Shown here: one piece after another, positions 1 through 64,000 of the stretch
How the letters are laid out: each line of letters begins with the position of its first letter
How positions within the stretch are numbered: the stretch's first letter is position 1
Assembly: GCA_963822405.1 (NCBI GenBank)
Contig: CAWGHH010000001.1
Span: 293,373 to 357,372 of the forward strand
From: Candidatus Uhrbacteria bacterium
GTDB taxonomy: Bacteria > Patescibacteriota > Patescibacteriia > UBA9934
Reading direction: 5' to 3'
Length of the DNA: 64,000 nt
Program-made: the position numbers and the translations under genes
Notes under the pieces: generated by a model
Seen by the model: only the letters and a program-made list of their open reading frames with translations
What the model was told of the DNA's origin: nothing
Database searches by the model: none

Positions 1-1
1 G

Positions 2-1225
2 CTATTTTAGTCTAAGCGAGTTGAGTCGGCCGGATGCGTCAGAGAAAAATAGCATGTCAAGGGCGGGGGAGACAGAAAGGCTCGACATCTGGGTGTTTAC
101 AGCTGGAGTAGCTACAAGTGACGTTTTAAGTGTGCTCAAATCAACTTTGTACAAGTTGTCGAAGGCCGTAATGAGTGATGGTGCAGAACCGCCGCCGGCT
201 GGCATGGATGTTGGCACGGCGCAGTAGAGGAAATCACTGGTGGCAAACGTACATTTTGAGGCGAGTGTCATGAGTGGAATCTGTTTGCGGGTAGCTGTTT
301 TTTGATCGCCATCTTTATCTGCGTACCAAAGTGTTGCTTTATAGTCTTGGCCAGCGTCTGCGACCGAGTAAATCAAGTGAGCCGAATCCGGTGCCCACTT
401 AGGTGAAAAGTTCGAGCCAGTTACAAAGAGCACGCCGGCGTCTTTGCCGTCTTTGCCAATGAGATACACGCTGTTCTGGCCAAAGGTACTTGAGGCAGTT
501 GATCCTGTGGCTGAGAAGCCAACTATGTTCCCGTCAGGCGACATGTTCACGCTCACTTTATCCTGGTTCGTCCCAAGCGCGGCAATTGGGGTAGCCGATG
601 AACCGTCGGCCGAGGTAATGACTAGAGCACGAGCGGAAGGATCAGTAGCGATGCTTTTAGTTGCAATAGTGCTGCCGTCTTGGGAGAAGGAGAATCCTTC
701 CCAGTGCGCCGGTAGAGTTGATTGGGTAGCTGTATCAAAGTTATAGACCACGTTTGAACCGTCTGGAAACTCGATAGCGGCAATCGTTCCAGCGGCATCA
801 AAGGTTACGCCCGAGGCAGATGGAAACTTAGCGTCAGACATGGCTTTAGCGTTCCCGTTCGCGTCGATTGTGTAGAATTTCCCGTCGCCTGGATCGTAAT
901 ATGAAACGTTGCCGTTAGCCGTGACTGTTGGTGACTTAACTGCGCTCGTGGTCAGCGTAGTTGTCGAAGTAACTCCGCCTTGAGCAATTGCGGAGATCGG
1001 CAATCCACCTGGTCCAGTTGGCGTAGTCACGCTACCTGGGACAAACGGAGTCCCGGCGCCAGCACTTGGCAGGCCGCCGGCAACTTGTGTTGGACCAGGT
1101 TCTTGGCTAATAGGCACTACGCTTGGCTTGGCTCTAAAAAATAGGAAGTACATTCCAGCGCCAATGGCTATAGTTACTACCCCAAGGAGTAGGAGTCTGA
1201 CGATCATTTGATTGCGTTCGTTCAT
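2..1225 (-). CDS. membrane-anchored TolB/PD40-like beta-propeller repeat protein (C-terminus beyond window start; partial)
   Basis: 407-aa ORF. N-terminal hydrophobic helix (LLLLGVVTIAIGAGMYFLFF), Pro/Gly-rich linker, then repeated blade-like segments (SPDGNIVGF, APDSAHLIYS, SQDGSTIA). No stop before coordinate 2. Confidence 0.45.
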   Translation of the reverse strand: MNERNQMIVRLLLLGVVTIAIGAGMYFLFFRAKPSVVPISQEPGPTQVAGGLPSAGAGTPFVPGSVTTPTGPGGLPISAIAQGGVTSTTTLTTSAVKSPTVTANGNVSYYDPGDGKFYTIDANGNAKAMSDAKFPSASGVTFDAAGTIAAIEFPDGSNVVYNFDTATQSTLPAHWEGFSFSQDGSTIATKSIATDPSARALVITSADGSSATPIAALGTNQDKVSVNMSPDGNIVGFSATGSTASSTFGQNSVYLIGKDGKDAGVLFVTGSNFSPKWAPDSAHLIYSVADAGQDYKATLWYADKDGDQKTATRKQIPLMTLASKCTFATSDFLYCAVPTSMPAGGGSAPSLITAFDNLYKVDLSTLKTSLVATPAVNTQMSSLSVSPALDMLFFSDASGRLNSLRLK

Positions 1226-1246
1226 AGGAGATTTGGTGGCGGTTTA

Positions 1247-2170
1247 TCAACCGAATAGAGCAAAAATCGAACCTGAATAGTAGATGCCGTAGGCTAGAGC
1301 CGTGAGGAGGATGAAACCAAGGGCGCCTATAGTAATAAAAACCGGTACTGTAACAAGAAGCGTAAATGCGAGATCGGCGGTATCAACAATTTGTGAGATT
1401 GTGCCGAAAAGTACATACGGAGGAAGTGCGATATCAATTGCCTTGTTGGCCGTGTAGCTCGCCGCATCACCAGCTGACGTTCCTACGTTGGTAGCCGGAG
1501 GAATTAGTATGGTTCGTCCAAAGCGTGCGTACTTATAAGCAATGTCTGTTGCTGTCCCGATGCCTAAATCAGTTTCTAGGGCAGCTCCTTCGGTAACATC
1601 GGCCAGTGCGCCGGCTCCATCAGCACCCCATCTGACAGCAAATTGCATTGCTTCGGTTTTTGCTTTTTCCGCTAGCGCGTTTGCAGCTTTGTCGGCCATT
1701 TTTTGTTTGGCGCCACGAATGGGACCGAGTTGGGAAACGTCAGTGTCTAGGCTTTGTTGTCTCAGCTGATCCTCGGCCAATCTGTATGTCATGTCTTGTT
1801 CGCGTGCTTCTTCACTTGAGCCGTATTCTCTAAAAGTATCGCGACTAGTAGCGCTTTGGATCATCCGCTGACGTTCGGCCGCTGCCCACCCGGCTTGATC
1901 TGAAAGCCCAGCCATATGCGAGCCTCCGCCCCCTCCGCCCGCCTCTTCTATTTGATCTCCCTCAATGTCTTCGAGCTCTGCTCCTCGGGAGAATGTGCTG
2001 TCTGCCATTAGTGAAGCGCCCAGCATAGCTGCTCGAACATTTTTTGTGGCAGCGCCGGACATTTTGCTTAATATGGATGGCTCTGCGCGTTTTGCGGCAT
2101 TTTTATCTTGACGCAAATTAGCCGCGGCATTTTGCGGATTAAAAGTTTGCGCTGTGGCAGTGGCTGCCAT
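1247..2170 (-). CDS. hypothetical membrane protein (Gly-rich middle, C-terminal TM helices)
   Basis: 307-aa ORF. GGGGGGS stretch. Two C-terminal hydrophobic helices (LLVTVPVFITIGALGFILLTALAYGIYY). Tightly spaced with neighbouring minus-strand genes. Confidence 0.35.
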   Translation of the reverse strand: MAATATAQTFNPQNAAANLRQDKNAAKRAEPSILSKMSGAATKNVRAAMLGASLMADSTFSRGAELEDIEGDQIEEAGGGGGGSHMAGLSDQAGWAAAERQRMIQSATSRDTFREYGSSEEAREQDMTYRLAEDQLRQQSLDTDVSQLGPIRGAKQKMADKAANALAEKAKTEAMQFAVRWGADGAGALADVTEGAALETDLGIGTATDIAYKYARFGRTILIPPATNVGTSAGDAASYTANKAIDIALPPYVLFGTISQIVDTADLAFTLLVTVPVFITIGALGFILLTALAYGIYYSGSIFALFG

Positions 2171-2193
2171 ATGCGCTTAAGTATACCAGAAAC

Positions 2194-4491
2194 CTACAGC
2201 ACCTCTACGCTTTTCTTCCCGGCACGAACTCGATAATTTCTTGTCTTCTTTCCAATATTGCTTAGCACTTTGTCAGCCAATGGTCGTTCAATAGATTCGG
2301 CGATAACTCGTCTAACATCACGTGCGCCAAATTTAGGGTTTACGGATTTGACCAGTTGTTCAAGCGCTTTTGTATCAGCTTTTAGTGAGATTCCGCGGTT
2401 TTTTAGGCGAGCCTCCAGTTCCTTGATTTCGCGGACGGCAATCTTCTGCATGTCGACGAGCGTCAGAGAGCTGAACAGACAGACGCGATCAATGCGGTTC
2501 AAGAATTCGGCTTTGAAGCTATCTTCAAGAACCGCGCGCATGTCAGTTTTTTCTTTGATAGCTTTGCCAGTGAAGCCTACGGCGCCACGCTCGAATAATT
2601 CTCGACCAGCATTTGAGGTCATGATGATGACAGTATTGCGGAAGTTCACGGGTGTTCCTGTGGCATCGGTAATTGTTCCTTCGTCGAGTATCTGAAGTAG
2701 GAGATGATGAATATCGGCGTGAGCTTTTTCAAGCTCGTCAAATAAAACCACGGAATATGGCCTGGCTTTGACCGCGTCAGTTAATCGCGCGGTTTCGCGG
2801 TAACCAATATAGCCAGGGGGAGAGCCAATAAGTTTGCTGGCACTAAAGCTTTCCGTATATTCGCCCATGTCTAATCTGATCAAGGCCTTTTCATCTTCAA
2901 AAACTTCTGCCGCCACTGCTTTGGCCATTTCGGTTTTACCAACTCCGGAGGGGCCGACGAACATGAATGACGCCAGCGGTCTATCAGTTCTTTGAAAACC
3001 AAGCTTAGCGCGAATAATACTGGAGGCCACGGCCTCTACTGCCTCGGTCTGTGCAAGGACTCGGTTTGCAAGTCTGGCTTTAAGTGTTTTTAGTTTGTCG
3101 CCATCGTCGGACTCGAGCCGTTCAAGCGGGACGCCGGTAACTGTTGCTGCAACTCGCCGTACATCGTCAGTTGTAATGTCGAGTTTTTTGGTTCGGTACG
3201 CGCTACCAACCTCGTCCAGCAGATCAATCGCTTTGTCTGGAAAAGCTTTGTGCGGGAAATATCGGCCAGAGATTTCGACTATAGTCGCAAAGGCTTCTTT
3301 GGCAAATTTTACGCCGTGATGCTTGGCGTAGGCGGGTGCTAGGCCAGCCAGAATCAGTTTGGTTTCTTCGGCTGATGGTTCACGCACAGTAATGGCGGCA
3401 AACCGGCGGGAAAGTGCGCCGTCATCTTCAATGTGCTTTTTGAACTCTTCGCGCGTGGTTGCGCCAATAACGCGAATCTCACCGCGAGCAAGCGCCGGTT
3501 TCATGATGTTCGCTGCGTCCATAGCGCCACTGCCCGAACCTGCGCCGACCAGCGTATGCAGTTCGTCAATAAACAAAACAGTATTTTTTGCTTCTTTCAA
3601 ATCTTCAATCACGTCATGTAATCGTTCTTCAAAGTCGCCTCTGTACATGGCACCGGCCAGCAAAGCCGCCATGTCTAGCATGTAAATTTTTGTGTCTTTG
3701 AGTGCGGTCGGAGCGGTGCCGTCAACAATTCGCTTGGCTAGTCCCTCGACAATAGCTGTTTTGCCAACCCCCGGGTCACCAAGCAAGAGGGGATTATTTT
3801 TTGATTTGCGGGATAAGATGCGAGCGAGTCTATCAATCTCGATGTCGCGACCAATCAATGCGTCGATTTTTTTGACGTGGTCGGCGTGAGTGAGCTCGAC
3901 GCTAAAAAACTGGAGAGCGTTTTGTTCATTTTTCGGCACTTCGTCATGAACATGTCCACATTCTGCGCACGGTTTGGACGCCTCTTTTTGTGCCTCTCTT
4001 GTGCCAATTGGTCTAGTTTCGGCGGGCAAAGCAGGGGCGCGAGTTTGTCTGAAAATATCCGCCAACGCTTCTTCGATTGACGCTGTTTCTACACCAGCTT
4101 GGTCGAGTAATGTGGTGATTGTATGCGGTCGAAGGGCAAGAATTCCGTAAAGCAAATGTTCCGTACTGACAATTTGATGATCGTGCAGATTTGCAGTCAG
4201 CATCGCTTTTTCCATGGCCGCTTTCGCCTCGATTGATAAAAATGGACGTTTTGCTTTGTCTGGTATGCCGAAGGCTGAAGTTCTGCTTGGCTTTTTGAGT
4301 GACTCGATAACTTCTACGTCCAGCCCAGACTTTTTTAGAAGTTCCGCGCCTAAACAGCCTTCTTCCGTGCCAATCGCCCAAAACAAATGCTCAGGCGTAA
4401 TTGCTTCGCTTCCTTCCTCTATAACAAGCGTCAACGCTCTAGTGAGCGCTGCGTTTAGATGAGGCGAAAATTTATCTACAAGTTCAGGCAT
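2194..4491 (-). CDS. clpC: ClpC/ClpA-family AAA+ chaperone ATPase (two nucleotide-binding domains, Clp_N repeats)
   Basis: 765 aa. N-terminal Clp_N-like repeat (PEHLFWAI...). First Walker [19 protein letters not shown], second Walker [20 protein letters not shown]. No long ClpB middle coiled coil. Confidence 0.85.
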
Positions 4492-4494
4492 AGG

Positions 4495-5361
4495 CTAACC
4501 TCCCATTTCTCTTAGGCGTTTAACTCTTTCGGCGACCGGTGGGTGAGTGGCGAACAAGGCTGATACTTTATTGCCAAACGGATTAGCGATGAACAAGTGA
4601 GCGGTAGCTCGATTGGCCTTTTCCATTGGGATGTTTGCACCGGAGATTTTTTCGAGCGCACTCGCGAGTCCTTCTGGGAATCTCGTAAGTAGCGCACCGG
4701 ACGCGTCGGCGAGATACTCGCGTTGTCGTGAAACTGCGAGCTGGATGATCTGTGCGAGGATCGGCGAGAGAATTGAGAGCACAATGCCGATAATTATAAA
4801 GGCAATCATTCCGTCATTTTTCTTGCCACCAAATCTGGCGTGCAAGAAGATATTACTCATGAGCATGATGGCGCCGACGAGCACAACGACAATCGTCATC
4901 ACGCGCAAATCATAGTTTTTGACGTGCGAGAGTTCATGCGCCGCTACGCCTTCTAGTTCTTGCTTGTCGAGAATAGCGAGGAGACCTGTTGTGAACGCAA
5001 TCGACGCTGTCTTTGGATCACGACCAGTCGCAAACGCGTTCGGCGAGGCTTCGTCCATGATGTAGACCTTTGGCATCGGTACGCCGTCTGCTATACAGAG
5101 GTTTTCGACAATGTTCCAAATCTCCGGCGCATCACTTTTCTGAATTTGCTTAGCGCCGTTTACCGCTAGCGCAATCTTGTCAGAAAAGTAATAGCTAAAG
5201 AGGGAATAGAAAGTAGCAAACACCGTCCCAATGACAATCGACGATCCCGCATCAACGTCATTCGCGGCTCCAAAGACTACACTCAAAAGCACGATCACCG
5301 CGCAGGCGATGGCAATCAGAAGCCAAGTTTTTCGCTTGTTCGCGGTGATTTGTGAATACAT
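4495..5361 (-). CDS. htpX: HtpX-like M48 zinc metalloprotease
   Basis: 288 aa. HEXXH motif AAHELSHVKNYD. Multiple TM helices. Typical HtpX layout. Confidence 0.8.
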   Translation of the reverse strand: MYSQITANKRKTWLLIAIACAVIVLLSVVFGAANDVDAGSSIVIGTVFATFYSLFSYYFSDKIALAVNGAKQIQKSDAPEIWNIVENLCIADGVPMPKVYIMDEASPNAFATGRDPKTASIAFTTGLLAILDKQELEGVAAHELSHVKNYDLRVMTIVVVLVGAIMLMSNIFLHARFGGKKNDGMIAFIIIGIVLSILSPILAQIIQLAVSRQREYLADASGALLTRFPEGLASALEKISGANIPMEKANRATAHLFIANPFGNKVSALFATHPPVAERVKRLREMGG

Positions 5362-5362
5362 A

Positions 5363-5977
5363 CTAGAATTTTACTTCAGGAACAGCATTCGCCTCATCTG
5401 GTGCATCGTAGAAATCGTATTTCTTGAAGCCGAGGGAATTGGCAATCATGTTGTTTGGGAAAACGGCGATCTTTATGTTGAAATCCCGAACCTGGCCATT
5501 GTAGAAACGGCGGGAGGCCTGGATCTTGTCTTCGGTGTCGACGAGCTCGGTCTGTAACTGGCGGAAATTGTCATTAGCCTTCAAATCTGGATAGCTTTCA
5601 GCTACGGCGAACAAGGACTTCAAGGTGTTCGTCAGCATGCCTTCAGCCTTAGCGTGTTCCGCTGGGGTTGAAGCTTGCATGGCCTGTGAACGAGCCTCTG
5701 TTACTTTAGTGAAAACAGAATCTTCATGTTGAGCGTAGCCTTTGACGGTATTTACGAGGTTCGGGATCAAGTCATAGCGACGCTTGAGCTGAACTTCAAT
5801 GTCCCCAAGTGCTTCTTCAACTCTCGTTTTGAGCGTGATCAAACCGTTATACACGGCCATTAGCCAAAAACCGATCGCTACGAGCACCAAGACGATGATA
5901 GGTAAGAACATCATATCTTTGCTTTGAAGATTAAAGAGTATTAGCATTACTGTAGTATCCTTTGACCATCTATGCAA
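5363..5977 (-). CDS. lemA: LemA family protein
   Basis: 204 aa. N-terminal TM helix followed by YNGLITLKTRVEEALGDIEVQLKRRYDLIPNLV, a classic LemA signature. 2-bp spacing to htpX downstream. Confidence 0.8.
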   Translation of the reverse strand: MHRWSKDTTVMLILFNLQSKDMMFLPIIVLVLVAIGFWLMAVYNGLITLKTRVEEALGDIEVQLKRRYDLIPNLVNTVKGYAQHEDSVFTKVTEARSQAMQASTPAEHAKAEGMLTNTLKSLFAVAESYPDLKANDNFRQLQTELVDTEDKIQASRRFYNGQVRDFNIKIAVFPNNMIANSLGFKKYDFYDAPDEANAVPEVKF

Positions 5978-7306
5978 CTACCAGAACATATTTTCAAGGC
6001 TAACGATATTCGCGGTTTGCTTGAGGAGGTAACGCCGGAGATTGCTTATCTAGCTGGGCGAGCAATTGTGCGTAAGACTGGCGCAAAAACGGTCGTAGTT
6101 GGTCGCGACATGCGGTCGACGAGTGAATCTTTGCAGTCTGAGGCTATTCGAGGCATTAAAAGCATGGGTGCGAACGTCATTAACATCGGTTTGACGACTA
6201 CGAGCGTGTTCAATTTTGCAACGTCGAGCATGGGCAAGGTCGATGCCGGCCTAATGGTGACCGCTTCGCATAATCCTGCGGAGTATAACGGTATAAAATT
6301 TGCTGACGGCACTGGTTTGCCGATTCCTGGACCGGCAATTCTCGACGAAATCAACAAAGATAATGAAAAAGTGCACGCCGAGGGCTTAGTGACGGATCAC
6401 GACATTATTGAGGAGTATGTCGAGTTCTGTGTTCGTAACGCGCACTTGTCAGACGTGAAAGGAATGAAGATCGCTGTTGATTACGGAAACGGCATGGGTT
6501 CTATCGCGCTTCGGCCTCTAGCATTTAGGCTCGGCATTGAGCTCACCGAACTTTACGCAGATCCTGACGCACGGTTTCCGAATCATGAAGCGAACCCGAA
6601 CAAGCGCGAGACATTAGCTGACATCGAGAGACTCCTCGCTGGCGGTGAATTTGCATTCGGGGTTGCGCTTGACGGTGACGCTGACCGAATCGGATTCCTC
6701 GATAACATCGGTGCGCCATTGCGAGGTGACGAGGTGCTCGCGCTATTCGCCGCCGACGAACTTGAAAGAAATCCCGGCGCAACAATTATTTATCAACCAA
6801 ACCACACCTGGGCCACGCTCGACGCCATTAATGAACACGGCGGAAAAGGCGTTTTGCGACAAATCGGTCGTACTCGTGTGGTCGAGGGTATGCGTACGGA
6901 ACACGCCCGCTTGGGCGGGGAAGTCTCCAGTCATTTCTTCTTCGCCGAAACCGCTGGCCTCGAGTCTGTCGATTTCGCGTTTTGTAGAATGATCTCAATC
7001 ATTGCGAAAGCAAAAAAACCACTCCACGAAATCTCTGCTCCTCTTCGTAAATATTCAAACAGTTGGGAAGTGAATTTCGAGGTTCACGACAAAGTCGCAG
7101 TGACAAAGCGTGTCGAAGACGCTTTTCTCTCTCAGGCCACGAGCGTCAACAGACTCGACGGCATCCGTTGCGAGTTCGGTCGCGACTGGTGGTTCATCCT
7201 CCGCGCCTCAAACACTGAGCCATTATTGCGTCTCATCGTCGAAGCGACGAGCAGAGAACTGATGGAGAGTAAGAGGGACGAATTAGCTCGAATCATCGCT
7301 ATCTAG
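5972..7306 (+). CDS. phosphomannomutase/phosphoglucomutase family (alpha-D-phosphohexomutase)
   Basis: 444 aa. Active-site phosphoserine loop TASHNPAEYNGIKF. Metal-binding loop DGDADR. Confidence 0.8.
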   Translation: MQLPEHIFKANDIRGLLEEVTPEIAYLAGRAIVRKTGAKTVVVGRDMRSTSESLQSEAIRGIKSMGANVINIGLTTTSVFNFATSSMGKVDAGLMVTASHNPAEYNGIKFADGTGLPIPGPAILDEINKDNEKVHAEGLVTDHDIIEEYVEFCVRNAHLSDVKGMKIAVDYGNGMGSIALRPLAFRLGIELTELYADPDARFPNHEANPNKRETLADIERLLAGGEFAFGVALDGDADRIGFLDNIGAPLRGDEVLALFAADELERNPGATIIYQPNHTWATLDAINEHGGKGVLRQIGRTRVVEGMRTEHARLGGEVSSHFFFAETAGLESVDFAFCRMISIIAKAKKPLHEISAPLRKYSNSWEVNFEVHDKVAVTKRVEDAFLSQATSVNRLDGIRCEFGRDWWFILRASNTEPLLRLIVEATSRELMESKRDELARIIAI

Positions 7307-7321
7307 TACAATCTCTCCATT

Positions 7322-8404
7322 ATGTTGCTCACCATTTTTATTTTTCTTTTAGTTCTTTCTTTGCTTGTTGTTGTTCATGAGCTTGGCCACTATATTGCGG
7401 CGCGGCAGATGGGGATGGATGTGGAGGAGTTTGGGTTTGGTTTTCCGCCACGGTTGTTTGGGCGGAAGGATAAGAATGGCATGATGTGGAGCGTAAACTT
7501 GATTCCGCTTGGTGGTTTTGTGAAGCTAAAGGGTGAGAATGGCGAGAACAGACATGAGACTGGAGCCTTTGCACATAAGAGCATTCCGGCACGTCTGTAT
7601 GTTTTGTTCGCTGGCGTAATCATGAACTTTTTGTTAGCCTGGGTTTTATTCTCGGCCGGTTTTTTGTTCGGCCTCCCGTCAATTATTGAGGGAATAAATT
7701 TTAAGTCGGCCATTATTTCTAATCGCGCCGTGAACGTGATGCAGGTTCTCCCGGATTCGCCAGCGGCTCAAGCGGGAATTGCTGAGGGGGATCAGCTAGT
7801 TACAGTCGACGGCCAAATTTATTCTACCGGTGAAGAAACTCGCACAGCCTTGGCGCCACATGCGGACGGTTCGCCGATTGCCATCACTTTCAAGCATGAC
7901 GGAAAACTTGTTCGCGCTGACATGGTTCCAGAATTTAATGCAGAGGCTGACAAGGCAATCATCGGCGTCGCTTTAGTTGAAACCGGAACCGTTCGCTTTC
8001 CGTTTTACATCGCGCCAATCAAAGGACTTGAGACAACAGCTGGCATGAGTTATGACGTAGTTGGCGCTTTTGCTGGCTTGATTGCCGGCGTATTCCAGCA
8101 TAAGAACGTGGCAGCCGAACTATCTGGTCCAATTGGTATTGCTAATTTAACTGGTCAAGTCGCTCGCCTGGGCTTCTGGCATTTGGTCCAGTTTGCAGCC
8201 ATGTTGTCAGTAAACCTCATGGTTTTGAACGCCTTACCGTTCCCCGCGCTTGATGGTGGCCGAGCCCTGTTTGTCGCCATTGAAGGCATCCGCCGAAAGC
8301 CAAACAGCCTTCAGTTTGAACAAGCTGCCCACACTATTGGCTTTGCGTTGTTGATCTTGCTGGTATTGTTTGTTACATATAAAGATATTGTGAAGTTATT
8401 TTAG
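7322..8404 (+). CDS. rseP: RseP-like site-2 protease (M50 family, PDZ domain)
   Basis: 360 aa. HEXXH in the first TM segment (VVVHELGHYIAARQMG). PDZ-like middle segment. C-terminal TM helices. Confidence 0.8.
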   Translation: MLLTIFIFLLVLSLLVVVHELGHYIAARQMGMDVEEFGFGFPPRLFGRKDKNGMMWSVNLIPLGGFVKLKGENGENRHETGAFAHKSIPARLYVLFAGVIMNFLLAWVLFSAGFLFGLPSIIEGINFKSAIISNRAVNVMQVLPDSPAAQAGIAEGDQLVTVDGQIYSTGEETRTALAPHADGSPIAITFKHDGKLVRADMVPEFNAEADKAIIGVALVETGTVRFPFYIAPIKGLETTAGMSYDVVGAFAGLIAGVFQHKNVAAELSGPIGIANLTGQVARLGFWHLVQFAAMLSVNLMVLNALPFPALDGGRALFVAIEGIRRKPNSLQFEQAAHTIGFALLILLVLFVTYKDIVKLF

Positions 8405-8427
8405 GGTGTAGGGTGTAGCGTGTAGGA
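8402..8427. repeat. left inverted repeat of GT-rich element (TAGGGTGTAGGGTGTAGCGTGTAGG); TAG stops in all three frames; includes the rseP stop codon
   Basis: The reverse complement CCTACACGCTACACCCTA is an exact 18-mer match to the right-end copy at 12841-12858. TAG occurs at offsets 0, 7, 14 and 21. Confidence 0.7.
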
Positions 8428-8437
8428 AGAAGGGAGT

Positions 8438-8848
8438 ATGAAAATACAATCGTACGAAGATCTTGAAGTGTGGAAAAAGTCGATGGATCTCGTCGAGAAG
8501 ATTTATTTGATTACTAAGATGTTTCCGACGGATGAGCGGTTTGGGTTGATCTCGCAGATGCAACGAGCCGCCGTTTCAATTCCAAGTAACATTGCTGAAG
8601 GTTATCGACGTCGAGGAAGAGGGGACTATCTTAAATTTCTTGGGTACGCATATGGTTCGGGAGCTGAGCTAGAAACGCAACTCGAAATTTCCTTTAGATT
8701 GAAGTACTGTATGGAGGCTCGATACACAGAGACAAAATCTTTGCTAACAGAAGTCATGAAAATGTTTAATGTCATGATGTGGCGTCTTGAATCCACCCGC
8801 CCATCTGCGACACCCTACACCCCACGCCCTACCCCCTATGATAAATAA
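8438..8848 (+). CDS. four-helix-bundle protein (TIGR02436 / 23S rRNA intervening-sequence protein family)
   Basis: 136 aa. LEVWKKSMDLVEKIYLITKMFPTDERFGLISQMQRAAVSIPSNIAEGYRRRGRGDYLKFLGYAYGSGAELETQL is the hallmark of the IVS-type four-helix-bundle family. Flanked by inverted GT-rich repeats. Confidence 0.8.
   Translation: MKIQSYEDLEVWKKSMDLVEKIYLITKMFPTDERFGLISQMQRAAVSIPSNIAEGYRRRGRGDYLKFLGYAYGSGAELETQLEISFRLKYCMEARYTETKSLLTEVMKMFNVMMWRLESTRPSATPYTPRPTPYDK
8812..8840. repeat. right inverted repeat of GT-rich element (CGACACCCTACACCCCACGCCCTACCCCCTATG), ending in the pheS ATG
   Basis: CA-rich complement of the left repeat. Near-identical copies at 12828-12860 and 38426-38459. The terminal ATG at 8838-8840 starts pheS. 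Confidence 0.7.
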
Positions 8849-9908
8849 ATTACAAGAACTTGAAACCGAATGTCTCAAAGCCTTCTCGACTATCTCGACG
8901 GCGGCCGAACTTGAAACTACTCGCGTAGCTTTTCTTGGTCGAAAGGGCCGGCTCGCCGACATCATGGCTGACTTGCCAACTTTGTCGCCGGACGAAAAAC
9001 GGGCTGCTGGTCAGAAGGCTAATGAAGTGAAGTCCGCAATAGAAGGCGCGTTTGAAGCTGCAAAAGCCAGACTCGACGCGGCTGAATCTGCATCACGTGC
9101 TGAAAAAGAATGGCTCGACATCTCACTTCCTGGAACCGAACCAGCCGTTGGCCATCTTCACATTACAAGTCAGGCGATAGAAGACATTTCCGATATTTTT
9201 TCGCGCATCGGTTTCGTCAGAGCTCGACATCCAGAAATCGATTGGGATTATTACGCGTTCGAATCTCTCAACATGCCAAAGGATCATCCAGCGCGTGATG
9301 ATTGGGAAACTTTTTTCGTCGAGGGTGAAAATGGGAAGGTTGCGGAAGGCGAAAAGGGTAAAATCGTTCTTACCCCTCATACCAGCAATGCCCAGGTGCG
9401 AGAAATGGAAAAGGGTCAGTTGCCAATCCGCATGATTAACATCGGTAAATGCTACCGCCGACAATCTGATACTCGACATCTTTCCATGTTCCACCAATTC
9501 GAAGGTTTAGTGATCGACAAGACCGCGACTGTGGTCGAGCTCAAGGGCGTTTGCGACTACTTCGCAAAGCAATTTTTCGGTGAAGGCAGGGTAACCCGCC
9601 TACGTCCGTATCATTTCCGTTTCACCGAACCCAGTTTCGAACTCGACATCTCCTGCGGCATGTGCGCGGGAACCGGTTTGGTCGCTGGTGTGAAATGCAA
9701 ACTCTGCAAAGCCGGTTGGCTTGAACTCGGCGGGGCCGGCATGGTGCATCCGAACGTTCTCAAGGCTGGCGGACTTGATCCAAAAGAATACCAAGGCTTC
9801 GCCTTCGGCTGGGGCGTCGAGCGTACCGCTATGATGCGTTCCGGTTTGAACATCGACGATATCCGCATTATGTATAGAAATGACCTGAAGTTCCTTGAAC
9901 AGTTTTAA
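8838..9908 (+). CDS. pheS: phenylalanine--tRNA ligase alpha subunit
   Basis: ORF-track 8787-9908. The likely true start is MINKLQELE at 8838, with the upstream extension lying in the repeat. Class II synthetase core (FRFTEPSFE, GWGVERTAMM, MYRNDLKFL). Confidence 0.85.
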   Translation: MINKLQELETECLKAFSTISTAAELETTRVAFLGRKGRLADIMADLPTLSPDEKRAAGQKANEVKSAIEGAFEAAKARLDAAESASRAEKEWLDISLPGTEPAVGHLHITSQAIEDISDIFSRIGFVRARHPEIDWDYYAFESLNMPKDHPARDDWETFFVEGENGKVAEGEKGKIVLTPHTSNAQVREMEKGQLPIRMINIGKCYRRQSDTRHLSMFHQFEGLVIDKTATVVELKGVCDYFAKQFFGEGRVTRLRPYHFRFTEPSFELDISCGMCAGTGLVAGVKCKLCKAGWLELGGAGMVHPNVLKAGGLDPKEYQGFAFGWGVERTAMMRSGLNIDDIRIMYRNDLKFLEQF

Positions 9909-9910
9909 AT

Positions 9911-10294
9911 GTGGAAAAGGACTTTGATAAATGGAATGTAGTGAAGCAAACACTTCATCATCGACGGCATAAAATGTTTGTAAAAGAACGAGAAGTTTGG
10001 TGGTGTTCGATCGGCGTCAATGTAGGACATGAGGAAAATGGAAAAAATGAGACCTACGAAAGACCGGTGTTGATTCTCAGAAAGATGCAACCGGAACTAT
10101 TCCTCGCGGTTCCATTGTCGACAAAACTCAGAGAATCAATATCACGATTCGAACACCGGAGAAAAGAAAAAAATGAAGCGGTACTCTTGGGTCAGCTGCG
10201 TATACTAAGTACGAGCAGACTTCAGCGCAGAATGTGGCGAATGGCTGAGGGAGAATTTGAGGAAATCAAGAAACAGCTAAAAGATCTCATATAA
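9911..10294 (+). CDS. MazF/PemK-family endoribonuclease toxin-like protein
   Basis: 127 aa. KEREVWWCSIGVNVGHEENGK...RPVLILRK...AVPLSTK...LGQLRILSTSRL follows the MazF/PemK fold pattern (RGD-V..-D-G.E..K.RP.LV...P.TS...QIR..D..RL). Starts 3 nt after the pheS stop. Confidence 0.55.
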   Translation: MEKDFDKWNVVKQTLHHRRHKMFVKEREVWWCSIGVNVGHEENGKNETYERPVLILRKMQPELFLAVPLSTKLRESISRFEHRRKEKNEAVLLGQLRILSTSRLQRRMWRMAEGEFEEIKKQLKDLI

Positions 10295-10383
10295 AATCGA
10301 AACGCGCCCGTATGGGCGCGAATCTCGGGGGCCTTACGGCCATGTGTAATCGCAGTATATCATAGTTTCTGAAAAGTACAAAT

Positions 10384-12810
10384 ATGAACATTCTCGCTTC
10401 GTACAACTGGATTAGAGAGTACCTCAACACGACTTTATCAGCCGACGAGTTCGCAAAAGAGCTGTCACTCAAATCCATGTCCGTTGAAAAAATCGACGCT
10501 CTTTGGGGTAAGTTTGAACACATGGTAGTCGGCGTCATTAAGGAAATCAAAGCGCATCCAAATGCGAATAAACTTCGTATTGCGGTAACCGACATTGGCG
10601 ACAAGACCGTCGAGATCGTCTGCGGAGGATCGAATCTAGAAGTCGGCCAGCGCGTATTTGTCGCACTTCCTGGTGCGAAAGTTAAGTGGCACGGCGAAGG
10701 TGAACTGGTCACGCTCGCTGAAGTAGAAATTCGCGGTGTCAAAAGCATTGGCATGATTTGCGCGCCAGCCGAAGTCGGGTTCGACAAAATTCCTGCGGGC
10801 GATCATGAGATTTGGGACTTGTCGAAAATCACGGACGCAAAAGCTGGCACATTAATCGTTGACGCGCTCGAACTCCAGGACACGATTTTTGACATCGAGG
10901 TCACAACAAACCGCCCAGACTGCATGAGCATTATGGGTCTTGCAAGTGAAGGCGCTGCAGCTGTAGACGGTCATTTCGGTTTCGCTCCTCCCCCTCCACG
11001 CAGTGGAGGGGGTAAGGGGGGAGGACAAACCATTAGCGTGTCGATCGAGTCAAAGAAGTGTTCGCGCTACATGGCGGCCGTAGTTAAGAACGTCAAAGTC
11101 GGTCCATCACCTTGGTGGCTCCAAAAGAAGTTGCTTCTCGCCGGTCATCGTCCAATTAACAACATTGTCGACATCACTAATTTGGTTTTACACGAACTTG
11201 GCCAACCCCTGCATGCATTCGACGCGTCGAAAATTCGCGGTAATCAAATTATTGTTCGTGATGCAAAGAAGGGCGAGAAGATGAAAGCTCTGGACAACAA
11301 AGAATACACGCTCTCAAAGTCTAATTTGGTAATTGCTGACGCCGAAGGGCCAATGGCTGTTGCTGGCGTAATGGGCGGGGAAGTGAGTTCGACAACTAAC
11401 GAAACAACCACAGTCGTCTTTGAAGCAGCGACATTTGATGCCGTATCGGTTCGTCGTACGGCTCGTGATCTGAACTTGTATTCTGACTCGCAACTTGTTT
11501 TTGAAAAAGGTTTATCTACCCAGGCTGTACCAATTGCCATGGCGCGAGCGCTTGAGCTGGTCGAGCAACTAGCCGGGGGAGTTGTCGAGGGTTTGACTGA
11601 TGTTCAACCGAAGGCTTATAAGCCGCTTGTTTTCAAGACCTCGACCAAGAAAATCCGTTCTAGAATTGGCGTTGATGTTTCTGATGAGCAAATTCAAAAG
11701 ATTCTAACAAAGCTCGGCTTCATGCTTGAGGTCAAGGGCTCGACCATCACGGCAACGATTCCTTTCTGGCGCGATCATGACATTGAATCGGAGGTCGACC
11801 TGACCGAAGAAGTCGCTCGCATGTACGGCTATCACAACATGCCGTCGATTCTTCCTGCCGTTACTCCGCCTCCAGCTGTCGACGATATTGCTGTAGTTTG
11901 GGAACGCAAACTTAAGCGCTTACTCGCCTCACTCGGTTACACTGAATTCTTCGGAACGTCGCTCATTGACGGTCGGGATCTTGAGCGTTTCGGTATCACG
12001 CCGCTCGACGCTGTCAAAATCTTGAACCCGCTGGCCGAGGACTTGGCCTACATGCGCCCGACGCTCATTCCGTCGATCTTACGTGACATCGAAAAGAATC
12101 AGGCAACTACCGGCTCGGCCAATATTTTCGAATTATCTCGTGTGCATCTCCCCGACACCCTACACGCTACCCCCTACGCCCTTCCTCTCGAACAGTATCG
12201 CTTAGCTATCGCCGACTATGGCTATGACAACTCCGAAGCCGCTTTTATGGGTCTCAAGGGCACGCTTGAACGACTCGGCAAAGAAACTGGCATTACTTTC
12301 TCTCTTACTCGCGTGAACGAGGCGCCACGTTTCCATCCTGGTCGGGCGGCTGATATTCACGCTGAACTAAACGGCGTTCGAACTCTCGCTGGCATGATGG
12401 GGGAGATTTCACCGGCCGTAGAAAGTGCTTTTGGTCTAGAGAAGCAAGTATTCTTGATCGATCTCAACCTTGAGGCACTTCTTCCGCACCTCAAAAAGTC
12501 TTTGCGCTACGAGCCTCTCACGTCTTTCCCCGTTTCTCGTCGCGATATCTCGTTTGTTGTTAATGAACGCATCGCCTTTGAGGACCTAACATCAGTAATT
12601 GGTGCCTCAACAACTTTACAACTCCACAACTCCATAACTCTCGTCGACATCTACCGCGGTGCCGGCGTAGACAATGGCAAAAAGTCTTTGACGCTATCCT
12701 TAACCTTCTCCGCGGCCGATAGAACCCTAACCAGCGATGAGGTCGAATCCGAAATTAAACGCATTACCACAGCTCTCGAGGGCAAATTCGGCGCAACCAT
12801 GCGTGGGTAG
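10384..12810 (+). CDS. pheT: phenylalanine--tRNA ligase beta subunit
   Basis: 808 aa. N-terminal tRNA-binding (OB) domain (EIVCGGSNLEVGQRVFVALPG). B3/B4 and B5 domains. FELSRVHLP motif. C-terminal FDX-like domain. Confidence 0.85.
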   Translation: MNILASYNWIREYLNTTLSADEFAKELSLKSMSVEKIDALWGKFEHMVVGVIKEIKAHPNANKLRIAVTDIGDKTVEIVCGGSNLEVGQRVFVALPGAKVKWHGEGELVTLAEVEIRGVKSIGMICAPAEVGFDKIPAGDHEIWDLSKITDAKAGTLIVDALELQDTIFDIEVTTNRPDCMSIMGLASEGAAAVDGHFGFAPPPPRSGGGKGGGQTISVSIESKKCSRYMAAVVKNVKVGPSPWWLQKKLLLAGHRPINNIVDITNLVLHELGQPLHAFDASKIRGNQIIVRDAKKGEKMKALDNKEYTLSKSNLVIADAEGPMAVAGVMGGEVSSTTNETTTVVFEAATFDAVSVRRTARDLNLYSDSQLVFEKGLSTQAVPIAMARALELVEQLAGGVVEGLTDVQPKAYKPLVFKTSTKKIRSRIGVDVSDEQIQKILTKLGFMLEVKGSTITATIPFWRDHDIESEVDLTEEVARMYGYHNMPSILPAVTPPPAVDDIAVVWERKLKRLLASLGYTEFFGTSLIDGRDLERFGITPLDAVKILNPLAEDLAYMRPTLIPSILRDIEKNQATTGSANIFELSRVHLPDTLHATPYALPLEQYRLAIADYGYDNSEAAFMGLKGTLERLGKETGITFSLTRVNEAPRFHPGRAADIHAELNGVRTLAGMMGEISPAVESAFGLEKQVFLIDLNLEALLPHLKKSLRYEPLTSFPVSRRDISFVVNERIAFEDLTSVIGASTTLQLHNSITLVDIYRGAGVDNGKKSLTLSLTFSAADRTLTSDEVESEIKRITTALEGKFGATMRG
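12152..12182. repeat. in-frame copy of the GT/CA-rich repeat inside pheT (CCGACACCCTACACGCTACCCCCTACGCC)
   Basis: Shares CGACACCCTAC and ACGCTACNCCCTA with the right-end repeats at 8812 and 12828. Encodes PDTLHATPYALP in PheT. Confidence 0.55.
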
Positions 12811-12827
12811 TGGTATTATTTAGTAAA

Positions 12828-12860
12828 CGACACCCTACTCCCTACACGCTACACCCTATG
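12828..12860. repeat. solo right-end repeat (CGACACCCTACTCCCTACACGCTACACCCTATG) after the pheT stop, ending in the ATG of the next gene
   Basis: Near-identical to 8812-8840 and 38426-38459. A degenerate TAG-containing stretch (GGGTAGTGGTATTATTTAGTAAA) immediately precedes it. Confidence 0.65.
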
Positions 12861-13172
12861 TTAGGAACCCAAGACATTCTCTTCATCGTTCTCGCCTTCT
12901 GCGCTCTCTGGTTCACGGCCTTCCTCTGTTGGCTACTCTTTCAAGCCGCTGGACTTCTTAAGCGCTTGCATGGATTAGTCGACGAACTCAAGACTAAGCT
13001 CGACAACCTAGAAGCCAACATCTCCGGGATGAAAAGAAAATTCGACGGCAACATTGCACTCATAACTGGAATTGCTGATGGAGTACGAAGAATTATCGAG
13101 GCTATGAAGGGAAGAGATGGGTTTACTTCAACCAAAAAAACGTATAAGGGAGATGATGAAGAGATGCTCTAG
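12858..13172 (+). CDS. small membrane protein (N-terminal TM helix, coiled-coil tail), hypothetical
   Basis: ORF-track 12810-13172. Likely start MLGTQDIL at 12858, with the first 16 codons lying in the repeat. One TM helix (IVLAFCALWFTAFLCWLLF). Immediately upstream of the zeta-toxin gene. Confidence 0.4.
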   Translation: MLGTQDILFIVLAFCALWFTAFLCWLLFQAAGLLKRLHGLVDELKTKLDNLEANISGMKRKFDGNIALITGIADGVRRIIEAMKGRDGFTSTKKTYKGDDEEML

Positions 13173-13193
13173 GAAGCGCATATATGATCGAAC

Positions 13194-13910
13194 ATGTTGC
13201 TTTCGGTTGATGAGATCGCAATTAAGGAACGGGCGGACGCGCAAGCGCGAGAGATGAAGACTCGGATCGCGAAAGAAATGACGGATAAGACTATCTATTT
13301 ACCCGACGAATTTCCTGTTTCGGTTTTTATGGCCGGCTCTCCGGGTGCGGGGAAGACCGAGTCATCTCGAAACCTTATTGCGAGGTTGACTGGTGACGGT
13401 CGTGCGGTTCTGAGGATAGATACCGATGAGTTGCGTTCGTTGTTTTCGGAGTATAACGGCCATAACTCACATCTCTTCATGAGCGCAACTTCTTTTCTCG
13501 CAGACAAGATTCACGATCTTGCTTTGAAGAACGGACAGAGCTTTGTTTTTGACGGAACTCTTTCGAACATAAAACGCTCTCGCGAGAATATTGAGCGATC
13601 TCTATCGCGGATAAGGTTTGTCCAGATCGTGTATGTGTATCAAGATCCCTTATTGGCTTGGAGTTTTGTAAAGGCTCGCGAGGCAAAAGATGGGAGGGCT
13701 ATTCCAAAGAGTGATTTTATAGCGAAGTTCTTTGCCGCAAGAGAGAATGTAGATGCTTTAAAGAAGGAGTTTGGTGATAAAATCCGAGTAGATATGGTCG
13801 TGAAGAATATTGATGGTTCTGACTATAGTTACAGCGAAAATATCGACGTTGTTGACAGTCAGATTTTTGAAAAGTACACTAAAATTCAACTTGAAGGTTT
13901 GATTGACTAA
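13194..13910 (+). CDS. zeta-toxin family P-loop kinase
   Basis: 238 aa. Walker A FMAGSPGAGKTE. Conserved FVFDGTLSN (xxEGT/DGT motif of zeta/PezT UDP-GlcNAc kinases). Confidence 0.6.
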   Translation: MLLSVDEIAIKERADAQAREMKTRIAKEMTDKTIYLPDEFPVSVFMAGSPGAGKTESSRNLIARLTGDGRAVLRIDTDELRSLFSEYNGHNSHLFMSATSFLADKIHDLALKNGQSFVFDGTLSNIKRSRENIERSLSRIRFVQIVYVYQDPLLAWSFVKAREAKDGRAIPKSDFIAKFFAARENVDALKKEFGDKIRVDMVVKNIDGSDYSYSENIDVVDSQIFEKYTKIQLEGLID

Positions 13911-13915
13911 TTGCT

Positions 13916-14086
13916 ATGTCTACAGGAATTATTGCCGCTTTACGGTCTGGAGGCTCTGACCGCTCGAGCGCATTTTCAAAGTTTTTTCGCGAGGCATCTT
14001 CAACTGAAAAGAAGAAGGTTTTTCTGGATGTTGCAAAAAAAGCCAGTCAAGATCAGCGCGATGTCATGAAAGCACTTCGTCCATAG
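13916..14086 (+). CDS. small hypothetical ORF (56 aa) downstream of the zeta-toxin gene
   Basis: ATG at 13916 to TAG at 14084-14086 (MSTGIIAALRSGGSDRSS...VMKALRP). Below the ORF-track length cutoff. No recognisable motif. Confidence 0.2.
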   Translation: MSTGIIAALRSGGSDRSSAFSKFFREASSTEKKKVFLDVAKKASQDQRDVMKALRP

Positions 14087-14440
14087 AAATAAAAGGAGTC
14101 CCTGTCGGCAATGGCGGGGATTTTTGTTTTGTAAGGCTTATTACCGGAGCCGGTAAAAAGTATTCAGGATAGTTAGAGGTATTTTGCTGTAACAAAAAAA
14201 CCGATCAAATGATCGGGTGCTTTGTAGAAGTCGCGTCTCAAGAAGTCGTCCTCTTCAGCTTAGACCCGAGGAGCCCCCCGGGGAACACTGAAGCGCTTCA
14301 AGAGGTATTATTGCAACTTCGCCTCAAATATATCTCAAAATATCGGCTCCGTAAACTTACCCACAATGTACCTAATGAGCAATCTATATTACTTCATCGT
14401 CGGCAGGAACGAGAGTTGAGGAATATTCCGTTTACGCTAC

Positions 14441-14482
14441 TTGACTAGTGTAAACAAAAGTATATAATCTGTTTATACTAGC
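14441..14482 (+). promoter_or_regulatory. sigma70-like promoter (TTGACT-N16-TATAAT) with palindromic operator flanking the -10, upstream of the Fic gene
   Basis: TTGACT at 14441-14446 and TATAAT at 14463-14468. Inverted repeat TAGTGTAAACA (14446-14456) / TGTTTATACTA (14470-14480) brackets the -10. Confidence 0.45.
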
Positions 14483-14486
14483 TATT

Positions 14487-15650
14487 TTGCATAAACAAAA
14501 AAATTATATGCCAAAAAACATATTGGGTAATTTGAAGAAACATAAGAGCGGGTATCAATACCTTTCACTTTCGGCATTCCCGCCTGAGTTAAAGGAGGTG
14601 CTTTCTGGTGCATTATTAGAGAAGGCTGATTATGCACAATTTTGCTTGGGCAAGCTTTCCGGTATTACTCACCTTCTTCCGGATGTAGATTTTTTCATTT
14701 CTTCGTATATAACTAAAGACGCTACCTCTTCTTCGCAGATCGAGGGAACAAAAGCCACTATGGCCGACGCCTTTGAATATGCGGCAAATCCCAACGACGA
14801 TAATTCTGATGCCGATGATATTTCGCATTATATTTCCGCACTTCATTACGGTCTTAAGCGACTAGGCGGAGATAATTTCCCCTTCGCTTTGCGTTTTATC
14901 AAGGAGCTTCATAAAGAATTAATGAAGAATGCAAGGTCGACTCATTTTTCCGATCCAGGTGAGTTTCGCACGTCTCAAAACTGGATTGGTGGCACTACTC
15001 CAACCAATGCTAGTTTTGTGCCTCCTGCGCCGGAAGAACTCACTCGACCATTAAAAGATCTTGAGAGCTTCATACACGTCAGACACTTTCATCCGGTACT
15101 TCAAGCCGGCTTGCTTCATGCACAGTTCGAAACCATTCACCCATTTTTGGACGGTAACGGAAGAACGGGCCGGTTATTGATTACATTCTATTTGATTCAG
15201 CAAAGACTTCTTGAGAGACCGGTGCTGTTTTTGTCTTCTTACTTTAAGAAGCATCAGAAGCTCTACTATCAGAGGCTTTCCGGATACCACCATGGTGAAA
15301 TCGGTCCATGGCTTGATTTCTTTCTTGATGGAATTATCGAGACTGCAGAGCAGGCTATTTCGGTATCTATCGCCGTTACTGCCTTGAGAGATAAGGATTT
15401 AAAAACGGTAGCGACTCTCGGAAAATCAGTCTCTGAAGTTTCTTCGAATATTCTTCAGCGCTTATACCAGAATCCGATCGTGTCTACAGCGCTAATAGAA
15501 CAGTGGACCGGTTACACTAGACCAGGTGTTATCAAAATCATTGATAAGTTGATGAAAGTGGGAATTCTAGAACTTTATCGCAAGGGGGAGGGTACGAAAC
15601 CGTCTGTGTATATTCATCGTGAATATGTAAACTTGTTTGCTGAAAAGTAG
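14487..15650 (+). CDS. Fic family protein (AMPylase/phosphocholine-transferase fold) with C-terminal winged-helix domain
   Basis: 387 aa. Fic motif HPFLDGNGRTGRLLITFYL. The start may be the second ATG at 14508 (MPKNILG). Confidence 0.8.
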   Translation: MHKQKNYMPKNILGNLKKHKSGYQYLSLSAFPPELKEVLSGALLEKADYAQFCLGKLSGITHLLPDVDFFISSYITKDATSSSQIEGTKATMADAFEYAANPNDDNSDADDISHYISALHYGLKRLGGDNFPFALRFIKELHKELMKNARSTHFSDPGEFRTSQNWIGGTTPTNASFVPPAPEELTRPLKDLESFIHVRHFHPVLQAGLLHAQFETIHPFLDGNGRTGRLLITFYLIQQRLLERPVLFLSSYFKKHQKLYYQRLSGYHHGEIGPWLDFFLDGIIETAEQAISVSIAVTALRDKDLKTVATLGKSVSEVSSNILQRLYQNPIVSTALIEQWTGYTRPGVIKIIDKLMKVGILELYRKGEGTKPSVYIHREYVNLFAEK

Positions 15651-15710
15651 GAATGTGCAATTAGTGCACATTCTAAGCAAACAATCCGATCTTCCGACCG
15701 GATTTTTGTT

Positions 15711-16244
15711 TTAAGGTGAATTCCGAATTTTCGCCCTAATTTGTTTATGGTTTGGGATTGTTTGTTCAACCAGTTTCCAAAACCTCACCGAGTGATTCAT
15801 CTGCGCCAAATGACACAGTTCATGGACGACAATATAGTCCACTTGTTCCTGTGTCAGATGAACAATCCGATAATTAAAACTCAGCGTTCCCGTACTGGTA
15901 CAACTACCCCAACGAGTTTTCTGATTTCTGATAGATACTTTCTTCCAGGACAACTTATAGAATTTATTGAAATAGTCGAGTCTCGACTCCACAAGTTCAA
16001 GCGCCCTATCTTTTAGCCGACCATAATCAGCCCTCGTCCCGCCACGTAGTAGACTTGGCGGTCGAGCCTTGGCTTTGGCGACGTGTTCAACTATCCACGC
16101 CGACTTCTGTTCGACGAACTGATTGATCATCCATGCTGGCACGCGCTTGTGTGCGGTGACCGTACACGCCCCATCCGCGCCAATGCGAATACGTATCCCA
16201 CGCGAGCGGGGGTGGCGTTTTAGTGCGAACTCGACGGAGGGCAT
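15711..16244 (-). CDS. DUF45/YgjP-like HExxH metal-dependent hydrolase
   Basis: 177 aa. VVHELCHLAQMNHSVRFWKLV matches the DUF45 signature. Divergent from hsdM. Confidence 0.65.
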   Translation of the reverse strand: MPSVEFALKRHPRSRGIRIRIGADGACTVTAHKRVPAWMINQFVEQKSAWIVEHVAKAKARPPSLLRGGTRADYGRLKDRALELVESRLDYFNKFYKLSWKKVSIRNQKTRWGSCTSTGTLSFNYRIVHLTQEQVDYIVVHELCHLAQMNHSVRFWKLVEQTIPNHKQIRAKIRNSP

Positions 16245-16361
16245 AGCGTGGACATGGTATCAGTAAGGCGATTAAAATTGAACCTCGATTTCTTGCGTCA
16301 TATGTGGGAGAATGGCGTACAGTGCGGATATCCATTCGCGTAGCATATAAACAGTCCAGAT

Positions 16362-17921
16362 ATGACCAAAGAACAAGAACGTTCAGAGCTGCACCGTGCC
16401 ATTTGGCAAATTGCTAATGATCTTCGAGGAAGCGTGGATGGGTGGGATTTTAAGCAATATGTGCTTGGAATGCTTTTTTATCGGTTTATCAGCGAGAATT
16501 TAACGAATTACATTAATTCCGAGGAGCGTCGCACGGGAAAGAAGGATTTTGATTACGCCACACTTTCAGATAAGGAGGCTGAATTTGGTCGAGCCGATAC
16601 GGTGCAGGAGAAAGGTTTTTATATTCCGCCGAGGGATCTTTTTGTTAACGTTCGCAGTAAAGCTAGAAATAACCCCAATCTCAACGAATCACTGGTAAAT
16701 GTTTTTCGAGATATTGAGAGTTCCGCTAAGGGATTTGAAAGTGAAGACGATATTAAGGGATTATTTCAGGATCTCGACGTTAACTCAGCCAAGCTTGGTA
16801 ATACTGTAGAACAACGAAATCAAAAGCTTGTAAAGCTTCTTGAGGCTATTGGCGACCTTCGGCTTGGTAACTATTCGGACAATAGTATTGATGCTTTCGG
16901 CGACGCATATGAGTTCCTCATGACCATGTATGCATCGAGTGCAGGAAAGTCCGGGGGAGAGTTCTATACCCCGCAGGAAGTGAGCGAGCTTCTTGCCGAA
17001 ATTACCACTGTCGGCAAAAAAGAAGTAAATAAAGTGTATGACCCAGCGTGCGGATCTGGTTCTTTGCTTTTGAAGTTTGCCAAGGTGCTCGGAAAAGAAA
17101 ATGTTCGACAAGGTTTCTATGGTCAGGAGATTAATCTCACCACCTATAACCTCTGTCGTATCAACATGTTCTTGCACGACATTAACTACAATAATTTTGA
17201 CATTGCTCTTGGCGACACGTTGACCGATCCAAAGCATTGGGACGAAGAACCTTTTGACGCCATTGTTTCTAACCCGCCTTACTCAATTAACTGGGAAGGC
17301 GACGCTAATCCGCTCCTCATTAATGATCCTCGATTTGCGCCCGCCGGTGTACTCGCGCCAAAGAGTAAGGCTGATCTCGCGTTTACCATGCACATGCTTT
17401 CATGGCTTTCTACGAGTGGCACCGCTGCGATTGTTGAGTTCCCTGGTGTTCTCTATCGTGGTGGTGCAGAGCAGAAAATCAGAAAATATCTTGTAGACAA
17501 TAACTACGTTGATGCCGTTATTCAGCTTCCGCCTGATTTGTTCTTTGGTACTACTATTGCTACCTGTATTATCGTAATCAAGAAGAGCAAGAAAGATAAT
17601 AAAGTGCTATTTATTGATGCTTCAGCTGAATTTGCGAGAGGCGGGAACAAAAATAAGCTGTCAGATGTTAATCGAAAGAAAATATTGGACGCTTTCATTT
17701 CTCGTCAGGACGCTGAATATTTCGCAAAACTCGTCGACAACCAGGTAGTAACAGAAAACGATTACAACATCGCCGTATCAAGTTATGTGGTAGCGGAGGA
17801 TACACGGGAGGTCATCGATATCACAGAGCTCAATAAGAAAATTACCGGCATTGTTGCGCGCGAGAATGAGTTGCGCATTGCAATTGACGAGATTGTGGCG
17901 GATATTGAGGGAGTGAAATAG
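16362..17921 (+). CDS. hsdM: type I restriction-modification system DNA methyltransferase subunit
   Basis: 519 aa. N-terminal HsdM_N. Motif I DPACGSGSLL. Motif IV SNPPYS (N6-adenine MTase). Confidence 0.9.
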   Translation: MTKEQERSELHRAIWQIANDLRGSVDGWDFKQYVLGMLFYRFISENLTNYINSEERRTGKKDFDYATLSDKEAEFGRADTVQEKGFYIPPRDLFVNVRSKARNNPNLNESLVNVFRDIESSAKGFESEDDIKGLFQDLDVNSAKLGNTVEQRNQKLVKLLEAIGDLRLGNYSDNSIDAFGDAYEFLMTMYASSAGKSGGEFYTPQEVSELLAEITTVGKKEVNKVYDPACGSGSLLLKFAKVLGKENVRQGFYGQEINLTTYNLCRINMFLHDINYNNFDIALGDTLTDPKHWDEEPFDAIVSNPPYSINWEGDANPLLINDPRFAPAGVLAPKSKADLAFTMHMLSWLSTSGTAAIVEFPGVLYRGGAEQKIRKYLVDNNYVDAVIQLPPDLFFGTTIATCIIVIKKSKKDNKVLFIDASAEFARGGNKNKLSDVNRKKILDAFISRQDAEYFAKLVDNQVVTENDYNIAVSSYVVAEDTREVIDITELNKKITGIVARENELRIAIDEIVADIEGVK

Positions 17922-17924
17922 CCT

Positions 17925-18419
17925 ATGGAAGATCAACCAAACAATGAAATCGTTATCTATACCGGGGACGGCGGTCAACCCGTTATTCAGGTGCGTATTG
18001 TGGGGGAGACAGTCTGGCTAACTCAGGCGCAGCTGGCTGAGCTTTTCGGCACAACCAAGCAGAATATTAGCCTTCACATACAAAATATTTTTGAGGAGGG
18101 CGAGCTGGCTCCCCGAGCAACTGTCAAGGAATACTTGATAGTTCAAACAGAGGGAAATAGAGAGGTTTCCCGCCAAATAGATCATTACAATCTCGACCTC
18201 ATTATATCCGTTGGATATCGAATAAAATCCCAAATTGCGACACATTTTAGACAATGGGCCACGGCGCGGCTTCGGGAATATATTGTCAAAGGATTTACGA
18301 TGGATGACGAGCGTTTGGAAAACACTGGTGGCCAGTTGCGCAGATTCCTATATAAGTATAACTTCGAGCTAATCACCCATTTTTTTCAATGTTTTCCACG
18401 CCTTCTTCGTTGTGGATAA
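17925..18419 (+). CDS. RhuM-family virulence-protein N-terminal fragment (truncated paralog of the 29947-30912 RhuM-Doc protein)
   Basis: 164 aa. DLIISVGYRIKSQIATHFRQWATARLREYIVKGFTMDDERL aligns with AIISVGYRVNSVTATKFRQWATKTLRQHITKGYTINPKVI at 29947+. Lacks the C-terminal half. Confidence 0.5.
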   Translation: MEDQPNNEIVIYTGDGGQPVIQVRIVGETVWLTQAQLAELFGTTKQNISLHIQNIFEEGELAPRATVKEYLIVQTEGNREVSRQIDHYNLDLIISVGYRIKSQIATHFRQWATARLREYIVKGFTMDDERLENTGGQLRRFLYKYNFELITHFFQCFPRLLRCG

Positions 18420-18443
18420 CCTAAGCCGGGTATAATTATAGAT

Positions 18444-19787
18444 ATGGCTCTCGACTGGCAACAGTTTGGATTAAAGAGAAACCCCTTCGATACACTCCCT
18501 TTAGTTGAGGGAGGAGATTTACCTATCGAGAAGGCCTTCGTCGGCAGAATGGATGAAAGAGATATGATTGATTCGTTATTCGAACAGGAAACGCACTTGT
18601 GTCTAATTGTCGCTGGCGAGGTGGGGGTTGGAAAGACTAGCTTGGTGAATTTCCAAAAATTCATTTGGAAATATAATAAATCAAAATTGCTATTCTCTTC
18701 GAGACGCGAAATTGAAGCTAGCAAGTACTTGTTAGATAAGAGAAACTTTTTACTTGAGATCATCGGTTCGGTACTTCGAGAGCTCCAATTGTTAGACCTA
18801 AATCTTTTGAAGGACCCCCTTCTCCAAAAAATAAAAACTGTTGTCGAAGTCAGTCAAAGCATAGCTATTTCTGGGGGCGCAAGCGCATTCGGATTTGGTC
18901 TGGATGCCAGCCACTCAAAAGAATTCACAGCACCTGTGGAACTGACCGTTTCTACACTTGAAGGATATTTACGGGATCTGGTAGGTTTTATAAAAGAGAC
19001 ACGGATAGGTGAATATAAGTATTCTGGACTCATCGTGCACGTTAATAATTTTGATGTTGTACTGAAGTCGGATGAGGGTGGCGTGAGAGAGTTTTTTGAC
19101 GAAATACGAGATATCTTACAGACCCCCGACGTGTTTTTCATATTTATTGGCCCATCAAACTTTTATGAAAAAGTGCTTGTACCTCTGCAGCGTGTGAGAG
19201 GCATTTTTTATCATCTTCCGCTCATAATTAAACCTATGAGCAAAACTGATCTTCGCACAGCGCTTGACGATCGAATGGAATTGCTCAAATCAGAGAACGT
19301 GTCAGTTTATGTAAAACCTTTTGAAGAGAAGCTGGTCTTTGAACTTTATGATTTATACGAGGGCGATGTTCGTTCTATCTTGAACGCACTTGTTTCCATC
19401 CTTCACGAATATAGCGACCGCCTCGCGAAGCCTCTTACAGTTAAGGAAGGCTTGCTGCTTTTGTGCCGTGAATTATGGAGAACGATTGAAAAGAACGCTT
19501 CGCCTACCGATGAACAAAAACAGATTCTACGGTTCATAGCGAATCAAAAAAATCCCGTCTCGAATAAAGAGATCGCTGATGCTCTCGGCAAGCAAGAAAG
19601 CAATATGTCAGCATATTATTTGAAGCCGTTAAAAGACGCCGGAATTATTGAGCTGAAAGAGCAGGTCGGCACTCGCAAGCTCTGGGGAATCTCCCAGCGA
19701 TATAGTATTCTTTCGAGATTTAGTGAGCTGCAGGATGGGGCTGTGACAGATTCGTCGAAGGATGTAGCACAGCTGCGCTTAATATAG
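18444..19787 (+). CDS. ORC/Cdc6-like AAA+ ATPase with C-terminal winged-helix domain
   Basis: 447 aa. FVGRMDERDMI (arch-ATPase FVGRxxE). Walker A AGEVGVGKTSL. Walker B-like LIVHVNNFD. Sensor FIFIGPSNF. C-terminal wHTH (ILRFIANQKNPVSNKEIADALG...). Confidence 0.55.
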   Translation: MALDWQQFGLKRNPFDTLPLVEGGDLPIEKAFVGRMDERDMIDSLFEQETHLCLIVAGEVGVGKTSLVNFQKFIWKYNKSKLLFSSRREIEASKYLLDKRNFLLEIIGSVLRELQLLDLNLLKDPLLQKIKTVVEVSQSIAISGGASAFGFGLDASHSKEFTAPVELTVSTLEGYLRDLVGFIKETRIGEYKYSGLIVHVNNFDVVLKSDEGGVREFFDEIRDILQTPDVFFIFIGPSNFYEKVLVPLQRVRGIFYHLPLIIKPMSKTDLRTALDDRMELLKSENVSVYVKPFEEKLVFELYDLYEGDVRSILNALVSILHEYSDRLAKPLTVKEGLLLLCRELWRTIEKNASPTDEQKQILRFIANQKNPVSNKEIADALGKQESNMSAYYLKPLKDAGIIELKEQVGTRKLWGISQRYSILSRFSELQDGAVTDSSKDVAQLRLI

Positions 19788-19916
19788 AATTTTAATTAAG
19801 ACAGACATTGTGCCTAGCCATCAAAATAGAATCGAAAAATTGATTGTCACCAAATACAATTAACCCCGCGCCACGATTGACGAGACCACGGTGGACATTG
19901 GGATAAACTACATAAT

Positions 19917-20474
19917 ATGTTTGAAAATATTTCGACTTGGTTTGTTGCGTTGCCGATTGGCGCTTGTTTAGGGTGGGTAGCCGATAGATTGCTTGGTCCA
20001 ACTGCGGATGCATTTGGTGCAGGATTACTTAATGTTTTTTCACGATGGTGGAATAAAAAAAGCGAGGCGATTACCGACTATCATAAACTCGAAGACTTGG
20101 TGCGTAAAAATCATATGTCTAATGGACATGGTCGATTCAATGAGCAAAAAACATACATGCACGATCGAGAAATAAATTTAACGTTACTAAAATACGGTTC
20201 ATTTATTCGTCGAGCTATAAAAGAAGCATGGATTGAGAGTGCTACAATAAATAACTATGATGAGAGTGATATATTTTTTGCGGGGATGAATTTGCTTTTC
20301 CCGCAACTTGGCAAGAGTGACATATCAACCATTTATGAAAAGTTTAAGGATAACAACCAGGCATCCTTGCGGTGGTGGCTTGAGCAGATGGAAGAACGAA
20401 AGCCGAAATTTCTGTCACTCGATGTTTTAAAATATTTGCGAACAGAACAAGAGGAACGGAACAAAATAATATGA
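19917..20474 (+). CDS. hypothetical protein with N-terminal TM helix
   Basis: 185 aa. WFVALPIGACLGWVADRLL hydrophobic segment. Very AT-rich. 4-bp overlap with the downstream nuclease gene. Confidence 0.35.
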   Translation: MFENISTWFVALPIGACLGWVADRLLGPTADAFGAGLLNVFSRWWNKKSEAITDYHKLEDLVRKNHMSNGHGRFNEQKTYMHDREINLTLLKYGSFIRRAIKEAWIESATINNYDESDIFFAGMNLLFPQLGKSDISTIYEKFKDNNQASLRWWLEQMEERKPKFLSLDVLKYLRTEQEERNKII

Positions 20475-21532
20475 ATCAAGCAATAACTACAAAATCGATA
20501 GGAAGAGGAATTGCTGAAGTAGGTGCAATTGTTTTGGAGGAAAAACCTTTATCAAAACTTATATTTAAGCCACAAATTCATAATCGTGGAATAAGAGGCT
20601 TTATAATTAGACAAAAAAGAAGTAATAAAAGTGAAGAATGGAAAGATGAACAATCAATAAAACTGAAAGATCTCGCTGATGTTGATGGAGTAAATTTTGA
20701 AATACCAACAGAAGGAATATTGAACTTATTTATTGGAATAAAGAAACTCGCTGTTATTTTAAGAGAAAATGGTGTTGAATACGGAGAAAATCATTATGAA
20801 ATTGTAGATCCTAATTCTGTTATTATAACAGATGAAAATAAAGCTCAGTTTATAAAGAAAATACTTGAAGCGGGATATGAAGAAGAAACTTGGGAAAGCA
20901 TTGTTGAATTAAATCCTGATTTAGCAACAAAACTTTCCTATGCAAGAATTCAAATCGAGAGGAAAAAAGTTTTAGATGAACTTCAAGAAAGATTTAAAAA
21001 TGATTATTCTGAAACAAAAGGAGATGATTCGTGGCAAAATTGGATTTCAAAAAATAATTGGCTTTTTGGTGTGAATTACAGACAACCGATAGAAAAAGCA
21101 AAAATAAATTTATTTGGAATAATGCCAGATTTCTTATATCCGACCATTGATGGTTTTGTTGATGTTTTAGAAATAAAACTTCCTAAAGATGAGGTTTTAA
21201 TGGAAGATGTAGGCCATAAAGGATCATGGAAATGGACACCTGAAACAAATAGTGCAATCGGACAGGTGGTAAATTATTTAACAGAAATTGATAGATTAAG
21301 ATTTGAGAACGAAAATACAATTCGCAACGAAACAACTGATAAAGTTTTGTTTCTAAAACCACGCGCCTTTATTCTTATTGGAAATAGCCAAGAGTGGGAT
21401 GATCAAAAAAAAGAAGCGTTAAGAAAATTAAATTATTATTTACATAATATCGAAGTGCTTACTTATAAAGATTTATTAGATAGAGGAAATCAATTTTTAA
21501 ATAGTCGTAATTTATCCATTAATAAATTATGA
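20471..21532 (+). CDS. PD-(D/E)xK nuclease-fold protein, possibly DUF4263/Shedu(SduA)-like
   Basis: 353 aa. NWLFGVNYRQ...GIMPDFLYPTIDGFVDVLEIKLPKD gives PD...D...E-I-K core motifs. Very AT-rich. 4-bp overlaps with both neighbours (ATGA at both junctions). Confidence 0.45.
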   Translation: MNQAITTKSIGRGIAEVGAIVLEEKPLSKLIFKPQIHNRGIRGFIIRQKRSNKSEEWKDEQSIKLKDLADVDGVNFEIPTEGILNLFIGIKKLAVILRENGVEYGENHYEIVDPNSVIITDENKAQFIKKILEAGYEEETWESIVELNPDLATKLSYARIQIERKKVLDELQERFKNDYSETKGDDSWQNWISKNNWLFGVNYRQPIEKAKINLFGIMPDFLYPTIDGFVDVLEIKLPKDEVLMEDVGHKGSWKWTPETNSAIGQVVNYLTEIDRLRFENENTIRNETTDKVLFLKPRAFILIGNSQEWDDQKKEALRKLNYYLHNIEVLTYKDLLDRGNQFLNSRNLSINKL

Positions 21533-22776
21533 CAAACAATCGATCAAAAATCGAAAAATTAATTTCTGAACTCTGCCCGAACGGGGTGGAGTTTAAGGAG
21601 TTGGGTGAACTTGGTGATTTTTATGGAGGACTTACTGGAAAAAGTAAAGAGGATTTTAGCAATGGCAACGCAAAATTTATCACTTACATGAATATTTTTT
21701 CTAATATTGCCGTTGATACTGATGTAAATATTTTTGTAAAAATGGAGCAGGAGGAAAAGCAAAATAGAATTCAATACGGCGACGTTTTGTTTACAGGTTC
21801 GTCAGAAACACCGGACGAGTGTGGAATGTCCTCTGTTTTAACAAAGAAAATTGATGAGCCGCTGTATCTAAACAGTTTCTGTTTCGGCTTTCGCCCGAAT
21901 GACAAGAATTTGTTGTTGCCCGAGTTTTCTAAATATTTGTTTAGAGATGAACAGATGAGAAAACAGATTGCGAAAACTGCCAGTGGAGTGACGAGATTTA
22001 ATGTCTCAAAAAAGCGTTTTGCAAAAATGACAATCCCTCTCCCACCCCTTGCAATCCAAAAAGAAATCGTCCGTGTGCTAGACTCTTTCACGGAGCTTGA
22101 GGCGGAGCTTGAGGCGGAGCTTGAGGCGGAGCTTGAGGCAAGGAAGAGTCAATATGAACACTATCGTACTGAGCTTTTGACGTTTGGGGTTGGGGTTGAG
22201 CTTAAGGAGCTGGGTGATGTAGCGGGTTATTCCAAGCTTCGAATAGGTGCCACCGAATTAAATTGCGATAATTTTGTAGGTGTAGATAATTTACTTACCA
22301 ACAAACAGGGAAAGACAGTTTCAAGTTATGTACCAACAGCTGGTAAACTGACTCGTTTCGAAACAGGTGACATTCTGCTCGGAAATATTCGTCCATACCT
22401 GAAGAAGATTTGGCTGGCAACGAATGAGGGAGGGGCGAGTGGCGATGTTTTGGTTGTTAGTATCAAGGACGAGAAAAGAAAATACTTGCTATCGGAGTTT
22501 TTGTATTACATGCTTTCTTCGGATAATTTTTTCAATTACGACATGCAGCATGCGAAAGGTGCAAAAATGCCACGTGGAAATAAGGATGCTATTCTACAGT
22601 TTAAAGTCCCAATTCCGTCGATGGCGGAGCAAGAACGTATCGTGTCGATCCTCGACAAATTCGATGCTTTGGTGAACGATATCTCTGTTGGTCTGCCGGC
22701 GGAGATTAGGGCCAGAAGACAGCAGTATGAGTATTATCGGAATAAGCTATTGAGCTTTAGGGAGAAAACTAAATAG
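21529..22776 (+). CDS. hsdS: type I restriction-modification system specificity subunit (two TRDs)
   Basis: 415 aa. Central conserved LPPLAIQKEIVRVLDSFTELEA...RKSQYEHYRTELL and C-terminal IPSMAEQERIVSILDKFDALVNDISVGLPAEIRARRQQYEYYRNKLLSF, the standard HsdS coiled-coil conserved regions. Confidence 0.85.
   Translation: MTNNRSKIEKLISELCPNGVEFKELGELGDFYGGLTGKSKEDFSNGNAKFITYMNIFSNIAVDTDVNIFVKMEQEEKQNRIQYGDVLFTGSSETPDECGMSSVLTKKIDEPLYLNSFCFGFRPNDKNLLLPEFSKYLFRDEQMRKQIAKTASGVTRFNVSKKRFAKMTIPLPPLAIQKEIVRVLDSFTELEAELEAELEAELEARKSQYEHYRTELLTFGVGVELKELGDVAGYSKLRIGATELNCDNFVGVDNLLTNKQGKTVSSYVPTAGKLTRFETGDILLGNIRPYLKKIWLATNEGGASGDVLVVSIKDEKRKYLLSEFLYYMLSSDNFFNYDMQHAKGAKMPRGNKDAILQFKVPIPSMAEQERIVSILDKFDALVNDISVGLPAEIRARRQQYEYYRNKLLSFREKTK
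22093..22140. repeat. perfect 12-bp tandem repeat x4 (GAGCTTGAGGCG; last copy ends GCA) in the central spacer of hsdS, encoding (ELEA)4
   Basis: Read directly: gagcttgaggcg gagcttgaggcg gagcttgaggcg gagcttgaggca. Confidence 0.85.
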
Positions 22777-22845
22777 AATACCCATAGGACGTATTTTGAC
22801 CGAAACACGTTCTACGGGGTACGAAAGAAAGCTTAGATAGCAATT

Positions 22846-25800
22846 ATGAAAATGAAAAAATATAACCTTGTCGCTGAGGGCGCGCAGAGTACTGTTGTTT
22901 CGGAATATACGCCGGATAATAAGAGGGCTTCGCATTACCAGAGTGAGGCGGAGCTTGAGCGGGCGTTTGTGAAGCAGCTTGAGGGGCAGGCGTATGAATA
23001 TGTCACCATTACTTCGGAGGAGGATCTCGTTATTAATTTGAGAAAACAGCTCGAGAAGCTAAATGATTTTTCGTTTACAGATGCGGAGTGGGATAGATTT
23101 TTTAAGAACGAGATTGCCAATCCCAATCAGAGTATCGAGGAGAAAACGAAGACCATTCAGGAGGATCATGTGAAGATACTTACACGTGATGACGGAGCGG
23201 TGAAGAATATTTATCTTCTGAAGAAAGATAACATTCACAACAATTCACTCCAGGTCATCAATCAATACGCTACTGACGAGGGGCAGCGAAGTAATCGGTA
23301 TGATGTAACGGTCTTGGTGAACGGGCTACCGATGGTGCATATTGAGCTGAAGCGTCGTGGAGTGGCCATTCAGGAGGCGTTCAATCAGATTAATCGGTAT
23401 CACCGTGAAAGTTTTTGGGCCGCAGCTGGACTTTTTGAATATGTGCAGCTGTTTGTTATTTCTAACGGTACGCACACAAAGTATTACAGTAACACTACTC
23501 GCGCTCAGCATGTAAAAGATAGTGTCGGGGGTGCGGCAAAGAAAGGAAAAAGGACAAGTAATAGTTTTGAATTTACCAGCTGGTGGGCAGACGCCACTAA
23601 TCGTCCCATCACCGATTTAATGGACTTCGCCAAAACCTTTTTTGCAAAGCACGCGTTGCTGAATATCTTGACTCGATATTGTGTCTTCACGAGTGACCAC
23701 TTGTTGCTAGTAATGCGTCCATACCAAATTGTCGCGACCGAACGCATTCTTAGCCGCATTGAAATCAGCACGAATTATAGGAAGCTGGGAACCGTTGAGG
23801 CTGGTGGCTATGTTTGGCACACCACCGGATCAGGAAAGACTTTAACAAGCTTTAAGACGGCTCAGTTGGCAAGCAAACTGCCTCATGTAGACAAAGTGCT
23901 TTTCGTGGTAGACCGCAAAGATTTGGATTACCAAACCATGCAGGAGTATGACAAGTTTGAGAAGGGGGCGGCGAATAGCAACGCGAGCACCGCGATTCTT
24001 AAGCGTCAGATGGAAGATGCGAATTCGCGCATCATCGTGACCACTATTCAGAAGCTTGATCGCTTCATCGGCCGAAATTCTAAACACGAAATCTTTGATG
24101 GCCACGTCGTGATTATTTTTGACGAATGTCACCGTTCACAGTTTGGTGATATGCATACCGCAATCACGAAGGCATTTAAGAATTACCATCTCTTCGGTTT
24201 TACTGGCACGCCAATCTTTGCGGCCAACGCTTCTGCCGGTGGTCATCCTGATTTGAGGACAACAGAACAGGCCTTTGGCGAGAAACTTCATACCTACACC
24301 ATCGTCGATGCTATTGCGGATAAAAATGTTTTGCCATTTAAGGTTGATTACGTTTCTACGGTTCGTGAAGCTGAGAACATTGAGGATAAAGCAGTGAACG
24401 ATATTGACCGTGAGGCCGTTTTGTCCGCACCGGAACGATTATCGAATATTGTCGAGTATATTCGGGAACATTTCGACCAGAAAACAAAGCGAAACAGCTT
24501 CTATCAGTTGAAAGACAGGCGATTGGCTGGGTTTAATTCGATCTTTGCTGTTTCTTCTATTGAAATGGCCAAGAGATACTACGCTGAGTTCAAGAAGCAA
24601 CTCGCTGGTGTCCCAGGTGACAAGCAATTAAAAATCGCAACTATCTTTAGTTTTGGAGTGAATGATGAAGATGCTGATGGGATGATCGATGAAAATTCGG
24701 AAGACACGAGCGGTCTAGATGTGAGCTCACGTGATTTCTTGGAGAATGCGATCAAAGATTACAATGTCATGTTCGGAGCCTCGTACGACACCTCTTCTGA
24801 TAAATTTCAGAACTACTATAAGGACGTGAGTCAACGCGTGAAAAATCGAGAGATAGATGTACTCATCGTGGTGAACATGTTCTTGACCGGTTTTGATGCG
24901 ACAACGTTGAACACTTTGTGGGTTGATAAGAATCTTCGATTGCATGGATTGGTTCAGGCGTTTTCGCGCACGAACCGCATTCTTAATAGCGTTAAGACGT
25001 TCGGAAACATCGTTTGTTTCCGTAACCTAGAGAAGGCGACGAATGAGGCGATTGCGTTATTTGGTGACAAAGAAGCTAGCGGTATCGTTCTTCTTAAGGC
25101 GTACGCTGATTATTACAATGGCTATAAGAATGACGGCACAGAGGTGCGCGGTTACGAAAGTCTGGTAAAGGAATTGCAGGAAAAGTTCCCCGTTGGCGAG
25201 AGAATTCTTGGTGAACAGGATCGGAAGGACTTTATTAGGTTATATGGTGCGATTTTGCGTGTTCGGAATATCCTCACCACATTCGATGAATTTGTGGGTA
25301 ATGAGATTCTGACCGAGCGCGACGTGCAGGACTATCACAGTGCATATATTGATCTATACAATGAATTCCGCAAGCAAGTGGAGGGGGAGAAGGAGAACGT
25401 GAATGATGATGTAGTTTTTGAAATGGAGTTGATTAAACAAATCGAGATCAATATTGATTATGTGATCGGACTCATTAAAAAGTATCACGAAGGTCACACG
25501 AAGGATCGAGAGCTACTCGTTGATATTAACAAGGCGATTGATTCTAGTGTTGAATTACGTAATAAAAAAGATCTTATCAATCAATTCATCACCAGACTTG
25601 ATGTTCATTCTGTCGTTGAAGATGACTGGCAGAAGTTTGTGGATGAGAAGAAAGTTGAGGAGCTGGATCAGATTATCTCCAATGAAGGGCTCGACCACGA
25701 CGCAACGTATAAATTTGTGCAAAATGCGTTCCGTAACGGGGATATCGTCGGTACCGGAACCGCAATCGCCAAAATAATACCGCCGGTAACACGTTTTTCT

Positions 25801-25902
25801 CCGGGCGGTGAACGTACAAAGAAGCGCGAGAGCGTATTGGGGAAATTAACACATTTCTTTGAGCGATTCTTTGATATTTCGGGTGGTAAGTTTTCAGATT
25901 GA
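22846..25902 (+). CDS. hsdR: type I restriction enzyme R subunit (helicase/endonuclease)
   Basis: 1018 aa. N-terminal PD-(D/E)xK region (VLVNGLPMVHIELK). Walker A HTTGSGKTLTS. DEAH-like VIIFDECHRSQ. Helicase C domain. Confidence 0.9.
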   Translation: MKMKKYNLVAEGAQSTVVSEYTPDNKRASHYQSEAELERAFVKQLEGQAYEYVTITSEEDLVINLRKQLEKLNDFSFTDAEWDRFFKNEIANPNQSIEEKTKTIQEDHVKILTRDDGAVKNIYLLKKDNIHNNSLQVINQYATDEGQRSNRYDVTVLVNGLPMVHIELKRRGVAIQEAFNQINRYHRESFWAAAGLFEYVQLFVISNGTHTKYYSNTTRAQHVKDSVGGAAKKGKRTSNSFEFTSWWADATNRPITDLMDFAKTFFAKHALLNILTRYCVFTSDHLLLVMRPYQIVATERILSRIEISTNYRKLGTVEAGGYVWHTTGSGKTLTSFKTAQLASKLPHVDKVLFVVDRKDLDYQTMQEYDKFEKGAANSNASTAILKRQMEDANSRIIVTTIQKLDRFIGRNSKHEIFDGHVVIIFDECHRSQFGDMHTAITKAFKNYHLFGFTGTPIFAANASAGGHPDLRTTEQAFGEKLHTYTIVDAIADKNVLPFKVDYVSTVREAENIEDKAVNDIDREAVLSAPERLSNIVEYIREHFDQKTKRNSFYQLKDRRLAGFNSIFAVSSIEMAKRYYAEFKKQLAGVPGDKQLKIATIFSFGVNDEDADGMIDENSEDTSGLDVSSRDFLENAIKDYNVMFGASYDTSSDKFQNYYKDVSQRVKNREIDVLIVVNMFLTGFDATTLNTLWVDKNLRLHGLVQAFSRTNRILNSVKTFGNIVCFRNLEKATNEAIALFGDKEASGIVLLKAYADYYNGYKNDGTEVRGYESLVKELQEKFPVGERILGEQDRKDFIRLYGAILRVRNILTTFDEFVGNEILTERDVQDYHSAYIDLYNEFRKQVEGEKENVNDDVVFEMELIKQIEINIDYVIGLIKKYHEGHTKDRELLVDINKAIDSSVELRNKKDLINQFITRLDVHSVVEDDWQKFVDEKKVEELDQIISNEGLDHDATYKFVQNAFRNGDIVGTGTAIAKIIPPVTRFSPGGERTKKRESVLGKLTHFFERFFDISGGKFSD

Positions 25903-25995
25903 TCGCGGGATAGATTAGTATCGGCTTCACAGTCTAGTTAGCAGTCATTAGTGATGAGTGCTAGTATGAATATGTAATTCAATAATTATGTATTT

Positions 25996-26532
25996 ATGAC
26001 AAATTACGAACCAATCACAATTATTATATATTTATGTCAGGTTGTATTAGGATTGATTACAATTTTGTTGATGCTATATGGTTTGCGCAAGATTCAAAAG
26101 GTTTTTCCGATGATTGAAACTGTATATACGGCAAAAACACGATCTAATGGTCAGAATGGTCCGATTGTTTCTGATGCCCTTGGAAGTATTATGGTTACAT
26201 TGGCTACTCAAATTGCCGGTGAAGATTTGAATAATGGAGTAATGAGAATAATGACAAAGGGAACGTACTCGCCTCCTATCGTTTCCAGTGGCCTGGTGAA
26301 AAGTGGTCCCGGTTATCTCTTAGGTTTTGTGATAAACTCAGTAATCTCAGGCGCTACATTGAGAATCCTGGATGGTGCCGATAATTCCGGTGCAGCTATT
26401 TTTGATACGATGACTTTTACAGCAATGTTTAATGGGCCCAAAGTAATTTCGTTGCCTGCGGCGGTAGAATTTAATAATGGATGTTATTTTTGTGTCGATG
26501 GTACAATTTCAATTACTCCAATATTGAGTTAG
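25996..26532 (+). CDS. hypothetical membrane-anchored protein (island cargo)
   Basis: 178 aa. N-terminal TM (IIIYLCQVVLGLITILLMLYGL). AT-rich. No recognisable motif. Confidence 0.3.
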   Translation: MTNYEPITIIIYLCQVVLGLITILLMLYGLRKIQKVFPMIETVYTAKTRSNGQNGPIVSDALGSIMVTLATQIAGEDLNNGVMRIMTKGTYSPPIVSSGLVKSGPGYLLGFVINSVISGATLRILDGADNSGAAIFDTMTFTAMFNGPKVISLPAAVEFNNGCYFCVDGTISITPILS

Positions 26533-26634
26533 TCTAAAATTTATTTTGTAAGAGTTGTATAACCCAAAAAACAAAACTCCTTTTATATTAAAATCAATAA
26601 AGTGAAAAGAGAGGAAATGGTTGCTACATAACAT

Positions 26635-27228
26635 ATGCCCGAAATAATCTACATCCTCATCAATGAAGCCATGCCTGGTTATGTGAAGATAGGCATGACA
26701 ACTAATCTAGAACAGCGAATTCGTTCGCTTGATACAACTGGTGTTCCGTTGCCGTTTGAATGTTTTTACGCGTGTACGGTGAAGGATTGTACGTTTGTTG
26801 AGCGTCAGTTGCATGATGCATTTTTGGATCATCGAGTGCGCTCTAGCAGAGAATTCTTTGAGATATCACCCGAACGTGCCGTCGCAGCCCTGAAGCTTGC
26901 CGAAATAGAGAACATTACGCCAAAGAAGGACTTTGTGGAGACGCAGGAGGATCAGCAGGCGCTTAACGAAGCTAGAACAAGACGAGCGGTGTTTAATTTT
27001 GGCTTGGTAAATATTCCGGTTGGCGCAGAGCTAACGTTTAGTCGGGATGATAATCAGAAAGTAACCGTTATAGACAATAGGTCAGTCATGTTTAACGGAG
27101 AAATCACTAGTTTGTCAGCTTCGGCGCAAGAGTTACTTGGGTACCCGTACCAAGTACAGGGAACGGTTTATTGGTTGTATGAAGGGGAAACACTCGATGA
27201 AAGAAGGAAAAGATTTGAAAGCGGGTAG
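26635..27228 (+). CDS. T5orf172 (GIY-YIG-like) domain protein
   Basis: 197 aa. IYILINEAMPGYVKIGMTTNLEQRIRSL...ERQLHDAF...REFFEIS matches the T5orf172 pattern. Confidence 0.6.
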   Translation: MPEIIYILINEAMPGYVKIGMTTNLEQRIRSLDTTGVPLPFECFYACTVKDCTFVERQLHDAFLDHRVRSSREFFEISPERAVAALKLAEIENITPKKDFVETQEDQQALNEARTRRAVFNFGLVNIPVGAELTFSRDDNQKVTVIDNRSVMFNGEITSLSASAQELLGYPYQVQGTVYWLYEGETLDERRKRFESG

Positions 27229-27492
27229 ATGATCGCTAAACTTATTGAGGCTCGAGATGAAGATGCTTGGCGGATTAAGCTTGCTGATCTCACGGATAAC
27301 TTGAGGCAGTGTCACGGCCTATCGCTCGATAACCGACGATTCATGATTGAAGTGAAAGCCACGCTGATGCTTCGCCTAGCTAAGACTATGCCATTTAGTC
27401 GAATGATCACGGAGGAACCGCCATTTGTTCAGCCGAGCATCCTTGCTCTCCAGACAGAGATGGAAAAACAACGGGCGGGGTTGGGTCAATAA
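27229..27492 (+). CDS. small hypothetical protein
   Basis: 87-aa ORF overlapping the upstream stop codon (ATGA). No motif. Confidence 0.25.
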   Translation: MIAKLIEARDEDAWRIKLADLTDNLRQCHGLSLDNRRFMIEVKATLMLRLAKTMPFSRMITEEPPFVQPSILALQTEMEKQRAGLGQ

Positions 27493-27514
27493 ATTGATTT
27501 TATTCACGCTTATA

Positions 27515-27650
27515 GCCCCAAAACCGTGAAAAAGTAGTAAAAAATGGCATTCTGTCACGGTTATGGCTCGTAAATCGTGACAAAAGTGCATTTTATTGCA
27601 TTCTGTCACGGTTATGTTGCCAAAACCGTGACAGTAGTGTATAATGCTGA
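27515..27650 (+). promoter_or_regulatory. promoter (TTGCCA-N17-TATAAT) with multiple CGTGACA-core operator-like repeats upstream of the second Fic gene
   Basis: 19-mer GCATTCTGTCACGGTTATG occurs exactly twice (27547-27565 and 27599-27617). Inverted partner AAAACCGTGACAG (27622-27634) sits in the spacer. A further half-site AAATCGTGACAAAAG lies at 27573-27587. TATAAT at 27640-27645. Confidence 0.45.
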
Positions 27651-27653
27651 TAT

Positions 27654-28538
27654 ATGGCAAAAACGTTGGGTTCTTATAAAAAGATCAGTATATTGCGCGA
27701 ACGGTACTATCAGGTAGCAACGGGTAAAGATGCACTTTTGAAGCTTATTGCTGAGGTGGAAGTGGCGGAGCAGGTTTATAACTCAAATGCTATTGAGAAT
27801 AGCACTCTTAGTCTTGAAGAGACGGAAAAGATTCTTTTGCAAATTGATCTGGATCGGTACGTGGAAGGACGGGAGATTTTTGAGGCTAAGAACTTGGCGC
27901 GTGTTGTGGGCTATATTGATCACAAGGCGAAAGAGCAGGAATTGACGCTTGATGTCATGTTGTCACTTCATCAGATGCTGATCTTGAATATTCAAGATGA
28001 TATTGCTGGTAGATTCAGGAACGAAAAAGAATTTGTTCGCGTGGGCAGCTATATCGCGCCTAACCCGAAAGAAGTGGTTGGGCTTCTTGAAAAGATGCTC
28101 GCCGAATACAATGCTTCAAGTCACGAGAATATTATTAAGCGTATCGCTCGCCTACATTTAACATTTGAGCATATCCATCCATTTGTTGACGGGAATGGTC
28201 GCATCGGTCGAGTAATCAGTAATTATCTTCTTCTCCGAGAAGGCTTCGTGCCGATCAATATTAAGTTTATCGATCGGGACATGTACTATGAAGCATTTAA
28301 GGAATTCGATACTAAAGGAGAGACTAGGGTGATGGAGGAAATTGTTGGAAAGGCGTTGACTAATAGTTATCACAAACGACTTGCGTATCTAGAGGGGGCG
28401 GAAATAATGACACTAACTGAATACGGAAAAAAGAATAAGATTTCACGGACGAATTTAGTGAATAAAGCTAGCCGTCAAACAATCGAGGCGTTTTTGGAAA
28501 AAGGTATTTGGAAAATCGGAGTCAAACATGGCGTATAG
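27654..28538 (+). CDS. Fic family protein
   Basis: 294 aa. Fic motif HPFVDGNGRIGRVISNYLL. Confidence 0.8.
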   Translation: MAKTLGSYKKISILRERYYQVATGKDALLKLIAEVEVAEQVYNSNAIENSTLSLEETEKILLQIDLDRYVEGREIFEAKNLARVVGYIDHKAKEQELTLDVMLSLHQMLILNIQDDIAGRFRNEKEFVRVGSYIAPNPKEVVGLLEKMLAEYNASSHENIIKRIARLHLTFEHIHPFVDGNGRIGRVISNYLLLREGFVPINIKFIDRDMYYEAFKEFDTKGETRVMEEIVGKALTNSYHKRLAYLEGAEIMTLTEYGKKNKISRTNLVNKASRQTIEAFLEKGIWKIGVKHGV

Positions 28539-28551
28539 TGTTGGTTAGCCT

Positions 28552-29916
28552 ATGCTCTCCAAATCCTCTTTCATGCAGTTTCTCCGGTGTAGTTGCGAGC
28601 TGTGGCTGTATAAGCAACGGCCGGATTTGGCGCCGGAGTTTGATGAGGCGACCTTGAGAGTTTTTGCGACGGGTAATGAGGTAGACAGCTGGGCGCAGAA
28701 GCTGTACCCCAAGGCGGTGAATGTGATGGGGTTTGGGAAGAGGGGAGCGGAGGATATGAAGAAGGCGATTGCTCTTGGCGCAAAGGCGTTATTACAGCCG
28801 ACTTTTATTGTGAATGCGTTTGGGGGAGAGATTACCTGTAGAGCTGACATCATGAAGAAAAATAGTGACGATTCTTGGGATCTTCTAGAGGTAAAAAGCA
28901 CCACGGAGGTGAAGAAAGAGCACATCATGGATATGGCGTTTCAACGTATAGTCCTTGAGGAAGCCGGATTGAAGATTCGAAAGACTCTTCACGTCCACAT
29001 CGACAATCAATATGTTCGAGCGGGAGAAATTGAGCCAGAGAAGTTGTTCGCGCGTACAGATGTAACTCATGAGGTTGAGGAGCTATTGCCATTGTGTCGA
29101 AAAGAAATTCCGCGTGCGCTCTCTGTGCTCGATTGGGGGAAGGAACCGAACCTCGACATCATCAATAACTGTACTGACCCGGAGAAATGCGAATTCCGAG
29201 CATGTATTTTACAGGCGATGGGGGAGGAGGACGAGACGTACAGGATTAGTCCTGCCAACCCAAATTTGAAGATTGATAAGACGGCCATTAAAGAAGAGCT
29301 CGACAGCCTAACTTATCCTCTCTACTTTTTAGATTACGAAACATGGAATCCTGCTATTCCGGCTTTTGATGGCTACAAGCCGTATCAGCAGTGCGTGTTT
29401 CAATATTCAATCCATATTTTGAAATCACCAAAGGCCAAGCTAGAACACGTTGAGGTTTTGGTTGACGAGTTAGTTGATCCGGCGCCGATTATTGCAAAAG
29501 CGCTGGCCGAGCATATCGGTCCGACGGGCAGTGTCATTTCTTGGAACATGATTTTCGAGGCTTCTCGAAATGAAGAACTCGGCGACCTCGTTCCTGAATA
29601 TGCTGATCAACTACGAAGCATTAACGAACGGATGTTCGACCTCATGATGATCGTGAAAAAGGGTTACTACAAAGACGCACGCTTTGGGGGCAGTGCATCC
29701 TTGAAAAAAGTTCTCCCAGTTCTGTGTCCCGAACTTTCTTACGACTCTCTGGCTATCCATGAAGGTGGCACCGCCTCCGCCAGCTGGCCTGTCCTCACGA
29801 ACCCGTCGACCACGCCTGCCGACAAAGCTCAACTCCGCAAAGACATGCTCGCTTATTGCGAACTAGATACATTGGCGATGGTGGAAATTTATAAGAAGTT
29901 TTTAACGATTGTGTAA
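28552..29916 (+). CDS. DUF2779-like protein: N-terminal Cas4/RecB-type PD-(D/E)xK nuclease fused to C-terminal DEDDy-type 3'-5' exonuclease-like domain
   Basis: 454 aa. Cys-rich N-terminus. RADIMKKNSDDSWDLLEVKST (D...E-V-K). C-terminal LYFLDYETWNP (Exo I-like D-x-E) and YCELDTLAMVEIY (Y-x3-D). Confidence 0.45.
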   Translation: MLSKSSFMQFLRCSCELWLYKQRPDLAPEFDEATLRVFATGNEVDSWAQKLYPKAVNVMGFGKRGAEDMKKAIALGAKALLQPTFIVNAFGGEITCRADIMKKNSDDSWDLLEVKSTTEVKKEHIMDMAFQRIVLEEAGLKIRKTLHVHIDNQYVRAGEIEPEKLFARTDVTHEVEELLPLCRKEIPRALSVLDWGKEPNLDIINNCTDPEKCEFRACILQAMGEEDETYRISPANPNLKIDKTAIKEELDSLTYPLYFLDYETWNPAIPAFDGYKPYQQCVFQYSIHILKSPKAKLEHVEVLVDELVDPAPIIAKALAEHIGPTGSVISWNMIFEASRNEELGDLVPEYADQLRSINERMFDLMMIVKKGYYKDARFGGSASLKKVLPVLCPELSYDSLAIHEGGTASASWPVLTNPSTTPADKAQLRKDMLAYCELDTLAMVEIYKKFLTIV

Positions 29917-29946
29917 GTTTTGAGTTTTGGTATATTGATCCTTGAT

Positions 29947-30912
29947 ATGAAAAAGAAAACCGGATTGGTTGTATATCAGACAAAGACCGGAGCGATCGAG
30001 CTTCGGGGCGATGCTGAAAAACAGACTCTCTGGGCAACTCTCGATCAGATTGCTGATGTTTTTGGACGTGATAAATCTGTGATTTCGCGCCATTTTTCGA
30101 GTATTTTCAAAGAAAAAGAGCTTGACCGAAATTCAGTTGTTGCAAAAAATGCAACAACTGCCGCTGATGGCAAAACCTATCAAGTAGCGTTTTATAATTT
30201 GGACGCGATTATCTCGGTTGGATACCGTGTTAATTCGGTTACTGCCACGAAATTCCGTCAGTGGGCAACGAAAACTTTACGTCAACACATTACTAAAGGA
30301 TACACTATAAACCCAAAGGTAATTAAGAATAACTACGCCGAATTCCAGAGGGCTATTGCGGGAATTAGGCATCTTTTGCCTGAGGGGTCGCCGATTGATC
30401 ATGCGAGCGTACTCGAGCTCATTTCCGCTTTTGCTGATACTTGGTTGTCGCTCGATGCTTATGACAAGGAGAATCTCGTAACAAAAGGGGCGACGAAAAA
30501 GTCCGTTACTTTAACGGCCGAACAACTTTCGGCAGCGCTTTCGGATTTTAAGACGGAACTCGTAAAGAAAGGCGAGGCGACTGAATTGTTCGGCATCGAA
30601 CGGAATGCTGGGAATGTGCAGGGTATTGTCGGGAATGTCATGCAGTCTTTTGGTGGAAAGGCGATGTATGCCACCATTGAGGAGAAGGCGGCGCATCTTC
30701 TATATTTCATTATCAAAAATCATCCATTTACGGACGGGAATAAGCGCAGCGGCGCCTATGCCTTTATTTGGTTCTTGCACCGTGCGGGCACCCTTGATCG
30801 CTCAAGAATCACTCCGCCAGCTCTCACCGCTTTAACGTTGTTTATCGCTGAAAGTGATCCTAAGAATAAAGAGCAGATGACTAAACTTGTTTTGCAGTTG
30901 CTGAAAAAATAG
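29947..30912 (+). CDS. RhuM-family N-terminal domain fused to Doc/Fic-type (death-on-curing) domain
   Basis: ORF-track 29920-30912. Likely start MKKKTGL at 29947. RhuM block AIISVGYRVNSVTATKFRQWATKTL. Doc motif HPFTDGNKRSGAYAF. Confidence 0.65.
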   Translation: MKKKTGLVVYQTKTGAIELRGDAEKQTLWATLDQIADVFGRDKSVISRHFSSIFKEKELDRNSVVAKNATTAADGKTYQVAFYNLDAIISVGYRVNSVTATKFRQWATKTLRQHITKGYTINPKVIKNNYAEFQRAIAGIRHLLPEGSPIDHASVLELISAFADTWLSLDAYDKENLVTKGATKKSVTLTAEQLSAALSDFKTELVKKGEATELFGIERNAGNVQGIVGNVMQSFGGKAMYATIEEKAAHLLYFIIKNHPFTDGNKRSGAYAFIWFLHRAGTLDRSRITPPALTALTLFIAESDPKNKEQMTKLVLQLLKK

Positions 30913-30929
30913 CCGCTATAGAGTTCGAT

Positions 30930-31015
30930 TCCGCAAAGGCGTGCTCGTCTATTGTGAGTTCGACACGCTAGCGATGGTGGAGATTTATAGGAAGTTTCAC
31001 TTAGTAATTCTATAG
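30930..31015 (+). pseudogene. 3' remnant of a second DUF2779-family gene (encodes ...KGVLVYCEFDTLAMVEIYRKFHLVIL*)
   Basis: About 80% nucleotide identity over roughly 70 nt to 29855-29916, the C-terminus YCELDTLAMVEIYKKFLTIV* of the 28552-29916 gene. In-frame with its own stop. No upstream reading frame. Confidence 0.5.
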
Positions 31016-31073
31016 CCAGCACAACAAATTGACCCTTTTATATCCAGTTGTTAATCTCTTAGTAGGAGGCATC

Positions 31074-31316
31074 ATGGCACTTACACCGAAGCTCCACCTT
31101 TCGCGAATTGAGAATCAAGGCGTTGAGCTGTGCGAGATGCGCCTCGACGAGGCGATTCGTGATAAGTATCCCGGAAGCGGCAAATTGATCGTGGACGTGT
31201 CGCTCGGCCAGGAGTACCTTACCTGGCGGGTTCAGTCCGTGATCCGTCAGCGTTTTCTTTCGGCCGGCTGGCGCGAAGTCAGCTTCTATTTCGAGAGGGT
31301 TACACTGTCCGTTTAG
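31074..31316 (+). CDS. small hypothetical protein (80 aa) in GC-rich cassette
   Basis: AGGAGG 8 nt upstream of the ATG at 31074. ORF-track 31029-31316. Confidence 0.35.
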   Translation: MALTPKLHLSRIENQGVELCEMRLDEAIRDKYPGSGKLIVDVSLGQEYLTWRVQSVIRQRFLSAGWREVSFYFERVTLSV

Positions 31317-31372
31317 CGGGCGGGCGTTATCGAGTAGAGAATTCCAATCATAGGCAACCCAGGGAGGACGAC

Positions 31373-31570
31373 ATGCTTAGTAAGGAATTGATCGAAGAAA
31401 CCAGACGTCATATTGACGAAGTCGGGGCGGGGCCAGCCGTCAACGGCGTGTTTCCGCTCCTGCCCGGATACGACCATGATGGCAACCCGCTTTCTCCGAA
31501 TGAGAGCGCTCGCCTACAGGGACTGTCTCGCCGTGCGAAACGTCTCGGTCTGTCCAGCATCAGCGGCTGA
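31373..31570 (+). CDS. small hypothetical protein (65 aa) in GC-rich cassette
   Basis: GGGAGG before the ATG at 31373. Followed by an intrinsic terminator. Confidence 0.35.
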   Translation: MLSKELIEETRRHIDEVGAGPAVNGVFPLLPGYDHDGNPLSPNESARLQGLSRRAKRLGLSSISG

Positions 31571-31585
31571 AGCCGTGTGCATCTC

Positions 31586-31616
31586 GAGGCCTCCCACCGG
31601 AGGCCTTTTGCTTTTG
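31586..31616 (+). terminator. rho-independent terminator (AGGCCTCC-CACC-GGAGGCCT + TTTGCTTTTG)
   Basis: 8-bp GC stem plus T-tract, read directly. Confidence 0.5.
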
Positions 31617-31668
31617 ACCTTTTCGTACTGGTGTGATGTCATGTCCACGCCCTTGTTTTGGAGGTCTC

Positions 31669-32001
31669 ATGTTCCAGGTCACCAACGCGAACGAGCTCAT
31701 GGAGCTTGTGGCGTATCTGAACTTTGTGCTGACAATGACGGTAATCGGTATGCTGTTGCTCTCTGTCTGCTGGGGTGGGAGCAACGATATCTTCACTCGA
31801 AGTATGGAGAACAGGGAGCGTTGGAAGACAACAGCACTATTCACCTTCGGTATAATCGGCTTCAGCTATTGGACGACGTTCGGTCGTACTGTCGTTGGCC
31901 TCTTGGAGGCGTGCGCATTCGCTGTGACGATGGTCAGTATCGCAAGCGGTATCATCGCCTTCAGCGTCTATTGCATCCGTCCCGTTCCTTCGTCTGAATA
32001 A
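31669..32001 (+). CDS. small membrane protein (about 110 aa, 3-4 TM helices) in GC-rich cassette
   Basis: GGAGG before the ATG at 31669 (MFQVTNANE...). ORF-track 31633-32001. Hydrophobic segments throughout. Confidence 0.4.
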   Translation: MFQVTNANELMELVAYLNFVLTMTVIGMLLLSVCWGGSNDIFTRSMENRERWKTTALFTFGIIGFSYWTTFGRTVVGLLEACAFAVTMVSIASGIIAFSVYCIRPVPSSE

Positions 32002-32015
32002 TCGGCAACTCGTAC

Positions 32016-32050
32016 GAGGTCTCCATTCGGAGGCCTTTCGCTTTTTATCG
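32016..32050 (+). terminator. rho-independent terminator (GAGGTCTCC-ATTC-GGAGGCCT + TTCGCTTTTTAT), near-duplicate of the one at 31586
   Basis: 8-bp stem with one G-U pair, plus T-tract. Confidence 0.45.
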
Positions 32051-32069
32051 GAGATCCTTCGGCAAGAAA

Positions 32070-33026
32070 CTAATCCCGGCGAGTAATGGGGTGATGTCTT
32101 CTTGGTTTTCGTTTTGCGCAGAGCATAACCGGTTCCGCTTTTCCGATTGCATATGCGACGCTTATCAGGCACTCGTGCGCCTTGCCGGACCTCACGATGT
32201 CGACAGCGACTTCGCGGGCTTTGCGGGCGGCTGAGCGGTCGACCTTCGTCATGTCTTTGCCGGCCGTAGCTCCGCCTCCGTGAGCAACGATTCCACCGTA
32301 TGAATCGACAGCTAATTTTCGACCAGTGAGTCCAGTGTCGGCCGCGAATCCACCGATGACGAATTTGCCGGTTGGGTTTGTAAGAATCTCCATGTTTGGC
32401 GCGCGGAATTCCTCGGGGATAACGGGGAAGATTACTTTTTCAATGAGCGTTTTTCGAATCTCTTCTTGAGAAACGTTCTCGTCATGCTGGGTACTAATGA
32501 GAACGACGGTGACCTTTCCGTTCTCCATGGTGATTTGGGCTTTGCCGTCGGGGCGGAGCCAGGAGATAGGGCCGACATTGAAGTCGGCCCGTACTTCGCC
32601 CCGTCGGAGTTCGGTGAGTTTATCGGTTAATTGGCGAACAAAGACCAATCCCCGAGGCAGAAATTCCGGTGTTTCATCCGTCGCAAAGCCGTACATGATA
32701 CCTTGATCTCCTGCGCCACCGGTGTCGACACCCTGGGCGATGTCGGGGGATTGCGTAGTAATATGCTCGATAACTTTCAAAGTATCGTCGTAGCCAATAT
32801 CGTGATAGACCTTGAGCGCGACGGCTGAATAGTCGACTTTGGCCTTAGTAGTAATCTCGCCACCAAGGACAAGGAGACCGTGACTGCCGAAGGTTTCAAT
32901 GGCGACTCGACTATCCTTATCTTGCGCAACACACGCATCCAAAATTGCATCGGAAATCTGATCGCAGACTTTATCTGGGTGACCAATAGTGACGGATTCG
33001 ACTGTGTAGAGACGGGGAGTGAACAT
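32070..33026 (-). CDS. metK: S-adenosylmethionine synthetase, apparently C-terminally truncated (318 aa)
   Basis: GHPDKVCDQISDAILD. GGGAFSGKD-equivalent HGGGATAGKDMTKVDRSAA. Ends about 16 aa after AIGKAEPVML, whereas E. coli MetK continues about 75 aa beyond the equivalent AIGVAEPTSI. Confidence 0.8.
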   Translation of the reverse strand: MFTPRLYTVESVTIGHPDKVCDQISDAILDACVAQDKDSRVAIETFGSHGLLVLGGEITTKAKVDYSAVALKVYHDIGYDDTLKVIEHITTQSPDIAQGVDTGGAGDQGIMYGFATDETPEFLPRGLVFVRQLTDKLTELRRGEVRADFNVGPISWLRPDGKAQITMENGKVTVVLISTQHDENVSQEEIRKTLIEKVIFPVIPEEFRAPNMEILTNPTGKFVIGGFAADTGLTGRKLAVDSYGGIVAHGGGATAGKDMTKVDRSAARKAREVAVDIVRSGKAHECLISVAYAIGKAEPVMLCAKRKPRRHHPITRRD

Positions 33027-33160
33027 AAAAATAACGCCTCTTTGGGCGTCTAATAATAATTATCTGCCCCTTTCGGGCTGGAGTTAGCACCTTCTCGAGA
33101 GAGGGTTGCTGCCGTGTCATTGGGCCAGGACCCTCGACGGACTCTTGATATATTCAATTG
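33027..33160 (-). promoter_or_regulatory. SAM-I (S-box) riboswitch in the metK leader
   Basis: Minus-strand transcript reads UAUCAAGAGUCCGUCGAGGGUCCUGGCCCAAUGACACGGCAGCAACC...GAAGGUGCUAACUCCAGCCCGAAAGGGGCAGAUAA. This matches the S-box consensus elements: UCAAGAG, GAGGGA-like, UGGCCC, AUGA, GCAACC, GGUGCUAA, AGAUAA. A hairpin GACGCC-CAAA-GAGGCGU plus U-tract abuts the AUG and sequesters a GAGG Shine-Dalgarno. Confidence 0.7.
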
Positions 33161-33272
33161 TCGAACGGGAAGTAGTTTAGCACATGTGTTCTTGAGTACA
33201 ACTAAAACCAAATTCCCCTCAGCCTTTTGAGCATTGGGGAATCTGTGGTCCCGGGCCTGGGATTTTCTCCTA

Positions 33273-33348
33273 TGGACCCAACGGGATTCGAACCCGTAAT
33301 TTCTGGATGACAATCCGGACAAGGTTAACCAATTACCTCCATAGGCCC
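33273..33348 (-). tRNA. tRNA gene or pseudo-tRNA (canonical acceptor, D and T arms; anticodon arm non-canonical; identity undetermined)
   Basis: Minus-strand read GGGCCUA-UG-GAGG-UAAUUGGUUAA-CCUU-G-UCCGGAUUGUCAUCCAG-AAAUU-ACGGG-UUCGAAU-CCCGU-UGGGUCC-A. The 7-bp acceptor has two G-U pairs. T-loop is GGUUCGAAUCC. The anticodon region does not form a 5-bp stem with a 7-nt loop; its best fold is GGAU/AUCC around a 4-nt loop. Confidence 0.5.
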
Positions 33349-33361
33349 CAATGGCCCGGGG

Positions 33362-33407
33362 TAAAAAACAATACAAACCCCGCCAGTAAAGGGGAGTTTG
33401 TATTGTT
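33362..33407 (-). terminator. long hairpin (12-bp AACAATACAAAC/GTTTGTATTGTT stem) followed by a T-tract on the minus strand, just upstream of the tRNA
   Basis: Read directly. On the plus strand there is no T-tract after it. Confidence 0.35.
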
Positions 33408-33566
33408 GTCATCCATTTGGAAGGTATTGCTACCTCGCCCGGATATATACATTTCACCATATCCCCGAGCGCTTAGTCAATCTCCTGTGGATAACGTGCG
33501 GATAGCTAGAGAAACATAGCACTTCCATGCTATCGGCTAAGTGGGGGATTTGGTAAGCTCTGGGAC

Positions 33567-36500
33567 ATGGAATCCAAGGACTTCGTCTATCTTCATAATC
33601 ACTCCCACTATTCATTGCTTGAGGCTCTTCCTAAGCCAAAAGCAATTGTTAAGCGTGCTAAAGAATTGGGGATGAATGCTGTTGCACTCACTGATAACGC
33701 GAACCTTTATGGGGCGGTTGAGTTTTTCAAAGCGTGTAAGGACGCGGAGATGAAGCCGATTTTGGGTGTCGACATGTACGTAGCACAGCACCGCATGACG
33801 GACAAGCGAGCGCGCGTGGATGATCGACCTTACCGGTTAGTTCTTTTGATCGAGAATGAGGAAGGCTATAGAAACATTTGTAAAATTGTGACCGCGGGAT
33901 TCCTTGAAGGTTTCTACTACAAGCCTCGTGTCGATAAGGAATATTTGCGCGCGCACTCGAAAGGCCTGATTGCACTTTCAGGTGCTGTCGCGGGGGAGGT
34001 GCCGAATGCGGCGAGTAACGGTGACATGGAGAAAGCAAAAACGTTAATTGCTGAGTACCAGGATATTTTTGGCAAAGAAAACTTTTTTCTTGAGATGATC
34101 CATCACCCGGACATGCCCCGGCAGGTGGAGGTGAACGAGGCTTTTAGAAAGTTATCGGCCGAAACTGGCGCGCCGTTAGTGGTTACTCGAAATACTTTCT
34201 ACCTCGATACTGAGGATCGCGAAGGTTACGAGGCACAGTTGTGTATTCAGCGTGGCCGAACGCTTGAAGAATATCGCCGAACTAGTACAGAAGAGATTGA
34301 TCTTTCTTTTGGCGAGCCAGCCGAAATGTTTGAGGCCTTTGCAGATACTCCCGAGGCGTTTGAGAACACTCGAAAGATCGCTGATCGCATTAATTTTCAA
34401 ATGGAGCTCGGTAAAAACTTTTTGCCGAATTTTCCGTTACCAGAAGGAAAAACTGACGCCGACGTTCTGCACGAATTATGTATCAAGGGGCTGAAGTTCC
34501 GTTACGCTGACCCGATTCCGCCTCACGTGATGGAGCGCTTCGAGTTCGAGTATTCAACGATCGTGAAAATGGGTTTTCCATCTTACTTCTTGATCGTGCA
34601 GGATTATATTGTTTGGGCTAAGGATCATGGCGTGCTGGTTGGTCCTGGTCGTGGTTCGGCCGCCGGTTCAATCGTCGCCTACGCCCTCAAGATTACGGAC
34701 ATTGATCCGCTCGCTTACGGCCTACTTTTCGAGCGTTTCTTGAACCCTGACCGTATCAGCTTGCCGGATATCGATACTGACTTCGCGGACACTGGTCGCG
34801 GTAAGGTTCTTGAGTATGTAACGCAAAAGTACGGCGCTGATCACGTGGCCGGCATCATCACTTTTGGAACGCTCATGCCCCGGGCGGCTATTCGTGATGC
34901 GTCACGCGTTCTTGGTTTGTCATTCCAGGAGGCTGACGTGATTGCTAAGGTTGTGCCCCCGCCGGTTCAGGGTAAGCAGACGCCACTAAAAGTTGCGATT
35001 GTCGAGTCGCCCGATCTGCACATGATGTACGAAGGGAATCCAATGGCTCGGCGAGTGCTTGATCTGGCCATGAAGCTGGAAGGCAATCCGCGCCACGCGT
35101 CCCAGCACGCTTGTGGAATTGTTATTGGTGACCGGCCTTTGGTCGAGCGTGCCCCACTTCAAGGTGGTCAGCATGAGGACATGGCGCTCATCACGCAGTA
35201 TTCACTTAACTCGTCGGAAGCAGCGGGACTAGTCAAAATGGACTTCCTTGGTTTGTCGAACTTGACCGTCATTGAAGACGCGATGGCGATTATTAAGGCG
35301 GTAACTGGCGACGTGATCGACATAGACACGATTAACTTAAAAGATCCAAAAGTGTTTGCCTTGCTCGGTCGAGCCGAAACTACCGGTGTGTTCCAGCTCG
35401 AGTCCGACGGCATGAAGCGTTACATCAAAGAGCTGCAACCGTCGGCGTTCGAAGATATCATCGCTATGGTGTCGCTTTATCGCCCTGGTCCGATGCAGTT
35501 TATTGATAGTTACATTCGCCGAAAGCACGGACTTGAAAGAGTAGTTTACGAGCACCCGCTCATGGAAAATGCGTTTAAAGAAACGTACGGTATTCCGGTT
35601 TACCAGGAGCAGGTTATGCAGGTCTCGAAAGACCTTGCCGGTTTTACTGGGGGAGAAGCTGACAGTTTGCGTAAAGCCATGGGTAAGAAAATTGCGGAGC
35701 TGATGGCGAAGATGAAGGTTAAATTTGTTGAAGGTGCGATGAAAAATGGCGTGAAGGAGCAGGTTGCGGTCAAGATTTTTCAGAAACTCGAAGACTTTGC
35801 GGCTTACGGTTTTAACAAGTCGCATGCTGCTTGTTACGCCATGATTGCGTACAGAACTGCGTATCTTAAGGCGTACTATCCCGAATGTTTCATGGCCGCG
35901 CTCATGAATTCGGACGCGGGGAACATTGACCGTATTACGATCGAGGTCGACGAGTGTACGCGTATGGGCATGAAGGTGCTGCCCCCAGATGTGAACGAAT
36001 CGTTCGCCGGTTTTGCGGTGGTGAAGGGGACACGCAATATTCGTTGGGGACTGATGGCGATTAAGAACGTAGGAACTGAAGTCGCCGAGTTGATTGTTAA
36101 AGAACGAAAAACTAACGGGGACTTTAAAGACTTGCCGGACTTTTTGGCTAGAGTAAATTCGCGTGCGTTTAACAAGAAGACGCTCGAAGCGCTCTTGAAG
36201 ACCGGCGCGTTCGACAAGTTCGGGGACCGCATCACGCTCGTGACTAACCTCGACAGTTTAGTGATGTACAACAAACAAGTGAACGAGGAACGGGAGCGCA
36301 ATCAATCGTCGTTGTTCGAGCTGACGCCAGAGATGAATGCGAAGAAATTGATTCTGCGCCCAGCTGATCCGTTGCCAAAGAGCGCCATGCTCGCCTGGGA
36401 AAAAGAATTGCTTGGTTTGTATGTGTCGAGTCACCCGGCTGGTTTGTTTTTCGACCAGTTTTCAAGGTTCGTCGTGCCGACTAAGAAAATAAACGAGCTG

Positions 36501-37106
36501 CCGGACAAGACACTGATCAAAGTATGCGGTGTCATCGCAGCTGTTAAACAGATTTATACTAAGGCCAAGAACGAGCCGATGGCCTTTGTTCGCATCGAGG
36601 ATCCGAGCGGGGGAGTAGAATGCGTAGTCTTCCCAAAAACCTACGTCATTGTCCGCGAAAAGCTGAATCCCGACACTTTCGTCGTCATAACCGGCAAGGT
36701 CTCCGTTCGCAAACGCGAAGAATCCGATATCGAAGAGCATTCAATTCTGGTCGACGGCGTCATTTCATTCACGGAGGCCGAAATCCCTGAAATCGCCGGG
36801 ATGCTCGGGGCTGGCGGATTTGATGCAGAGCGGCCCGCGGCGCAGCGTAGGGATTTGGCGGCGCCAAATCCGTACACCGCGGTCGTGTCCGCATTCACCA
36901 TCAAAGTCCCCGATCGCCCCTCAAATGAAATGATCATGAAATTGCGCGACATCTTCCGCGCCTCTCCCGGCACCGTTCGCGTACATCTCGAAGTCATGAG
37001 CGCCGGCGAACCCAAGAAAATCGCTACCGAGTACTGCATTTCCGCCACTCGCGAAGTCGCCCGCAAGGTCGGAGAGATAGTGGGGGAGGAAAACGTGAAA
37101 TATTAG
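33567..37106 (+). CDS. dnaE: DNA polymerase III alpha subunit
   Basis: 1179 aa. N-terminal PHP domain (FVYLHNHSHYSLLEA). Pol III alpha core. C-terminal OB fold. Confidence 0.9.
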   Translation: MESKDFVYLHNHSHYSLLEALPKPKAIVKRAKELGMNAVALTDNANLYGAVEFFKACKDAEMKPILGVDMYVAQHRMTDKRARVDDRPYRLVLLIENEEGYRNICKIVTAGFLEGFYYKPRVDKEYLRAHSKGLIALSGAVAGEVPNAASNGDMEKAKTLIAEYQDIFGKENFFLEMIHHPDMPRQVEVNEAFRKLSAETGAPLVVTRNTFYLDTEDREGYEAQLCIQRGRTLEEYRRTSTEEIDLSFGEPAEMFEAFADTPEAFENTRKIADRINFQMELGKNFLPNFPLPEGKTDADVLHELCIKGLKFRYADPIPPHVMERFEFEYSTIVKMGFPSYFLIVQDYIVWAKDHGVLVGPGRGSAAGSIVAYALKITDIDPLAYGLLFERFLNPDRISLPDIDTDFADTGRGKVLEYVTQKYGADHVAGIITFGTLMPRAAIRDASRVLGLSFQEADVIAKVVPPPVQGKQTPLKVAIVESPDLHMMYEGNPMARRVLDLAMKLEGNPRHASQHACGIVIGDRPLVERAPLQGGQHEDMALITQYSLNSSEAAGLVKMDFLGLSNLTVIEDAMAIIKAVTGDVIDIDTINLKDPKVFALLGRAETTGVFQLESDGMKRYIKELQPSAFEDIIAMVSLYRPGPMQFIDSYIRRKHGLERVVYEHPLMENAFKETYGIPVYQEQVMQVSKDLAGFTGGEADSLRKAMGKKIAELMAKMKVKFVEGAMKNGVKEQVAVKIFQKLEDFAAYGFNKSHAACYAMIAYRTAYLKAYYPECFMAALMNSDAGNIDRITIEVDECTRMGMKVLPPDVNESFAGFAVVKGTRNIRWGLMAIKNVGTEVAELIVKERKTNGDFKDLPDFLARVNSRAFNKKTLEALLKTGAFDKFGDRITLVTNLDSLVMYNKQVNEERERNQSSLFELTPEMNAKKLILRPADPLPKSAMLAWEKELLGLYVSSHPAGLFFDQFSRFVVPTKKINELPDKTLIKVCGVIAAVKQIYTKAKNEPMAFVRIEDPSGGVECVVFPKTYVIVREKLNPDTFVVITGKVSVRKREESDIEEHSILVDGVISFTEAEIPEIAGMLGAGGFDAERPAAQRRDLAAPNPYTAVVSAFTIKVPDRPSNEMIMKLRDIFRASPGTVRVHLEVMSAGEPKKIATEYCISATREVARKVGEIVGEENVKY

Positions 37107-37124
37107 TGATATAATCACGTTACT

Positions 37125-38345
37125 ATGACCGCCTCTCCTCTGAAACGTCCACCAGCTCCGCCACCTCCACCTTCCACTAGGTACGGCGGTGCAAAGTTCG
37201 TAAACGCCGGTAAAAAGCCTTTATCTCGCTCGCTAAGACTCTATCAACGCATTGCGGTTGTCTTTGTTGGCGTCACTTTTCTTCTCCTTTTGTCAGTACT
37301 TTATTTGTCGGTTTCCAGGGCAACTATCAAGATTACTGCAAATCCAAAGTTAATCACCGTAAACGCCGTGGCTGACGTGGTGGCTAATCCAACTATTGAT
37401 GGCCAGATTGCTGGCGCAGTTAAAGAAAAAACGTTTACTGGTTCTAAAACTTTTACTTTGCCAAGCGAGGGTTCACAGGCTGTTGAAGCTAAGGCAACTG
37501 GAACAGTGACGATTACGAACACAACCACGAGCAATCAATTACTTGTGGCGACTACTCGAGTTTTGTCTGACACTGGCGTGTTGTTTAGACTCGACAAGGC
37601 TACAACTGTTCCAGCTAATGGCAAAGTAGACGTTATTGTTCATGCTGACGCTGCTGGAAAGAACGGGGAAATTGCCCCAGCCAAGTTTACTATCCCAGGC
37701 TTGAATGCCACGCTCCAAAAGCAAATTACTGGTTCGAGCGTTGCTCCAATGATTGGTGGCGTGGTGTATGTTCGATCATTGACTGATAAAGACATTGCAG
37801 ACGCTGTTTCAGCTTTGTCTACTGATCTAGTTAAGCAGGCCGGCGACGAATTTAGCCAAGGACTCGACGCTTCATTAAATGGCGTTTCCTTGAAGTCGAG
37901 CATCCTCGACCAAAAAACTGATGTTCCAGTTGGCACACAGACTGGCTCGTTTACTTTGACGTTATCAATGGATGTGACCGGCGTTTACTACCAGGGCGAC
38001 CTTGTGAAAACCTATGCGCAAAACTTATTCGAGAAGCGCATTCCAGAGGGCTACGAGGCGACTAAGATTAACCTAGATGGCATGCAAGCTAAAGTAGAAG
38101 CTTCAGACGCTAAGGTAGGCGAGGCACGCATTACAATCTACCTAGACGGCAACGCTCGTCTTTCTCTCGAATCTTCCGCCCTCAGTAAAGACCGCTTCAC
38201 TGGCCGCTCGCCAAACGAGGTTTTGACCCTTCTAAAATCAAACGAAGGCATCCGTGAAGTCACCGTATCTTTCACTCCATTCTGGCTGAAACGCGTACCG
38301 ACTTTGAAGGATCATATAAAGATTGAGATTGTTGATCCTAAATAG
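37125..38345 (+). CDS. hypothetical membrane-anchored extracytoplasmic protein (Pro-rich N-terminus, one TM helix, Thr/Val-rich beta-rich body)
   Basis: 406 aa. PPAPPPPPS. TM helix VVFVGVTFLLLLSVLYLSV. No catalytic motif. Its stop TAG is the first TAG of the following repeat. Confidence 0.35.
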   Translation: MTASPLKRPPAPPPPPSTRYGGAKFVNAGKKPLSRSLRLYQRIAVVFVGVTFLLLLSVLYLSVSRATIKITANPKLITVNAVADVVANPTIDGQIAGAVKEKTFTGSKTFTLPSEGSQAVEAKATGTVTITNTTTSNQLLVATTRVLSDTGVLFRLDKATTVPANGKVDVIVHADAAGKNGEIAPAKFTIPGLNATLQKQITGSSVAPMIGGVVYVRSLTDKDIADAVSALSTDLVKQAGDEFSQGLDASLNGVSLKSSILDQKTDVPVGTQTGSFTLTLSMDVTGVYYQGDLVKTYAQNLFEKRIPEGYEATKINLDGMQAKVEASDAKVGEARITIYLDGNARLSLESSALSKDRFTGRSPNEVLTLLKSNEGIREVTVSFTPFWLKRVPTLKDHIKIEIVDPK

Positions 38346-38372
38346 GGTGTAGGAAGTAGGGTGTGGGGTGTA
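38343..38372. repeat. left inverted repeat copy (TAGGGTGTAGGAAGTAGGGTGTGGGGTGTA)
   Basis: Same GGGTGTAGG family as 8402-8427. Contains multiple TAGs. Confidence 0.6.
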
Positions 38373-38425
38373 TCAGAACCATACACCTCACATTCTTTTC
38401 TTTTCACTCGCTTTTTGCTACCTTT

Positions 38426-38459
38426 CATACACCCTACTCCCTATACGCTACCCCCTATG
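38426..38459. repeat. right inverted repeat copy (CATACACCCTACTCCCTATACGCTACCCCCTATG), ending in the thrS ATG
   Basis: Near-identical to 12828-12860. Separated from the left copy by only about 53 bp. Confidence 0.65.
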
Positions 38460-40200
38460 TCCCCCCAAGAACTCGAGCATCGCCGACACTCACTTGCTCA
38501 CTTGCTTGCAGCTGCAGTCCTCGAGCTGTACCCAGATGCAAAGCGTACGATTGGCCCAGCGATCGACGATGGTTTTTATTATGATTTCCAGTTTTCGACG
38601 CCTATCTCGGAAACGGATTTGCCAGCCATTCAGAAGCAGATGCGCAAGATGTTGACCATGTTTAAGTCGTTCGATCGAACCGAGATCACTCGCGAAGAAG
38701 CTGAGAAATTGTTCGTCGATAATCCTTTCAAACTAGAGCTCATTCGTGAGTTCGCAACAGAGGGGCAGACTTTGTCGCTTTACACCTCCGGAACGTACGT
38801 CGACCTCTGTCGCGGCGGACATGATGAGGATCTGTCACATATTGATGTGAACTCGTTCAAGTTGTCTAAGCTCGCCGGCGCGTACTGGAGAGGTGACGAG
38901 AAGAACGCGCAGCTGACCCGCATTTACGGACTCGCGTTTGGTTCGGCCAAAGAACTTGAGGCTTATGAGAAGATGCAGGAAGAGGCTAAAAAGCGTGATC
39001 ACCGTAAGCTTGGCGTTGAGCTTGATCTCTTTGCGTTCTCACCACTCGTTGGTCCTGGTTTGCCGCTGTTCACTCCTCGAGGAACTCTCTTGCGCGAGGG
39101 ACTGACTAACTTCGTTTGGGCGCTCATGAAGCCATATGGCTATCAGAAAGTGAACATCCCACACATGGCTAAGGCTGATCTTTATAAGACTTCCGGCCAC
39201 TGGGATAAATTTGCGGACGACATCTTCCATGTTTCGAGCAAAAAAACAGATGAAATTTTCGTGTTGAAGCCAATGAACTGTCCGCACCACACCCAAATTT
39301 ACGCGTCAAAGCCTCGCAGCTATCGAGATCTTCCACTTCGGTTCTCCGAAGTTACGACTGTGTATCGCGACGAGAACACTGGCCAGCTCCAGGGCTTATC
39401 GAGAGTACGCTCGATCACGCAGGATGACGCTCACGTGTTCTGCCGAATGGATCAGGTCAAAGACGAGGCTAGAGCCATCTACGAGATCATCACGAAGTTC
39501 TATAAGGCGTTCGACATGCCACTCAAGATTCGGTTGTCGACTAATGATCCAGCCAAGCCAGAAGCATATCTTGGTGGTCCAGAAGTTTGGGAGAAGGCCG
39601 TTGGTACGCTCAAAGAATTGTTGACCGATCTCGGTCGCGAATACTTCATCGGGGTAGGGGAGGCGGCATTCTACTGGGCCGAAGCTCGACTTCATCGCTA
39701 CAGACGCAATCGGTCGTGAATGGCAGTTGGCTACAGTTCAGCTCGACTTTAATCTTCCGGAGCGTTTTGAGCTCGAGTACACAGATTCCGACAACACCAA
39801 GAAGCGTCCAGTCATGGTTCACCGCGCTATTCTTGGCTCCGTAGAGCGTTTCATCGGCATCATGATTGAGCACTACGCCGGCGCCTTCCCATTTTGGCTC
39901 GCCCCTGAACAGGTTCGCCTAGCCACAGTGAACGAAGCCTTCGCACCATTCGCCGTCGAACTCAGAAATGAGCTTGACGCCGCCGGTATCCGCGTTATGT
40001 TAGACGACTCCTCAGAAAAACTCGGCAAAAAAATCCGCGACGCCGCCATTGTCAAAGTCCCTTGGACGATCGTCATTGGCGAAAAAGAAGCTCAAGGTGG
40101 CGACTTCCAGGTGAAAGTCTTTGGATCAGAAAATCCGCTCAGCATCAGCCAAGCGGATCTCCTGACGCACGTAACCGACCTCTCTAAACTCCCTGTTTAA
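38457..40200 (+). CDS. thrS: threonine--tRNA ligase lacking the N-terminal TGS domain; reading frame interrupted by a +1 frameshift near 39675
   Basis: ORF-track 38361-39719 plus 39727-40200. Likely start MSPQELEHRRHS at 38457 (HxxxH zinc motif of the N2 domain). Class II motifs (NCPHHTQIY, QDDAHVF). After ...EAAFY the 0 frame reads WAEARLHRYRRNRS*, while the +1 frame reads GPKLDFIATDAIGREWQLATVQLDFNLPERFELEY, the conserved ThrRS sequence continuing into the anticodon-binding domain. Confidence 0.8.
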
Positions 40201-40549
40201 GCATTGCTACTTCCGCCTTCTCAATACTCTTAGCTGCCTTGTTCGTAATCTTCACTATCTTTTCAGTGGCTTCATTAGCGGCCTTCAGGTACGTGTCAGC
40301 GGCTTTTGCCACAGCTGACGAGTACATGTTGACCGCTTTTTGAATTTCAATGTCATCGTCTTCGTCTACCGTAATTCCTGTTCGACCAAAAGCATCATTT
40401 TCAAGTGCTCTCATGGCGCTTTTAATGCTCTCGATTAAAATCGGCGTCACGCCTTCTCTCTCTAATCTAGTTTTATAGTATTTTCGCATCTGTTCCGGCA
40501 ACGGCGCCCGATCCAGAATAGCCTGAATTTTTTCTTTTGCGGTTTCCAT
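40184..40549 (-). CDS. hypothetical protein (helical, 121 aa)
   Basis: ORF only. First gene of a three-gene minus-strand cluster. Confidence 0.3.
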   Translation of the reverse strand: METAKEKIQAILDRAPLPEQMRKYYKTRLEREGVTPILIESIKSAMRALENDAFGRTGITVDEDDDIEIQKAVNMYSSAVAKAADTYLKAANEATEKIVKITNKAAKSIEKAEVAMLKQGV

Positions 40550-40557
40550 AGTATGTA

Positions 40558-41931
40558 TTAGGCGGCGGCTGGTTCTTTTGTCTCTGCAACAACTTGATCA
40601 AGTTCTTCTTGGGCATCTTGCCATTTTTGAGCTTCGAGAAGAGCTTTCTGTTTCTTTTCTAGCGCAGTTTTTTCTGCTTTAGCTTGTTCGGTGTCTGACC
40701 TCAACCCATTGATGCCAGCTTCGATTCGTTTATTGAGAGCATGAAGTCCTGCCAGAGTGGACATGCGTCTACCACTCTTTATTTGTTCTCGTTTCGCTAG
40801 GTCTTTTGCTAGTTGAGCCTTTTCTGCCTGACTAACATCACTTTCTTCGTTATTCACAACTGTTTCGACGGAGGTTTCGTTTGGCTGGTCAAAATCGGAT
40901 GACTCGCCATTACCCGCGAATAACTTGGAGAACATTTCTTCGGCGGCTGTGACGTTTTGTTGACGAACAACTTTTGCTAATTTTGCATTTTCTTTCGTCA
41001 TCTTTTCGACCATTCCCTCATGTGCTTTTCGTATACTTTCGGCTGTACCGAAAATTTCTTCGCCATCGGCCAGTTCAGCGACCACCATCTCGATAATTTG
41101 AGGTTTTTCTGGTGTGACTGCTGGTTCGGTTTCGCTGGCTGGTTTTTCGATGATCTCGGCGGGGATGACTACTTCTGGTCCCAACGCGTTGGCCCAATCA
41201 ACGCCTTTCTCTTGTCCGGTCAGAATATTTTTCAACCAAACCATTTCTTCTCCGGCGCGTTTGATAGTGGCGCTGATTGTTTCTTTTGGCAGCTGGAACG
41301 GAATCCGTAACTCTTTTATCTCTGCAAGGCTCGGAGCCTGTTCTTCTTCGGCGTCGGATCCGCCCGCGATGTCATTAGCAAAAAGCCTGGCTCGTTCTGT
41401 GACTTGCGTGCCAGCTCCAAGTGCCTTTGTGAGGAATTTTGTAGTTCGTCCTGAGAAAAGTTTTCCTGCTTTGACTACTTTATCTGCAAGTAATTTATTC
41501 GTCGCTTCCACGGCCGCGAGGGTATCGCCTAAAAATCTTTCGCCGCGTTGTTCTGGACTCTCGGTAAGTTTTACTTCAGCTTGTTCGGCTAGCTCCTGTT
41601 TGAGGGCACTGGTTTCGATTGATTCTGCTACCAGTTGTGGCACTCCCTCTTTATCTATCGCGTATGCCATTTCTGTTACACCATCATCACCAGCTTCAAG
41701 AACAGTCGCCTCGCGTTTTCCTCCACTTCTCTCAATTGATAATCGGGCACCTTCTTCGATTTTTTGAGCACGTATTTCCGCCGTTTCCGTGGCTCGTCGC
41801 GCCAATTCGGCTTTGGCTTTGGCTACGGTTCCTTCACCTTCTGGAACTCCAGTTTTGGAATTATATTCTCGAGGAGGCGCTCCAGCTATCCCGTCAAAAC
41901 CATTCGGATATTTGTACATTCTCATAAGCAT
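40558..41931 (-). CDS. hypothetical highly charged Ala/Glu/Lys-rich coiled-coil protein (457 aa)
   Basis: ORF only. No TM helices and no catalytic motif. Confidence 0.35.
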   Translation of the reverse strand: MLMRMYKYPNGFDGIAGAPPREYNSKTGVPEGEGTVAKAKAELARRATETAEIRAQKIEEGARLSIERSGGKREATVLEAGDDGVTEMAYAIDKEGVPQLVAESIETSALKQELAEQAEVKLTESPEQRGERFLGDTLAAVEATNKLLADKVVKAGKLFSGRTTKFLTKALGAGTQVTERARLFANDIAGGSDAEEEQAPSLAEIKELRIPFQLPKETISATIKRAGEEMVWLKNILTGQEKGVDWANALGPEVVIPAEIIEKPASETEPAVTPEKPQIIEMVVAELADGEEIFGTAESIRKAHEGMVEKMTKENAKLAKVVRQQNVTAAEEMFSKLFAGNGESSDFDQPNETSVETVVNNEESDVSQAEKAQLAKDLAKREQIKSGRRMSTLAGLHALNKRIEAGINGLRSDTEQAKAEKTALEKKQKALLEAQKWQDAQEELDQVVAETKEPAAA

Positions 41932-41939
41932 TGTTAATT

Positions 41940-43685
41940 CTAAAACGTATTATCTACTTCAACACCGATCGCAGTCCAAAATTTGTTAATTAATTTTCTG
42001 AGTGGATTGCGCTTTAATGCCTCTTCTGACGCGCCACTTGAGCCACCTCCTGTTCTCGCCTCCGCTTTCATTGCTGATCTAGTGGTAGCCATGGTTTTGG
42101 CTGGAGTTGGTTTTACTTCTGGTTTCGTTGGTTGCGCTTCTCGAGCAGGGGCAAGATCTGGATGCATCGCAGCCAGCTGTTCTGGAGTTATGTTTGATTT
42201 TATAGCGCGAGGCATCTCGATTTTGTTAGCGGCGGTCCTTCTCTCACTAGCAAGAATCGCGTCCGACACGATTTTGGTTTCGGCTTGTTTTTTTGTAACT
42301 TCTCGTCGAGCTCGAATTTTCCGTGCACGGGCTTCAACTATACCCAGTTTTTCCTCAGATTTTTTTAGTCGAGCCGCACCTTCTTCTGGGGTAATGTCTG
42401 ATGTGACCTCATCTTCAATTGCCTCTGGCATGTTTGCCAGCTGCTGCTTGATAGTTCTTGGGGCGACAGGAGTTATATTTGCGTCTGGGTTGTATTGACG
42501 GGTGACCTGTTCATGGAACGAACTTGGCTTATCTATTGTTTCTACTACCTCCGGAGTGTTATTGACGTCATATTCCTCAATCATAACCGGGATCGGTGTG
42601 GCGAGGCTCTTTTTCTTTGCTTGAGCCTTGGCTGACTTGGCTTTGAATTCTTGCCAGGCTGGGCCAACATCGTTTGTGGCTTGTAGTACCGCGTCTCGTT
42701 CTGCGTTACGTAATGCGTTAAGATCATCAAGGAGAATTTGTTCGTTAAATTGCAATTCTTTAATTGACAGCGGAACGTTATCTATATAGGAAGTCGCAAA
42801 GTAAAGATCATGCAGAAAATTACTCTGGATGGTTTCTAGGGAAAGTTTCTTGCTAGTTTTTGCGGATGAAACGGTGGTCTCTCCATGGACAAGAATGTTC
42901 CATATTCTTTCGTTACTGACCATTGACGCGGTTACTGGAATTGTAGCTGTTATTATCTCGGTTGGTTTCGTGCCACCAAATTGAACCGCTTTGAAACCGG
43001 CATTAATCACTTTTTCACATTCTTTTCTGGCTACAGCTTGAGAGTCTTCAGTTCCTCGCTCATACATTAGATGATCTCTCGTTACTTCATTTAGTGCTCT
43101 AGCAATAGTCGAGTAATCAATCTCGAAATAGTCTTTTCCTATGTCTTTTAAGGCTACGGCCTTTACCTCGCTTTTTGCCAGTTGCGCCGCTGCCTCATAG
43201 GAGAGCTTCTCATCTCTATGCATGAGAGCGGCAAATTCTAAAATACGGCCTTTATTTTCTTTTAGATATTTATCGAGCTTGGTGTATTCCTCTGATTCTT
43301 CCTTGTGTTCGACGAGTAGAGAGGTGATAATGTCCCAGGCTTTTCCTTTGCTAAATTTTTCTGTAGCCTCGAATAAAGCTTTTTCAGCCTCGTATTCTGC
43401 TTTAGTGAATGGGGTTGCTCCACGTCGTCCGTCTCCAGAGCTGACCAAGAAAACTTTATCGCCTTTTTTTAGACGTCCAGAAACGTCTTCTTCTAGGGTG
43501 ACTGGAACAGCTGTCCAGGTTTCTGTTTCCCCATTGTTTCCAAGCCTTTTAAAGTCAGGCAGTTTTGGCTCTGAGGGTTCGGGAGACTTAATGGTTTCTG
43601 GGGTTGGAGCCTCTATTCTTGATTGAGGAGTAGGACGGGGAAATTTCTCTGTAACCTCAGCTTTTTTTTGTTGTTCGTTGGCCAT
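41940..43685 (-). CDS. hypothetical protein (581 aa)
   Basis: ORF only. Charged termini and a globular middle. 9-bp spacing to the downstream gene. Confidence 0.35.
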   Translation of the reverse strand: MANEQQKKAEVTEKFPRPTPQSRIEAPTPETIKSPEPSEPKLPDFKRLGNNGETETWTAVPVTLEEDVSGRLKKGDKVFLVSSGDGRRGATPFTKAEYEAEKALFEATEKFSKGKAWDIITSLLVEHKEESEEYTKLDKYLKENKGRILEFAALMHRDEKLSYEAAAQLAKSEVKAVALKDIGKDYFEIDYSTIARALNEVTRDHLMYERGTEDSQAVARKECEKVINAGFKAVQFGGTKPTEIITATIPVTASMVSNERIWNILVHGETTVSSAKTSKKLSLETIQSNFLHDLYFATSYIDNVPLSIKELQFNEQILLDDLNALRNAERDAVLQATNDVGPAWQEFKAKSAKAQAKKKSLATPIPVMIEEYDVNNTPEVVETIDKPSSFHEQVTRQYNPDANITPVAPRTIKQQLANMPEAIEDEVTSDITPEEGAARLKKSEEKLGIVEARARKIRARREVTKKQAETKIVSDAILASERRTAANKIEMPRAIKSNITPEQLAAMHPDLAPAREAQPTKPEVKPTPAKTMATTRSAMKAEARTGGGSSGASEEALKRNPLRKLINKFWTAIGVEVDNTF

Positions 43686-43775
43686 AGCAAAATATTGGCG
43701 AGTAATTACTTATAGTATACATCAGTTGACAAAATGCTACTTTTCTGCTAGTTTTAGCCACATGCAGGAGGATGC

Positions 43776-44438
43776 ATGTCACAGAATCCGAACTTCAAAT
43801 TACTAGATTTCAATGGAAAATGTACGCACCGACCCGCCGGAATCAAGGATCAACCGGCCGAAGTCATCAATTTTGAGGATCGTTTGATCGCACGGGCAAC
43901 CAAGCGGGTCATGGCGGGCTCGATCAAGGAGCGACCCATTCCGGAGAAACTGACTCCGGCCCACAGGGCCAACATCCGCGCTCACGAATTCCAGCGGAAC
44001 TGGCCAAACATTGGTCCGTTCCTGACAGATCTCGTGCGGACGCGCGTGGAGGCGGGGAGGCTGACGGAAGAAGAGTCTGAGTCGCTTGTCTCGGCTGTGG
44101 AAGCCAGGCTTGCTGCCCAGGGATCAGACATTCGTGACCCGATCAAGGACAAGGTCATCGCCGCTCAGGCTGAACTGGCAGAAACCGGATTCACTGATGA
44201 TGGCGAGCGGTCGTTGATCGTTGCTCTCGGCGTCGGTAGCGAACGCCACTACTTCAACCTCACCTTTCGGGACAACTGCCTCTCGGAACTCCTTCCAAAG
44301 GACATGAAGCGCGCCATGTTCGAGGTCAGCACACAGTGGTGCGTCAATTACGAGCCGGTCATCGTCGCGGTCTACCGCTGCGTTCAGGACCAGGTCAGTG
44401 CCAGCTTCAACAAGCGAAAGTCACCATCTTCATGGTGA
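43776..44438 (+). CDS. hypothetical protein (220 aa, relatively GC-rich)
   Basis: ORF followed by a strong GC-rich intrinsic terminator. Confidence 0.35.
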   Translation: MSQNPNFKLLDFNGKCTHRPAGIKDQPAEVINFEDRLIARATKRVMAGSIKERPIPEKLTPAHRANIRAHEFQRNWPNIGPFLTDLVRTRVEAGRLTEEESESLVSAVEARLAAQGSDIRDPIKDKVIAAQAELAETGFTDDGERSLIVALGVGSERHYFNLTFRDNCLSELLPKDMKRAMFEVSTQWCVNYEPVIVAVYRCVQDQVSASFNKRKSPSSW

Positions 44439-44440
44439 CG

Positions 44441-44482
44441 AAAAACGCGGGCTTCCCAGTGGGAAGGCCGCGTTCTTTTTTA
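44441..44482. terminator. bidirectional rho-independent terminator (CGCGGGCTTCCC-AGT-GGGAAGGCCGCG flanked by AAAAA and TTCTTTTTT)
   Basis: 12-bp stem with one mismatch. A-tract upstream and T-tract downstream. Lies between convergent genes. Confidence 0.5.
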
Positions 44483-44860
44483 GGCAGCTTTTTTGAGCTT
44501 CTCAGTTCCGGCTGGGGCTGTCCCTACTTGGCCGTCATATGCATTGATAGCCATTTCTTTGAGCATTTGTAACCTATCTCCGGCTGTTCTTTTTCTTTCT
44601 TCCATTTCCGTTTTTCGTGTTTGCTCGGCGTCTCTTTCGGCTTGAATCGTACTAATGTTCACGGGCTCGTCATCTATAAGCTCAATGTTCGCACCTTCAG
44701 GGAATACTGGTTTTTCTCGAGTAAGAACCATTGGTGCTTCTTCTGCGTCTTCCATAACGGCTTCTGCAGATTTATTTTTGCTTTTTTCTACAGCCGCTTT
44801 ATACACAGCCTCTGCCCTCGCGGCATCTTCTGGTGATGGTCTCGGAATCTCTCTGTTCAT
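44480..44860 (-). CDS. hypothetical charged protein (126 aa)
   Basis: ORF only. Confidence 0.3.
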   Translation of the reverse strand: MNREIPRPSPEDAARAEAVYKAAVEKSKNKSAEAVMEDAEEAPMVLTREKPVFPEGANIELIDDEPVNISTIQAERDAEQTRKTEMEERKRTAGDRLQMLKEMAINAYDGQVGTAPAGTEKLKKAA

Positions 44861-45013
44861 ATGGCCCCATGGTACTTTATGGTTTTTTTGTTATATAGTG
44901 GGATGTACACAGGAGGAGGGGAAAGAGGTATCAGGTTTTGGAGTCTGACCAAAGAATCCAATTCAGTAATTCCCCAACCTTAACCTGACACCTTTGGTTC
45001 TTAGCATTTCATT

Positions 45014-45967
45014 ATGCTTCAACGTCTTATAGTTATTCTCGGTTCCACAGCTTCCGGCAAAACGGATGCTGGTATTGCGGTTGCGCGAGCCGTAGACGGG
45101 GAAGTGATCTGTGCCGATTCACGAACTATTTATAAGGGCATGGACATCGGCACCGCTAAACCTGAAGGGCAACGAAACTGGGGTGTCGGGGTCGACTTCA
45201 ATGTCGACCCACCTAGACTCGGTTCAGAGCGTCCTCTCATGGTGGATGGCGTCCCTCACTGGGGCCTCGACTTGGCTGATCCCGACGAGGTTTACACTGT
45301 TTCCGAGTTTCAGGCCTACGCCGATAAGAAAATCAAGGACATCGTAAAGCGCGGCAAGATGCCAATTTTAGTTGGTGGCACAGGTTTGTATATTCGCGCA
45401 GTAATCGACAGACCGACTTTTGCTGAGGTTCCGCCTAATCCAAATTTCCGCGCCGAGGTCGCAACTTTGAGTGATGCCGAGTTATTCGACGCTGTGGCCG
45501 AGCTTGATCCTGACGGAGCGGCAACACTCGACGAAAAGAACCGCCGACGAGTTGAGCGTGCGCTTGAGATTCTTCGAGGCACTGGAAAAACGCTCGCCGA
45601 GTCACGTTCGTGGGGCGAGAAGATTTATGAGCCGGTGATGATCGGCATGTCTGTGCCTCGAGAGACGTTATTCGATAGACTCGACACACGTGTAGATATT
45701 ATGGTCGCCAAGGGCTTGATCGACGAAGTCCGTAAGCTCCGCGCTAAATATGGCAGCGACGCGCCGGGGATGACCGGCATTGGCTACCGGCAAATTTGCG
45801 AGTTCTTGGACGCCAAGGCTACTCTTAAAGACGCAATAACGCGCATCAAGATTGATACGCGTCATTACGCCAAACGCCAGGAAACTTGGTTCAAACACGA
45901 TTCACGGATTACGTGGGTGACGAGCACGAAAGAAGCGGTGGTCGAGGCTATCCGAGCACGTTCTTAA
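45014..45967 (+). CDS. miaA: tRNA dimethylallyltransferase
   Basis: 317 aa. P-loop ILGSTASGKT. ADSRTIYKGMDIGTAKP (MiaA signature ADSMQVYxGMDIGTAKP). Confidence 0.8.
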   Translation: MLQRLIVILGSTASGKTDAGIAVARAVDGEVICADSRTIYKGMDIGTAKPEGQRNWGVGVDFNVDPPRLGSERPLMVDGVPHWGLDLADPDEVYTVSEFQAYADKKIKDIVKRGKMPILVGGTGLYIRAVIDRPTFAEVPPNPNFRAEVATLSDAELFDAVAELDPDGAATLDEKNRRRVERALEILRGTGKTLAESRSWGEKIYEPVMIGMSVPRETLFDRLDTRVDIMVAKGLIDEVRKLRAKYGSDAPGMTGIGYRQICEFLDAKATLKDAITRIKIDTRHYAKRQETWFKHDSRITWVTSTKEAVVEAIRARS

Positions 45968-47471
45968 TCACACTCGCGGTTTTTTCTGGATCGGCATTTC
46001 CCTTGGTCGCCTTCATCACTTGGCCAACTAGGAATTGGATGAGTTTCACTTCGCCGGCTTTGTAGCGGGTTACTTCTTTTGGATTTTCTTCGACAACCGT
46101 TTCTACGATAGTTTGCAGCGCGGCCATATCGTCCATTCTGGTGGCGCCGAGCTCGTCGACAACGTGTGATGGGTCAGAGCCGTCGTCTAGCATCTTGCCG
46201 AGGACTTCGAGACCCTTCGGTCCGGTGATCCGACCATCGGCGAGTAGCGTTATGAACTCGGCAAAGTTTTCTGGAGTGAGTTTCATGATGCGAACGTCGA
46301 TTTTGCGTTCCTCGAGTAGCCCCATGAGTTTCGACAATAACCAGCCAGAAAATAGTCTGGTGAGTTTTTTGCGTTCGTCCTCCATCTGTTCCGGCGTTGT
46401 ATCTGGTCTAGCCTGAAGCCACGCGCCAAGTTCACTCATGGCGTTTTCCGTGAAGTTCGCAAGGGCTGGGTCGTCCACGATCTGTTTAATGTCGTCATCC
46501 TTAAAACCGTATTCGCGCTTTAGGCGAAGGCGTTTTGCAGCTGGGAGTTCTGGCATTTTGAACCGTATTTCTTTGGTGAGGCTTTCGAGCTCAAGAGGTG
46601 GGATGTCCGGTTCTGGGAAATATCTATAGTCAGCCGAATCTTCTTTCTCGCGCTGACCTTCCGTGATCTGTTTCGCATCATTCCAACCACGAGTAATGGT
46701 GATCTTTGGCGCGTCACCAGCTTGCCAAAGTTCGGTTTGGCGTTTTATCTCGTAGGCAATGGCGCGTTCGATAGCTCTGAACGAGTTAATGTTCTTGATT
46801 TCAGTCTTCGGCGACAGATCCGGTGAAAGTGGCTTGCCGTTTTCGTCGATTTCGCGCATTGAGATGTTCACGTCGCAACGCAAATGACCCTTTTCAAGGT
46901 CGCCCTCGCTAATTCCAAGCGTGCGGACGATTAGACGAATCTCTTGTACATACGCTTTCGCTTCCGCGGCTGTTCGAAAGTCTGGTCGAGTGACGATTTC
47001 GCACAGAGGCGTGCCTCCGCGGTTAAAGTCGACGTAGGTTTTTCCGTTTTCGCCGTGGATATTTTTCGCCGCGTCTTCCTCAAGGTGCATGCGTTCAATG
47101 CGAATGCGGGCTGTTCGACCTTCTGCTGGAATTTCCACATCAAGTTTGCCCTCGCTCATGATTGGCAAGTCGAACTGCGAAATTTGATACGCCTTTGGCA
47201 AGTCTGGGTAGAAATAGTTTTTTCTATCAAATTTGCTCTTTGGTGTAATGCGACCCTCAAGGGCGAGTCCAAGCATGACCGCCCAAGAAACCGCTTGGCG
47301 GTTAGGAGTTGGCAATGTGCCCGGGTGACCAGTGCAGACCGGACAAACGTGCGTATTCGGGGCGGCGTCATCTATATGCGCTGAGCAAGAACAAAAGAGT
47401 TTTGTCTTTGTGTTCAGCTGAACGTGGGTTTCAAGTCCGATGATGGCTTCGAGTTTCATATCAGTTAACAC
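45948..47471 (-). CDS. gatB: Asp-tRNA(Asn)/Glu-tRNA(Gln) amidotransferase subunit B
   Basis: 507 aa. EAIIGLETHVQLNTKTKLFCSC. C-terminal GatB/YqeY domain. Confidence 0.9.
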   Translation of the reverse strand: MLTDMKLEAIIGLETHVQLNTKTKLFCSCSAHIDDAAPNTHVCPVCTGHPGTLPTPNRQAVSWAVMLGLALEGRITPKSKFDRKNYFYPDLPKAYQISQFDLPIMSEGKLDVEIPAEGRTARIRIERMHLEEDAAKNIHGENGKTYVDFNRGGTPLCEIVTRPDFRTAAEAKAYVQEIRLIVRTLGISEGDLEKGHLRCDVNISMREIDENGKPLSPDLSPKTEIKNINSFRAIERAIAYEIKRQTELWQAGDAPKITITRGWNDAKQITEGQREKEDSADYRYFPEPDIPPLELESLTKEIRFKMPELPAAKRLRLKREYGFKDDDIKQIVDDPALANFTENAMSELGAWLQARPDTTPEQMEDERKKLTRLFSGWLLSKLMGLLEERKIDVRIMKLTPENFAEFITLLADGRITGPKGLEVLGKMLDDGSDPSHVVDELGATRMDDMAALQTIVETVVEENPKEVTRYKAGEVKLIQFLVGQVMKATKGNADPEKTASVIKNVLG

Positions 47472-47472
47472 C

Positions 47473-48216
47473 TTACGATTTTCTGAGGCTAAAGTAAAGA
47501 AGCAGTTCGTAGGTCAAAATAAGGGGCATGAAGAGAATTTCTATGATGCTAAGGAGGGCGTTTATCCAGGCTGGGGGAGTGGTGATGATAGTCATTGGGT
47601 CAGTGATGCCGGAGAGGGCAAGAATCGGCCAGAGAATCAAAGAGACGGTTAGAGTTAGCAAAAATGAGAAAGCAAACATTCGCCAAAGGACTGGGAAGAA
47701 ATGACCTTTTACCCGCTCGCGGCTTTGTTCTAGGGCCGAGAACGTGCCAACACCGGTTAAAATAGCTTCTGTTTCAGCAAAGGCAAACCAGACGGTGAAG
47801 ATGATGCCGGGAACTATGAGGAGCAGAAAACCAAACATTTGGAGCACGCCCACTAAGAGTCCTACCCAAAGCAGTGTTGGAGCTCTGCGCCAGGCCAGTT
47901 CACTCACGCTTGTAGCCGCGTCTTTAGGCGCGAGATCCGGTCTAATCGTGCTTGTAACTACGATAGTGATGGCGGCGGTAGCCCAGAGCGAGAGAGCGAA
48001 AAGAGTGATGCCGGACAGAAGATCGACTATCTCGCCAACTTGAGGATCAAGAAAAGATGATGCTAGGCTAGTAAGAACTGGAATAAGTAACCACCCGGCA
48101 AAACCAAGGAGAACAGAAAAATTTGGGGGAGTGGCTAGGAACTTGTACGAAGATTTGAGAAGATCATTAACTCCGGGAAGTGACGATTTAGGCTCGGGTG
48201 TTTCTGAGGCTGTCAT
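47473..48216 (-). CDS. polytopic membrane protein, hypothetical
   Basis: 247 aa with about 6 TM helices. Similar architecture to the upstream gene. Stop and start overlap. Confidence 0.4.
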   Translation of the reverse strand: MTASETPEPKSSLPGVNDLLKSSYKFLATPPNFSVLLGFAGWLLIPVLTSLASSFLDPQVGEIVDLLSGITLFALSLWATAAITIVVTSTIRPDLAPKDAATSVSELAWRRAPTLLWVGLLVGVLQMFGFLLLIVPGIIFTVWFAFAETEAILTGVGTFSALEQSRERVKGHFFPVLWRMFAFSFLLTLTVSLILWPILALSGITDPMTIITTPPAWINALLSIIEILFMPLILTYELLLYFSLRKS

Positions 48217-49048
48217 AAATATAGAAATCCGTTACGGCTAGAAGCGGAACAGAGAGGGCGGTTATGATGGAACTTAGAATAAACCAGGTAGCGTTGCCGA
48301 TTCCTTGGTACAGAGAGCTGTCTGTAAAAATTATCATGAGGATGATGGCCAGCGCCGCTAACAGTAGGAAGTTAAGCACAAAAACCACCAGAGCGTAAAT
48401 AAGCTTCGGGATAACAAAACGGAAGAACGTATCCCACCATCGGCCAGAAACAAGAGAGGCTGAATGTTGGAGCGCTTTGACGCCATGTTCCTTGTTCAAA
48501 ACAAGAGAATACGGAGCAAAGCCGTACTGAATGCTGTATTTGACGAGTAGGACGAAGGAGATGAAGGCACCAACCAGGAGGAGTACTCCGCCAATAGACG
48601 AGAGAACTGAGGAGGTATTCCTAGCGCCGTCAATGAGGATGAGGATTATGCCGAGGAATGGAGGAACTAAGATGGCGGCCACAACCAGACCCACTAAGAC
48701 CGAGATCCAGACATAAGAAAAGAACAGTTTCCAGGCACGCTTGCCTTCAGCTTTTTGATCTCTGGTGGCGCCTGATGCTTGCTCGCCAACCGCAATGATG
48801 ATGCTGAGTAAGGCCCAGGTACTAACTACGGCCAACAAAATAGCCCCAGAATAATTTAGCACTAGAGTGAAAATGTGGAGCGGGGTTGGCTCTGTGTCTA
48901 CCGTGTATGGTTGAAGCAATTTAGCTAGAGCCGCCGGTATTGAGGCGATAACTATCCATGCCGTAATGCTCAAAAGTTCAACAAAATGTTTCCTGTAGTG
49001 AGCAATTGTTTTGTCGATAACTTGCCCAAGAGAGATGAGAGAAGCCAT
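48188..49048 (-). CDS. polytopic membrane protein, hypothetical (tandem paralog-like)
   Basis: 286 aa with about 6 TM helices. Confidence 0.4.
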   Translation of the reverse strand: MASLISLGQVIDKTIAHYRKHFVELLSITAWIVIASIPAALAKLLQPYTVDTEPTPLHIFTLVLNYSGAILLAVVSTWALLSIIIAVGEQASGATRDQKAEGKRAWKLFFSYVWISVLVGLVVAAILVPPFLGIILILIDGARNTSSVLSSIGGVLLLVGAFISFVLLVKYSIQYGFAPYSLVLNKEHGVKALQHSASLVSGRWWDTFFRFVIPKLIYALVVFVLNFLLLAALAIILMIIFTDSSLYQGIGNATWFILSSIITALSVPLLAVTDFYIYDSLRNTRA

Positions 49049-49062
49049 ATGACGGAATTATA

Positions 49063-49485
49063 TCATCCCGTTGTCCCGAATGCCCCTCGGTTCTTCGCGT
49101 TCATTTCGCCATCGATGAGTTCCGGTCTAACAATCGGCACGATCACTCCCTGGACAATACGTTCTCCCTTCTCGATTTTATAAGCTTCCTGGCCGAAATT
49201 ATGCATAAAAGCAAAAATTTCGTCTTCTGGACCACAGTAGTCCATATCGACTACTCCCGTTCCGTTTGCAATGCGAATTCCTTTTTTGGCATTGCTTCCT
49301 CTGGGAAAGAGTAGAAGAACATGGCCTTCTGGAACTTGGACTACTAGACCGGTACGGATTTTCTTTCGTTCTCCAGGTAAAAGGACCACTTCTTCAATGC
49401 TCGCAATATCAAATCCACAGGCACCTTCAGTTTTGTACTCAGGCATTGGGACATCCGGGGTAAGTCTTCGAATAGTGACTTGCAT
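49063..49485 (-). CDS. dut: dUTP diphosphatase
   Basis: ORF-track 49063-49509. Likely start MQVTIRRL (codon 9). ACGFDIAS, LFPRGSNAKKG and VVDMDYCGPEDE match dUTPase motifs. Confidence 0.75.
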   Translation of the reverse strand: MQVTIRRLTPDVPMPEYKTEGACGFDIASIEEVVLLPGERKKIRTGLVVQVPEGHVLLLFPRGSNAKKGIRIANGTGVVDMDYCGPEDEIFAFMHNFGQEAYKIEKGERIVQGVIVPIVRPELIDGEMNAKNRGAFGTTG

Positions 49486-49561
49486 AGAAATAGGAAAGCC
49501 GACGTACAAGCATGGGGTGCGTCGGCTTCAGAGCCGAATGTGCCATCACCCGGGAAACAAA

Positions 49562-50088
49562 TCAACGAGGAGATGTGGACAGATGCGTTGTGAACCGTAA
49601 AAGGGCACTTGTTTCGCCTAACTTTTCCGCACTTAAGAGTTTGAAGGAAAAATCTCTTTGTAGAATTTGGGCGAGTGGGACGCCGGAAAAGAATAATTGA
49701 GCTTCTACGGTAAGGGCGAGCTCGTCCACTAGATCAGCATTCAAGAATTGAGAGTACACGCTTGATCCGCCAGCGATTACTACTGATGTAAAGCCACGTG
49801 TTTCTAGGTTTTGCAGAATAATTCGTAGATTACCCGAAGCAGTTTCTACACTTCCTGGAACCGTTTGCACATCGACTGGGTTTTCTGTCAGTACGATGAT
49901 CAGCCTGCCTGGTAGTGGTTTGCCAATAGTGGCAAAAGTTGTCCGGCCCATGATCATGACGCCAGCTTTTTTAGTTTCTTCGACAAAGAATTTCTTGTCT
50001 TCCTTACTGGTCCAATCCGCCAGTTCATTAGTATTTCGAGCAATAAATCCGTTGGCGGTAATAGCGGCGAGGAGAATGACATGCATAG
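49562..50088 (-). CDS. folA: dihydrofolate reductase (FolA type)
   Basis: ORF-track 49562-50446. The likely real start is MHVILLAAITANGFIA (codon 121); the upstream extension overlaps the HIT gene on the other strand. IMGRTTFATIGKPLPGRLIIVLT and GGSSVYSQFL match DHFR. Confidence 0.7.
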
Positions 50089-50175
50089 GAATTTTTTCAA
50101 GAGTATGCGCGAGGAGTTCGGTCTTGTCTATGTATTGAAACGTTGATAATCTCCTCTGGCTAATTAGGAGGCCGA

Positions 50176-50682
50176 ATGTCCGACGATACGACGAGGGACG
50201 AGAAAGAGTTGCCGGCTTGGATGTTGAGCCCCGTGGCCAACACGGACTATGCCAAACGCAGTCCGGCGTACTACGCTCAATTGCTTGAGTCTGAGCGAAC
50301 CGGTCAGTGCATCTTCTGTGCTCCGGGATTCCCGAATGATCAGCGGATCGTTTGGGAGGGGCACGGATGGGTGCTGTGTGAATGCCGGCCGCGCCGGAGA
50401 GACAAAGAGGGCGTTGAGGTGGAGGATCACCTCTTGTTCTATCCACGCGCTCACGGCGAGGGCATGAACAGTGAGGACTGGGCTGCGCTTGGCGCTGCGT
50501 ACGAGTTCATCACGACTGTGCTCGGGTGGACGGGCGGTGGGCTTGGTTGGCGGTTTGGGGATCCCGCGATCTCTGGGCGAACGATCGTTCATCGCCACAT
50601 GCACTTCCTCCGCCCGCGACAGAAGTTCCACGAAGACCCCGGGGTGACCCGCGCCGTAGCGGTGGACTTCCCGATCGGTTAG
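50176..50682 (+). CDS. HIT-superfamily protein with CxxC (GC-rich)
   Basis: 168 aa. CIFCAPGF. Histidine triad VHRHMHFLRP. GGAGG before the ATG. Overlapped by a longer, presumably spurious antisense ORF (50164-50871). Confidence 0.55.
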   Translation: MSDDTTRDEKELPAWMLSPVANTDYAKRSPAYYAQLLESERTGQCIFCAPGFPNDQRIVWEGHGWVLCECRPRRRDKEGVEVEDHLLFYPRAHGEGMNSEDWAALGAAYEFITTVLGWTGGGLGWRFGDPAISGRTIVHRHMHFLRPRQKFHEDPGVTRAVAVDFPIG

Positions 50683-50706
50683 AGCGTACGCCACGTTTCT
50701 CCTTTT

Positions 50707-50746
50707 GACCCGTTGCGTTATGCGCAACGGGTCTTTGTATTGGTTT
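50707..50746 (+). terminator. rho-independent terminator (GACCCGTTGCG-TTATG-CGCAACGGGTC + TTTGTATTGGTTT)
   Basis: Perfect 11-bp stem plus T-rich tail, read directly. Confidence 0.5.
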
Positions 50747-50826
50747 GGGTTATCCCCATGTGCATGTAGGGGTCGACCCGTGCGTCGACCCTTGCTAATA
50801 TGCGGTAAGAATGAATTTTCGCCAAT

Positions 50827-51720
50827 ATGATGAAGCCTTACGGTGAACGCACGCCAGACCGTCAGTATCACGATCTCCTTGAGCGCATTATGCGTGAAGG
50901 GGTAGAGGTTTCGCCTATCCAGGGGGAGAAGTCAAAGATGGTACTTGGTCATCAGATGCGTTTTGCTTTTTCGAATGGTTTCCCGATGATTACGGAGCGC
51001 GACTTGTCCGGTAAGTTCATGGTCGGCGCGTTGGCCGAGCATATTGCGTTCCTGCACGGCGCTCGCACGCAAGCTGAGCTGACGGAGTGGGGTTGTGCCT
51101 GGTGGAAGCGCTGGGTCACTAAAGAGCGTTGCGATATTTTCGGCTTGCCTGAGGGTGACCTTGGTCCCGGTTCTTATGGTTCAGCTTGGACGGCGTTTCC
51201 AACGGCGGAAGGCATGCCATTTAATCAGATCAAAGAAGTCGTTCAGCAGATCAAAGACAAGCCGAACTTACGCACTCATATTATTTCTCCTTGGATTCCG
51301 CAGTATTGTATTCAGAACTCGACGCTCCCGCCCCGCAAAGTTGTTGTCGCTCCGTGCCACGGCTATTTGCATATTCTTGTTTACCCGGAGACGAAGGAAA
51401 TTTCGGTTCATCACTTTCAGCGTTCCGGCGACATTCCAGTTGGCGTTGTATTTAACATGATCCAGTACGCTTCTTTCCTGATGATGATCGGTCAAGTCAC
51501 TGGTTACACGCCAAAAGAACTCGTCTATACGATCAGCGACGCGCATATCTATGAGAGCCAGTACGAGAAAGTGAAGGAGCTACTCGCCCGCGAGCCAAAG
51601 CCATTCCCGACCATGACCATGGATTCTTCTATCACCGATATTTTCGCTTTTAGACCAGAACATTTCGTTGTCAGTGAGTACGAGGCGCATCCAGCCATGG
51701 TAATTCCGACGCCAGTATGA
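50827..51720 (+). CDS. thyA: thymidylate synthase (ThyA, folate-dependent)
   Basis: 297 aa. Active-site VVAPCHGYLHILVY (PCH motif). dUMP-binding residues. Confidence 0.85.
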   Translation: MMKPYGERTPDRQYHDLLERIMREGVEVSPIQGEKSKMVLGHQMRFAFSNGFPMITERDLSGKFMVGALAEHIAFLHGARTQAELTEWGCAWWKRWVTKERCDIFGLPEGDLGPGSYGSAWTAFPTAEGMPFNQIKEVVQQIKDKPNLRTHIISPWIPQYCIQNSTLPPRKVVVAPCHGYLHILVYPETKEISVHHFQRSGDIPVGVVFNMIQYASFLMMIGQVTGYTPKELVYTISDAHIYESQYEKVKELLAREPKPFPTMTMDSSITDIFAFRPEHFVVSEYEAHPAMVIPTPV

Positions 51721-52157
51721 GCTTTGTGAATCCGAATAACTCAAAGCGCGGCGACTACGCAAAAGTAATTGACGACATAGCCAAAGAAAAAATCTGTCCT
51801 TTTTGTGCTGAACATATTCATCGAATTCATCCGAATCCAATTGTTGAAAAGACTTACTGGCTAGTGACAGATAATGCGTATCCGTATAAACCGGTAAAAC
51901 AGCACATTCTTCTGGTGTACAGAGCGCACATTGAACACGTCAGTGAATTGTCGAAGGAGGCCTGGAGTGAGTTGCAGGATATTATTGTCGAGCTATCTGT
52001 GGCCAGGGGTATTCTCGGCGGGGCTTTGATGATGCGTTTCGGTGAAACTAAATACACCGGAGCTTCCGTCACGCACCTACACGCCCAGCTCGTCCAAGGA
52101 GATCCTGAGAGTCCTGAATACGATCCGACGAAGGGAGTCATGTGTAGAATCGGTTAG
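51717..52157 (+). CDS. HIT-like superfamily protein (paralog of 50176-50682)
   Basis: 146 aa. ICPFCAE. HLHAQLVQG (variant triad). 4-bp overlap with the thyA stop. Confidence 0.45.
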   Translation: MSFVNPNNSKRGDYAKVIDDIAKEKICPFCAEHIHRIHPNPIVEKTYWLVTDNAYPYKPVKQHILLVYRAHIEHVSELSKEAWSELQDIIVELSVARGILGGALMMRFGETKYTGASVTHLHAQLVQGDPESPEYDPTKGVMCRIG

Positions 52158-52519
52158 GTGAATATCCATACTGACCTGATTCTTCTATTTAAGAGGGGGT
52201 AGACCCTGACGCCAGGAAGGGTCTAGAGGTGATGCTATTGGAATGTGCATTTCTCGGCGGGGAGGGTCCTTGATGGCACGAGAAACTTCTATCTGAAAAC
52301 ATTGAGCTGTGTTAAATGCCGCGGGTCTCCTCGATGAGATACAAAGAAAAGGATGCTGATGCGTTTAGTGACTTCAAGATACAGATTTTCTTTTCTGCAA
52401 ACCGTCCTCCAGGTGTACACTTGCGGTACACCAGATTCGAGTGCTCCAACAGAACAATACCTACCCCGACACTCTACAAAAAATCACTCACGCCCTTCTT
52501 CCTTTAAAAGAATCTCCTC

Positions 52520-53377
52520 TTATTGCACTAGTACGATCTCGACATTGAACGCTTTAAAGATTTGCTCAGCATCTACTCTTGAATATCCCTTCTCATAATA
52601 AACTTTCGAAATTCCTGCTTCGCAAATCAAACGGGCGCAGTTGGGGCAGGGGAAGACCGTTGAATAGAGAGACGAGCCTTGAAGGGCGATGCCGTCACGA
52701 GCGGCTTGAGCAATGGCGCTTGCTTCGGCGTGAATTGCCGTGCAGATGTCCAGGTTAGTTCCGGCGTCAAAATTGCTTCGTGGGTCACTGTGCGCTGCCA
52801 GGTGATAGTCCGTTGGCAGATGTCGGTTATGCGCCTTCGCTACCATCATGCCGTCCCGGACAATCACTACGCCAACTTGCCGCCACCAGTCGGCGCTCTT
52901 TGCAGATTCGTCGGTTGCCAGGTGAATGAAATGATTGTGCAGTTCTTCGTGCGTGATAACTCGATTAGGGTCAACGACATGTTCGGCCGTAGTAATCTGC
53001 TTGTCCCAGCGCAAGAACACAGGTTCAAAAATCACTTCAGCATTTGGAAAATACTGCGCATGAATTGCGTGCGAAACGTCGTCTTCTGGCATGATGAGTG
53101 ACTGCCCGTCGAGCGTCTCGAGGCTCGATTTATTCATGACGAACACCTCATCAAAAAGCTCCAGTGCAAAAACAGCTTTACGCATCTCGGCCGGATCAAT
53201 CACTCGCAGATCCCTTGTGAGCGAAGTGAAATCCGCAATGACATCAGCGCCAAGAATCCCGAGTTGCCCCGGATATTTTCTGAATAGCTCTACATAGCCT
53301 TTATGAAGCACCGGCACGAACGCGATGAGCATATTCTTACTCGCCAATTTGCTGGAGAAATTTAGCAATAAGCTCAT
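52520..53377 (-). CDS. dCMP/cytidine deaminase family protein with N-terminal extension
   Basis: 285 aa. Zinc ligands HAEASAI...PCPNCARLI (CDA fold HAE/PCxxC). Confidence 0.7.
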   Translation of the reverse strand: MSLLLNFSSKLASKNMLIAFVPVLHKGYVELFRKYPGQLGILGADVIADFTSLTRDLRVIDPAEMRKAVFALELFDEVFVMNKSSLETLDGQSLIMPEDDVSHAIHAQYFPNAEVIFEPVFLRWDKQITTAEHVVDPNRVITHEELHNHFIHLATDESAKSADWWRQVGVVIVRDGMMVAKAHNRHLPTDYHLAAHSDPRSNFDAGTNLDICTAIHAEASAIAQAARDGIALQGSSLYSTVFPCPNCARLICEAGISKVYYEKGYSRVDAEQIFKAFNVEIVLVQ

Positions 53378-53906
53378 TCACTTCTTTGGCGAGCTTTTCA
53401 GCCCCTTCGATTGTTAGGTTTCTAATTCGCGCAGTCGTCGTTGTTGTTGCTTGTGCTGGAAGAACTACGATTTCACCACAGCAATCTTTATACTCGTTTA
53501 TGTGCTCTTGACTCACGTCTTTAGTCGAGCCAGAGAAGACCATGACATCAGGTCGAATATTATTAATAACATCACCCAGCCCCTCGCTTGCTTCTTTGAT
53601 GGTCACAATATCAACATGGCGCAGATGCAATAGCATGTTCACGCGTTCGTTTTGTGGGACGATCGGGCGCTTTGGTCCTTTGCGCATGCGCGTCAGCTCG
53701 TCAGAATCAACAGCTACAATTAAAACATCGCCCAGTGCCTTTGCCTTTTCGAGGTACAGCGCGTGCCCCTCGTGGATAAGGTCATAAACGCCTTGAGTGA
53801 GGACTACTTTCATCCCCAAATTCTTCATGCTTTGCACGATTTTTTGCAGTTCAGCCTTATCCGTAATATAGCGTTGGGGGATGTTCATACGCACACACCT
53901 TAGCAA
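53337..53906 (-). CDS. HIGH-motif nucleotidyltransferase (NMN/heptose-phosphate adenylyltransferase or cytidylyltransferase-like)
   Basis: 189 aa. LTQGVYDLIHEGHALYL ((H/T)xGH motif). Rossmann-like fold. Confidence 0.6.
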   Translation of the reverse strand: MLRCVRMNIPQRYITDKAELQKIVQSMKNLGMKVVLTQGVYDLIHEGHALYLEKAKALGDVLIVAVDSDELTRMRKGPKRPIVPQNERVNMLLHLRHVDIVTIKEASEGLGDVINNIRPDVMVFSGSTKDVSQEHINEYKDCCGEIVVLPAQATTTTTARIRNLTIEGAEKLAKEVNELIAKFLQQIGE

Positions 53907-53912
53907 GTCAGA

Positions 53913-54899
53913 TTATGGGGGAGAAGGGCGGGTGTGCATGAGTTTTTCCCGGGCGTCAGCTTGGTAATCAATAATATTTGAAGCGTAAAGAGGATTAGCT
54001 GTTTTCCAGTCTTGGCCATTGTAGAAACTGGCAAACTCGTCAGCATGTTTCTCAAGTGGCAGAATAGAGCGCAGTTTCGCGTCAGAATTTCCACTTTTCT
54101 CTATAAGAAAAGCTAGGCACAGTTTTGCGGCATTTACTGGATTATACGTTTGACCTCTAGTCAGCTGAAGTTTTTGTCTGGCCTCTAATCCCTCGCCTTC
54201 GTCGAGTATATGAAAATACGAATATGAGAACGCGTGGTGAGTTGGCTGATAGAGATGTTGTTCAAAATCTCCAATATGCTCTTTTCCTGATTCTTGCTTG
54301 GCAATGGCTGCCAGTGAGGCAATTAGGTCTTTTTCGGAGATAATCTTCAAGATGTGATTGATGCCATCTCGGTATTCTGGATTTAGTTTCATTTCATGAA
54401 TCGCTCGACGAGCATATTCTGAAAAATCCTCATCACTAATTATTCTCTCGGCATTTTTTTGGGGAATTGGAATCTCTCTTGCGTCCAGCAAATCTTTATC
54501 ATCGATATTGAACGAGACGAGCCGGCGATTTTGTTTTTTTAAGTAAGAATACTGTGGGTATTTGGTTAGCTTTTCTTTAATGCTTGCTACAGTGTCTCCT
54601 GGTACGACCTCGTAAAAATCAAGTCCGATATCATGAAAAATTACCTCGCCATGTTCTAGCGTTTCCGTTCGAAGCCTTCGTTCCTCCTCAGAGAATTCGC
54701 CATTTTCGACTTCACGAAATGCATCGTCATCAAGCGCAATCACGTCGAATTTTCCTGGATGAGAATCGGGGATGGACTCGTCTTTTATTGGATTCATCCC
54801 GAGCGTACCGAGTAATGCAAAGTTACGCGCTGTTCTTTGCCAGCGGGCTATTCGGGTTGGTTCTTCGATATATGGTTTTCCTCGACCGACTTCTAACAT
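53913..54899 (-). CDS. hypothetical protein with a LysM-like segment
   Basis: 328 aa. YEVVPGDTVASIKEKL resembles the LysM core. The rest is uncharacterised. Confidence 0.35.
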   Translation of the reverse strand: MLEVGRGKPYIEEPTRIARWQRTARNFALLGTLGMNPIKDESIPDSHPGKFDVIALDDDAFREVENGEFSEEERRLRTETLEHGEVIFHDIGLDFYEVVPGDTVASIKEKLTKYPQYSYLKKQNRRLVSFNIDDKDLLDAREIPIPQKNAERIISDEDFSEYARRAIHEMKLNPEYRDGINHILKIISEKDLIASLAAIAKQESGKEHIGDFEQHLYQPTHHAFSYSYFHILDEGEGLEARQKLQLTRGQTYNPVNAAKLCLAFLIEKSGNSDAKLRSILPLEKHADEFASFYNGQDWKTANPLYASNIIDYQADAREKLMHTRPSPP

Positions 54900-54979
54900 A
54901 TATGAGCAGTATAAACTAAAAGACCCAAGGACCGTATTTTGGTTCTTGGATCTTTTTCTCCTTTTTGCTTGATTCTGTT

Positions 54980-55666
54980 TTACAGTCCAGCAACTTCCAA
55001 ACGAACTGCAGGGCCCATGGTGGACGTCATAGTGACGGACTTCATGAAGATACCCTTTGAGCTCTGTGGCTTGGAACGGCTGATAGCGTCAATAGCTGCG
55101 TTAGCATTTGAAACTAGCTTCTCTGCGTCAAACGAAGCCTTGCCAATGATCATGTGAACGTTGGCAGTGTTGTCGTTCTTGAAGGAGAGCTTACCGGCCT
55201 TCTGTTCCTCAATCATCTTGCTGATGTTTGGGCCAACAGTGTCAGTCTTTGGGTTAGGCATGAGTCCGCGAGGTCCAAGGATCTTAGCGGCGCGGGCGAG
55301 CTTAGGCATCATGCTAGGAACGGCAACCGCGACTTCGAAGTCGATTTTGCCAGTCTTAACTAGGTTCTCAAGATACTCTTCAGTACCAATGATATCTGCG
55401 CCAGCGGCCTTAGCAGCGGCTTCGTTAGCTGCGTCAACGAAGGCAATAACCTTCTTGCTCTTGCCCGTCCCGTGTGGGAGGGTGATCGTACCGCGGATGA
55501 GCTGGTCGCCCATCTTTGGATCAATACCGAGGTTGAAGTGCAATTCTACGGTTTCGTCGAATTTTGCAGTTGCATCCTTTTTCACTAGCTCAACCGCGTC
55601 CTTAATGGCGTAGGCTTTGCTCTTTTCTACTGTAGCTTTTAATTCTGAGAAGCGTTTACCGTGCAT
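54980..55666 (-). CDS. rplA: 50S ribosomal protein L1
   Basis: 228 aa. FDETVELHFNLGIDPK...RGTITLPHGTGKS. Confidence 0.9.
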   Translation of the reverse strand: MHGKRFSELKATVEKSKAYAIKDAVELVKKDATAKFDETVELHFNLGIDPKMGDQLIRGTITLPHGTGKSKKVIAFVDAANEAAAKAAGADIIGTEEYLENLVKTGKIDFEVAVAVPSMMPKLARAAKILGPRGLMPNPKTDTVGPNISKMIEEQKAGKLSFKNDNTANVHMIIGKASFDAEKLVSNANAAIDAISRSKPQSSKGIFMKSVTMTSTMGPAVRLEVAGL

Positions 55667-55732
55667 ATGTTTGGTGTGGTATTAGTGCTCTTTTGGAGCT
55701 CCCACGATGGACGTGGCAAGCCACGTCCTTAC

Positions 55733-56149
55733 TTATTTAGATTCTTTTCTTTCCTCTAACCAATCCTTATACACAAACCGGAAGTGAAGTCCGAACAGAG
55801 GCAGGGCAATGATGATTAGAGCGATGTCATGGATGGCGTTCGTTGCTTTCATGCGACGATAGTTTTCCACGTTCGTTACATTTCGCGCTTCACAGTCTTT
55901 GCGCAGGGCCGCTTCGTCTGGCTTCACATAGTCTTTAGTCATCGGCACAGGTGCGGCCGGATAGCCCATGAGAACGTTAGAACAGTTCTCAAGGTAATCC
56001 GGAACGTCAGCCACTTTGAAGATATAACTCTTCAGGCCGAGTGACACAAGATCAATCGCTCCAAACATTAGCGTGACGAGCGTGATCGCCGAGATGACGG
56101 CGAAGTACAAACGTAGAATCCATGATGAGCCTTTGGTCATAGGCCTCAA
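55733..56149 (-). CDS. hypothetical membrane protein inserted between rplK and rplA
   Basis: 138 aa with 3 hydrophobic helices. Confidence 0.35.
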   Translation of the reverse strand: MRPMTKGSSWILRLYFAVISAITLVTLMFGAIDLVSLGLKSYIFKVADVPDYLENCSNVLMGYPAAPVPMTKDYVKPDEAALRKDCEARNVTNVENYRRMKATNAIHDIALIIIALPLFGLHFRFVYKDWLEERKESK

Positions 56150-56157
56150 GTATACGC

Positions 56158-56583
56158 CTAGGCCTCTACATCAACTCCCATCTGTCGTGCAGTACCAGCA
56201 ATGATCTTCATAGCTGCGTCTACATCTTTTGTGTTCAAGTCTGGCATCTTGCGTTCAGCAATGTCACGGAGCTGGGCCTTAGTGAGCTTGCCAACTTTTT
56301 CCGTGAGTGGCTTGCCGGAACCTGCTTTGAGGTTCAGCATCTTCTTAATCATGTCAGAGGCTGGAGCCGTCTTCAGGATGAAAGAGAATGAACGATCTTC
56401 GAAAATGGTGATAACAGCTGGTACGGTTTCTCCACGGCGATCCTGCGTTTTCGCATTGAACTCCATGACGAAGGCCTGGATGTTAATACCTTGCTGACCG
56501 AGCACCGGACCAAGTGGTGGTGCTGGTGTAGCCGCACCTCCAATTGCTTGCACTTTGATGATAGCCTTGATTTTCTTGGCCAT
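56158..56583 (-). CDS. rplK: 50S ribosomal protein L11
   Basis: ORF-track 56158-56709. Likely start MAKKIKAIIK (codon 43). PPLGPVLGQQGINI hallmark. Confidence 0.9.
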   Translation of the reverse strand: MAKKIKAIIKVQAIGGAATPAPPLGPVLGQQGINIQAFVMEFNAKTQDRRGETVPAVITIFEDRSFSFILKTAPASDMIKKMLNLKAGSGKPLTEKVGKLTKAQLRDIAERKMPDLNTKDVDAAMKIIAGTARQMGVDVEA

Positions 56584-56746
56584 ACGAGTGTTTTTATTAG
56601 TAGATTCCCAGGAATTTACCTGAGCGACTACCTCGTGAATTACGGCCGGATTGTGCCGTTTTTGCGAAGTAATGTCAAATACGACAGAGATGGGGGTGTA
56701 CACTGTCACTGTTGCCTAGCTAATTTTGATCGTAAAGTATTTCATT

Positions 56747-57166
56747 ATGGAAAAGACGTTTATTTGGACGAACGAGTATTCGGTGCACGTAGCTGAAATT
56801 GATGAACAACATAAAGAGTTTTTGAATATCTGTAATGGTTTGGTCGAATTGTCCAAGGATCCATCTTTTACGCAGGAAGAGGCCTTGAAGAGAGTCGCTA
56901 AGCTTGGAGATTACGCTTTTTATCACTTGGCTTTTGAAGAAGAATTATTCGTGAAGACAGGCTATCCAGACGGTCCATTGCATACTGAAGTCCATGACAA
57001 ATTTAGAGAGAAAGCGAAGAGTGTTATTGATCTGGCTCGGCAGGGTGGTATCGAGACTAAAGAACTGACAGACATTGCAGATTTTGCTGTGAGTTGGATC
57101 TTGGGACATATCTTGCATATGGATAAGAAGTATTCTGATTACTTTAATGCCCACGGGATCAAGTAG
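56747..57166 (+). CDS. hemerythrin-like (bacteriohemerythrin) protein
   Basis: ORF-track 56726-57166. Likely start MEKTFIW. W-x-x-YSVHVAEIDEQHKEF and H-x-x-x-E / HILHMD iron ligands. Confidence 0.65.
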   Translation: MEKTFIWTNEYSVHVAEIDEQHKEFLNICNGLVELSKDPSFTQEEALKRVAKLGDYAFYHLAFEEELFVKTGYPDGPLHTEVHDKFREKAKSVIDLARQGGIETKELTDIADFAVSWILGHILHMDKKYSDYFNAHGIK

Positions 57167-57182
57167 TTTGTAGATCAAAAAC

Positions 57183-57212
57183 AAAACGAGCTCCGCGAGG
57201 GGCTCGTTTTGT
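57183..57212. terminator. bidirectional intrinsic terminator (AAAA-CGAGC-TCCGCGAGGG-GCTCG-TTTT) between convergent hemerythrin and nusG
   Basis: Read directly. Confidence 0.5.
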
Positions 57213-57217
57213 GCTTT

Positions 57218-57763
57218 TTAAACCTTTTTGACTTGAAGGAAATCCAGTTCAAGTGGTGTTTCACGGCCGAACATAGAGACCATGACTTTGATCTTGCCAC
57301 GGGCTTCATCCACCTCCTCGACCTTGCCCTGTTGGGCTTTGAATGGACCGTCAGTGATGGCCACGATGTCGCCTTTAGTGACGTCAATCTTGAATTCTGG
57401 TTCTGAGACGCCTACGCGCTTCATGAGGGCGTCGACTTCTTCTTGAGCAATTGGGGTAGGGGTGTTACCGGTTCCAATGAAGCCGGTGACGTTTGGGGTG
57501 TTGCGAACAACGTACCAAGAATCATCCGTTACGATCATCTCGACTAGCACATAGCCAGGGAAGATCTTCTCTTCTATTACTTTACGAGCGCCGTTCTTGA
57601 TTTTGATCTTCTTTTCTTTTGGCACAATAACCGCGAAGATTTTCTCCGACATGTCCATGGTGTCAATGCGCTGTTTTAAGCTCTCCGTCACGTTCTCCTC
57701 ATATCCGGAGTAGGTGTGGATAGCGTACCAGCGTCGGCCGTAATTGGCTGTTTGTTTTGCCAT
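57218..57763 (-). CDS. nusG: transcription termination/antitermination factor NusG
   Basis: 181 aa. RRWYAIHTYSGYE. C-terminal KOW domain (GDIVAITDGPFKAQQGKV). Confidence 0.9.
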   Translation of the reverse strand: MAKQTANYGRRWYAIHTYSGYEENVTESLKQRIDTMDMSEKIFAVIVPKEKKIKIKNGARKVIEEKIFPGYVLVEMIVTDDSWYVVRNTPNVTGFIGTGNTPTPIAQEEVDALMKRVGVSEPEFKIDVTKGDIVAITDGPFKAQQGKVEEVDEARGKIKVMVSMFGRETPLELDFLQVKKV

Positions 57764-57768
57764 AAAAA

Positions 57769-57981
57769 TTATTTGCCTGAAGTGAGCTGTACCAAAGCCT
57801 TAAGGCCAACTGTGAATAGCTCGTCAATTACCCCAAAGTAAGTGGCAAGGACGAAGCAGACACCAACCACTACACTAGAGTATAGCAAGGCCTGTTTTTG
57901 GGTGGGCCAGGTCACTTTTTTGAGTTCGTCCCGCGCTTCCAGGAAGTACCGGACAGCTGGGTTCTTTGTCAGACTAAACAT
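57769..57981 (-). CDS. secE: preprotein translocase subunit SecE
   Basis: ORF-track 57769-58053. Likely start MFSLTKNP. ELKKVTWPTQKQ plus a single C-terminal TM helix. Confidence 0.7.
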   Translation of the reverse strand: MFSLTKNPAVRYFLEARDELKKVTWPTQKQALLYSSVVVGVCFVLATYFGVIDELFTVGLKALVQLTSGK

Positions 57982-58133
57982 ATAAGTTTTTAAAAAACCC
58001 CTACCCGGGGAATTTCTTAGCGCGATGATACCAAGTATTAAATGGCTTGGCAAGACCTTTGCACACGTCTAGCCCAGAAAAGTGCGGTATACTTCATGAA
58101 GAATTAACAGGGGGTATTTTTTGTCTGTATATT

Positions 58134-58517
58134 ATGAAGAAGAACGCTGGTTTGAAGAAAGTGCTTATTGCGGAGGACGAAAAGCCATTGGGACGAGCCT
58201 TGGAGTTGAAGCTTACTAACTCGGGCTACGAGGTTATTGTGTCCGCAAACGGCCAGGAAGCCATTGACCAACTCAAGAAAGGCGGTTTTGCTGTTTTACT
58301 TTTAGATCTCATGATGCCCAAGGTGGATGGTTTTGGTGTTCTTGAGTTTATGAAGAAGAGCGGTGACAAGACGCCGGTGATCGTACTTACTAATTTGAGC
58401 CAGCCTGAAGATGAAAAACGTGTGAAGGACTTGGGTGCTAAGGAATTTTTTGTTAAATCCGATACCCCAATTTCTACCATCGTCACCCAGGTTAAGCATC
58501 TCCTAGGAGATGTATGA
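58134..58517 (+). CDS. single-domain response regulator (CheY-like receiver)
   Basis: ORF-track 58047-58517. Likely start MKKNAG at 58134. KVLIAEDE. Phospho-acceptor LLLDLMMP. VIVLT. K at the conserved position. Confidence 0.75.
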   Translation: MKKNAGLKKVLIAEDEKPLGRALELKLTNSGYEVIVSANGQEAIDQLKKGGFAVLLLDLMMPKVDGFGVLEFMKKSGDKTPVIVLTNLSQPEDEKRVKDLGAKEFFVKSDTPISTIVTQVKHLLGDV

Positions 58518-60196
58518 TGATTTTTGATGATGACATATTAAAAAAAATACTCCTTGACGGAAGCTACGTCACGGCAGAAATTTTATCAAAGGCGGATGCT
58601 TATGTCAGTAAGCATAAGATGCCACTTATTGATCATCTAATAGCTAAAGAATACGTCACTAAGAATCTGCTCGGTCAGGCTATTGCCGAGCACTTGAAAA
58701 TTTCTTTTTCTGATCTCAAGGCTCATCCGCCTTCTAAAGCGCAGGTACTAAAGATTCCAGAGGCGATAGCGAAGAAATTACGAATTGTTGTTTTTGCTGA
58801 AGATAAAAAGAAAGTCGTCGTCACTTCAGATAACCCCGCCGAAGCCAGGATTCGTCGGGCCGTACAGGGAATTTTTCCAAATCGCGAGTTAGTTATTTCG
58901 TACTCTCTTCCGGAGGATATTGACGTTTGTTTTATTAATTATCAGACTTCACTCGCGACTCGCTTTTCCGAAATTATTAAGAGTCAGCATCAGGTGGCGC
59001 CGGAACTTTTCAATGCGATTATTTCTGATGCTCTCATGTTTCGTGCGTCTGATATTCACTTCGAGCCCTTGCCGAATGAGGTGGTGGTTCGTTTCCGTGT
59101 AGACGGTGCTTTGCGCGAGGCTGGGAAAATTCCCAAAGAATATTACGAAAACTTGTTAAACAGGATAAAGATTCAGGGGCGCATGCGGATTGATGAGCAC
59201 TTTGCGGCCCAGGATGGTTCGATGCGTTCTGAGCAGGGGAATAAGGTTGTGGATCTTCGCGCTTCTATTGTCCCTACGATCGAGGGGGAGAAGATCGTGT
59301 TGCGTTTGTTGACGTCGTATGTCCAGGGTTTTTCGTTGGCGAATTTGGGACTACTCGACCGCGAACAGGAAATTTTGGCCAAAGCCGCCAAGAAACCGTT
59401 CGGCATGATCCTGGTGGCTGGTCCAACTGGTTCCGGTAAGACGACCACGCTGTACGCCGTTCTTAAGATGCTACATCAACCGGATGTGAACATTACGACG
59501 ATTGAAGATCCCGTCGAGTATAAAGTTGAAGGCATTAACCAGATCCAGGTGAATTTACAGACCGGCTTAACTTTTGCTAAGGGTTTACGTTCCGTTGTTC
59601 GCCAAGATCCAGACATTATTTTGGTGGGAGAAATTCGTGATAAAGAAACGGCTGAAATCGCCGTGAATGCCGCATTGACCGGACATCTTTTGTTGTCGAC
59701 ATTTCACGCTAACGACGCTACCACTGCCATTCCTCGTCTACTCGACATGGGTATTGAGCCATTCTTGTTGGCTTCGACCTTGAATGTGGTCATTGCTCAG
59801 CGACTTGTGCGCAAAATTTGTGATAGCTGCAAACATAGCATCGAGGTACCGTTGAAAGACATGCCTCTAAAACATGCCGAGCGATTCTTTGGTAAAGGTA
59901 AGGCGACCGTGTATGAGGGTAAGACCTGCGCAGCCTGTAATTTTACGGGCTTCAAAGGACGCTTGGCGATTGTTGAGATTATCGAGGCAACTCCAGAACT
60001 TCAAGCATTGGTTTTATCTAACCCTTCTTCGCAACAGGTTTGGGCGCTTGCTCAAAAGCAAGGCTCGCATTCTTTGTTTGAAGACGGCATAGAAAAAGTA
60101 AAAAATGGCATGACTACTTTGGCTGAACTTTTGCGTGTAGCTGAGCCACCCTCGGGCGTAGTCCGTCCTACGGGCGAGCCGGCGGATTCTCGTTAA
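58514..60196 (+). CDS. pilB: type IV pilus assembly ATPase PilB (GspE family)
   Basis: 560 aa. N-terminal GSPII_E_N domain. Walker A VAGPTGSGKTTT. C-terminal tetracysteine (CDSCK...CAACNFTG). Confidence 0.85.
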   Translation: MMIFDDDILKKILLDGSYVTAEILSKADAYVSKHKMPLIDHLIAKEYVTKNLLGQAIAEHLKISFSDLKAHPPSKAQVLKIPEAIAKKLRIVVFAEDKKKVVVTSDNPAEARIRRAVQGIFPNRELVISYSLPEDIDVCFINYQTSLATRFSEIIKSQHQVAPELFNAIISDALMFRASDIHFEPLPNEVVVRFRVDGALREAGKIPKEYYENLLNRIKIQGRMRIDEHFAAQDGSMRSEQGNKVVDLRASIVPTIEGEKIVLRLLTSYVQGFSLANLGLLDREQEILAKAAKKPFGMILVAGPTGSGKTTTLYAVLKMLHQPDVNITTIEDPVEYKVEGINQIQVNLQTGLTFAKGLRSVVRQDPDIILVGEIRDKETAEIAVNAALTGHLLLSTFHANDATTAIPRLLDMGIEPFLLASTLNVVIAQRLVRKICDSCKHSIEVPLKDMPLKHAERFFGKGKATVYEGKTCAACNFTGFKGRLAIVEIIEATPELQALVLSNPSSQQVWALAQKQGSHSLFEDGIEKVKNGMTTLAELLRVAEPPSGVVRPTGEPADSR

Positions 60197-60199
60197 GTT

Positions 60200-61315
60200 A
60201 TGCCTACCCTAATATCCTATCTCGCCCAGATAAAAACTTATCTTGAGAGTATTCATTTTGGTCTTGGCAAGGACAAGGAATATTTTATTGAAAATTTGAG
60301 TTTGCTCGCTTCTTCTGGTATGGGCGTGGGGCAATCGATCGACTCTATCATGGCCGAAGTTCGTTCAAAAGAAATGCGTGCCATTCTTCTCAAGATGAAA
60401 GATGATGTCGAGTCTGGATCGTCGCTTTGGCGGGCGCTCGAAAAGACTGGTTTGTTCCCGGAGCATACGATTTCGCTTTTAAGGATCGGTGAGGAGTCGG
60501 GAAAGCTCGTGCAGAATCTAAAGGTTATTGGTGCCCAAGAAGAAAAAGAGCGAGTGTTTCGCGGACAGTTACAAGCGGCCATGCTTTATCCGATGTTCGT
60601 TCTCACCTTTACTATTGTTATTGGCGTGGGCGTAGCTTGGTTCATCTTGCCGAAACTATCCACAGTGTTTACTTCGATGAAAGTAGAGCTGCCTTTGATT
60701 ACAAAAATTTTAATGGCAGTTGGTAGCTTGTTGGCCGGACAGGGAATAATTATTGTTCCGTTATTTCTTGGAACTATAGCCGTCTTGTTGTTTGTTGTAT
60801 TTTTCTATCCGCCGACTAGATTCTTGGGTCGAAACTTAATGAGCTCGTTACCTGGCATTGGTCGACTAATCCAGGAACTCGAGATTGCTCGCTTCTCCTA
60901 TCTTCTAGGTACTTTGTTAGAAGCCGGTATTCCGGTGACTCACTCGCTCGATTTGCTCGAGAAGGCAACTTCCTTTCCGTATTACCAAAAACATTATCGT
61001 CATCTTCGATTGCATCTAGACGAAGGTTATTCTTTTCAAAAAAGTTTTGCGTCATATCCAAAAGCATCTCATTGGATTCCGGCGCCAGTTCAACAGCTAG
61101 TAGTGGCGGGGGAGCAGTCGGGGAACTTAACTGAAATCCTCGCCAAGATCAGTGCGTCTTATGAGGAGAAGACTTCTTTGACGACGAAGAATTTAACGGT
61201 CATTCTTGAGCCTATTCTATTGGTTATTGTTTGGCTTGGAGTGCTCGGCGTCGCACTTTCCGTGATTCTGCCGATCTATGGTTTGATTGGTGGGTTTAAT
61301 TCGCAAAGTATCTAG
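60200..61315 (+). CDS. pilC: type IV pilus platform protein PilC (GspF family)
   Basis: 371 aa. Two GspF repeats. 3 TM helices. Confidence 0.85.
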   Translation: MPTLISYLAQIKTYLESIHFGLGKDKEYFIENLSLLASSGMGVGQSIDSIMAEVRSKEMRAILLKMKDDVESGSSLWRALEKTGLFPEHTISLLRIGEESGKLVQNLKVIGAQEEKERVFRGQLQAAMLYPMFVLTFTIVIGVGVAWFILPKLSTVFTSMKVELPLITKILMAVGSLLAGQGIIIVPLFLGTIAVLLFVVFFYPPTRFLGRNLMSSLPGIGRLIQELEIARFSYLLGTLLEAGIPVTHSLDLLEKATSFPYYQKHYRHLRLHLDEGYSFQKSFASYPKASHWIPAPVQQLVVAGEQSGNLTEILAKISASYEEKTSLTTKNLTVILEPILLVIVWLGVLGVALSVILPIYGLIGGFNSQSI

Positions 61316-61320
61316 CTGAT

Positions 61321-61761
61321 ATGATCACCGCGCCAAAGGGATTCACTCTCCTCGAGTTGCTACTCTCCATGGCGATCATTGCCATTTTGGCCGCTATTGC
61401 TATTCCGTTTTATTCGTCATATCAGACTAAGAATGATTTTCATATTGCCCTTGAAACCACGGTTCAGTCGCTTCGTCATGCTCAGGTGCTTGCTCAAGCG
61501 GTCGACGGCGATACCTCGTGGGGCGTTCATGTTGAATCTGGAAGTATCGTCTTGTTTCAAGGGGTTGATTACGCTTCGCGGAACGTCGAGCTCGATGAAT
61601 CCTCGACCATGCCAGGAACTATTTCAGTAGCTGGTTTGTCAGATGTTGTATTCGCAAAATTTACCGGTCTTCCGTCAGCTACTGGAACGATGACGTTCAC
61701 TTCGGCTCCCAGCAACTCAGCGAGCGTAACTGTGAACGCAACGGGAATGGTCGATTACTAA
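61321..61761 (+). CDS. prepilin-type N-terminal cleavage/methylation domain protein (pilin-like)
   Basis: MITAPKGFTLLELLLSMAIIAILAAIAIPFY (class III signal peptide G/FTLxE). Confidence 0.65.
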   Translation: MITAPKGFTLLELLLSMAIIAILAAIAIPFYSSYQTKNDFHIALETTVQSLRHAQVLAQAVDGDTSWGVHVESGSIVLFQGVDYASRNVELDESSTMPGTISVAGLSDVVFAKFTGLPSATGTMTFTSAPSNSASVTVNATGMVDY

Positions 61762-61762
61762 T

Positions 61763-62203
61763 ATGAAACACCAACCCGCCGGATTCGTTTTAGTGGAAGT
61801 CATGTTAGCGTCATTTCTTTTTTTATTACTCGTGGTAGCTCTCGGCAGTGCGTTGTTGTATGGGCAGGAGTCCACGGTTTTGGCTGGCAATCGGGCGCGC
61901 GCCATATTTTTAGCCGAGGAAGGGCTGGAGGCTGTGCGAAATATTCGTGACGAGGATTACACTTTGTTGACGAACGGCGTTTATGGATTGGCAGACGCAA
62001 CGGGAACATGGACTCTCTCGGGATCGAGTGACGTCAGTGGCGAATTCACACGAACTATTACTATCTCGGACGCTGGGGTCGGGGCAAAAGAAATATCGTC
62101 TGAGGTCACGTGGACGCAGACCGCTCGAAGACTCGGCGATGTGATTTTGGTCACGCATTTATCCGATTGGACTGTGCCTCCTCCGCCACCGCCAGCACCG
62201 TAA
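61763..62203 (+). CDS. pilin-like protein (minor pilin candidate)
   Basis: MKHQPAGFVLVEVMLASFLFLLLVVAL (G-F-x-L-x-E plus a hydrophobic helix). Confidence 0.5.
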   Translation: MKHQPAGFVLVEVMLASFLFLLLVVALGSALLYGQESTVLAGNRARAIFLAEEGLEAVRNIRDEDYTLLTNGVYGLADATGTWTLSGSSDVSGEFTRTITISDAGVGAKEISSEVTWTQTARRLGDVILVTHLSDWTVPPPPPPAP

Positions 62204-62207
62204 GAAT

Positions 62208-62708
62208 ATGCATAATCAAAAGGGTTTTACGCTAATTGAGCTACTACTATATATAGGTATTTCTGGCATTGTATTATTTTCGTTGTCAGTCTTCTTCTCG
62301 GTTCTGCTTAACTCGCGAATCAAAAGTGAGACTGTGGCCGAAGTAGACGGGCAAGGCATGGCGATTATGAGCTTAATGACTCAATCAATTAGAAATGCAG
62401 ACAGCATTTCTCTACCGGTAGCTGGCGCATCAGGTTCGTCGTTGACTCTACTGATCGACGACGTTGCTTCGAGTCCAATGATCTATTCTGTTGTCGACAA
62501 TACATTAATGATGACGAGCGGTTTAGATGCTCCAGTGGCGCTCACAAATGGAAATGTGCAGGTTACTGGATTTCAAATTGAGAACACTTCGCGAGTAGGC
62601 ACGCGGGGTAACGTGAGAATTACTTTTACGCTGTCTCGTCTTAATCTCTCGGGAGGAAACGAGTATGATTACGCTCAGACATTTGAAGGATCGGCTAGTT
62701 TGCGGTAG
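62208..62708 (+). CDS. prepilin-type pilin-like protein
   Basis: MHNQKGFTLIELLLYIGISGIVLFSL. Confidence 0.65.
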   Translation: MHNQKGFTLIELLLYIGISGIVLFSLSVFFSVLLNSRIKSETVAEVDGQGMAIMSLMTQSIRNADSISLPVAGASGSSLTLLIDDVASSPMIYSVVDNTLMMTSGLDAPVALTNGNVQVTGFQIENTSRVGTRGNVRITFTLSRLNLSGGNEYDYAQTFEGSASLR

Positions 62709-62725
62709 CAAAAATTCTCTTTCTT

Positions 62726-63151
62726 ATGGACAAATTTTCACGGACGCCAGAAAGGCTATATACTACATCTCGTGGCGGGTATATTACGCTCATTAGCGTA
62801 CTCGTAGTTGGAGCTGTAGGAGTATCAGTTACCGTTTCGCTTTTGCTCCTTGGGATTGGCGCGACCAGAGTTAGTTCAGTGGTCGAGGAATCGGCACTAG
62901 CGAGGGGTTTTGCGGACGCCTGCGCAGAAGATGCGCTTGGGGAAATTCACAGTTCTGCAGTTTGCGCTGGCGGCGGAGTTCGAACGTTTGTTCGCGGGTC
63001 TTGCGCTTCGACCGTCTCGAGCGCAGGGGCTACGTGCGTGATCGCTTCGGCGGGAACTGTTGGCACAGTGGTGAGGCGTACGAAGGTTATATTGTCCAGT
63101 GTTACTCCAGCGCCGGTAGTGCTGTCCTGGCGGGAGGTGGCAGATTTTTAA
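62726..63151 (+). CDS. pilin-like/PilX-like protein with N-terminal hydrophobic helix
   Basis: 141 aa. GGYITLISVLVVGAVGVSVTVSLLLLG. Confidence 0.35.
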   Translation: MDKFSRTPERLYTTSRGGYITLISVLVVGAVGVSVTVSLLLLGIGATRVSSVVEESALARGFADACAEDALGEIHSSAVCAGGGVRTFVRGSCASTVSSAGATCVIASAGTVGTVVRRTKVILSSVTPAPVVLSWREVADF

Positions 63152-63189
63152 AAGCTAGAATTCACGAGATATTTTTATACATAACCTGT

Positions 63190-63663
63190 ATGGGCATAAG
63201 ACTGACGCCAATTAAAGAAAAGCATAAAATAGCTGGATTCACTCTCCTTGAAATGCTTCTCGTGGTCGCACTTATCGCAATTTTGGCGAGCATAGTTATT
63301 TTAGCTATTAACCCAGGAAAACAGTTGGCCGAGGCGCGTAATGCTCAGAGACGATCAGATGTGAATACTATTCTGAACGCCGTTTACCAGTACGCCATTG
63401 ATCATAATGGTCTTTTGCCAGCGAGCATTTCTTCTGGGACGGAGTCGCCAATTTGTAAGGAAGGAGTGGTGGATTGTGGTTTGAACGCGGATTTTACTGT
63501 TTTAACTACTGACGCCACTTACATTACCGCCATACCTCAGGATCCAAATGCGTCATGCGAGACCGGTAGTTCGTGCTATACGGTTTTTCAATCATTAACT
63601 GGCCGGGTAACTATTGCCGCTCCTTACGCGGAAAACGGAGCAATCATAAGTGTGACACGGTAA
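63190..63663 (+). CDS. type IV pilin (prepilin with class III signal peptide)
   Basis: ORF-track 62962-63663. Likely start MGIRLTPIKEKHKIAGFTLLEMLLVVALIAILASIVI at 63190. Confidence 0.65.
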   Translation: MGIRLTPIKEKHKIAGFTLLEMLLVVALIAILASIVILAINPGKQLAEARNAQRRSDVNTILNAVYQYAIDHNGLLPASISSGTESPICKEGVVDCGLNADFTVLTTDATYITAIPQDPNASCETGSSCYTVFQSLTGRVTIAAPYAENGAIISVTR

Positions 63664-63675
63664 TACATTGCCGTT

Positions 63676-64000
63676 GTGAACAGGCCCAAAAAATACCTTT
63701 CAATTAGAACTAAAGTTGTCGGATTGGTTATTTTAAGTGCAGTTAGCTTTACTGTGCTTGTATATTATATTTCTTCACAGATTTTATTAGGAAGCTATTT
63801 GAAAATTGAAAGCGATAGCACAATAGCTAATGTTCATCGGGCTAATGACGCTTTGGAGAACATGATTAATAAACTAGACGTTAAACTAGTTGATTGGGCT
63901 TTTTGGGATGATACTTATCAGTTCGCGATCGATCAAAATTCAGCCTATGCTGATTCGAATTTGGGGATGATCTCGCTGTCGAACCTTGAGATAAATGGAT
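63676..64000 (+). CDS. N-terminal part of a membrane-anchored protein (possible sensor; runs off window end)
   Basis: GTG at 63676. Open to the end of the window. TM helix VVGLVILSAVSFTVLVYYI, then ...KLVDWAFWDDTYQF. Confidence 0.3.
   Translation, partial: MNRPKKYLSIRTKVVGLVILSAVSFTVLVYYISSQILLGSYLKIESDSTIANVHRANDALENMINKLDVKLVDWAFWDDTYQFAIDQNSAYADSNLGMISLSNLEING

Follow-up and report, generated by a model that had tools for sequence, protein, structure and literature searches.

A four-helix-bundle gene between inverted heptamer arrays at the rseP–pheS junction of a Candidatus Uhrbacteria genome: a candidate gene-in-a-hairpin cassette

The window, a 64,000-nt stretch of a Candidatus Uhrbacteria contig, contains the junction between rseP and pheS; all features described here lie on its forward strand. 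rseP (7322–8404) encodes an M50 site-2 protease with a PDZ domain (Pfam PF02163, E 1.6e-57). Its TAG stop codon (8402–8404) is the opening unit of the left arm (8402–8426), an array of the heptamer TAGGGTG (TRF: period 7, 3.6 copies) with the units TAGGGTG, TAGGGTG, TAGCGTG, and TAGG. The TAGs at 8402, 8409, 8416, and 8423 close all three frames. A purine-rich, SD-like tract read from the sequence, AGGAAGAAGGGAGT (8424–8437), leads from the left arm to the ATG of a 136-aa four-helix-bundle (4HB) gene of the 23S_rRNA_IVP/S23p/Avd-like family (PF05635; 8438–8848). Such a tract is absent upstream of most other genes in the window; an AGAAGA tract upstream of the S23p ORF of the Coxiella intervening sequence (IVS) is comparable (PMC4990558). 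In the window genome at large, SD sequences are rarely used and TAG-CCTATG junctions are frequent.

The right arm (8808–8838) has 4.1 units of CTACACC-type heptamers, reads CGACACC, CTACACC, CCACGCC, CTACCCC, and CTA, and is the reverse complement of the left arm. Its last base is the A of the pheS ATG (8838–8840), the start codon of a gene that extends to 9908 (Pfam PF01409 and PF02912). The initial annotation had described the ends much as we find them: a left end that opens with the rseP stop and carries TAG in three frames, and a C/A-rich inverse running into the pheS ATG. It had also placed a 136-aa IVS-type gene between the repeats. The family assignment stands, but the gene is not confined to the interval: about 13 C-terminal codons (..TPYTPRPTPYDK) come from the right arm, and the TAA stop (8846–8848) lies 11 nt within pheS, giving an 11-nt overlap of the two genes.

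Complementarity between the arms is 81–94%, varying with register (81% for the 31-nt arms). When the pair is folded as RNA, a check that had been proposed, 8395–8426 pairs with 8814–8845 (z = −3.0), and the arms are paired in both the MFE and the centroid folds. The window cassette is thus an ORF within terminal inverted repeats that form a long predicted stem, which is the arrangement of a 23S rRNA IVS. Rfam finds no rRNA in the window and the cassette sits between rseP and pheS, so it does not occupy a 23S or 16S helix. Scanning 7200–10400 for promoters and terminators gave none on the plus strand within the element, which is weak evidence only, and a signature search of the 64-kb window for RNase III gave one spurious match and no rnc gene.

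The 4HB protein matches PF05635 (23S_rRNA_IVP) with E 1.4e-38 and 131.8 bits over model positions 1–105 of 106; the curated cut-off is 33.8 bits, and the protein passes it for the PF05635/TIGR02436 family. Its relatives in the PDB are 2GSC (XCC0516, E 3e-26) and 2RLD, and a weak match to PF22296 (bAvd, E 3.8e-5) falls under the curated cut-off. The family motif G..R...S...N..E, due to Lin et al. in the form quoted in PMC3936711, is present as FGLISQMQRAAVSIPSNIAEG, and S47, P49, N51, and I52–G55 are invariant across a 30-sequence 4HB alignment. The location outside rRNA, which had been taken as an oddity, is the norm for this family, which has thousands of matches and includes genes found inside cas operons (PMC3936711).

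The rseP–pheS junction of relatives with PheS 81–96% identical, a comparison that had likewise been proposed, occurs in five states. The window and locus L001 have a type-1 4HB gene with GGGTGTA arms. L086, L087, and L088 have a type-2 gene, whose proteins are 55–63% identical to that of the window, with GGSAGTR arms that are again self-complementary. L003 has an unrelated 108-nt hairpin, L004/L005 have an unrelated 77-nt hairpin, and one further relative has a spacer of about 17 nt. In L003 (PheS 93% identical) and L004/L005 (89%), pheS follows rseP directly, with neither a 4HB gene nor such arms. The closest pair, L086 and L003 (PheS 96%, RseP C-terminus 99%), has a cassette in one member and none in the other. 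The junction is therefore a site of gain, loss, or replacement, and the cassette is the unit gained, lost, or replaced there among close relatives. Occupied and empty sites display no clear target-site duplication, the relatives (~80% nt identity) being too diverged to define breakpoints, and no transposase or recombinase is visible for the cassette.

These junctions also bear on what the element contributes to its neighbors. At the same rseP codon position, cassette-bearing genomes have TAG and cassette-free ones TGA, in agreement with the initial annotation that the element provides the upstream stop. The further claim that it provides the pheS start fails, as the CTATGAT context and the PheS N-terminus MI(N/K).LQEL occur in cassette-free relatives as well, so that the ATG is pheS's own; in L001, the arm and the ATG are 5 extra nt apart. 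As for an insertion element, presence and absence are indeed polymorphic, but a simple recent insertion is too simple a description. Within each 4HB type, the gene diverges in step with pheS, and between the window and L001 (91% aa identity) pN is 0.059 and pS 0.73, indicating strong purifying selection. The co-divergence and the selection therefore point to a long-lived resident that has been replaced or lost in some lineages.

The arms are under constraint as well. Despite saturated synonymous sites, they are overall ~94–100% identical between the window and L001 (right arm, 29/31 nt); in nucleotide comparison, they are conserved far beyond neutral sites. Left and right arms co-vary, type 1 going with type 1 and type 2 with type 2: left/right scores are 11.5–20.5 within types and 6.5–14.5 across types.

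The window has further copies of the arms. Allowing up to 3 mismatches, the 15-mer GGGTGTAGGGTGTAG occurs 18 times versus 0.56 expected from shuffles (0/100 reached 18), well above chance. One set of copies is an "empty" inverted pair. Its left arm (38343–38373) starts with the TAG stop of an ORF at 37125–38345, and its right arm (38427–38457) has as its last base the A of the ATG of a thrS-like gene (38457–39719; Pfam tRNA-synt_2b/tRNA_SAD). The ~53 nt between these arms hold no gene, and the pair folds with z = −3.8. A solo right-type arm (12828–12858) directly precedes the ATG of the gene that follows pheT; the equivalent spacer in L004 is without these ~30 nt. A further right-type arm, found by the window search and TRF, falls in frame at a variable loop of the pheT coding sequence (12152–12182; ..PDTLHATPYALP..), where L003 has, at the same position and length, a different heptamer array (AACCNGC x3.6). 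Gene-free copies of this arm family are thus scattered in the genome: an empty inverted pair, a lone arm, and the in-frame copy in pheT. The type-2 genomes L086 and L087 have an empty type-2 pair in the pheS–pheT spacer, the window has type-1 arms only, and the cassette-free 21-kb loci have neither type. In L002, two 4HB genes 4 kb apart each have their own unit.

The design recurs among 81 4HB loci sampled, as genome fragments, from many phyla. Inverted-array flanks exceed the 95th percentile of a mismatched-locus control in 63 of the 81 (median 14.5 vs 7.5), and the 4HB genes also stand apart from 272 other genes in the same loci (median 14.5 vs 8.0; Mann–Whitney p = 8e-28). In the other 18 loci, the flanking stretches tested yielded no significant inverted arrays; in a few (L078, L079), the arrays are direct rather than inverted. 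Loci on viral contigs have the same design in 21 of 29 cases. A period of 7 or 14 dominates, and the arrays are locus-specific; their own units, frequently in the form of empty pairs, recur nearby (63 matches vs 11 in the control). The set takes in XCC0516 of Xanthomonas, whose orthologues sit in the accB–accC interval, bordered by arrays of GGGAATC, a published repeat, and of its complement. The gene-in-inverted-arrays design is a family-wide one, shared across phyla. Arm mismatches display no sense-strand G:U bias (G:U vs A:C, 69 vs 61, p = 0.54), and RNA-level pairing is therefore not told from DNA-level pairing or a copy mechanism. A separate metagenome scan with TAGGGTGTAGSNNGTAG returned 80 loci (GC 0.30–0.72), none with a 4HB ORF; these are mostly long (TAGGGTG)n satellites of unrelated organisms and are uninformative on the 4HB family.

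How the arrays meet the flanking genes is less uniform. Stops close every frame in 51% of left arms versus 10% of shuffles, yet units such as GGGAATC of Xanthomonas and GGCGGGC of Gemmatimonadaceae are stop-free. Three-frame stops are common but missing from several high-GC arm types, and we reject them as a defining feature. The stop of the upstream gene lies inside the left arm in 36/63 loci, and a co-oriented downstream start lies within −8 to +25 nt of the right arm in 41/63. The 4HB ORF reads into the right arm in only 12 of the 63, and among the 41 co-oriented loci its stop overlaps the next start in one, the window. These counts lead us to reject translational coupling between the 4HB gene and the one downstream as a general mechanism; the re-initiation of the downstream gene envisaged in the initial annotation does not generalize.

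IVSs of 23S rRNA that carry S23p/IVP ORFs are found in Leptospira, Coxiella burnetii, Brucella, and Haemophilus, and they are the closest relatives in architecture, with a PF05635 ORF in the loop of a terminal-inverted-repeat stem. Like the window cassette, the Coxiella IVS has tandem heptamers upstream of its ORF (GACAGAT, in variable copy number) together with a purine-rich weak SD; its 28-bp terminal inverted-repeat stem is cut by RNase III, and IVSs too are sporadically distributed among relatives (PMC4990558). The differences are that IVSs occupy helix 25 or 45 of 23S rRNA whereas the window cassette lies at a protein-gene junction, and that the window arms are themselves heptamer arrays with stop codons. 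Moreover, the copy in Coxiella is undergoing decay and is probably not translated, unlike the window 4HB gene, which is under strong purifying selection. Short inverted-repeat elements tolerated beside or inside genes, such as the Correia elements of Neisseria and the palindromic elements of Rickettsia, offer a looser parallel to the in-frame pheT arm. These MITEs differ from the cassette, for which no target-site duplication or transposase family is identifiable and whose arms are tandem arrays with unit turnover between lineages.

The reading we favor, by a little better than even chances, is that the cassette is an IVS-type gene-in-a-hairpin unit placed in an mRNA context rather than in 23S rRNA, with arms that pair and insulate the gene. 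Its function and mobility are inferred. The PF05635 gene would lie in the loop of a long hairpin whose stems are inverted, lineage-specific heptamer arrays, here TAGGGTG (left arm) and its complement (right arm). The 4HB gene is presumed to be co-transcribed with rseP and pheS because no promoter-like or terminator-like signal was found. The arms in the transcript would form a stem of ~30 bp, which by analogy with rRNA IVSs may be an RNase III substrate, in which case the 4HB message would be cut out of, or insulated from, the cistrons on either side. Stop-containing units whose length is not a multiple of 3 would end any incoming frame at the stem edge, sense-strand frames at the left arm and antisense-strand frames at the right; such closure would make the cassette tolerable inside essential-gene operons. 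The C/A-rich right arm may serve as an SD-less leader of the downstream gene. The 4HB protein, as a homologue of the RNA-binding pentamer Avd, probably binds its own arms. Several observations count against the hairpin-cassette reading: solo arms and pheT-internal arms cannot act via a hairpin; stops in the units, though common, are not universal; arm mismatches are without a G:U bias; no rnc gene is visible in the window, and no target-site duplication, transposase, or recombinase is visible for the cassette; and 18 of the 81 loci gave no significant inverted arrays in the stretches tested.

A second reading, which we hold only tentatively and at clearly lower probability, borrows from REPtrons. 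A REPtron is a RAYT gene flanked by inverted REPs, in a genome where REPs and BIMEs are also dispersed. By analogy, the 4HB protein would be the trans-acting partner that binds the dispersed heptamer arrays and regulates, maintains, or spreads them. Possibly, one heptamer unit is bound per protomer of a pentameric ring, the flank of its own gene being the "home" copy and the hairpin being secondary. The likeness extends to a single gene bracketed by an inverted short repeat that is also dispersed intergenically as singletons and inverted pairs, with repeat type matching gene type, as is found here. The arm type goes with the 4HB type present: type-1 arms stand at three further sites in the window, the empty pairs of L086 and L087 are of type 2, and the cassette-free loci are devoid of both; each of the two genes in L002 also has its own unit. 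Arm primary sequence is kept despite saturated synonymous sites, a conservation that pairing alone does not need. REPtrons differ in having a Y1 (IS200/IS605-type) transposase and individual imperfect palindromes in place of a small helical bundle and tandem heptamer arrays. The 4HB protein matches PF05635 only, and no Y1 transposase (RAYT) is involved. The 4HB fold has no catalytic motif, so it would not mobilize DNA alone; the binding itself is putative. Furthermore, the co-occurrence would follow equally if gene conversion or slippage spread the arms and the gene just happened to lie within one pair. The REPtron-like and hairpin-cassette readings are compatible rather than exclusive.

Dispersed intergenic heptamers are another close parallel. 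GGGAATC in Xanthomonas, GGGGA(C/T)T (STRR) in Nostoc, and TAACTGA in Beggiatoaceae, cyanobacteria, and Bacteroidetes are, like the window arms, 7-nt, lineage-specific, mostly intergenic repeats, found solo or as convergent inverted pairs (PMC4692102, PMC4679880). They often end 1 nt before an SD-less start and overlap upstream stops with all frames closed (PMC4692102, PMC4679880). In Xcc, there are 186 dispersed GGGAATC sites, 70 of them as inverted pairs (PMC4692102). The terms S23, four-helix, and intervening are absent from both papers, and thus neither makes a connection between the repeats and a 4HB gene. What differs here is that one pair encloses the 4HB gene, as GGGAATC arrays flank XCC0516 in Xanthomonas. 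For the REPtron-like reading, it matters that this Xanthomonas gene lies between such arrays, that the heptamer-rich taxa (Xanthomonas, Nostoc, Beggiatoaceae/Chromatiaceae, Bacteroidetes; PMC4692102, PMC4679880) also yielded 4HB genes here, and that Avd binds RNA as a pentamer (bioRxiv 10.1101/2023.10.23.563531).

It is unlikely that the arms are ordinary intergenic simple-sequence or translation-control repeats of this lineage, akin to the TAACTGA arrays next to start codons in Beggiatoaceae, and that the 4HB gene is an old resident associated with them incidentally. Such punctuation would account for solo and empty arms abutting start and stop codons at other junctions, and it suits the rare SD use and frequent TAG-CCTATG junctions of this genome, the co-divergence of 4HB with pheS within each type, and the heptamer arrays described as ending 1 nt before starts and overlapping upstream stops (PMC4679880). 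Against it, the association of 4HB with inverted arrays spans many phyla and far exceeds that of neighboring genes, a different gene type at one and the same locus comes with a different unit, and the arms are missing from the junction in cassette-free relatives.

A remnant or component of a diversity-generating retroelement (DGR), with 4HB acting as an Avd that partners a reverse transcriptase, is very improbable and is rejected on context: no family occurs in DGR loci more often than PF05635 (PMC10053308), 4HB shares a homologous four-helix-bundle fold with Avd (bAvd, PDB 4DWL; a positively charged pentamer binding structured RNA), and the sub-cut-off bAvd match points the same way, but the IVP match is the strong one, the neighborhood (PGM, RseP, PheS, a MazF-like protein, PheT, an unknown ORF, zeta toxin, Fic, YgjP, HsdM) holds no reverse transcriptase and no TR/VR pair within ~10 kb, only short direct repeats, and syntenic relatives are also without a reverse transcriptase.

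In the literature searched, inverted heptamer arrays were not found described as a family-wide flank of PF05635 genes; most subscription journals lay outside the search, and an earlier description is possible. To our knowledge, the IVS/S23p family, with thousands of members and solved structures, has no known function outside DGR Avd, and there is no explanation either for the dispersed heptamer repeats of Xanthomonas, cyanobacteria, and sulfur bacteria.

The locus and the survey suggest that these two orphans belong together. We raise, as a speculative proposal with perhaps one chance in a few, that PF05635 4HB proteins and dispersed heptamer repeats form one pan-bacterial system spanning the Xanthomonas GGGAATC, cyanobacterial STRR, Beggiatoa-type TAACTGA, and window TAGGGTG families. 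The gene would be nested in its cognate inverted pair, an Avd-like pentamer would recognize arrays (RNA or DNA) at other junctions, the arrays would set stop/start punctuation, RNA processing, or SD-independent translation, and an rRNA IVS would be a cassette that landed in an rRNA helix. On the practical side, annotators may take the arrays for CRISPR-like or satellite repeats and the 4HB gene for a Cas-associated one. The design is compatible with insertion into essential operons, rseP–pheS here and accB–accC in Xanthomonas, and it raises the hypotheses that RNase III processes mRNA hairpins, that pentameric 4HB proteins bind heptamer arrays, and that C/A-rich arrays act as SD-less leaders.

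The cassette lies between rseP (7322–8404, + strand; Peptidase_M50 with PDZ) and pheS, in a window of 47% GC. By its PheS homologues, the genome belongs to the Patescibacteria (CPR), near Candidatus Uhrbacteria. Its left arm (8402–8426, +) consists of the units TAGGGTG, TAGGGTG, TAGCGTG and TAGG; the TAG of the first unit, at 8402, is the rseP stop, and TAG is present in all three frames of the arm. A purine-rich tract, AGGAAGAAGGGAGT, just precedes the 136-codon ORF (8438–8848, +) for the four-helix-bundle (4HB) protein, which matches PF05635 (23S_rRNA_IVP; E 1.4e-38) and 2GSC, the solved pentameric protein XCC0516 (E 3e-26). The right arm (8808–8838, +; CGACACC, CTACACC, CCACGCC, CTACCCC and CTA) is complementary to the left one in inverted orientation (81% over 31 nt, 94% over 16 nt), and its last base doubles as the A of the pheS start codon. 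The 4HB ORF reads through the right arm, its tail TPYTPRPTPYDK being arm-encoded, and its stop codon lies 11 nt within pheS. This translational coupling to the downstream gene is peculiar to the window among the loci compared. The layout given in the initial annotation, i.e., a three-frame-stop left end, a 4HB gene and a CA-rich inverse right end, is borne out by the sequence.

The arms do not resemble each other merely as GT-rich sequence does: an arm 15-mer with up to three mismatches occurs 18 times in the window, against 0.56 expected, and in the predicted RNA fold one arm is paired with the other (z = −3.0). A scan of the + strand found no promoter- or terminator-like signal inside the element; therefore, co-transcription of the 4HB gene with rseP and pheS is taken as the default assumption.

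The arm family is dispersed at other junctions. An empty inverted pair (left arm 38343–38373, right arm 38427–38457, both +) has ~53 nt and no 4HB gene between its arms and folds with z = −3.8; the TAG at its left edge is the stop of the preceding ORF, and the ATG at its right edge is the start of a thrS-like gene. A solo right-type arm (12828–12858, +) sits directly before the start codon of the gene that follows pheT; the matching spacer of the relative L004 is the same without these ~30 nt. All three gene-preceding right arms in the window end in CCCTATG. A further right-type arm lies in frame within a variable loop of pheT (12152–12182, +). In the relative L003 the same loop has an AACCNGC array of identical length (12964–12988) versus CTACNCC in the window, an in-frame exchange of one heptamer array for another. 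A second short-period C/A-rich array in pheT (12606–12640, +), with an 8-nt period (CAACTTTA CAACTCCA CAACTCCA TAACTCTC, encoding ..TTLQLHNSI..), inserts 4 aa when compared with L003 and L004, and 2 aa when compared with L087, another relative. Elsewhere, 2.5 copies of a 51-nt unit, itself containing a palindrome (TCACGGTT..AACCGTGA), occupy 27504–27633 in the spacer before ORF 27654–28538 (TRF score 141). Most genes of the window lack an SD, and several neighbours meet at TAG(C)CTATG-like junctions (e.g., 4491–4495, 17921–17925 and 28538–28552). The arm ends TAGGG...CCCTATG mimic this native gene-junction punctuation.

Comparison of relatives, whose contigs were retrieved through PheS and 4HB homologues, shows that the cassette is gained, lost or replaced as a unit at a junction in a housekeeping operon. 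The order PGM-rseP-pheS-pheT is kept in all fetched relatives, and the rseP–pheS junction is found in five states, as follows. The window and L001 (4HB 91% identical) have a type 1 4HB gene with GGGTGTA arms. L086 and L087/L088 have a type 2 gene, its product 55–63% identical to the window protein, with GGGAGTR/GGCAGTR arms the ends of which are still TAGGG...CCCTATG. L003 has an unrelated 108-nt hairpin, L004/L005 have an unrelated 77-nt hairpin, and one relative (PheS 81% identical) has a 17-nt spacer. The hairpins are GTCATTCTGAGCGGAGCGAAGAATC...GATCCTTCGTCGCTCGGAGCTCCTCAGGATGAC in L003 (9893–10000) and, with the C-rich arm first, TCCCACTCCATCCCACCCC...GGGGTAGGGCGGGATGGA in L004 (9924–10000). 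The junction seems to attract hairpin elements generally.

Within each type, 4HB divergence is in step with that of pheS: 91% aa and 80.6% nt for 4HB, with 91% and 78.8% for pheS, between the window and L001; 79% and 74.7%, with 80.6% and 71.8%, between L086 and L087. Between types it is not, as the window and L086 share 95% of PheS but only 63% of 4HB. Purifying selection on 4HB is strong (pN 0.059, with pS saturated at 0.73). No two loci are closer than L086 and L003 (PheS 96%, RseP C-terminus 99%), yet the cassette is present in the former and absent from the latter. By these comparisons the cassette is a long-lived functional resident, replaced and lost in some lineages, rather than a fresh insertion or a fixed ancestral gene. 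The interpretation in the initial annotation is partly supported: the element is a cassette, and it does supply the rseP stop, which is TAG with the cassette and TGA at the same codon without it. The annotation's claim that the element also supplies the pheS start does not hold: in every relative the start codon, with the CTATGAT around it, is pheS's own, and L001 has 5 extra nt between arm and ATG.

The arms co-vary. Left-by-right match scores are 11.5–20.5 within a type and 6.5–14.5 across types. The window has type 1 arms only, type 2 genomes have an empty type 2 pair in the pheS–pheT spacer, and neither arm type was found in the cassette-free 21-kb loci. Between the window and L001 the left arms are identical save for one extra unit and the right arms agree at 29 of 31 positions although synonymous sites are saturated; hence arm primary sequence is under constraint beyond complementarity alone. 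What the comparisons show is a functional 4HB gene enclosed by an inverted pair of heptamer arrays that co-vary and are constrained in sequence.

A solitary PemK/MazF-like toxin gene (9911–10294, +; PF02452, E 4e-9) lies between pheS and pheT, with no antitoxin evident in the 90-nt spacer before pheT. L003, L004 and L087 have no gene at this site, and L086 and L087 have their empty type 2 hairpin there. Downstream of pheT, a toxin and defence island (13194–19787) encodes a zeta toxin, Fic/DOC, a YgjP-like metallopeptidase, type I RM HsdM and RhuM; the corresponding region of L003 and L004 has a different gene content. A DUF3800-V RNA (RF02964, 55 bits) lies at 14226–14321 (−), and a SAM riboswitch (RF00162, 59 bits) at 33058–33154 (−), upstream of the minus-strand gene 32070–33026. 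The 136-aa ORF 33050–33460 (−) overlapping the riboswitch is probably spurious.

The design extends across the family. A 30-sequence 4HB alignment scanned against one genome per GTDB species gave 80 loci from CPR, Bacteroidota, Acidobacteriota, Verrucomicrobiota, Gammaproteobacteria, Clostridia, Planctomycetota, Desulfobacterota and Gemmatimonadota. By eye, most genes have a short-unit tandem array before and its reverse complement after, the unit being locus-specific. The best inverted match between 120 nt upstream and 180 nt downstream had a median of 14.5, versus 7.5 when the two flanks came from mismatched loci (63 of 81 loci above the 95th percentile of this control) and 8.0 for 272 other genes of the same loci (Mann–Whitney p = 8e-28). 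Array periods of 7 or 14 dominate; 8 is also seen. On the sense strand, left arms contain little C (G 594, T 558, A 523, C 203), and 51% of them close all three frames, versus 10% of shuffles; some arm types lack stops. Of 63 loci, 36 have the stop of the upstream gene within the left arm, 41 have the start of a co-oriented gene −8 to +25 nt from the right arm, and 14 have the stop of a convergent gene within the right arm. Own-unit arrays recur in the flanks (63 hits, control 11), frequently forming empty pairs (L007, L023, L054, L057), and one locus, L002, has two 4HB genes 4 kb apart with differing units. Exceptions are L078 (Faecalibacter; GGGACTGGGAACTGG...) and L079 (Gaetbulibacter; GTGAGAGGTGAA...), where the arrays are direct. 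Six CPR genomes from different candidate phyla (L007, L012, L033, L037, L049, L080; match ~3001 in most) have the cassette in the same setting, after a gene ending ..DPYRE.. and before one and the same small gene, MQFKVPQFIEVEDKIFGPL...; the position is a hot spot used more than once or else an old site common to all six.

In X. campestris and X. citri the XCC0516 orthologues are found within the accB-accC operon, between these two genes (L209/L210/L211, ~2928–3433), flanked by GGGAATCGGGAGTGGAGAATCGGGAATCGG on the left and, on the right, CCCATTCCCCATTCTCGACTCCCTATTCCC, directly followed by the accC ATG; the arrangement is the same in Pseudoxanthomonas (L056, 2960–3402). The annotated XCC0516 N-terminus, MENRESAKR, is encoded by the left arm. 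The flanks are GGGAATC heptamers, already described as "G-quadruplex" repeats, and their complement; these repeats are reported to be enriched in Xanthomonas, where Xcc alone has 186 sites, with 70 convergent inverted pairs (PMC4692102, where the 4HB gene is not mentioned). TAACTGA arrays of Beggiatoaceae, cyanobacteria and Bacteroidetes end 1 nt before SD-less starts and overlap upstream stops (PMC4679880, which makes no link to 4HB genes); the window's right arm likewise abuts a start and its left arm overlaps a stop. In the Coxiella IVS, RNase III cuts a 28-bp stem formed by the terminal inverted repeats, and the S23p ORF is preceded by a variable tandem array of GACAGAT heptamers (PMC4990558). 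Others have noted IVP genes within cas operons (PMC3936711) and, in CPR, at scattered positions of the 16S and 23S genes (PMC11270868). The window cassette has every other testable hallmark of an rRNA IVS but, not being in rRNA, falls outside the strict class.

On balance, we lean towards the following working. The arms would pair in the polycistronic transcript as a stem of ~30 bp, which may be processed by RNase III, as in rRNA IVSs, or otherwise insulate the 4HB message. The stop-containing units, not being multiples of 3, would end incoming frames at the stem edge on both strands, making the cassette harmless inside operons, and the C/A-rich arm would be an SD-less leader of the downstream gene. 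Arm mismatches have no G:U bias and so do not prove RNA-level pairing, and no mobility machinery or target duplication is visible for the cassette. The main rival, which we consider rather unlikely but which is not exclusive of the transcript stem, is a REPtron-like cognate system in which the Avd-like pentamer recognizes its heptamer arrays genome-wide; in its favor, Avd binds structured RNA as a pentamer (bioRxiv 10.1101/2023.10.23.563531).

The searched literature, coverage of which is incomplete so that a prior description is possible, holds no description of inverted heptamer arrays as a PF05635 family-wide feature. The heptamer-hairpin design of the family and its link to dispersed heptamer repeats are worth following up. 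The design is also found at 21 of 29 viral-contig loci. In three of the IMG/VR contigs (L212–L214, match ~2501), the 4HB protein is 47% identical to that of the window and the arms, AGGTTTTAGGGTGTAGGG / CCCTACACCCTAAAACCT, are of the GGGTGTAGGG type, with a unit close to the window's. Such viral cassettes could be a route for horizontal spread.

What the first reader, a model, noticed from the sequence alone, without database searches (positions are those of the whole stretch)
13194..31015. AT-rich defence and toxin island of about 18 kb
From the zeta toxin to the DUF2779 remnant, the sequence is visibly more AT-rich than the flanking housekeeping DNA, especially at 19.8-22 kb and 26-27 kb. 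The island holds:
- two Fic genes with near-consensus sigma70 promoters and operator-like repeats;
- a DUF45 hydrolase;
- a full type I restriction-modification system with the embedded four-gene insertion;
- an unknown membrane protein;
- a T5orf172 protein;
- a PD-(D/E)xK-plus-DEDD exonuclease fusion (DUF2779-like);
- a RhuM-Doc fusion.
No integrase or tRNA bounds it inside the window. The left edge coincides with a GT-rich repeat and the right edge with a gene remnant. The unknown genes (25996-26532, 27229-27492, 19917-20474) are candidates for uncharacterised defence or abortive-infection functions.
Basis: partly seen in the sequence, partly recalled or inferred. Interest (0 to 1): 0.6.

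Follow-up and report, generated by a model that had tools for sequence, protein, structure and literature searches.

The report
Defence-gene island in a CPR bacterium
An 18-kb AT-rich block of anti-phage and toxin genes (type I restriction-modification, Shedu, SoFic and others) sits between two housekeeping genes of a tiny-genome Patescibacteria (CPR) bacterium; it is a typical defence island, but two poorly known gene families inside its restriction operon turn out to be recurrent passengers of restriction-modification operons elsewhere.

Summary
Window 13194-31015 is 42.6% GC against 48.8% outside, and it is the lowest-GC stretch of its length in the 64 kb. It holds a type IC restriction-modification (R-M) system, Shedu (SduA), SoFic, a zeta-toxin kinase, a second Fic, a RhuM-Fic fusion, T5orf172, DUF2779 and YgjP.

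The host is a Patescibacteria (CPR) bacterium related to Uhrbacteria. In 11 relatives, and in one distant CPR, pheS-pheT-o120-dnaE is a conserved block with none of these genes. The DNA is therefore accessory.

The island is a mosaic. Per-gene GC runs from 29% to 49%. A closely related R-M operon elsewhere is the compact hsdM-o185-hsdS-hsdR. A 76-nt DUF2779 3' end is duplicated on either side of RhuM-Fic. I found no integrase, no bona fide tRNA and no att-like repeats.

- The "GT-rich repeat" is a motif found across the window in front of gene starts.
- ORF 14209-14448 overlaps a DUF3800-V RNA on the opposite strand.
- A degenerate tRNA-like element and a riboswitch-controlled, 3'-short metK lie just right of the island.

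New points:
- o185 (19917-20474) belongs to a rare family found next to hsdS in 6 of 7 lineages. It shares a domain with AbiJ-like proteins.
- The 447-aa ATPase is Orc1/Cdc6-like, widespread in CPR, and often embedded in type III and type I R-M operons.

Verdict: a new member of a known kind, of moderate interest.

The parts
12858..13172 (+). o120. A conserved small membrane protein that forms the left anchor of the insertion site. The likely true start is the ATG at 12858, directly preceded by a heptamer array.
   Evidence: Homologues lie between pheT and dnaE in 11 relatives and in L038.
13194..13910 (+). Zeta-toxin-family P-loop kinase with Walker A GSPGAGKT. There is no upstream epsilon-like gene. 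A 56-aa ORF (13916-14086) and a strong terminator (14094-14125) follow it.
   Evidence: Pfam Zeta_toxin 2.2e-40. The 56-aa ORF has no family hit. Terminator.
14226..14321 (-). DUF3800-V structured RNA, followed on the same strand by a terminator-like hairpin (14216-14201). It overlaps the doubtful ORF 14209-14448.
   Evidence: Rfam RF02964 at 55.4 bits (gathering score 37.4), full length 1-96/96. Hairpin.
14487..15650 (+). SoFic-type Fic AMP-transferase. Motif HPFLDGNGRTGR at residue 218 and inhibitory-helix motif SSQIEG at residue 82. Its promoter TTGACT-16-TATAAT (14441-14468) lies inside a 27-nt imperfect palindrome.
   Evidence: PADLOC SoFic 1.6e-101, full length. Pfam Fic_N+Fic. Solved SoFic structures match at 2.6e-33. 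Motifs. Promoter and palindrome.
15711..16244 (-). YgjP-like/DUF45 metallohydrolase, a frequent neighbour of type I R-M systems.
   Evidence: Pfam YgjP-like 3e-42. The same family sits directly after hsdR in L025-L029.
16362..17921 (+). HsdM, the type I methyltransferase subunit.
   Evidence: Pfam N6_Mtase 4e-114 plus HsdM_N. 85% aa identity to the L017 hsdM.
17925..18419 (+). RhuM N-terminal-domain protein (164 aa, PDC-S05 candidate), embedded after hsdM.
   Evidence: Pfam Virulence_RhuM 1-73/252. PADLOC PDC-S05 5e-59, including models of 138-174 aa.
18444..19787 (+). Orc1/Cdc6-like AAA+ ATPase with a C-terminal winged helix (447 aa). It belongs to a CPR-wide family that recurs inside R-M operons.
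   Evidence: AlphaFold model pLDDT 83. Foldseek best hits are archaeal Orc1/Cdc6 at 9e-10. At least 270 clusters. Contexts.
19917..20474 (+). o185. A helical protein with an N-terminal hydrophobic helix. It is a type I R-M-linked accessory gene whose C-terminal domain is shared with AbiJ-like proteins.
20471..21532 (+). Shedu nuclease SduA (DUF4263). GC 29%, GC3 16%. Its start and stop overlap o185 and hsdS.
   Evidence: PADLOC SduA 1.7e-95, full length. Pfam SduA_N and SduA_C. Solved SduA 8ti8 matches at 4.4e-9 with the D...EIK motif aligned. Composition.
21529..22776 (+). HsdS with two target-recognition domains. Its central conserved region carries a perfect 12-bp x 4.1 tandem repeat (22091-22139, encoding AELE x4).
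   Evidence: Pfam Methylase_S, two stretches. TRF 100% matches. Copy number is 4 in L017/L018 and 3 in L013.
22846..25902 (+). HsdR, of the type IC-like family (EcoR124_C domain).
   Evidence: Pfam HSDR_N, SWI2_SNF2, T1R_D3-like and EcoR124_C (5e-67). PADLOC REase_I 1180 bits.
25996..26532 (+). o178. An orphan ORF with one N-terminal hydrophobic helix, GC 38%. It lies between hsdR and T5orf172.
   Evidence: It has no relative other than itself in 5.8e9 proteins. No family hit. In L115, T5orf172 follows hsdR directly.
26635..27492 (+). T5orf172/GIY-YIG-like protein (PDC-S57 candidate), plus the abutting 87-aa ORF (27229-27492) of unknown function.
   Evidence: Pfam T5orf172 3e-17. PADLOC PDC-S57 5e-75. 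A 53%-identical homologue sits directly after hsdR in L115.
27493..28538 (+). Second Fic gene (PDC-S04; motif HPFVDGNGRIGR), with its leader. The leader carries three 37-nt repeats at 51-nt spacing, each holding a TCACGG...CCGTGA palindrome. They overlap the promoter TTGCCA-17-TATAAT.
28552..29916 (+). DUF2779 protein with a Cas4-like PD-(D/E)xK N-terminal part. Its composition is host-like (GC 48%).
   Evidence: Pfam DUF2779 5e-38 and Cas_Cas4 2.6e-4. Composition.
29920..30912 (+). RhuM-Fic/Doc fusion (PDC-S23 candidate; motif HPFTDGNKR).
   Evidence: PADLOC PDC-S23 2.8e-109. Pfam Virulence_RhuM plus Fic.
30922..31015 (+). Remnant of a DUF2779 3' end (...YCEFDTLAMVEIYRKFHLVIL*). Together with 29826-29901 it forms a 76-nt, 78%-identical direct repeat around RhuM-Fic. 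It marks the compositional right edge.
31016..33566 (.). High-GC DNA that is also absent from the relatives' pheT-dnaE interval. It holds three small ORFs, metK (32070-33026, -; 318 aa, C-terminal domain only 1-80/138), its SAM-I riboswitch (33058-33154, -) and a degenerate tRNA-like element (33273-33348, -).

Best explanation
This is a composite, horizontally acquired defence island in a Patescibacteria (CPR, Uhrbacteria-like) chromosome. It lies in a variable interval inside the otherwise conserved block pheS-pheT-o120-dnaE. It was built stepwise by nested insertions and cassette replacements, not delivered as one element.

Its core is a type IC R-M operon of the form hsdM-o185-hsdS-hsdR. 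Further genes were inserted at its gene junctions: RhuM-N and an Orc1/Cdc6-like ATPase after hsdM, and Shedu in front of hsdS. Stand-alone toxin or abortive-infection genes surround it: SoFic, zeta kinase, a second Fic, RhuM-Fic, T5orf172 and DUF2779.

Functionally (inferred from the families involved) it gives layered immunity:
- The R-M system methylates self DNA and cuts unmodified incoming DNA.
- Shedu cuts DNA after sensing free ends.
- The Fic enzymes and the zeta kinase act as suicide or growth-arrest effectors.
- o185 and the Orc1/Cdc6-like ATPase are probably accessory factors that work with, or guard, the R-M enzyme (speculative).
For: - Atypical composition: 42.6% against 48.8% GC, the window-wide minimum, p = 4e-12.
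- Synteny: 11 relatives (PheT 47-51% and DnaE about 72% identical) have pheS-pheT-[0.5-4.3 kb of AstE-like, PLP-enzyme or unknown genes at genome-typical GC]-o120-dnaE. None has an island gene. The distant CPR contig L038 has pheT-o120(+)-dnaE with only 230 bp between o120 and dnaE.
- Defence content: SoFic, type I R-M, Shedu, PDC-S04/S05/S23/S57.
- Mosaic origin:
  - Per-gene GC runs from 29% to 49%.
  - L017/L018 carry hsdM (85% aa identity)-o183-hsdS-hsdR (82%) with nothing embedded.
  - L013 has a different 340-aa gene at the hsdM junction.
  - L030 has hsdM (87%)-AAA-wHTH (80%) without RhuM.
  - The DUF2779 3' end is duplicated around RhuM-Fic.
  - There are weak hsdS 5'-end remnants at 19819-19845 and at the start of sduA.
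- Intactness: full-length model matches and intact catalytic motifs in SduA, SoFic, Fic2, HsdM, HsdS and HsdR.
- Precedents: genomic islands carrying a type I R-M in Patescibacteria (PMC12455944), and defence genes embedded in type I R-M operons (bioRxiv 10.1101/2024.04.04.588119).
Against: - No integrase, no bona fide tRNA and no flanking direct repeats beyond chance. The route of acquisition is therefore unknown.
- The nearest comparable genomes are only about 50% identical in PheT. The time and order of the insertions cannot be resolved, and no strain lacking the island was found.
- No activity is shown for any gene.
- Four of the PADLOC hits are only 'candidate' families.
- The zeta kinase lacks a recognisable antitoxin, and its role in defence is not established.
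- The hsdS-remnant evidence is weak (score 28 against a shuffle maximum of 24).
Confidence: 0.8

Rival explanations
1. The island is the remnant of a single integrative element (ICE, or a prophage-like or recombinase-borne island) that integrated next to a tRNA gene. It later lost its integrase, and the tRNA decayed.
For: - A degenerate tRNA-like sequence lies at 33273-33348 (-). Its acceptor, D and T arms are good, but its anticodon arm is broken. No such element is present in the relatives.
- The closest relatives of the R-M core (L013, L017) carry a serine recombinase directly after hsdR, plus ParB-methylase genes, i.e. a mobile context.
- metK is 3'-short, which is compatible with a breakpoint near 32.1 kb.
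Against: - No recombinase or integrase domain is present in 13-33.5 kb.
- No att-like repeats.
- Per-gene GC from 29% to 49%, and several internal junction remnants, indicate several separate events.
- The tRNA-like element is 2.3 kb beyond the compositional edge. High-GC genes, including a riboswitch-controlled metK, lie in between.
Confidence: 0.15
2. The genes are mainly addiction (toxin-antitoxin-like) and selfish modules that persist by post-segregational killing. They are not a working anti-phage arsenal.
For: - Zeta toxin, three Fic/Doc-type proteins and a MazF-like gene at 9911-10294 are classical toxin families.
- R-M systems themselves behave as addiction modules (established knowledge).
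- The Orc1/Cdc6-like gene turns up wedged into tight housekeeping operons (pheS|pheT, yebC|ruvC). This looks like selfish spread.
Against: - SoFic and Shedu are experimentally validated anti-phage systems in other bacteria (PMC12249575; bioRxiv 10.1101/2023.08.10.552793).
- No cognate antitoxin genes were recognised next to zeta, MazF-like or SoFic.
- The two roles are not mutually exclusive.
Confidence: 0.1
3. The low-GC block is an assembly or binning chimera: foreign DNA joined into a CPR contig.
For: - The source is a metagenome-derived 366-kb contig.
- Composition changes abruptly at 31.0 kb.
- The only independent contig found (L024, 99.98% identical) covers 17917-22120. It does not cover the junctions.
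Against: - Both flanks belong to one conserved syntenic block (pheT-o120 ... dnaE) in 12 other CPR genomes. A chimera would have to enter and leave exactly within that block.
- The Orc1/Cdc6-like gene inside the island belongs to a CPR-restricted family, with a 49% paralogue on the same contig.
- DUF2779, YgjP and o87 have host-like GC.
Confidence: 0.03

Closest known systems
Defence islands and genomic islands carrying type I R-M systems in Patescibacteria (PMC12455944, mSystems 2025)
   Same: Both are clusters of defence genes of atypical composition in a streamlined CPR genome, with a full type I R-M system inside the island. In that study, horizontally transferred defence genes were enriched in Patescibacteria.
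   Different: This island packs at least seven further recognised or candidate systems around and inside the R-M operon: Shedu, SoFic, a second Fic, RhuM-Fic, T5orf172, zeta kinase and DUF2779. Its insertion site, pheT-o120 | dnaE, is defined by synteny.
Defence genes embedded in type I R-M operons: TgvAB in V. cholerae VPI-2 (bioRxiv 10.1101/2024.04.04.588119); the PrrC anticodon nuclease in the EcoprrI type IC locus (from my own knowledge)
   Same: Extra genes sit between the hsd genes and are apparently co-transcribed. The R-M system is of the type IC kind, with an EcoR124_C domain in HsdR and a tetrapeptide repeat in the HsdS spacer region.
   Different: The embedded genes here are different: RhuM-N, an Orc1/Cdc6-like ATPase, o185 and Shedu. 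There are four of them at two junctions. No GmrSD-like or PrrC-like domains were found.
Shedu (SduA), as solved for Bacillus cereus (PDB 8ti8) and E. coli (8ps4)
   Same: Full-length DUF4263 architecture (SduA_N plus SduA_C). The PD-(D/E)xK D...EIK motif aligns. It matches PADLOC subfamily PDLC00390 at 1.7e-95.
   Different: Shedu is normally a stand-alone gene. Here its start and stop codons overlap o185 and hsdS, so it is probably expressed as part of the R-M operon. Its GC3 is 16% in a 49% GC genome.
SoFic (Shewanella oneidensis Fic AMP-transferase; anti-phage abortive-infection system)
   Same: Fic_N plus Fic plus a C-terminal domain. Catalytic motif HPFxDGNGRxxR and inhibitory motif SxxxEG. 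Full-length match to the PADLOC SoFic model and to the solved SoFic structures.
   Different: No small downstream antitoxin gene like AS1 (PMC12249575) is present; the next gene is a convergent YgjP. Upstream lies a DUF3800-V RNA on the opposite strand.
BrxC / BrxD / DUF499 ORC-Cdc6-clade AAA+ ATPases of BREX and BREX-related systems (PMC12839542)
   Same: All are ORC/Cdc6-like AAA+ modules followed by a winged helix, encoded inside operons built around a DNA methyltransferase and a nuclease or helicase. Walker A (GxxGVGKT) and an acidic Walker-B-like NNFD are invariant.
   Different: This protein is only about 450 aa, against about 1200 aa for BrxC. No PglZ, BrxA or BrxB is nearby. Its partners are classical type III Mod/Res or type I Hsd genes. 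About two thirds of the copies are not next to R-M genes at all. It is not in PADLOC or NCBIfam.
AbiJ-like abortive-infection proteins (AbiJ_NTD3 + Abi_C/HEPN)
   Same: The C-terminal ~110 residues of o185 match the C-terminal extension of ~390-420-aa AbiJ-like proteins. The profile E-value is down to 2e-16, and the conserved motif is SDIFFA...KDNxQA.
   Different: o185 has neither the AbiJ N-terminal domain nor the HEPN (Abi_C) domain. Instead it has an N-terminal hydrophobic helix, and it is encoded next to hsdS.

Membership tests
Defence island (clustered anti-phage systems in accessory DNA) | Several independent, recognised defence systems lie adjacent to each other. | tested here: met
   PADLOC recognises SoFic, type I R-M (MTase_I, Specificity_I, REase_I) and SduA, plus the candidate families PDC-S04, S05, S23 and S57, all within 18 kb.
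Defence island (clustered anti-phage systems in accessory DNA) | Variable presence: absent from the same site in related genomes. | tested here: met
   11 relatives and L038 keep pheS-pheT-o120-dnaE without any island gene. No conspecific genome was available.
Classical genomic island (integrase-mediated) | Atypical base composition and codon usage. | tested here: met
   42.6% against 48.8% GC. GC3 falls to 0.16 in SduA.
Classical genomic island (integrase-mediated) | Integrase or recombinase gene, an adjacent tRNA gene and flanking direct repeats. | tested here: not met
   No recombinase domain. Only a sub-threshold tRNA-like element, 18.9 bits against a gathering score of 29, lying 2.3 kb away. 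The longest junction repeat is 8-10 nt, which is the chance level.
Type I restriction-modification, family IC | HsdM, an HsdS with two target-recognition domains, and HsdR, all full length in one operon. | tested here: met
   Pfam and PADLOC give full-length matches.
Type I restriction-modification, family IC | EcoR124-type HsdR C-terminal domain, and a short tandem peptide repeat in the central conserved region of HsdS. | tested here: met
   EcoR124_C 5e-67. A 12-bp x 4.1 perfect repeat encodes AELE x4; L013 has 3 copies. The link to the EcoR124I/II spacer repeat comes from my own knowledge.
Type I restriction-modification, family IC | Sequence-specific methylation and restriction activity. 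| not testable with these tools
   This needs methylome data or an assay.
Shedu | SduA with a DUF4263 nuclease domain and the PD-(D/E)xK catalytic motif. | tested here: met
   SduA_N plus SduA_C. PDLC00390 1.7e-95 over residues 1-344. The D...EIK motif aligns with 8ti8.
SoFic | Fic_N plus Fic with the HPFx(D/E)GNGRxxR motif and an intramolecular inhibitory (S/T)xxxE(G/N) motif. | tested here: met
   HPFLDGNGRTGR at residue 218 and SSQIEG at residue 82. PADLOC SoFic 1.6e-101. Solved SoFic structures match at 2.6e-33.
Epsilon/zeta (PezAT) toxin-antitoxin | A zeta-toxin kinase domain with Walker A. | tested here: met
   Pfam Zeta_toxin 2.2e-40; GSPGAGKT.
Epsilon/zeta (PezAT) toxin-antitoxin | A cognate epsilon/PezA antitoxin gene directly upstream. 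| tested here: not met
   The upstream gene is the conserved membrane protein o120, 21 bp away. Only an unassigned 56-aa ORF lies downstream.
PrrC/RloC-type R-M-guarded anticodon nucleases (considered for o185) | A gene embedded in a type I R-M operon. | tested here: met
   6 of 7 o185-family lineages lie next to hsdS inside hsd operons.
PrrC/RloC-type R-M-guarded anticodon nucleases (considered for o185) | An ABC-type ATPase N-domain plus a C-terminal nuclease domain. | tested here: not met
   No Pfam, PADLOC or NCBIfam hit. The model is all-helical, with no PDB match better than E = 0.47.
AbiJ (considered for o185) | An AbiJ N-terminal domain plus the Abi_C (HEPN) domain. | tested here: not met
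   Only the C-terminal extension is shared. o185 has no Abi_C or AbiJ_NTD hit.
BREX BrxC-like ATPase (considered for the 447-aa ATPase) | An ORC/Cdc6-clade AAA+ core plus a winged helix. | tested here: met
   Foldseek top hits are 1w5t, 2qby and 2v1u at about 1e-9, from a model with pLDDT 83. The wHTH gives weak Pfam and PADLOC hits at residues 348-420.
BREX BrxC-like ATPase (considered for the 447-aa ATPase) | About 1200 aa, multidomain, encoded with PglZ/BrxX/BrxA/BrxB. | tested here: not met
   447 aa. No BREX model hit in PADLOC. The neighbours are hsd or mod/res genes, or housekeeping genes.

The most novel reading that the evidence does not exclude
R-M operons of CPR bacteria carry two undescribed accessory components.

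(1) A ~450-aa Orc1/Cdc6-like AAA+/winged-helix ATPase. It is encoded between mod and res of type III systems, or among the hsd genes of type I systems. It may act as a minimal BrxC-like DNA-sensing or scaffolding partner of classical restriction enzymes.

(2) The o185 family. It is translationally coupled to hsdS and shares a domain with AbiJ-like proteins. It may act as an R-M-guarded abortive-infection effector or adaptor, analogous in logic to PrrC with EcoprrI.

On this reading, the recurrent set SoFic-hsdM/S-o185-hsdR-T5orf172, seen both here and in L115 around R-M enzymes only 27% identical, would be a functional multi-layer unit and not a chance neighbourhood.
Probability: 0.3. Interest if true: 0.65.

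Novelty: new member of a known kind. Interest (0 to 1): 0.45.

Why it matters
CPR/Patescibacteria have genomes of about 1 Mb, mostly lack CRISPR-Cas and cannot be cultured alone, so how they resist phages is inferred almost entirely from sequence.

This locus shows that such a genome can devote about 18 kb to at least eight recognised or candidate defence modules at one chromosomal hotspot. It also shows how the cluster was assembled, by insertions at the gene junctions of a type I R-M operon.

The comparative work yields two testable leads that reach beyond this genome. One is an Orc1/Cdc6-like ATPase family that is widespread in CPR and repeatedly embedded in type III and type I R-M operons. 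The other is a rare helical protein family that is almost always encoded next to hsdS. If either modulates or backs up restriction, it would extend the set of R-M-associated immunity factors.

Tried and rejected
- E. coli genomes megablast with the left flank: no match. The window is not enterobacterial despite about 49% GC.
- Exact-protein look-up of PheT: not on record, so no conspecific genomes with or without the island were found.
- tRNA scan of 11 relatives: none at this site, so there is no conserved tRNA integration target.
- Search for att-like repeats between the two junctions: only 8-10-nt matches, which is the chance level.
- The relatives' gap genes searched against the window: none present. 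Their Pfam content is metabolic or unknown, not defence.
- o178: no homologue at all. o87, the 56-aa ORF and the three small ORFs at 31.07-32.0 kb: no family.
- The o185 model against the PDB: no meaningful match.
- Looking for a frameshifted continuation of metK: none found.
- A remnant of an hsdM 3' end upstream of o185: not significant (1/500 and 99/500 shuffles). I dropped this point.
- The idea that the Orc1/Cdc6-like ATPase is strictly R-M-linked: rejected. Only about one third of the loci with enough flank have Mod or Res next to it. The paralogue in the same genome sits among pentose-phosphate genes.
- The heptamer motif in related loci: no exact matches, so it is species-specific.
- Literature search for 'DUF3800-V': no paper in the library. 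Only the original 2017 motif survey (PMC5737381) covers it.

Full report
**1. The observation**

Per-kb GC is 0.33-0.476 across 13-31 kb and about 0.47-0.535 on both sides. Computed exactly, 13194-31015 is 42.6% GC against 48.8% for the rest of the window. Of all windows of that length, the lowest-GC one starts at 13101. In 500-bp bins the two sets differ with Mann-Whitney p = 4e-12.

Per-gene values are heterogeneous:
- SduA: GC 29%, GC3 16%.
- o178: 38%.
- o185: 38.5%.
- Most other island genes: 41-45%.
- YgjP, o87 and DUF2779: 48-49%, which is host-like.

Genes just outside are 51-58% (pheS, pheT, the three small ORFs at 31.07-32.0 kb, metK, dnaE).

**2. What the genes are**

Pfam and PADLOC give, from left to right:
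- A zeta-toxin kinase.
- A SoFic-type Fic enzyme (PADLOC SoFic 1.6e-101; motifs HPFLDGNGRTGR and SSQIEG; full-length match to solved SoFic structures).
- YgjP/DUF45, on the minus strand.
- HsdM.
- A RhuM N-domain protein (PDC-S05).
- A 447-aa AAA+/winged-helix protein.
- o185.
- SduA, i.e. Shedu (1.7e-95 full length; related to solved SduA 8ti8 with the D...EIK motif aligned).
- HsdS.
- HsdR with an EcoR124_C domain, so type IC-like.
- The orphan o178.
- T5orf172 (PDC-S57, 5e-75) with an abutting 87-aa ORF.
- A second Fic (PDC-S04).
- DUF2779 with a Cas4-like N-terminal part.
- A RhuM-Fic fusion (PDC-S23, 2.8e-109).

The two best sigma70-like matches in the island (11/12) sit just upstream of the two Fic genes. 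One lies inside a 27-nt imperfect palindrome. The other lies within three 37-nt repeats spaced 51 nt apart, each with a TCACGG...CCGTGA palindrome.

It lacked two names that matter: Shedu and SoFic.

**3. Host and synteny**

The flanks are pheS and pheT on the left, and metK and dnaE on the right. The best PheT relatives in 185,579 species genomes are Candidatus Uhrbacteria / Patescibacteria MAGs, 47-51% identical.

In all 11 of them the order is pheS-pheT-[0.5-4.3 kb]-o120 homologue-dnaE. None of the island genes, nor metK, lies within 10 kb. Their gap holds an AstE-like enzyme, a Cys/Met PLP enzyme and unknown proteins at genome-typical GC. None of these is present in the window.

A distant CPR contig (L038; PheT 35% identical) has pheT-o120(+)-dnaE with only 230 bp between o120 and dnaE. 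This is in effect an empty site with the same o120 orientation as the window.

The DNA between o120 and dnaE (13173-33566) is thus specific to this lineage. It has a low-GC defence part (to 31015) and a high-GC part. The high-GC part holds three small ORFs, a metK controlled by a SAM-I riboswitch (Rfam 59 bits) and a degenerate tRNA-like element.

That test fails, so the accessory interpretation stands.

**4. How the island was built**

I found no integrase or recombinase domain, no bona fide tRNA and no junction repeats beyond chance. Several observations point instead to stepwise, nested assembly.

(a) Contigs L017 and L018 (GC 31%) carry hsdM-o183-hsdS-hsdR. HsdM is 85% and HsdR 82% identical to the window's proteins, and nothing else is embedded. 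L013 has a different 340-aa gene at the hsdM junction. L030 has hsdM (87%) followed by the AAA-wHTH gene (80%) without RhuM. The window's operon is therefore the compact form plus RhuM-N and AAA-wHTH after hsdM, and SduA in front of hsdS.

(b) SduA's extreme GC3 (16%) marks it as a recent import. Even so, its start overlaps the o185 stop, and its stop overlaps the hsdS start.

(c) Short sequences resembling the conserved 5' end of hsdS occur at 19819-19845 and at the 5' end of sduA. In each case 0 of 500 shuffles reach the score, but the margins are small. This suggests recombination at the hsdS start.

(d) A 76-nt stretch of the DUF2779 3' end is repeated, at 78% identity, on either side of RhuM-Fic. 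The second copy still translates to ...YCEFDTLAMVEIYRKFHLVIL. This is the signature of a cassette replacement, and it is the compositional right edge.

(e) In L115, T5orf172 follows hsdR directly. In the window the low-GC orphan o178 sits between them.

**5. The 'unknown' genes**

*o185 (19917-20474).* It has only four clusters among 5.8 billion proteins, and 52 representatives at E <= 1e-3 in a profile search of 1.84 billion.

Six of the seven stand-alone lineages whose context I could read lie inside type I R-M operons, directly next to hsdS and usually with overlapping stop and start codons:
- hsdM-o185-hsdS (window, L013, L017).
- hsdS-o187-hsdR (L021).
- hsdS-o191-hsdR (L110).
- hsdS-o197 (L113).
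- hsdS-o182-hsdR (L115).

The seventh lies on a 1.8-kb contig and is uninformative. The R-M enzymes involved are as little as 27% identical, so the linkage is to type I R-M as such.

The C-terminal ~110 residues of o185 match the C-terminal extension of ~390-420-aa proteins with AbiJ_NTD3 and Abi_C (HEPN) domains (E down to 2e-16). The model is all-helical with a hydrophobic N-terminal helix and has no PDB match.

My reading is that o185 is an R-M-associated adaptor or backup effector. This is an inference; nothing here shows its activity.

*The 447-aa ATPase (18444-19787).* The model has pLDDT 83 and is most similar to archaeal Orc1/Cdc6 (about 1e-9), with a C-terminal winged helix. Walker A and an NNFD Walker-B-like motif are invariant.

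The family has at least 270 clusters of ~450 aa, all from CPR lineages. Its contexts are:
- Of 79 metagenome loci, 14 of the 40 with at least 1.5 kb upstream have a type III Mod gene directly upstream. Nine of the 33 with enough downstream flank have a Res gene directly downstream.
- One lineage sits in hsdM-hsdS-X-hsdR-YgjP.
- Other copies are wedged between pheS and pheT (L038) or among yebC and the ruv genes.
- The paralogue in the same genome lies among pentose-phosphate genes.

The family is not in PADLOC or NCBIfam. The closest known analogues are the ORC/Cdc6-clade ATPases BrxC, BrxD and DUF499 of methylation-based BREX-type systems (PMC12839542).

*o178* is an orphan. *o87* has no family. 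For these two, 'candidate defence gene' rests on position alone.

**6. A recurring set**

L115 encodes SoFic-like (35% identical)-hsdM-hsdS-o182-hsdR-T5orf172 (53% identical) around an R-M system only 27% identical in HsdM. This is the same accessory set as in the window. With only two instances it is an observation, not a statistic.

**7. How it most likely works**

Shown here: the genes are intact, they carry the catalytic motifs of their families, and their arrangement suggests co-transcription on the plus strand.

Inferred from the families:
- The type IC enzyme methylates its bipartite site and cleaves unmodified DNA after translocation. The perfect 12-bp x 4 repeat in the hsdS spacer region (3 copies in L013) would set the spacer length, and could change by slippage as in EcoR124I/II (from my own knowledge).
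- Shedu cleaves DNA after sensing free ends (bioRxiv 10.1101/2023.08.10.552762).
- SoFic AMPylates cellular targets and aborts infection (PMC12249575).
- The remaining Fic/Doc, zeta and T5orf172 genes are growth-arrest or nuclease effectors with their own autoregulated promoters.

**8. Comparison with what is known, and verdict**

Three things are already described: defence islands, genomic islands with type I R-M in Patescibacteria (PMC12455944), and defence genes embedded in type I R-M operons (TgvAB, bioRxiv 10.1101/2024.04.04.588119).

The island is therefore a new member of a known kind. It is unusually dense for a CPR genome, and its assembly can be read from the sequence. The two R-M-linked families are the part worth following up.

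Interest: 0.45.

Noticed in passing
window 9911-10294 (+): A MazF/PemK-like toxin gene (Pfam 4.4e-9, GC 42%) is wedged between pheS and pheT. These two genes are directly adjacent (4-bp gap) in all 11 relatives. No antitoxin gene is evident. A 39%-identical homologue occurs in L044. In L038 the same pheS|pheT junction holds the Orc1/Cdc6-like ATPase instead.
   Followed up: partly
window 14226-14321 (-): A full-length match to Rfam DUF3800-V RNA (55 bits), followed by a terminator-like hairpin. It lies between the zeta kinase and SoFic, and no DUF3800 gene was found nearby. These RNAs are of unknown function and were described only as associated with DUF3800 genes (PMC5737381).
   Followed up: partly
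window 8401-8427, 8813-8840, 12151-12184, 12828-12858, 38349-38368, 38432-38460: Tandem heptamer arrays (ACNCCCT)x3-5: 17 hits against 0.28 expected. Three of them end exactly in the ATG of a gene (pheS, o120 and the gene at 38458). Reverse copies lie just after stop codons. One lies inside the pheT coding sequence. None was found in related loci. They may be an unusual translation or transcription leader, or the ends of small insertions.
   Followed up: partly
window 8438-8848 (+): A '23S rRNA intervening-sequence protein' gene (Pfam 1.4e-38, bAvd-like four-helix bundle) sits just upstream of pheS. It is bracketed by heptamer arrays in inverted orientation, as if it were an inserted cassette.
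   Followed up: no
window 32070-33154 (-): metK with an intact SAM-I riboswitch leader (59 bits). The protein is only 318 aa: the C-terminal Pfam domain stops at 80/138, and no frame continues it. The gene may be 3'-truncated at a rearrangement breakpoint near 32.1 kb. metK is not at this site in the relatives.
   Followed up: partly
window 33273-33348 (-): A tRNA-like sequence with good acceptor, D and T arms but a defective anticodon arm (6-nt loop). ARAGORN calls it 'tRNA-???'. Rfam tRNA gives 18.9 bits, below the gathering score of 29. It is absent from the 11 relatives. It could be a decayed tRNA or the relic of an integration site.
   Followed up: partly
window 22091-22139 (hsdS): A perfect 12-bp x 4.1 tandem repeat encodes AELE x4 in the central conserved region of HsdS. 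Homologues have 4 copies (L017, L018) or 3 (L013). This may be a slippage-prone determinant of the recognition-site spacer length.
   Followed up: partly
L031, L047, L051, L054, L070, L088 and others: In many CPR metagenome contigs the Orc1/Cdc6-like ATPase family is encoded between a type III Mod methyltransferase and a Res helicase-nuclease, with gaps of about 20-200 bp on the same strand.
   Followed up: partly
L115 1627-10133: An unrelated contig carries SoFic-like-hsdM-hsdS-o182-hsdR-T5orf172. This is the same accessory set as the window, around a type I R-M system only 27% identical in HsdM.
   Followed up: partly
L013 7003-12509; L017 7989-11183: The closest relatives of the window's R-M core are followed by a serine recombinase, ParB-methyltransferase genes and an Nmad3-domain gene. 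There the R-M module appears to ride on a mobile element; in the window it does not.
   Followed up: no
window 31585-31615 and 32015-32045: Two 84%-identical terminator hairpins (GAGGCCTCC...GGAGGCCTTTT) follow consecutive small ORFs in the high-GC segment to the right of the island.
   Followed up: no

Follow-up and report, generated by a model that had tools for sequence, protein, structure and literature searches.

In the window (the whole 64,000-nucleotide stretch analyzed, whose first letter is position 1 below), hsdM and hsdS are separated by a 3.6-kb stack of passenger genes that were acquired separately and do not make up a single new system of four genes. The most probable reading, to which we assign a probability of about 0.8, is that this EcoR124-type operon has a variable cargo slot in its hsdM|hsdS gap, in which four independent passengers are found, the functional core being the nuclease gene sduA. 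The other three passengers are a RhuM-family ORF, an ORC-like ATPase, and a 185-aa protein. The original prediction of a defence-type insertion within a type I restriction-modification (R-M) operon is thus retained, while its view of the insertion as a single system is not.

Operon Layout and the Type I Core

All seven ORFs that had been predicted are present, with the coordinates given here and below, and all lie on the + strand. The first, hsdM (16362..17921, +), encodes the type I methyltransferase subunit (Pfam N6_Mtase, 4e-114, and HsdM_N, 2.2e-20; PADLOC MTase_I, 1.2e-132). The specificity subunit is encoded by hsdS (21529..22776, +), which matches Pfam Methylase_S in two stretches (1.9e-36), and the restriction/motor subunit by hsdR (22846..25902, +), which has an EcoR124-type C-terminal domain (Pfam EcoR124_C, 5.3e-67; PADLOC REase_I, 1180 bits) and, in addition, HSDR_N, SWI2_SNF2, ResIII, and T1R_D3-like domains. 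The Pfam matches show that the genes flanking the insertion, and hsdR likewise, are bona fide type I genes. As expected of an EcoR124-like type I R-M system, HsdM, an HsdS with two target-recognition domains, and an HsdR with EcoR124_C are encoded in one operon.

The predicted 4-bp ATGA overlaps are found both between the 185-aa ORF and sduA (20471-20474) and between sduA and hsdS (21529-21532). Within hsdS, a 12-bp tandem repeat of 4.1 copies (22091-22139, 100% matches) encodes (ELEA)4 in the central conserved region; its copy number in relatives is four (locus L051), three (L048 and L063), or two (L059). Since promoter and terminator counts in a scan of 15.6-26.7 kb were not above those in shuffled sequences, and terminator-like signals within the operon did not exceed chance, we make no claim of internal regulation.

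Identity of the Nuclease

Judging by profile matches, the fourth passenger, sduA (20471..21532, +; 353 aa), is a Type 1A nuclease of Shedu (SduA, DUF4263), a known anti-phage family. The protein matches the PADLOC SduA model PDLC00390 over its full length (1.7e-95), as well as Pfam SduA_C (1.7e-20, 74.3 bits) and SduA_N (3e-9, 37.4 bits), the curated cutoff being 27 in both cases. In a profile alignment, its residues 18-346 align to residues 19-378 of Bacillus cereus SduA (8TI8; E 6e-19). Comparison with DUF4263/Shedu models had been proposed as a check and is positive, and the statement that the nuclease could not be mapped to a named system does not hold. As the "unnamed" nuclease system is Shedu, a false lead is removed.

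The last gene was claimed to encode a PD-(D/E)xK nuclease and to be coupled to hsdS at the level of translation; both points are confirmed. The proposed PD...D...EIK motif corresponds to D220, D231, E234, and K236, which, together with Q265, are invariant in 25 homologues. Residues D220/E234/K236/Q265 are the counterparts of D249/E264/K266/Q295 in B. cereus (motifs II-IV: D, ExK, Q). The motif I column, E204 in B. cereus, is occupied here by D185, which is variable and not cleanly alignable; an invariant E181 lies four residues upstream and may stand in for E204. At the sequence level, the SduA_N match and the alignment to 8TI8 from residue 18 show a sensor domain at the N-terminus like that of B. 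cereus SduA (sPC4/Whirly-like).

By homology to B. cereus SduA (PMC10441436), the protein would form a homotetramer in which the DUF4263 PD-(D/E)xK domain is kept silent by the N-terminal sensor domain. The trigger may be a nucleic-acid cue derived from the phage, upon which SduA would assemble into its active form and cut double-stranded DNA, both steps being modelled on the same study. The ATGA coupling to the cistrons on either side ties SduA synthesis to the R-M operon and would therefore make the nuclease a co-inherited second defence layer. More speculatively, its substrate could be DNA already cut, or not stopped, by the type I enzyme.

Shedu Genes in Type I Operons

A survey of the neighbourhood of nuclease homologues, also suggested by the original prediction, demonstrates that they recur within hsd operons. 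In a set of 85 SduA loci, obtained by pattern-based scans and including short contigs, hsdM, hsdS or hsdR is directly adjacent to sduA at 52. When the loci are de-replicated and restricted to those flanked on each side by 2.5 kb or more, 25 clusters remain; an hsd gene is at most two genes away in 16 of them (∼64%) and directly adjacent in 15, while nine well-flanked relatives have no hsd neighbour. The gaps at sduA-hsd junctions are mostly from -4 to +20 nt, the ATGA overlap being the commonest junction. Gene orders among the relatives include M-S-Sdu-R (L057), M-S-Sdu-x-R (L061), and M-Sdu-S-R (L059 and L063).

Embedded genes are common in type I operons (10.1101/2024.01.29.577857), and 602 of 5,499 Shedu genes have been reported inside R-M systems (PMC10441436). 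The latter fraction, ∼11%, covers R-M systems of any type, whereas ∼64% of the SduA clade studied here is within type I operons. Such strong enrichment could reflect functional dependence beyond simple co-inheritance. The clade could depend on the type I enzyme by sensing its ends or stalled complexes, or by acting as a guard similar to PrrC. We regard as possible, but only tentatively, that the Shedu clade is dependent in this way and, separately, that the 185-aa family, the Patescibacterial ORC-like ATPase family, or both are undescribed accessory or defence components of R-M operons.

As a guard, a nuclease of this clade would be held inactive by HsdM/HsdS(/HsdR) and freed once an anti-restriction protein from a phage has put the type I enzyme out of action. 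PrrC provides a precedent (10.1101/2024.01.29.577857), and its M|S and S|R slots are also those of the SduA clade; the direct adjacency to hsd genes in 15 of the 25 de-replicated loci and the prevalence of ATGA junctions would fit as well. However, each of the B. cereus (Type 1A) and Escherichia coli Shedu proteins confers protection as a single gene and is inhibited by its own N-terminal domain, and nine of the 25 well-flanked relatives lack an hsd neighbour. Moreover, the four passenger proteins matched neither PrrC, which had been named as a check, nor RloC among the PADLOC and Pfam models. Overall, a guard of this kind seems improbable.

Variable Content of the Slot between hsdM and hsdS

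Comparison with sister operons shows that the slot is variable: some have the 185-aa gene without the ATPase or SduA, some the ATPase alone, and some SduA alone. In particular, the gene order is M-small-S-R in L051 and M-340aa-small-S-R in L048, where the small gene is the 185-aa homologue, M-ATPase-71aa-106aa-S in L143, from which the RhuM ORF is absent, and M-Sdu-S-R in L063. These operons are closely related to the one in the window, as HsdM of L048, L051, and L143 is 85-87% identical to the window HsdM at the amino acid level, and hsdM of L063 is ∼74% identical at the nucleotide level.

The window itself retains a trace of recombination. The 129-bp spacer between the ATPase gene and the 185-aa ORF (19788..19916, +) contains a remnant of the hsdS 5' end (approximately 19807-19860) followed by a remnant of the hsdM 3' end (approximately 19876-19912). 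Its frame 2 reads VPSHQNRIEKLIVTKYN, a stop, and then ATIDETTVDIG; the counterparts are MTNNRSKIEKLI at the N-terminus of HsdS and AIDEIVADIEG at the C-terminus of HsdM. The alignment scores were equalled in one of 5000 shuffles for the hsdM end and in none of 5000 for the hsdS end. Among 651 real windows, the hsdM score was equalled in five and the hsdS score in one, and both together never. The passengers were probably collected as related operons recombined at the hsdM 3' and hsdS 5' ends, both of which are conserved.

The insertion had also been described as markedly more AT-rich than its flanks. This applies to only a part of it, as the GC content of the RhuM ORF (0.448) and the ATPase gene (0.426) is like that of hsdM (0.438) and hsdR (0.443), that of sduA is low (0.292), and that of the 185-aa ORF is mildly reduced (0.385). 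A low GC content is usual for sduA, which is below hsdM/hsdR in 43 of 46 loci. Both the comparative loci and the recombination scar in the spacer speak against acquisition of the segment as one cassette and contradict that idea.

These data largely refute the integrated system that had been proposed, in which an ATPase sensor, a small membrane protein, and a nuclease are wired to hsdS. The shared strand, the tight spacing, and the 4-bp overlaps linking the last two genes and hsdS speak for it. Still, the ATPase or the 185-aa gene is found at none of the 85 SduA loci, and SduA or the 185-aa gene at none of the 42 ATPase loci; each gene occurs by itself in sister operons, the spacer with its hsdS and hsdM remnants parts the ATPase gene from the other two, and the GC content differs between the blocks. 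We consider an integrated system very unlikely. The ORC-like ATPase, the 185-aa protein, and the RhuM ORF are separate passengers and not partners of Shedu; characterised Shedu enzymes act as single genes (PMC10441436).

The locus is a clean natural example of the swapping of embedded defence cargo in type I operons: five different loads are seen in the hsdM|hsdS slot of a single operon lineage, and the scar made of gene-end remnants is preserved in the window.

The 185-aa Protein

The third passenger (19917..20474, +) encodes an all-alpha protein of 185 aa with a conserved hydrophobic Gly-rich helix at the N-terminus. The C-terminal two-thirds form a helical domain of ∼110 residues that is also found in AbiJ-like HEPN proteins, with E-values down to 2e-16. 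The earlier label of a small transmembrane protein is weak: the maximal Kyte-Doolittle mean over 19 residues is 1.43 (the usual threshold is 1.6), and the sequence of the N-terminal helix is more conserved than is usual for a membrane anchor. Residues 6-25, which form this helix, have low pLDDT. The ORF has no match in NCBIfam, PHROGs, or PADLOC, and no relatives were found in a scan of viral contigs.

The family is rare, and all contexts recovered (these cover a minority of the 52 relatives) place it within a type I operon, including that of L145, a relative of only 37% identity. A role as a fixed core subunit of the type I lineage was considered and rejected, the gene being absent from L063 and L143. 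A blastn extension past the stop of the ORF into the "hsdS" of L051 was likewise discarded as an AT-rich chance extension and not homology. Its AbiJ-like domain and its occurrence, to date, exclusively within type I operons make the protein a lead for guilt-by-embedding discovery.

It is also highly improbable that the 185-aa protein is a partner binding the N-terminal domain of SduA, as in the two-gene Shedu KELA/KELB with its small upstream partner (PMC12577705): that precedent and the 4-bp overlap with sduA favour such a pair, but 185-aa homologues lack SduA at every other context recovered (L048-L056 and L145), none of the 85 SduA loci has the homologue that a conserved partner would leave there, and no similarity was detected to KELA, a 12.6-kDa dsDNA binder.

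The ORC-Like ATPase and the RhuM ORF

The second passenger (18444..19787, +; 447 aa) is an ORC/Cdc6-like AAA+ ATPase. As predicted, it has FVGR, a Walker A motif (GxVGVGKTS), and a C-terminal winged helix, and its fold is that of Orc1/Cdc6 AAA+ initiators; the Walker B region, HVNNFD, is unusual. At the sequence level, the search returned only Pfam AAA_16, below the curated cutoff; the Cdc6/ORC models, named earlier as a check, did not match, and nothing significant was found among PDB sequences. PADLOC applied to 22 members of the family produced only winged-helix-level matches to PDC-S27 and Csa3/CARF, and therefore we do not file the ATPase under any defence family.

The family is widespread in Patescibacteria, being mostly solitary and sometimes located inside R-M operons, where it recurs beside Res/HsdR and Mod genes. 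Among these contexts are S-ATPase-R in type I and mod-ATPase-res in type III operons, as well as a position beside a type ISP enzyme. The enrichment of this Patescibacterial ATPase next to restriction motor subunits makes it another lead for guilt-by-embedding discovery.

The first passenger (17925..18419, +; 164 aa) had been called a RhuM fragment, and it does contain only the N-terminal part of this family, covering positions 1-73 of 252 in the Virulence_RhuM profile (Pfam, 2.1e-30). Residues 1-137 match PADLOC PDC-S05 (e-59), residues 138-164 match nothing, and no C-terminal half of RhuM was found downstream. Short models of 138-174 aa also exist in PADLOC.

Comparison with Known Systems

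Similar to the 185-aa protein, AbiJ-like HEPN proteins (AbiJ_NTD3 + Abi_C) carry the helical domain described above; by contrast, the 185-aa protein has neither HEPN (Abi_C) nor the AbiJ N-terminal domain, and has the conserved hydrophobic N-terminal helix instead. The ATPase resembles archaeal Orc1/Cdc6 initiators (1W5S, 1FNN, and 2QBY), and also BrxC and TnsC, without significant sequence membership in any of them. Unlike the archaeal initiators, its family is bacterial (Patescibacteria) and mostly solitary.

The anticodon nucleases PrrC and RloC, known from EcoprrI-type loci, share the position between hsd genes, and the same logic of a backup to restriction is conceivable here. However, the passenger proteins are unrelated to them, having neither the ABC-ATPase head nor the anticodon-nuclease domain, and PrrC targets tRNA, while Shedu targets DNA.

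The closest relative of the nuclease is Shedu Type 1A. B. cereus SduA (8TI8) is of the same length class, and the alignment extends over the sensor region at the N-terminus, the linker, and the DUF4263 nuclease; the position of R29 in B. cereus is basic here, too (K29, and R in most relatives). On the other hand, the identity to 8TI8 is low, with the match seen at the profile level only, and sduA in the window does not stand alone but forms part of a type I operon, to which it is coupled in translation. In this respect, it represents the same phenomenon as Shedu in R-M systems (PMC10441436) and "guilt-by-embedding" (10.1101/2024.01.29.577857), that is, defence genes nested between hsd genes and co-inherited with them. 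Compared to published embedded Shedu, the locus in the window differs in that several passengers are stacked and a recombination scar is visible.

Type I operon and its Shedu nuclease

The genes between hsdM and hsdS of the type I restriction-modification (R-M) operon are a predicted Type 1A Shedu nuclease and three unrelated passengers, held in a cargo slot. On the + strand, hsdM (16362-17921, 519 aa) is followed by a RhuM-like ORF (17925-18419, 164 aa), an ATPase gene (18444-19787, 447 aa), a small ORF (19917-20474, 185 aa), the nuclease gene sduA (20471-21532, 353 aa), hsdS (21529-22776, 415 aa) and hsdR (22846-25902, 1018 aa). This reproduces the ORF map of the original prediction, and both ATGA overlaps are seen in the window. 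The hsd identity of the flanking genes is unambiguous, with an EcoR124_C domain in hsdR.

The suggested DUF4263/Shedu profile check matched SduA in two libraries: PADLOC, at 1.7e-95 with an end-to-end alignment to PDLC00390, and Pfam, where SduA_N and SduA_C each exceeded the curated threshold. With a 25-homologue profile, residues 18-346 of the nuclease align at E 6e-19 with B. cereus SduA (8TI8), residues 19-378; E. coli SduA (8PS4) is aligned across the nuclease domain only. Residues D220, D231, E234, K236 and Q265 are invariant in the homologues, and D220, E234, K236 and Q265 match B. cereus motifs II-IV. The library matches, the 8TI8 alignment and the motif residues together identify the nuclease, at the sequence level, as Type 1A under the classification of Gu et al. 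According to that work (PMC10441436), the N-terminal domain of Type 1A Shedu inhibits the nuclease up to the point of infection, and octamer assembly is part of activation.

SduA relatives at 79-83% identity are found in operons of the types M-S-Sdu-R, M-S-Sdu-x-R and (M)-Sdu-S-...-R (M, S and R being the hsd genes). An hsdM, hsdS or hsdR gene directly adjoins SduA in 52 of 85 loci, 80 of which were supplied by the metagenome scan. After de-replication at 90%, with at least 2.5 kb of flank required on each side, an hsd gene lies at most two genes from SduA in 16 of 25 loci, on the same strand every time. Most gaps separating SduA from an adjoining hsd gene measure -4 to +20 nt; tight coupling is therefore a trait of the clade, and the coupling to hsdS originally noted in the window is one instance of it. 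A PrrC-like guard role for the window Shedu, in line with the PrrC/RloC parallel noted in the original prediction, has a low probability.

In 43 of 46 loci, the GC content of SduA is below that of hsdM/hsdR. In the window, the values are 0.438, 0.414 and 0.443 for hsdM, hsdS and hsdR, and 0.448, 0.426, 0.385 and 0.292 for the RhuM-like ORF, the ATPase, the small ORF and the nuclease. The proposed AT-rich insert thus holds for the nuclease gene, the sole outlier, but not for the rest of the segment.

Cargo of the slot

The original prediction saw an unnamed system of ATPase, membrane protein and nuclease. Homologues of the ATPase and of the 185-aa ORF were absent from all 85 SduA loci, and SduA and the 185-aa ORF from all 42 ATPase loci. 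The nuclease being a Shedu and the trio lacking co-occurrence in these loci, such a system is not supported. Sister operons carry different cargo in the same slot: HTH-M-small-S-R in L051-53 and M-340aa-small-S-R in L048-50 (in both, HsdM 85% and HsdR 82% at the amino acid level vs. the window), M-ATPase-71aa-106aa-S in L143 (HsdM 87%, ATPase 80%, amino acids), and, at the nucleotide level, M-Sdu-S-R in L063 (hsdM about 74%, hsdR about 71%) and (M)-Sdu-S-...-R in L059 (hsdR about 72%).

Further unannotated passengers of type I slots, candidates by guilt-by-embedding, are located in L048 (1159-2181, 340 aa), L061 (8092-8685, 197 aa), L145 (2125-2907, 260 aa) and L143 (2509-3037, a pair of 71 + 106 aa); Pfam gave no significant match for any of them.

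At least 270 proteins of about 450 aa belong to the ATPase family, with identities of about 50%; wherever a source name is given, it points to a Patescibacteria lineage, e.g. Peregrinibacteria, Moranbacteria or Yonathbacteria. The motifs FGLxxNP(Y/F)DT, FVGR, GxVGVGKTS, HVNNFD and GDxRS are invariant, and apart from the winged helix there was no match to known defence families. Most copies stand alone, amid housekeeping genes or in variable surroundings. R-M genes recur most often as neighbours; among the 133 neighbours counted, the leading families were ResIII (6), N6_Mtase (3), Eco57I (3) and N6_N4_Mtase (2). The order is hsdS-ATPase-hsdR in L002-5 and mod-ATPase-res in L025 (2832-9509) and L030 (7706-14109); res directly follows the ATPase in L011, L032 and L040, and a type ISP enzyme precedes it in L023. 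The mod/res operons, with gaps of 127-171 bp, are a second kind of R-M operon hosting this family; they encode a type III-like methylase (N6_N4_Mtase, 700-724 aa) and a Res-like helicase-nuclease of about 892 aa (ResIII and an endonuclease domain). We regard the ATPase as a putative autonomous DNA-binding ATPase, often riding in R-M operons. A second copy, a paralogue with 49% identity from the same sample as the window (ERR12037365), stands alone beside pentose-phosphate pathway genes (L142, 6099-7451).

The 185-aa protein matched no profile in the libraries searched, and its family comprises just four 90%-identity clusters among 5.8e9 proteins. All recovered contexts (the window, L048-50, L051-53, L054-56 and L145, the last 37% identical) are inside a type I operon, in the M|S or S|R slot, frequently with 4-bp overlaps. 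A profile search of 1.84e9 representatives gave 52 relatives; in about a dozen, residues about 70-180 recur C-terminally in proteins of about 390-430 aa with Abi_C (HEPN), several also with AbiJ_NTD3. Its N-terminal stretch of 35 residues is strongly conserved, rich in Gly and hydrophobic, though under the usual cutoff for a transmembrane segment; the fold is that of a generic helical bundle. We consider the gene a candidate for an embedded accessory or defence function.

The RhuM-like ORF spans just the N-terminal third of its family. Since PADLOC includes short PDC-S05 models (138-174 aa), a form limited to the N-terminus may be a genuine variant and not a gene remnant; the same module is also fused to Fic/DOC at 29920-30912.

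Spacer scar and proposed cargo exchange

The ATPase gene is separated from the small ORF by a 129-bp spacer; one of its frames gives VPSHQNRIEKLIVTKYN, a stop and then ATIDETTVDIG, remnants of an hsdS 5' end and an hsdM 3' end, respectively. The alignment scores were equalled by 0/5000 shuffles for the hsdS end and 1/5000 for the hsdM end, and by 1/651 and 5/651 real windows of the same length (both ends, 0/651). On the simplest interpretation, two segments, M-(RhuM')-ATPase-S' and 'M-small-Sdu-S-R, were joined; recombination via the conserved gene ends would have produced the join.

Gene boundaries around cargo share a AAAATAATATGA-like junction of stop codon, start codon and A-rich lead (window 20455-20476 and 21519-21535; L059 about 470-495; L063 about 4615-4630), which could provide microhomology for cargo exchange.

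Genomic surroundings

The operon sits within a defence island (13.2-31 kb) that starts just after pheT (10384-12810) and includes a zeta toxin (13194-13910), two Fic genes (14487-15650 and 27654-28538), a YgjP-like metallopeptidase (15711-16244, -), a T5orf172/GIY-YIG-like gene (26635-27228), a Cas4/DUF2779 nuclease (28552-29916) and the RhuM_N-Fic/DOC fusion. Between the zeta-toxin and Fic genes lies a DUF3800-V RNA motif (Rfam; 14226-14321, -; 55.4 bits vs. a gathering score of 37.4). A SAM (S-box) riboswitch (33058-33154, -), upstream of the ORF 32070-33026 (-), adjoins a tRNA-like gene (33273-33348, -) with no anticodon assigned by ARAGORN.

Comparison with known systems

At 22091-22139 (+), hsdS contains a perfect tandem repeat (12 bp x 4.1, unit CGGAGCTTGAGG) that translates as (ELEA)4 within the conserved central part of HsdS; L051 has four copies, L048 and L063 three, and L059 two. 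The TAEL repeat sets the spacer length of EcoR124I/II recognition sites. The (ELEA)4 repeat resembles it and therefore could be a specificity-switching element. Residence of Shedu in type I operons is, in outline, already known: 602 of 5,499 Shedu genes are located within R-M systems, type I among them (Gu et al., PMC10441436), and type I operons are frequent hosts for embedded defence genes (Payne et al., 10.1101/2024.01.29.577857).
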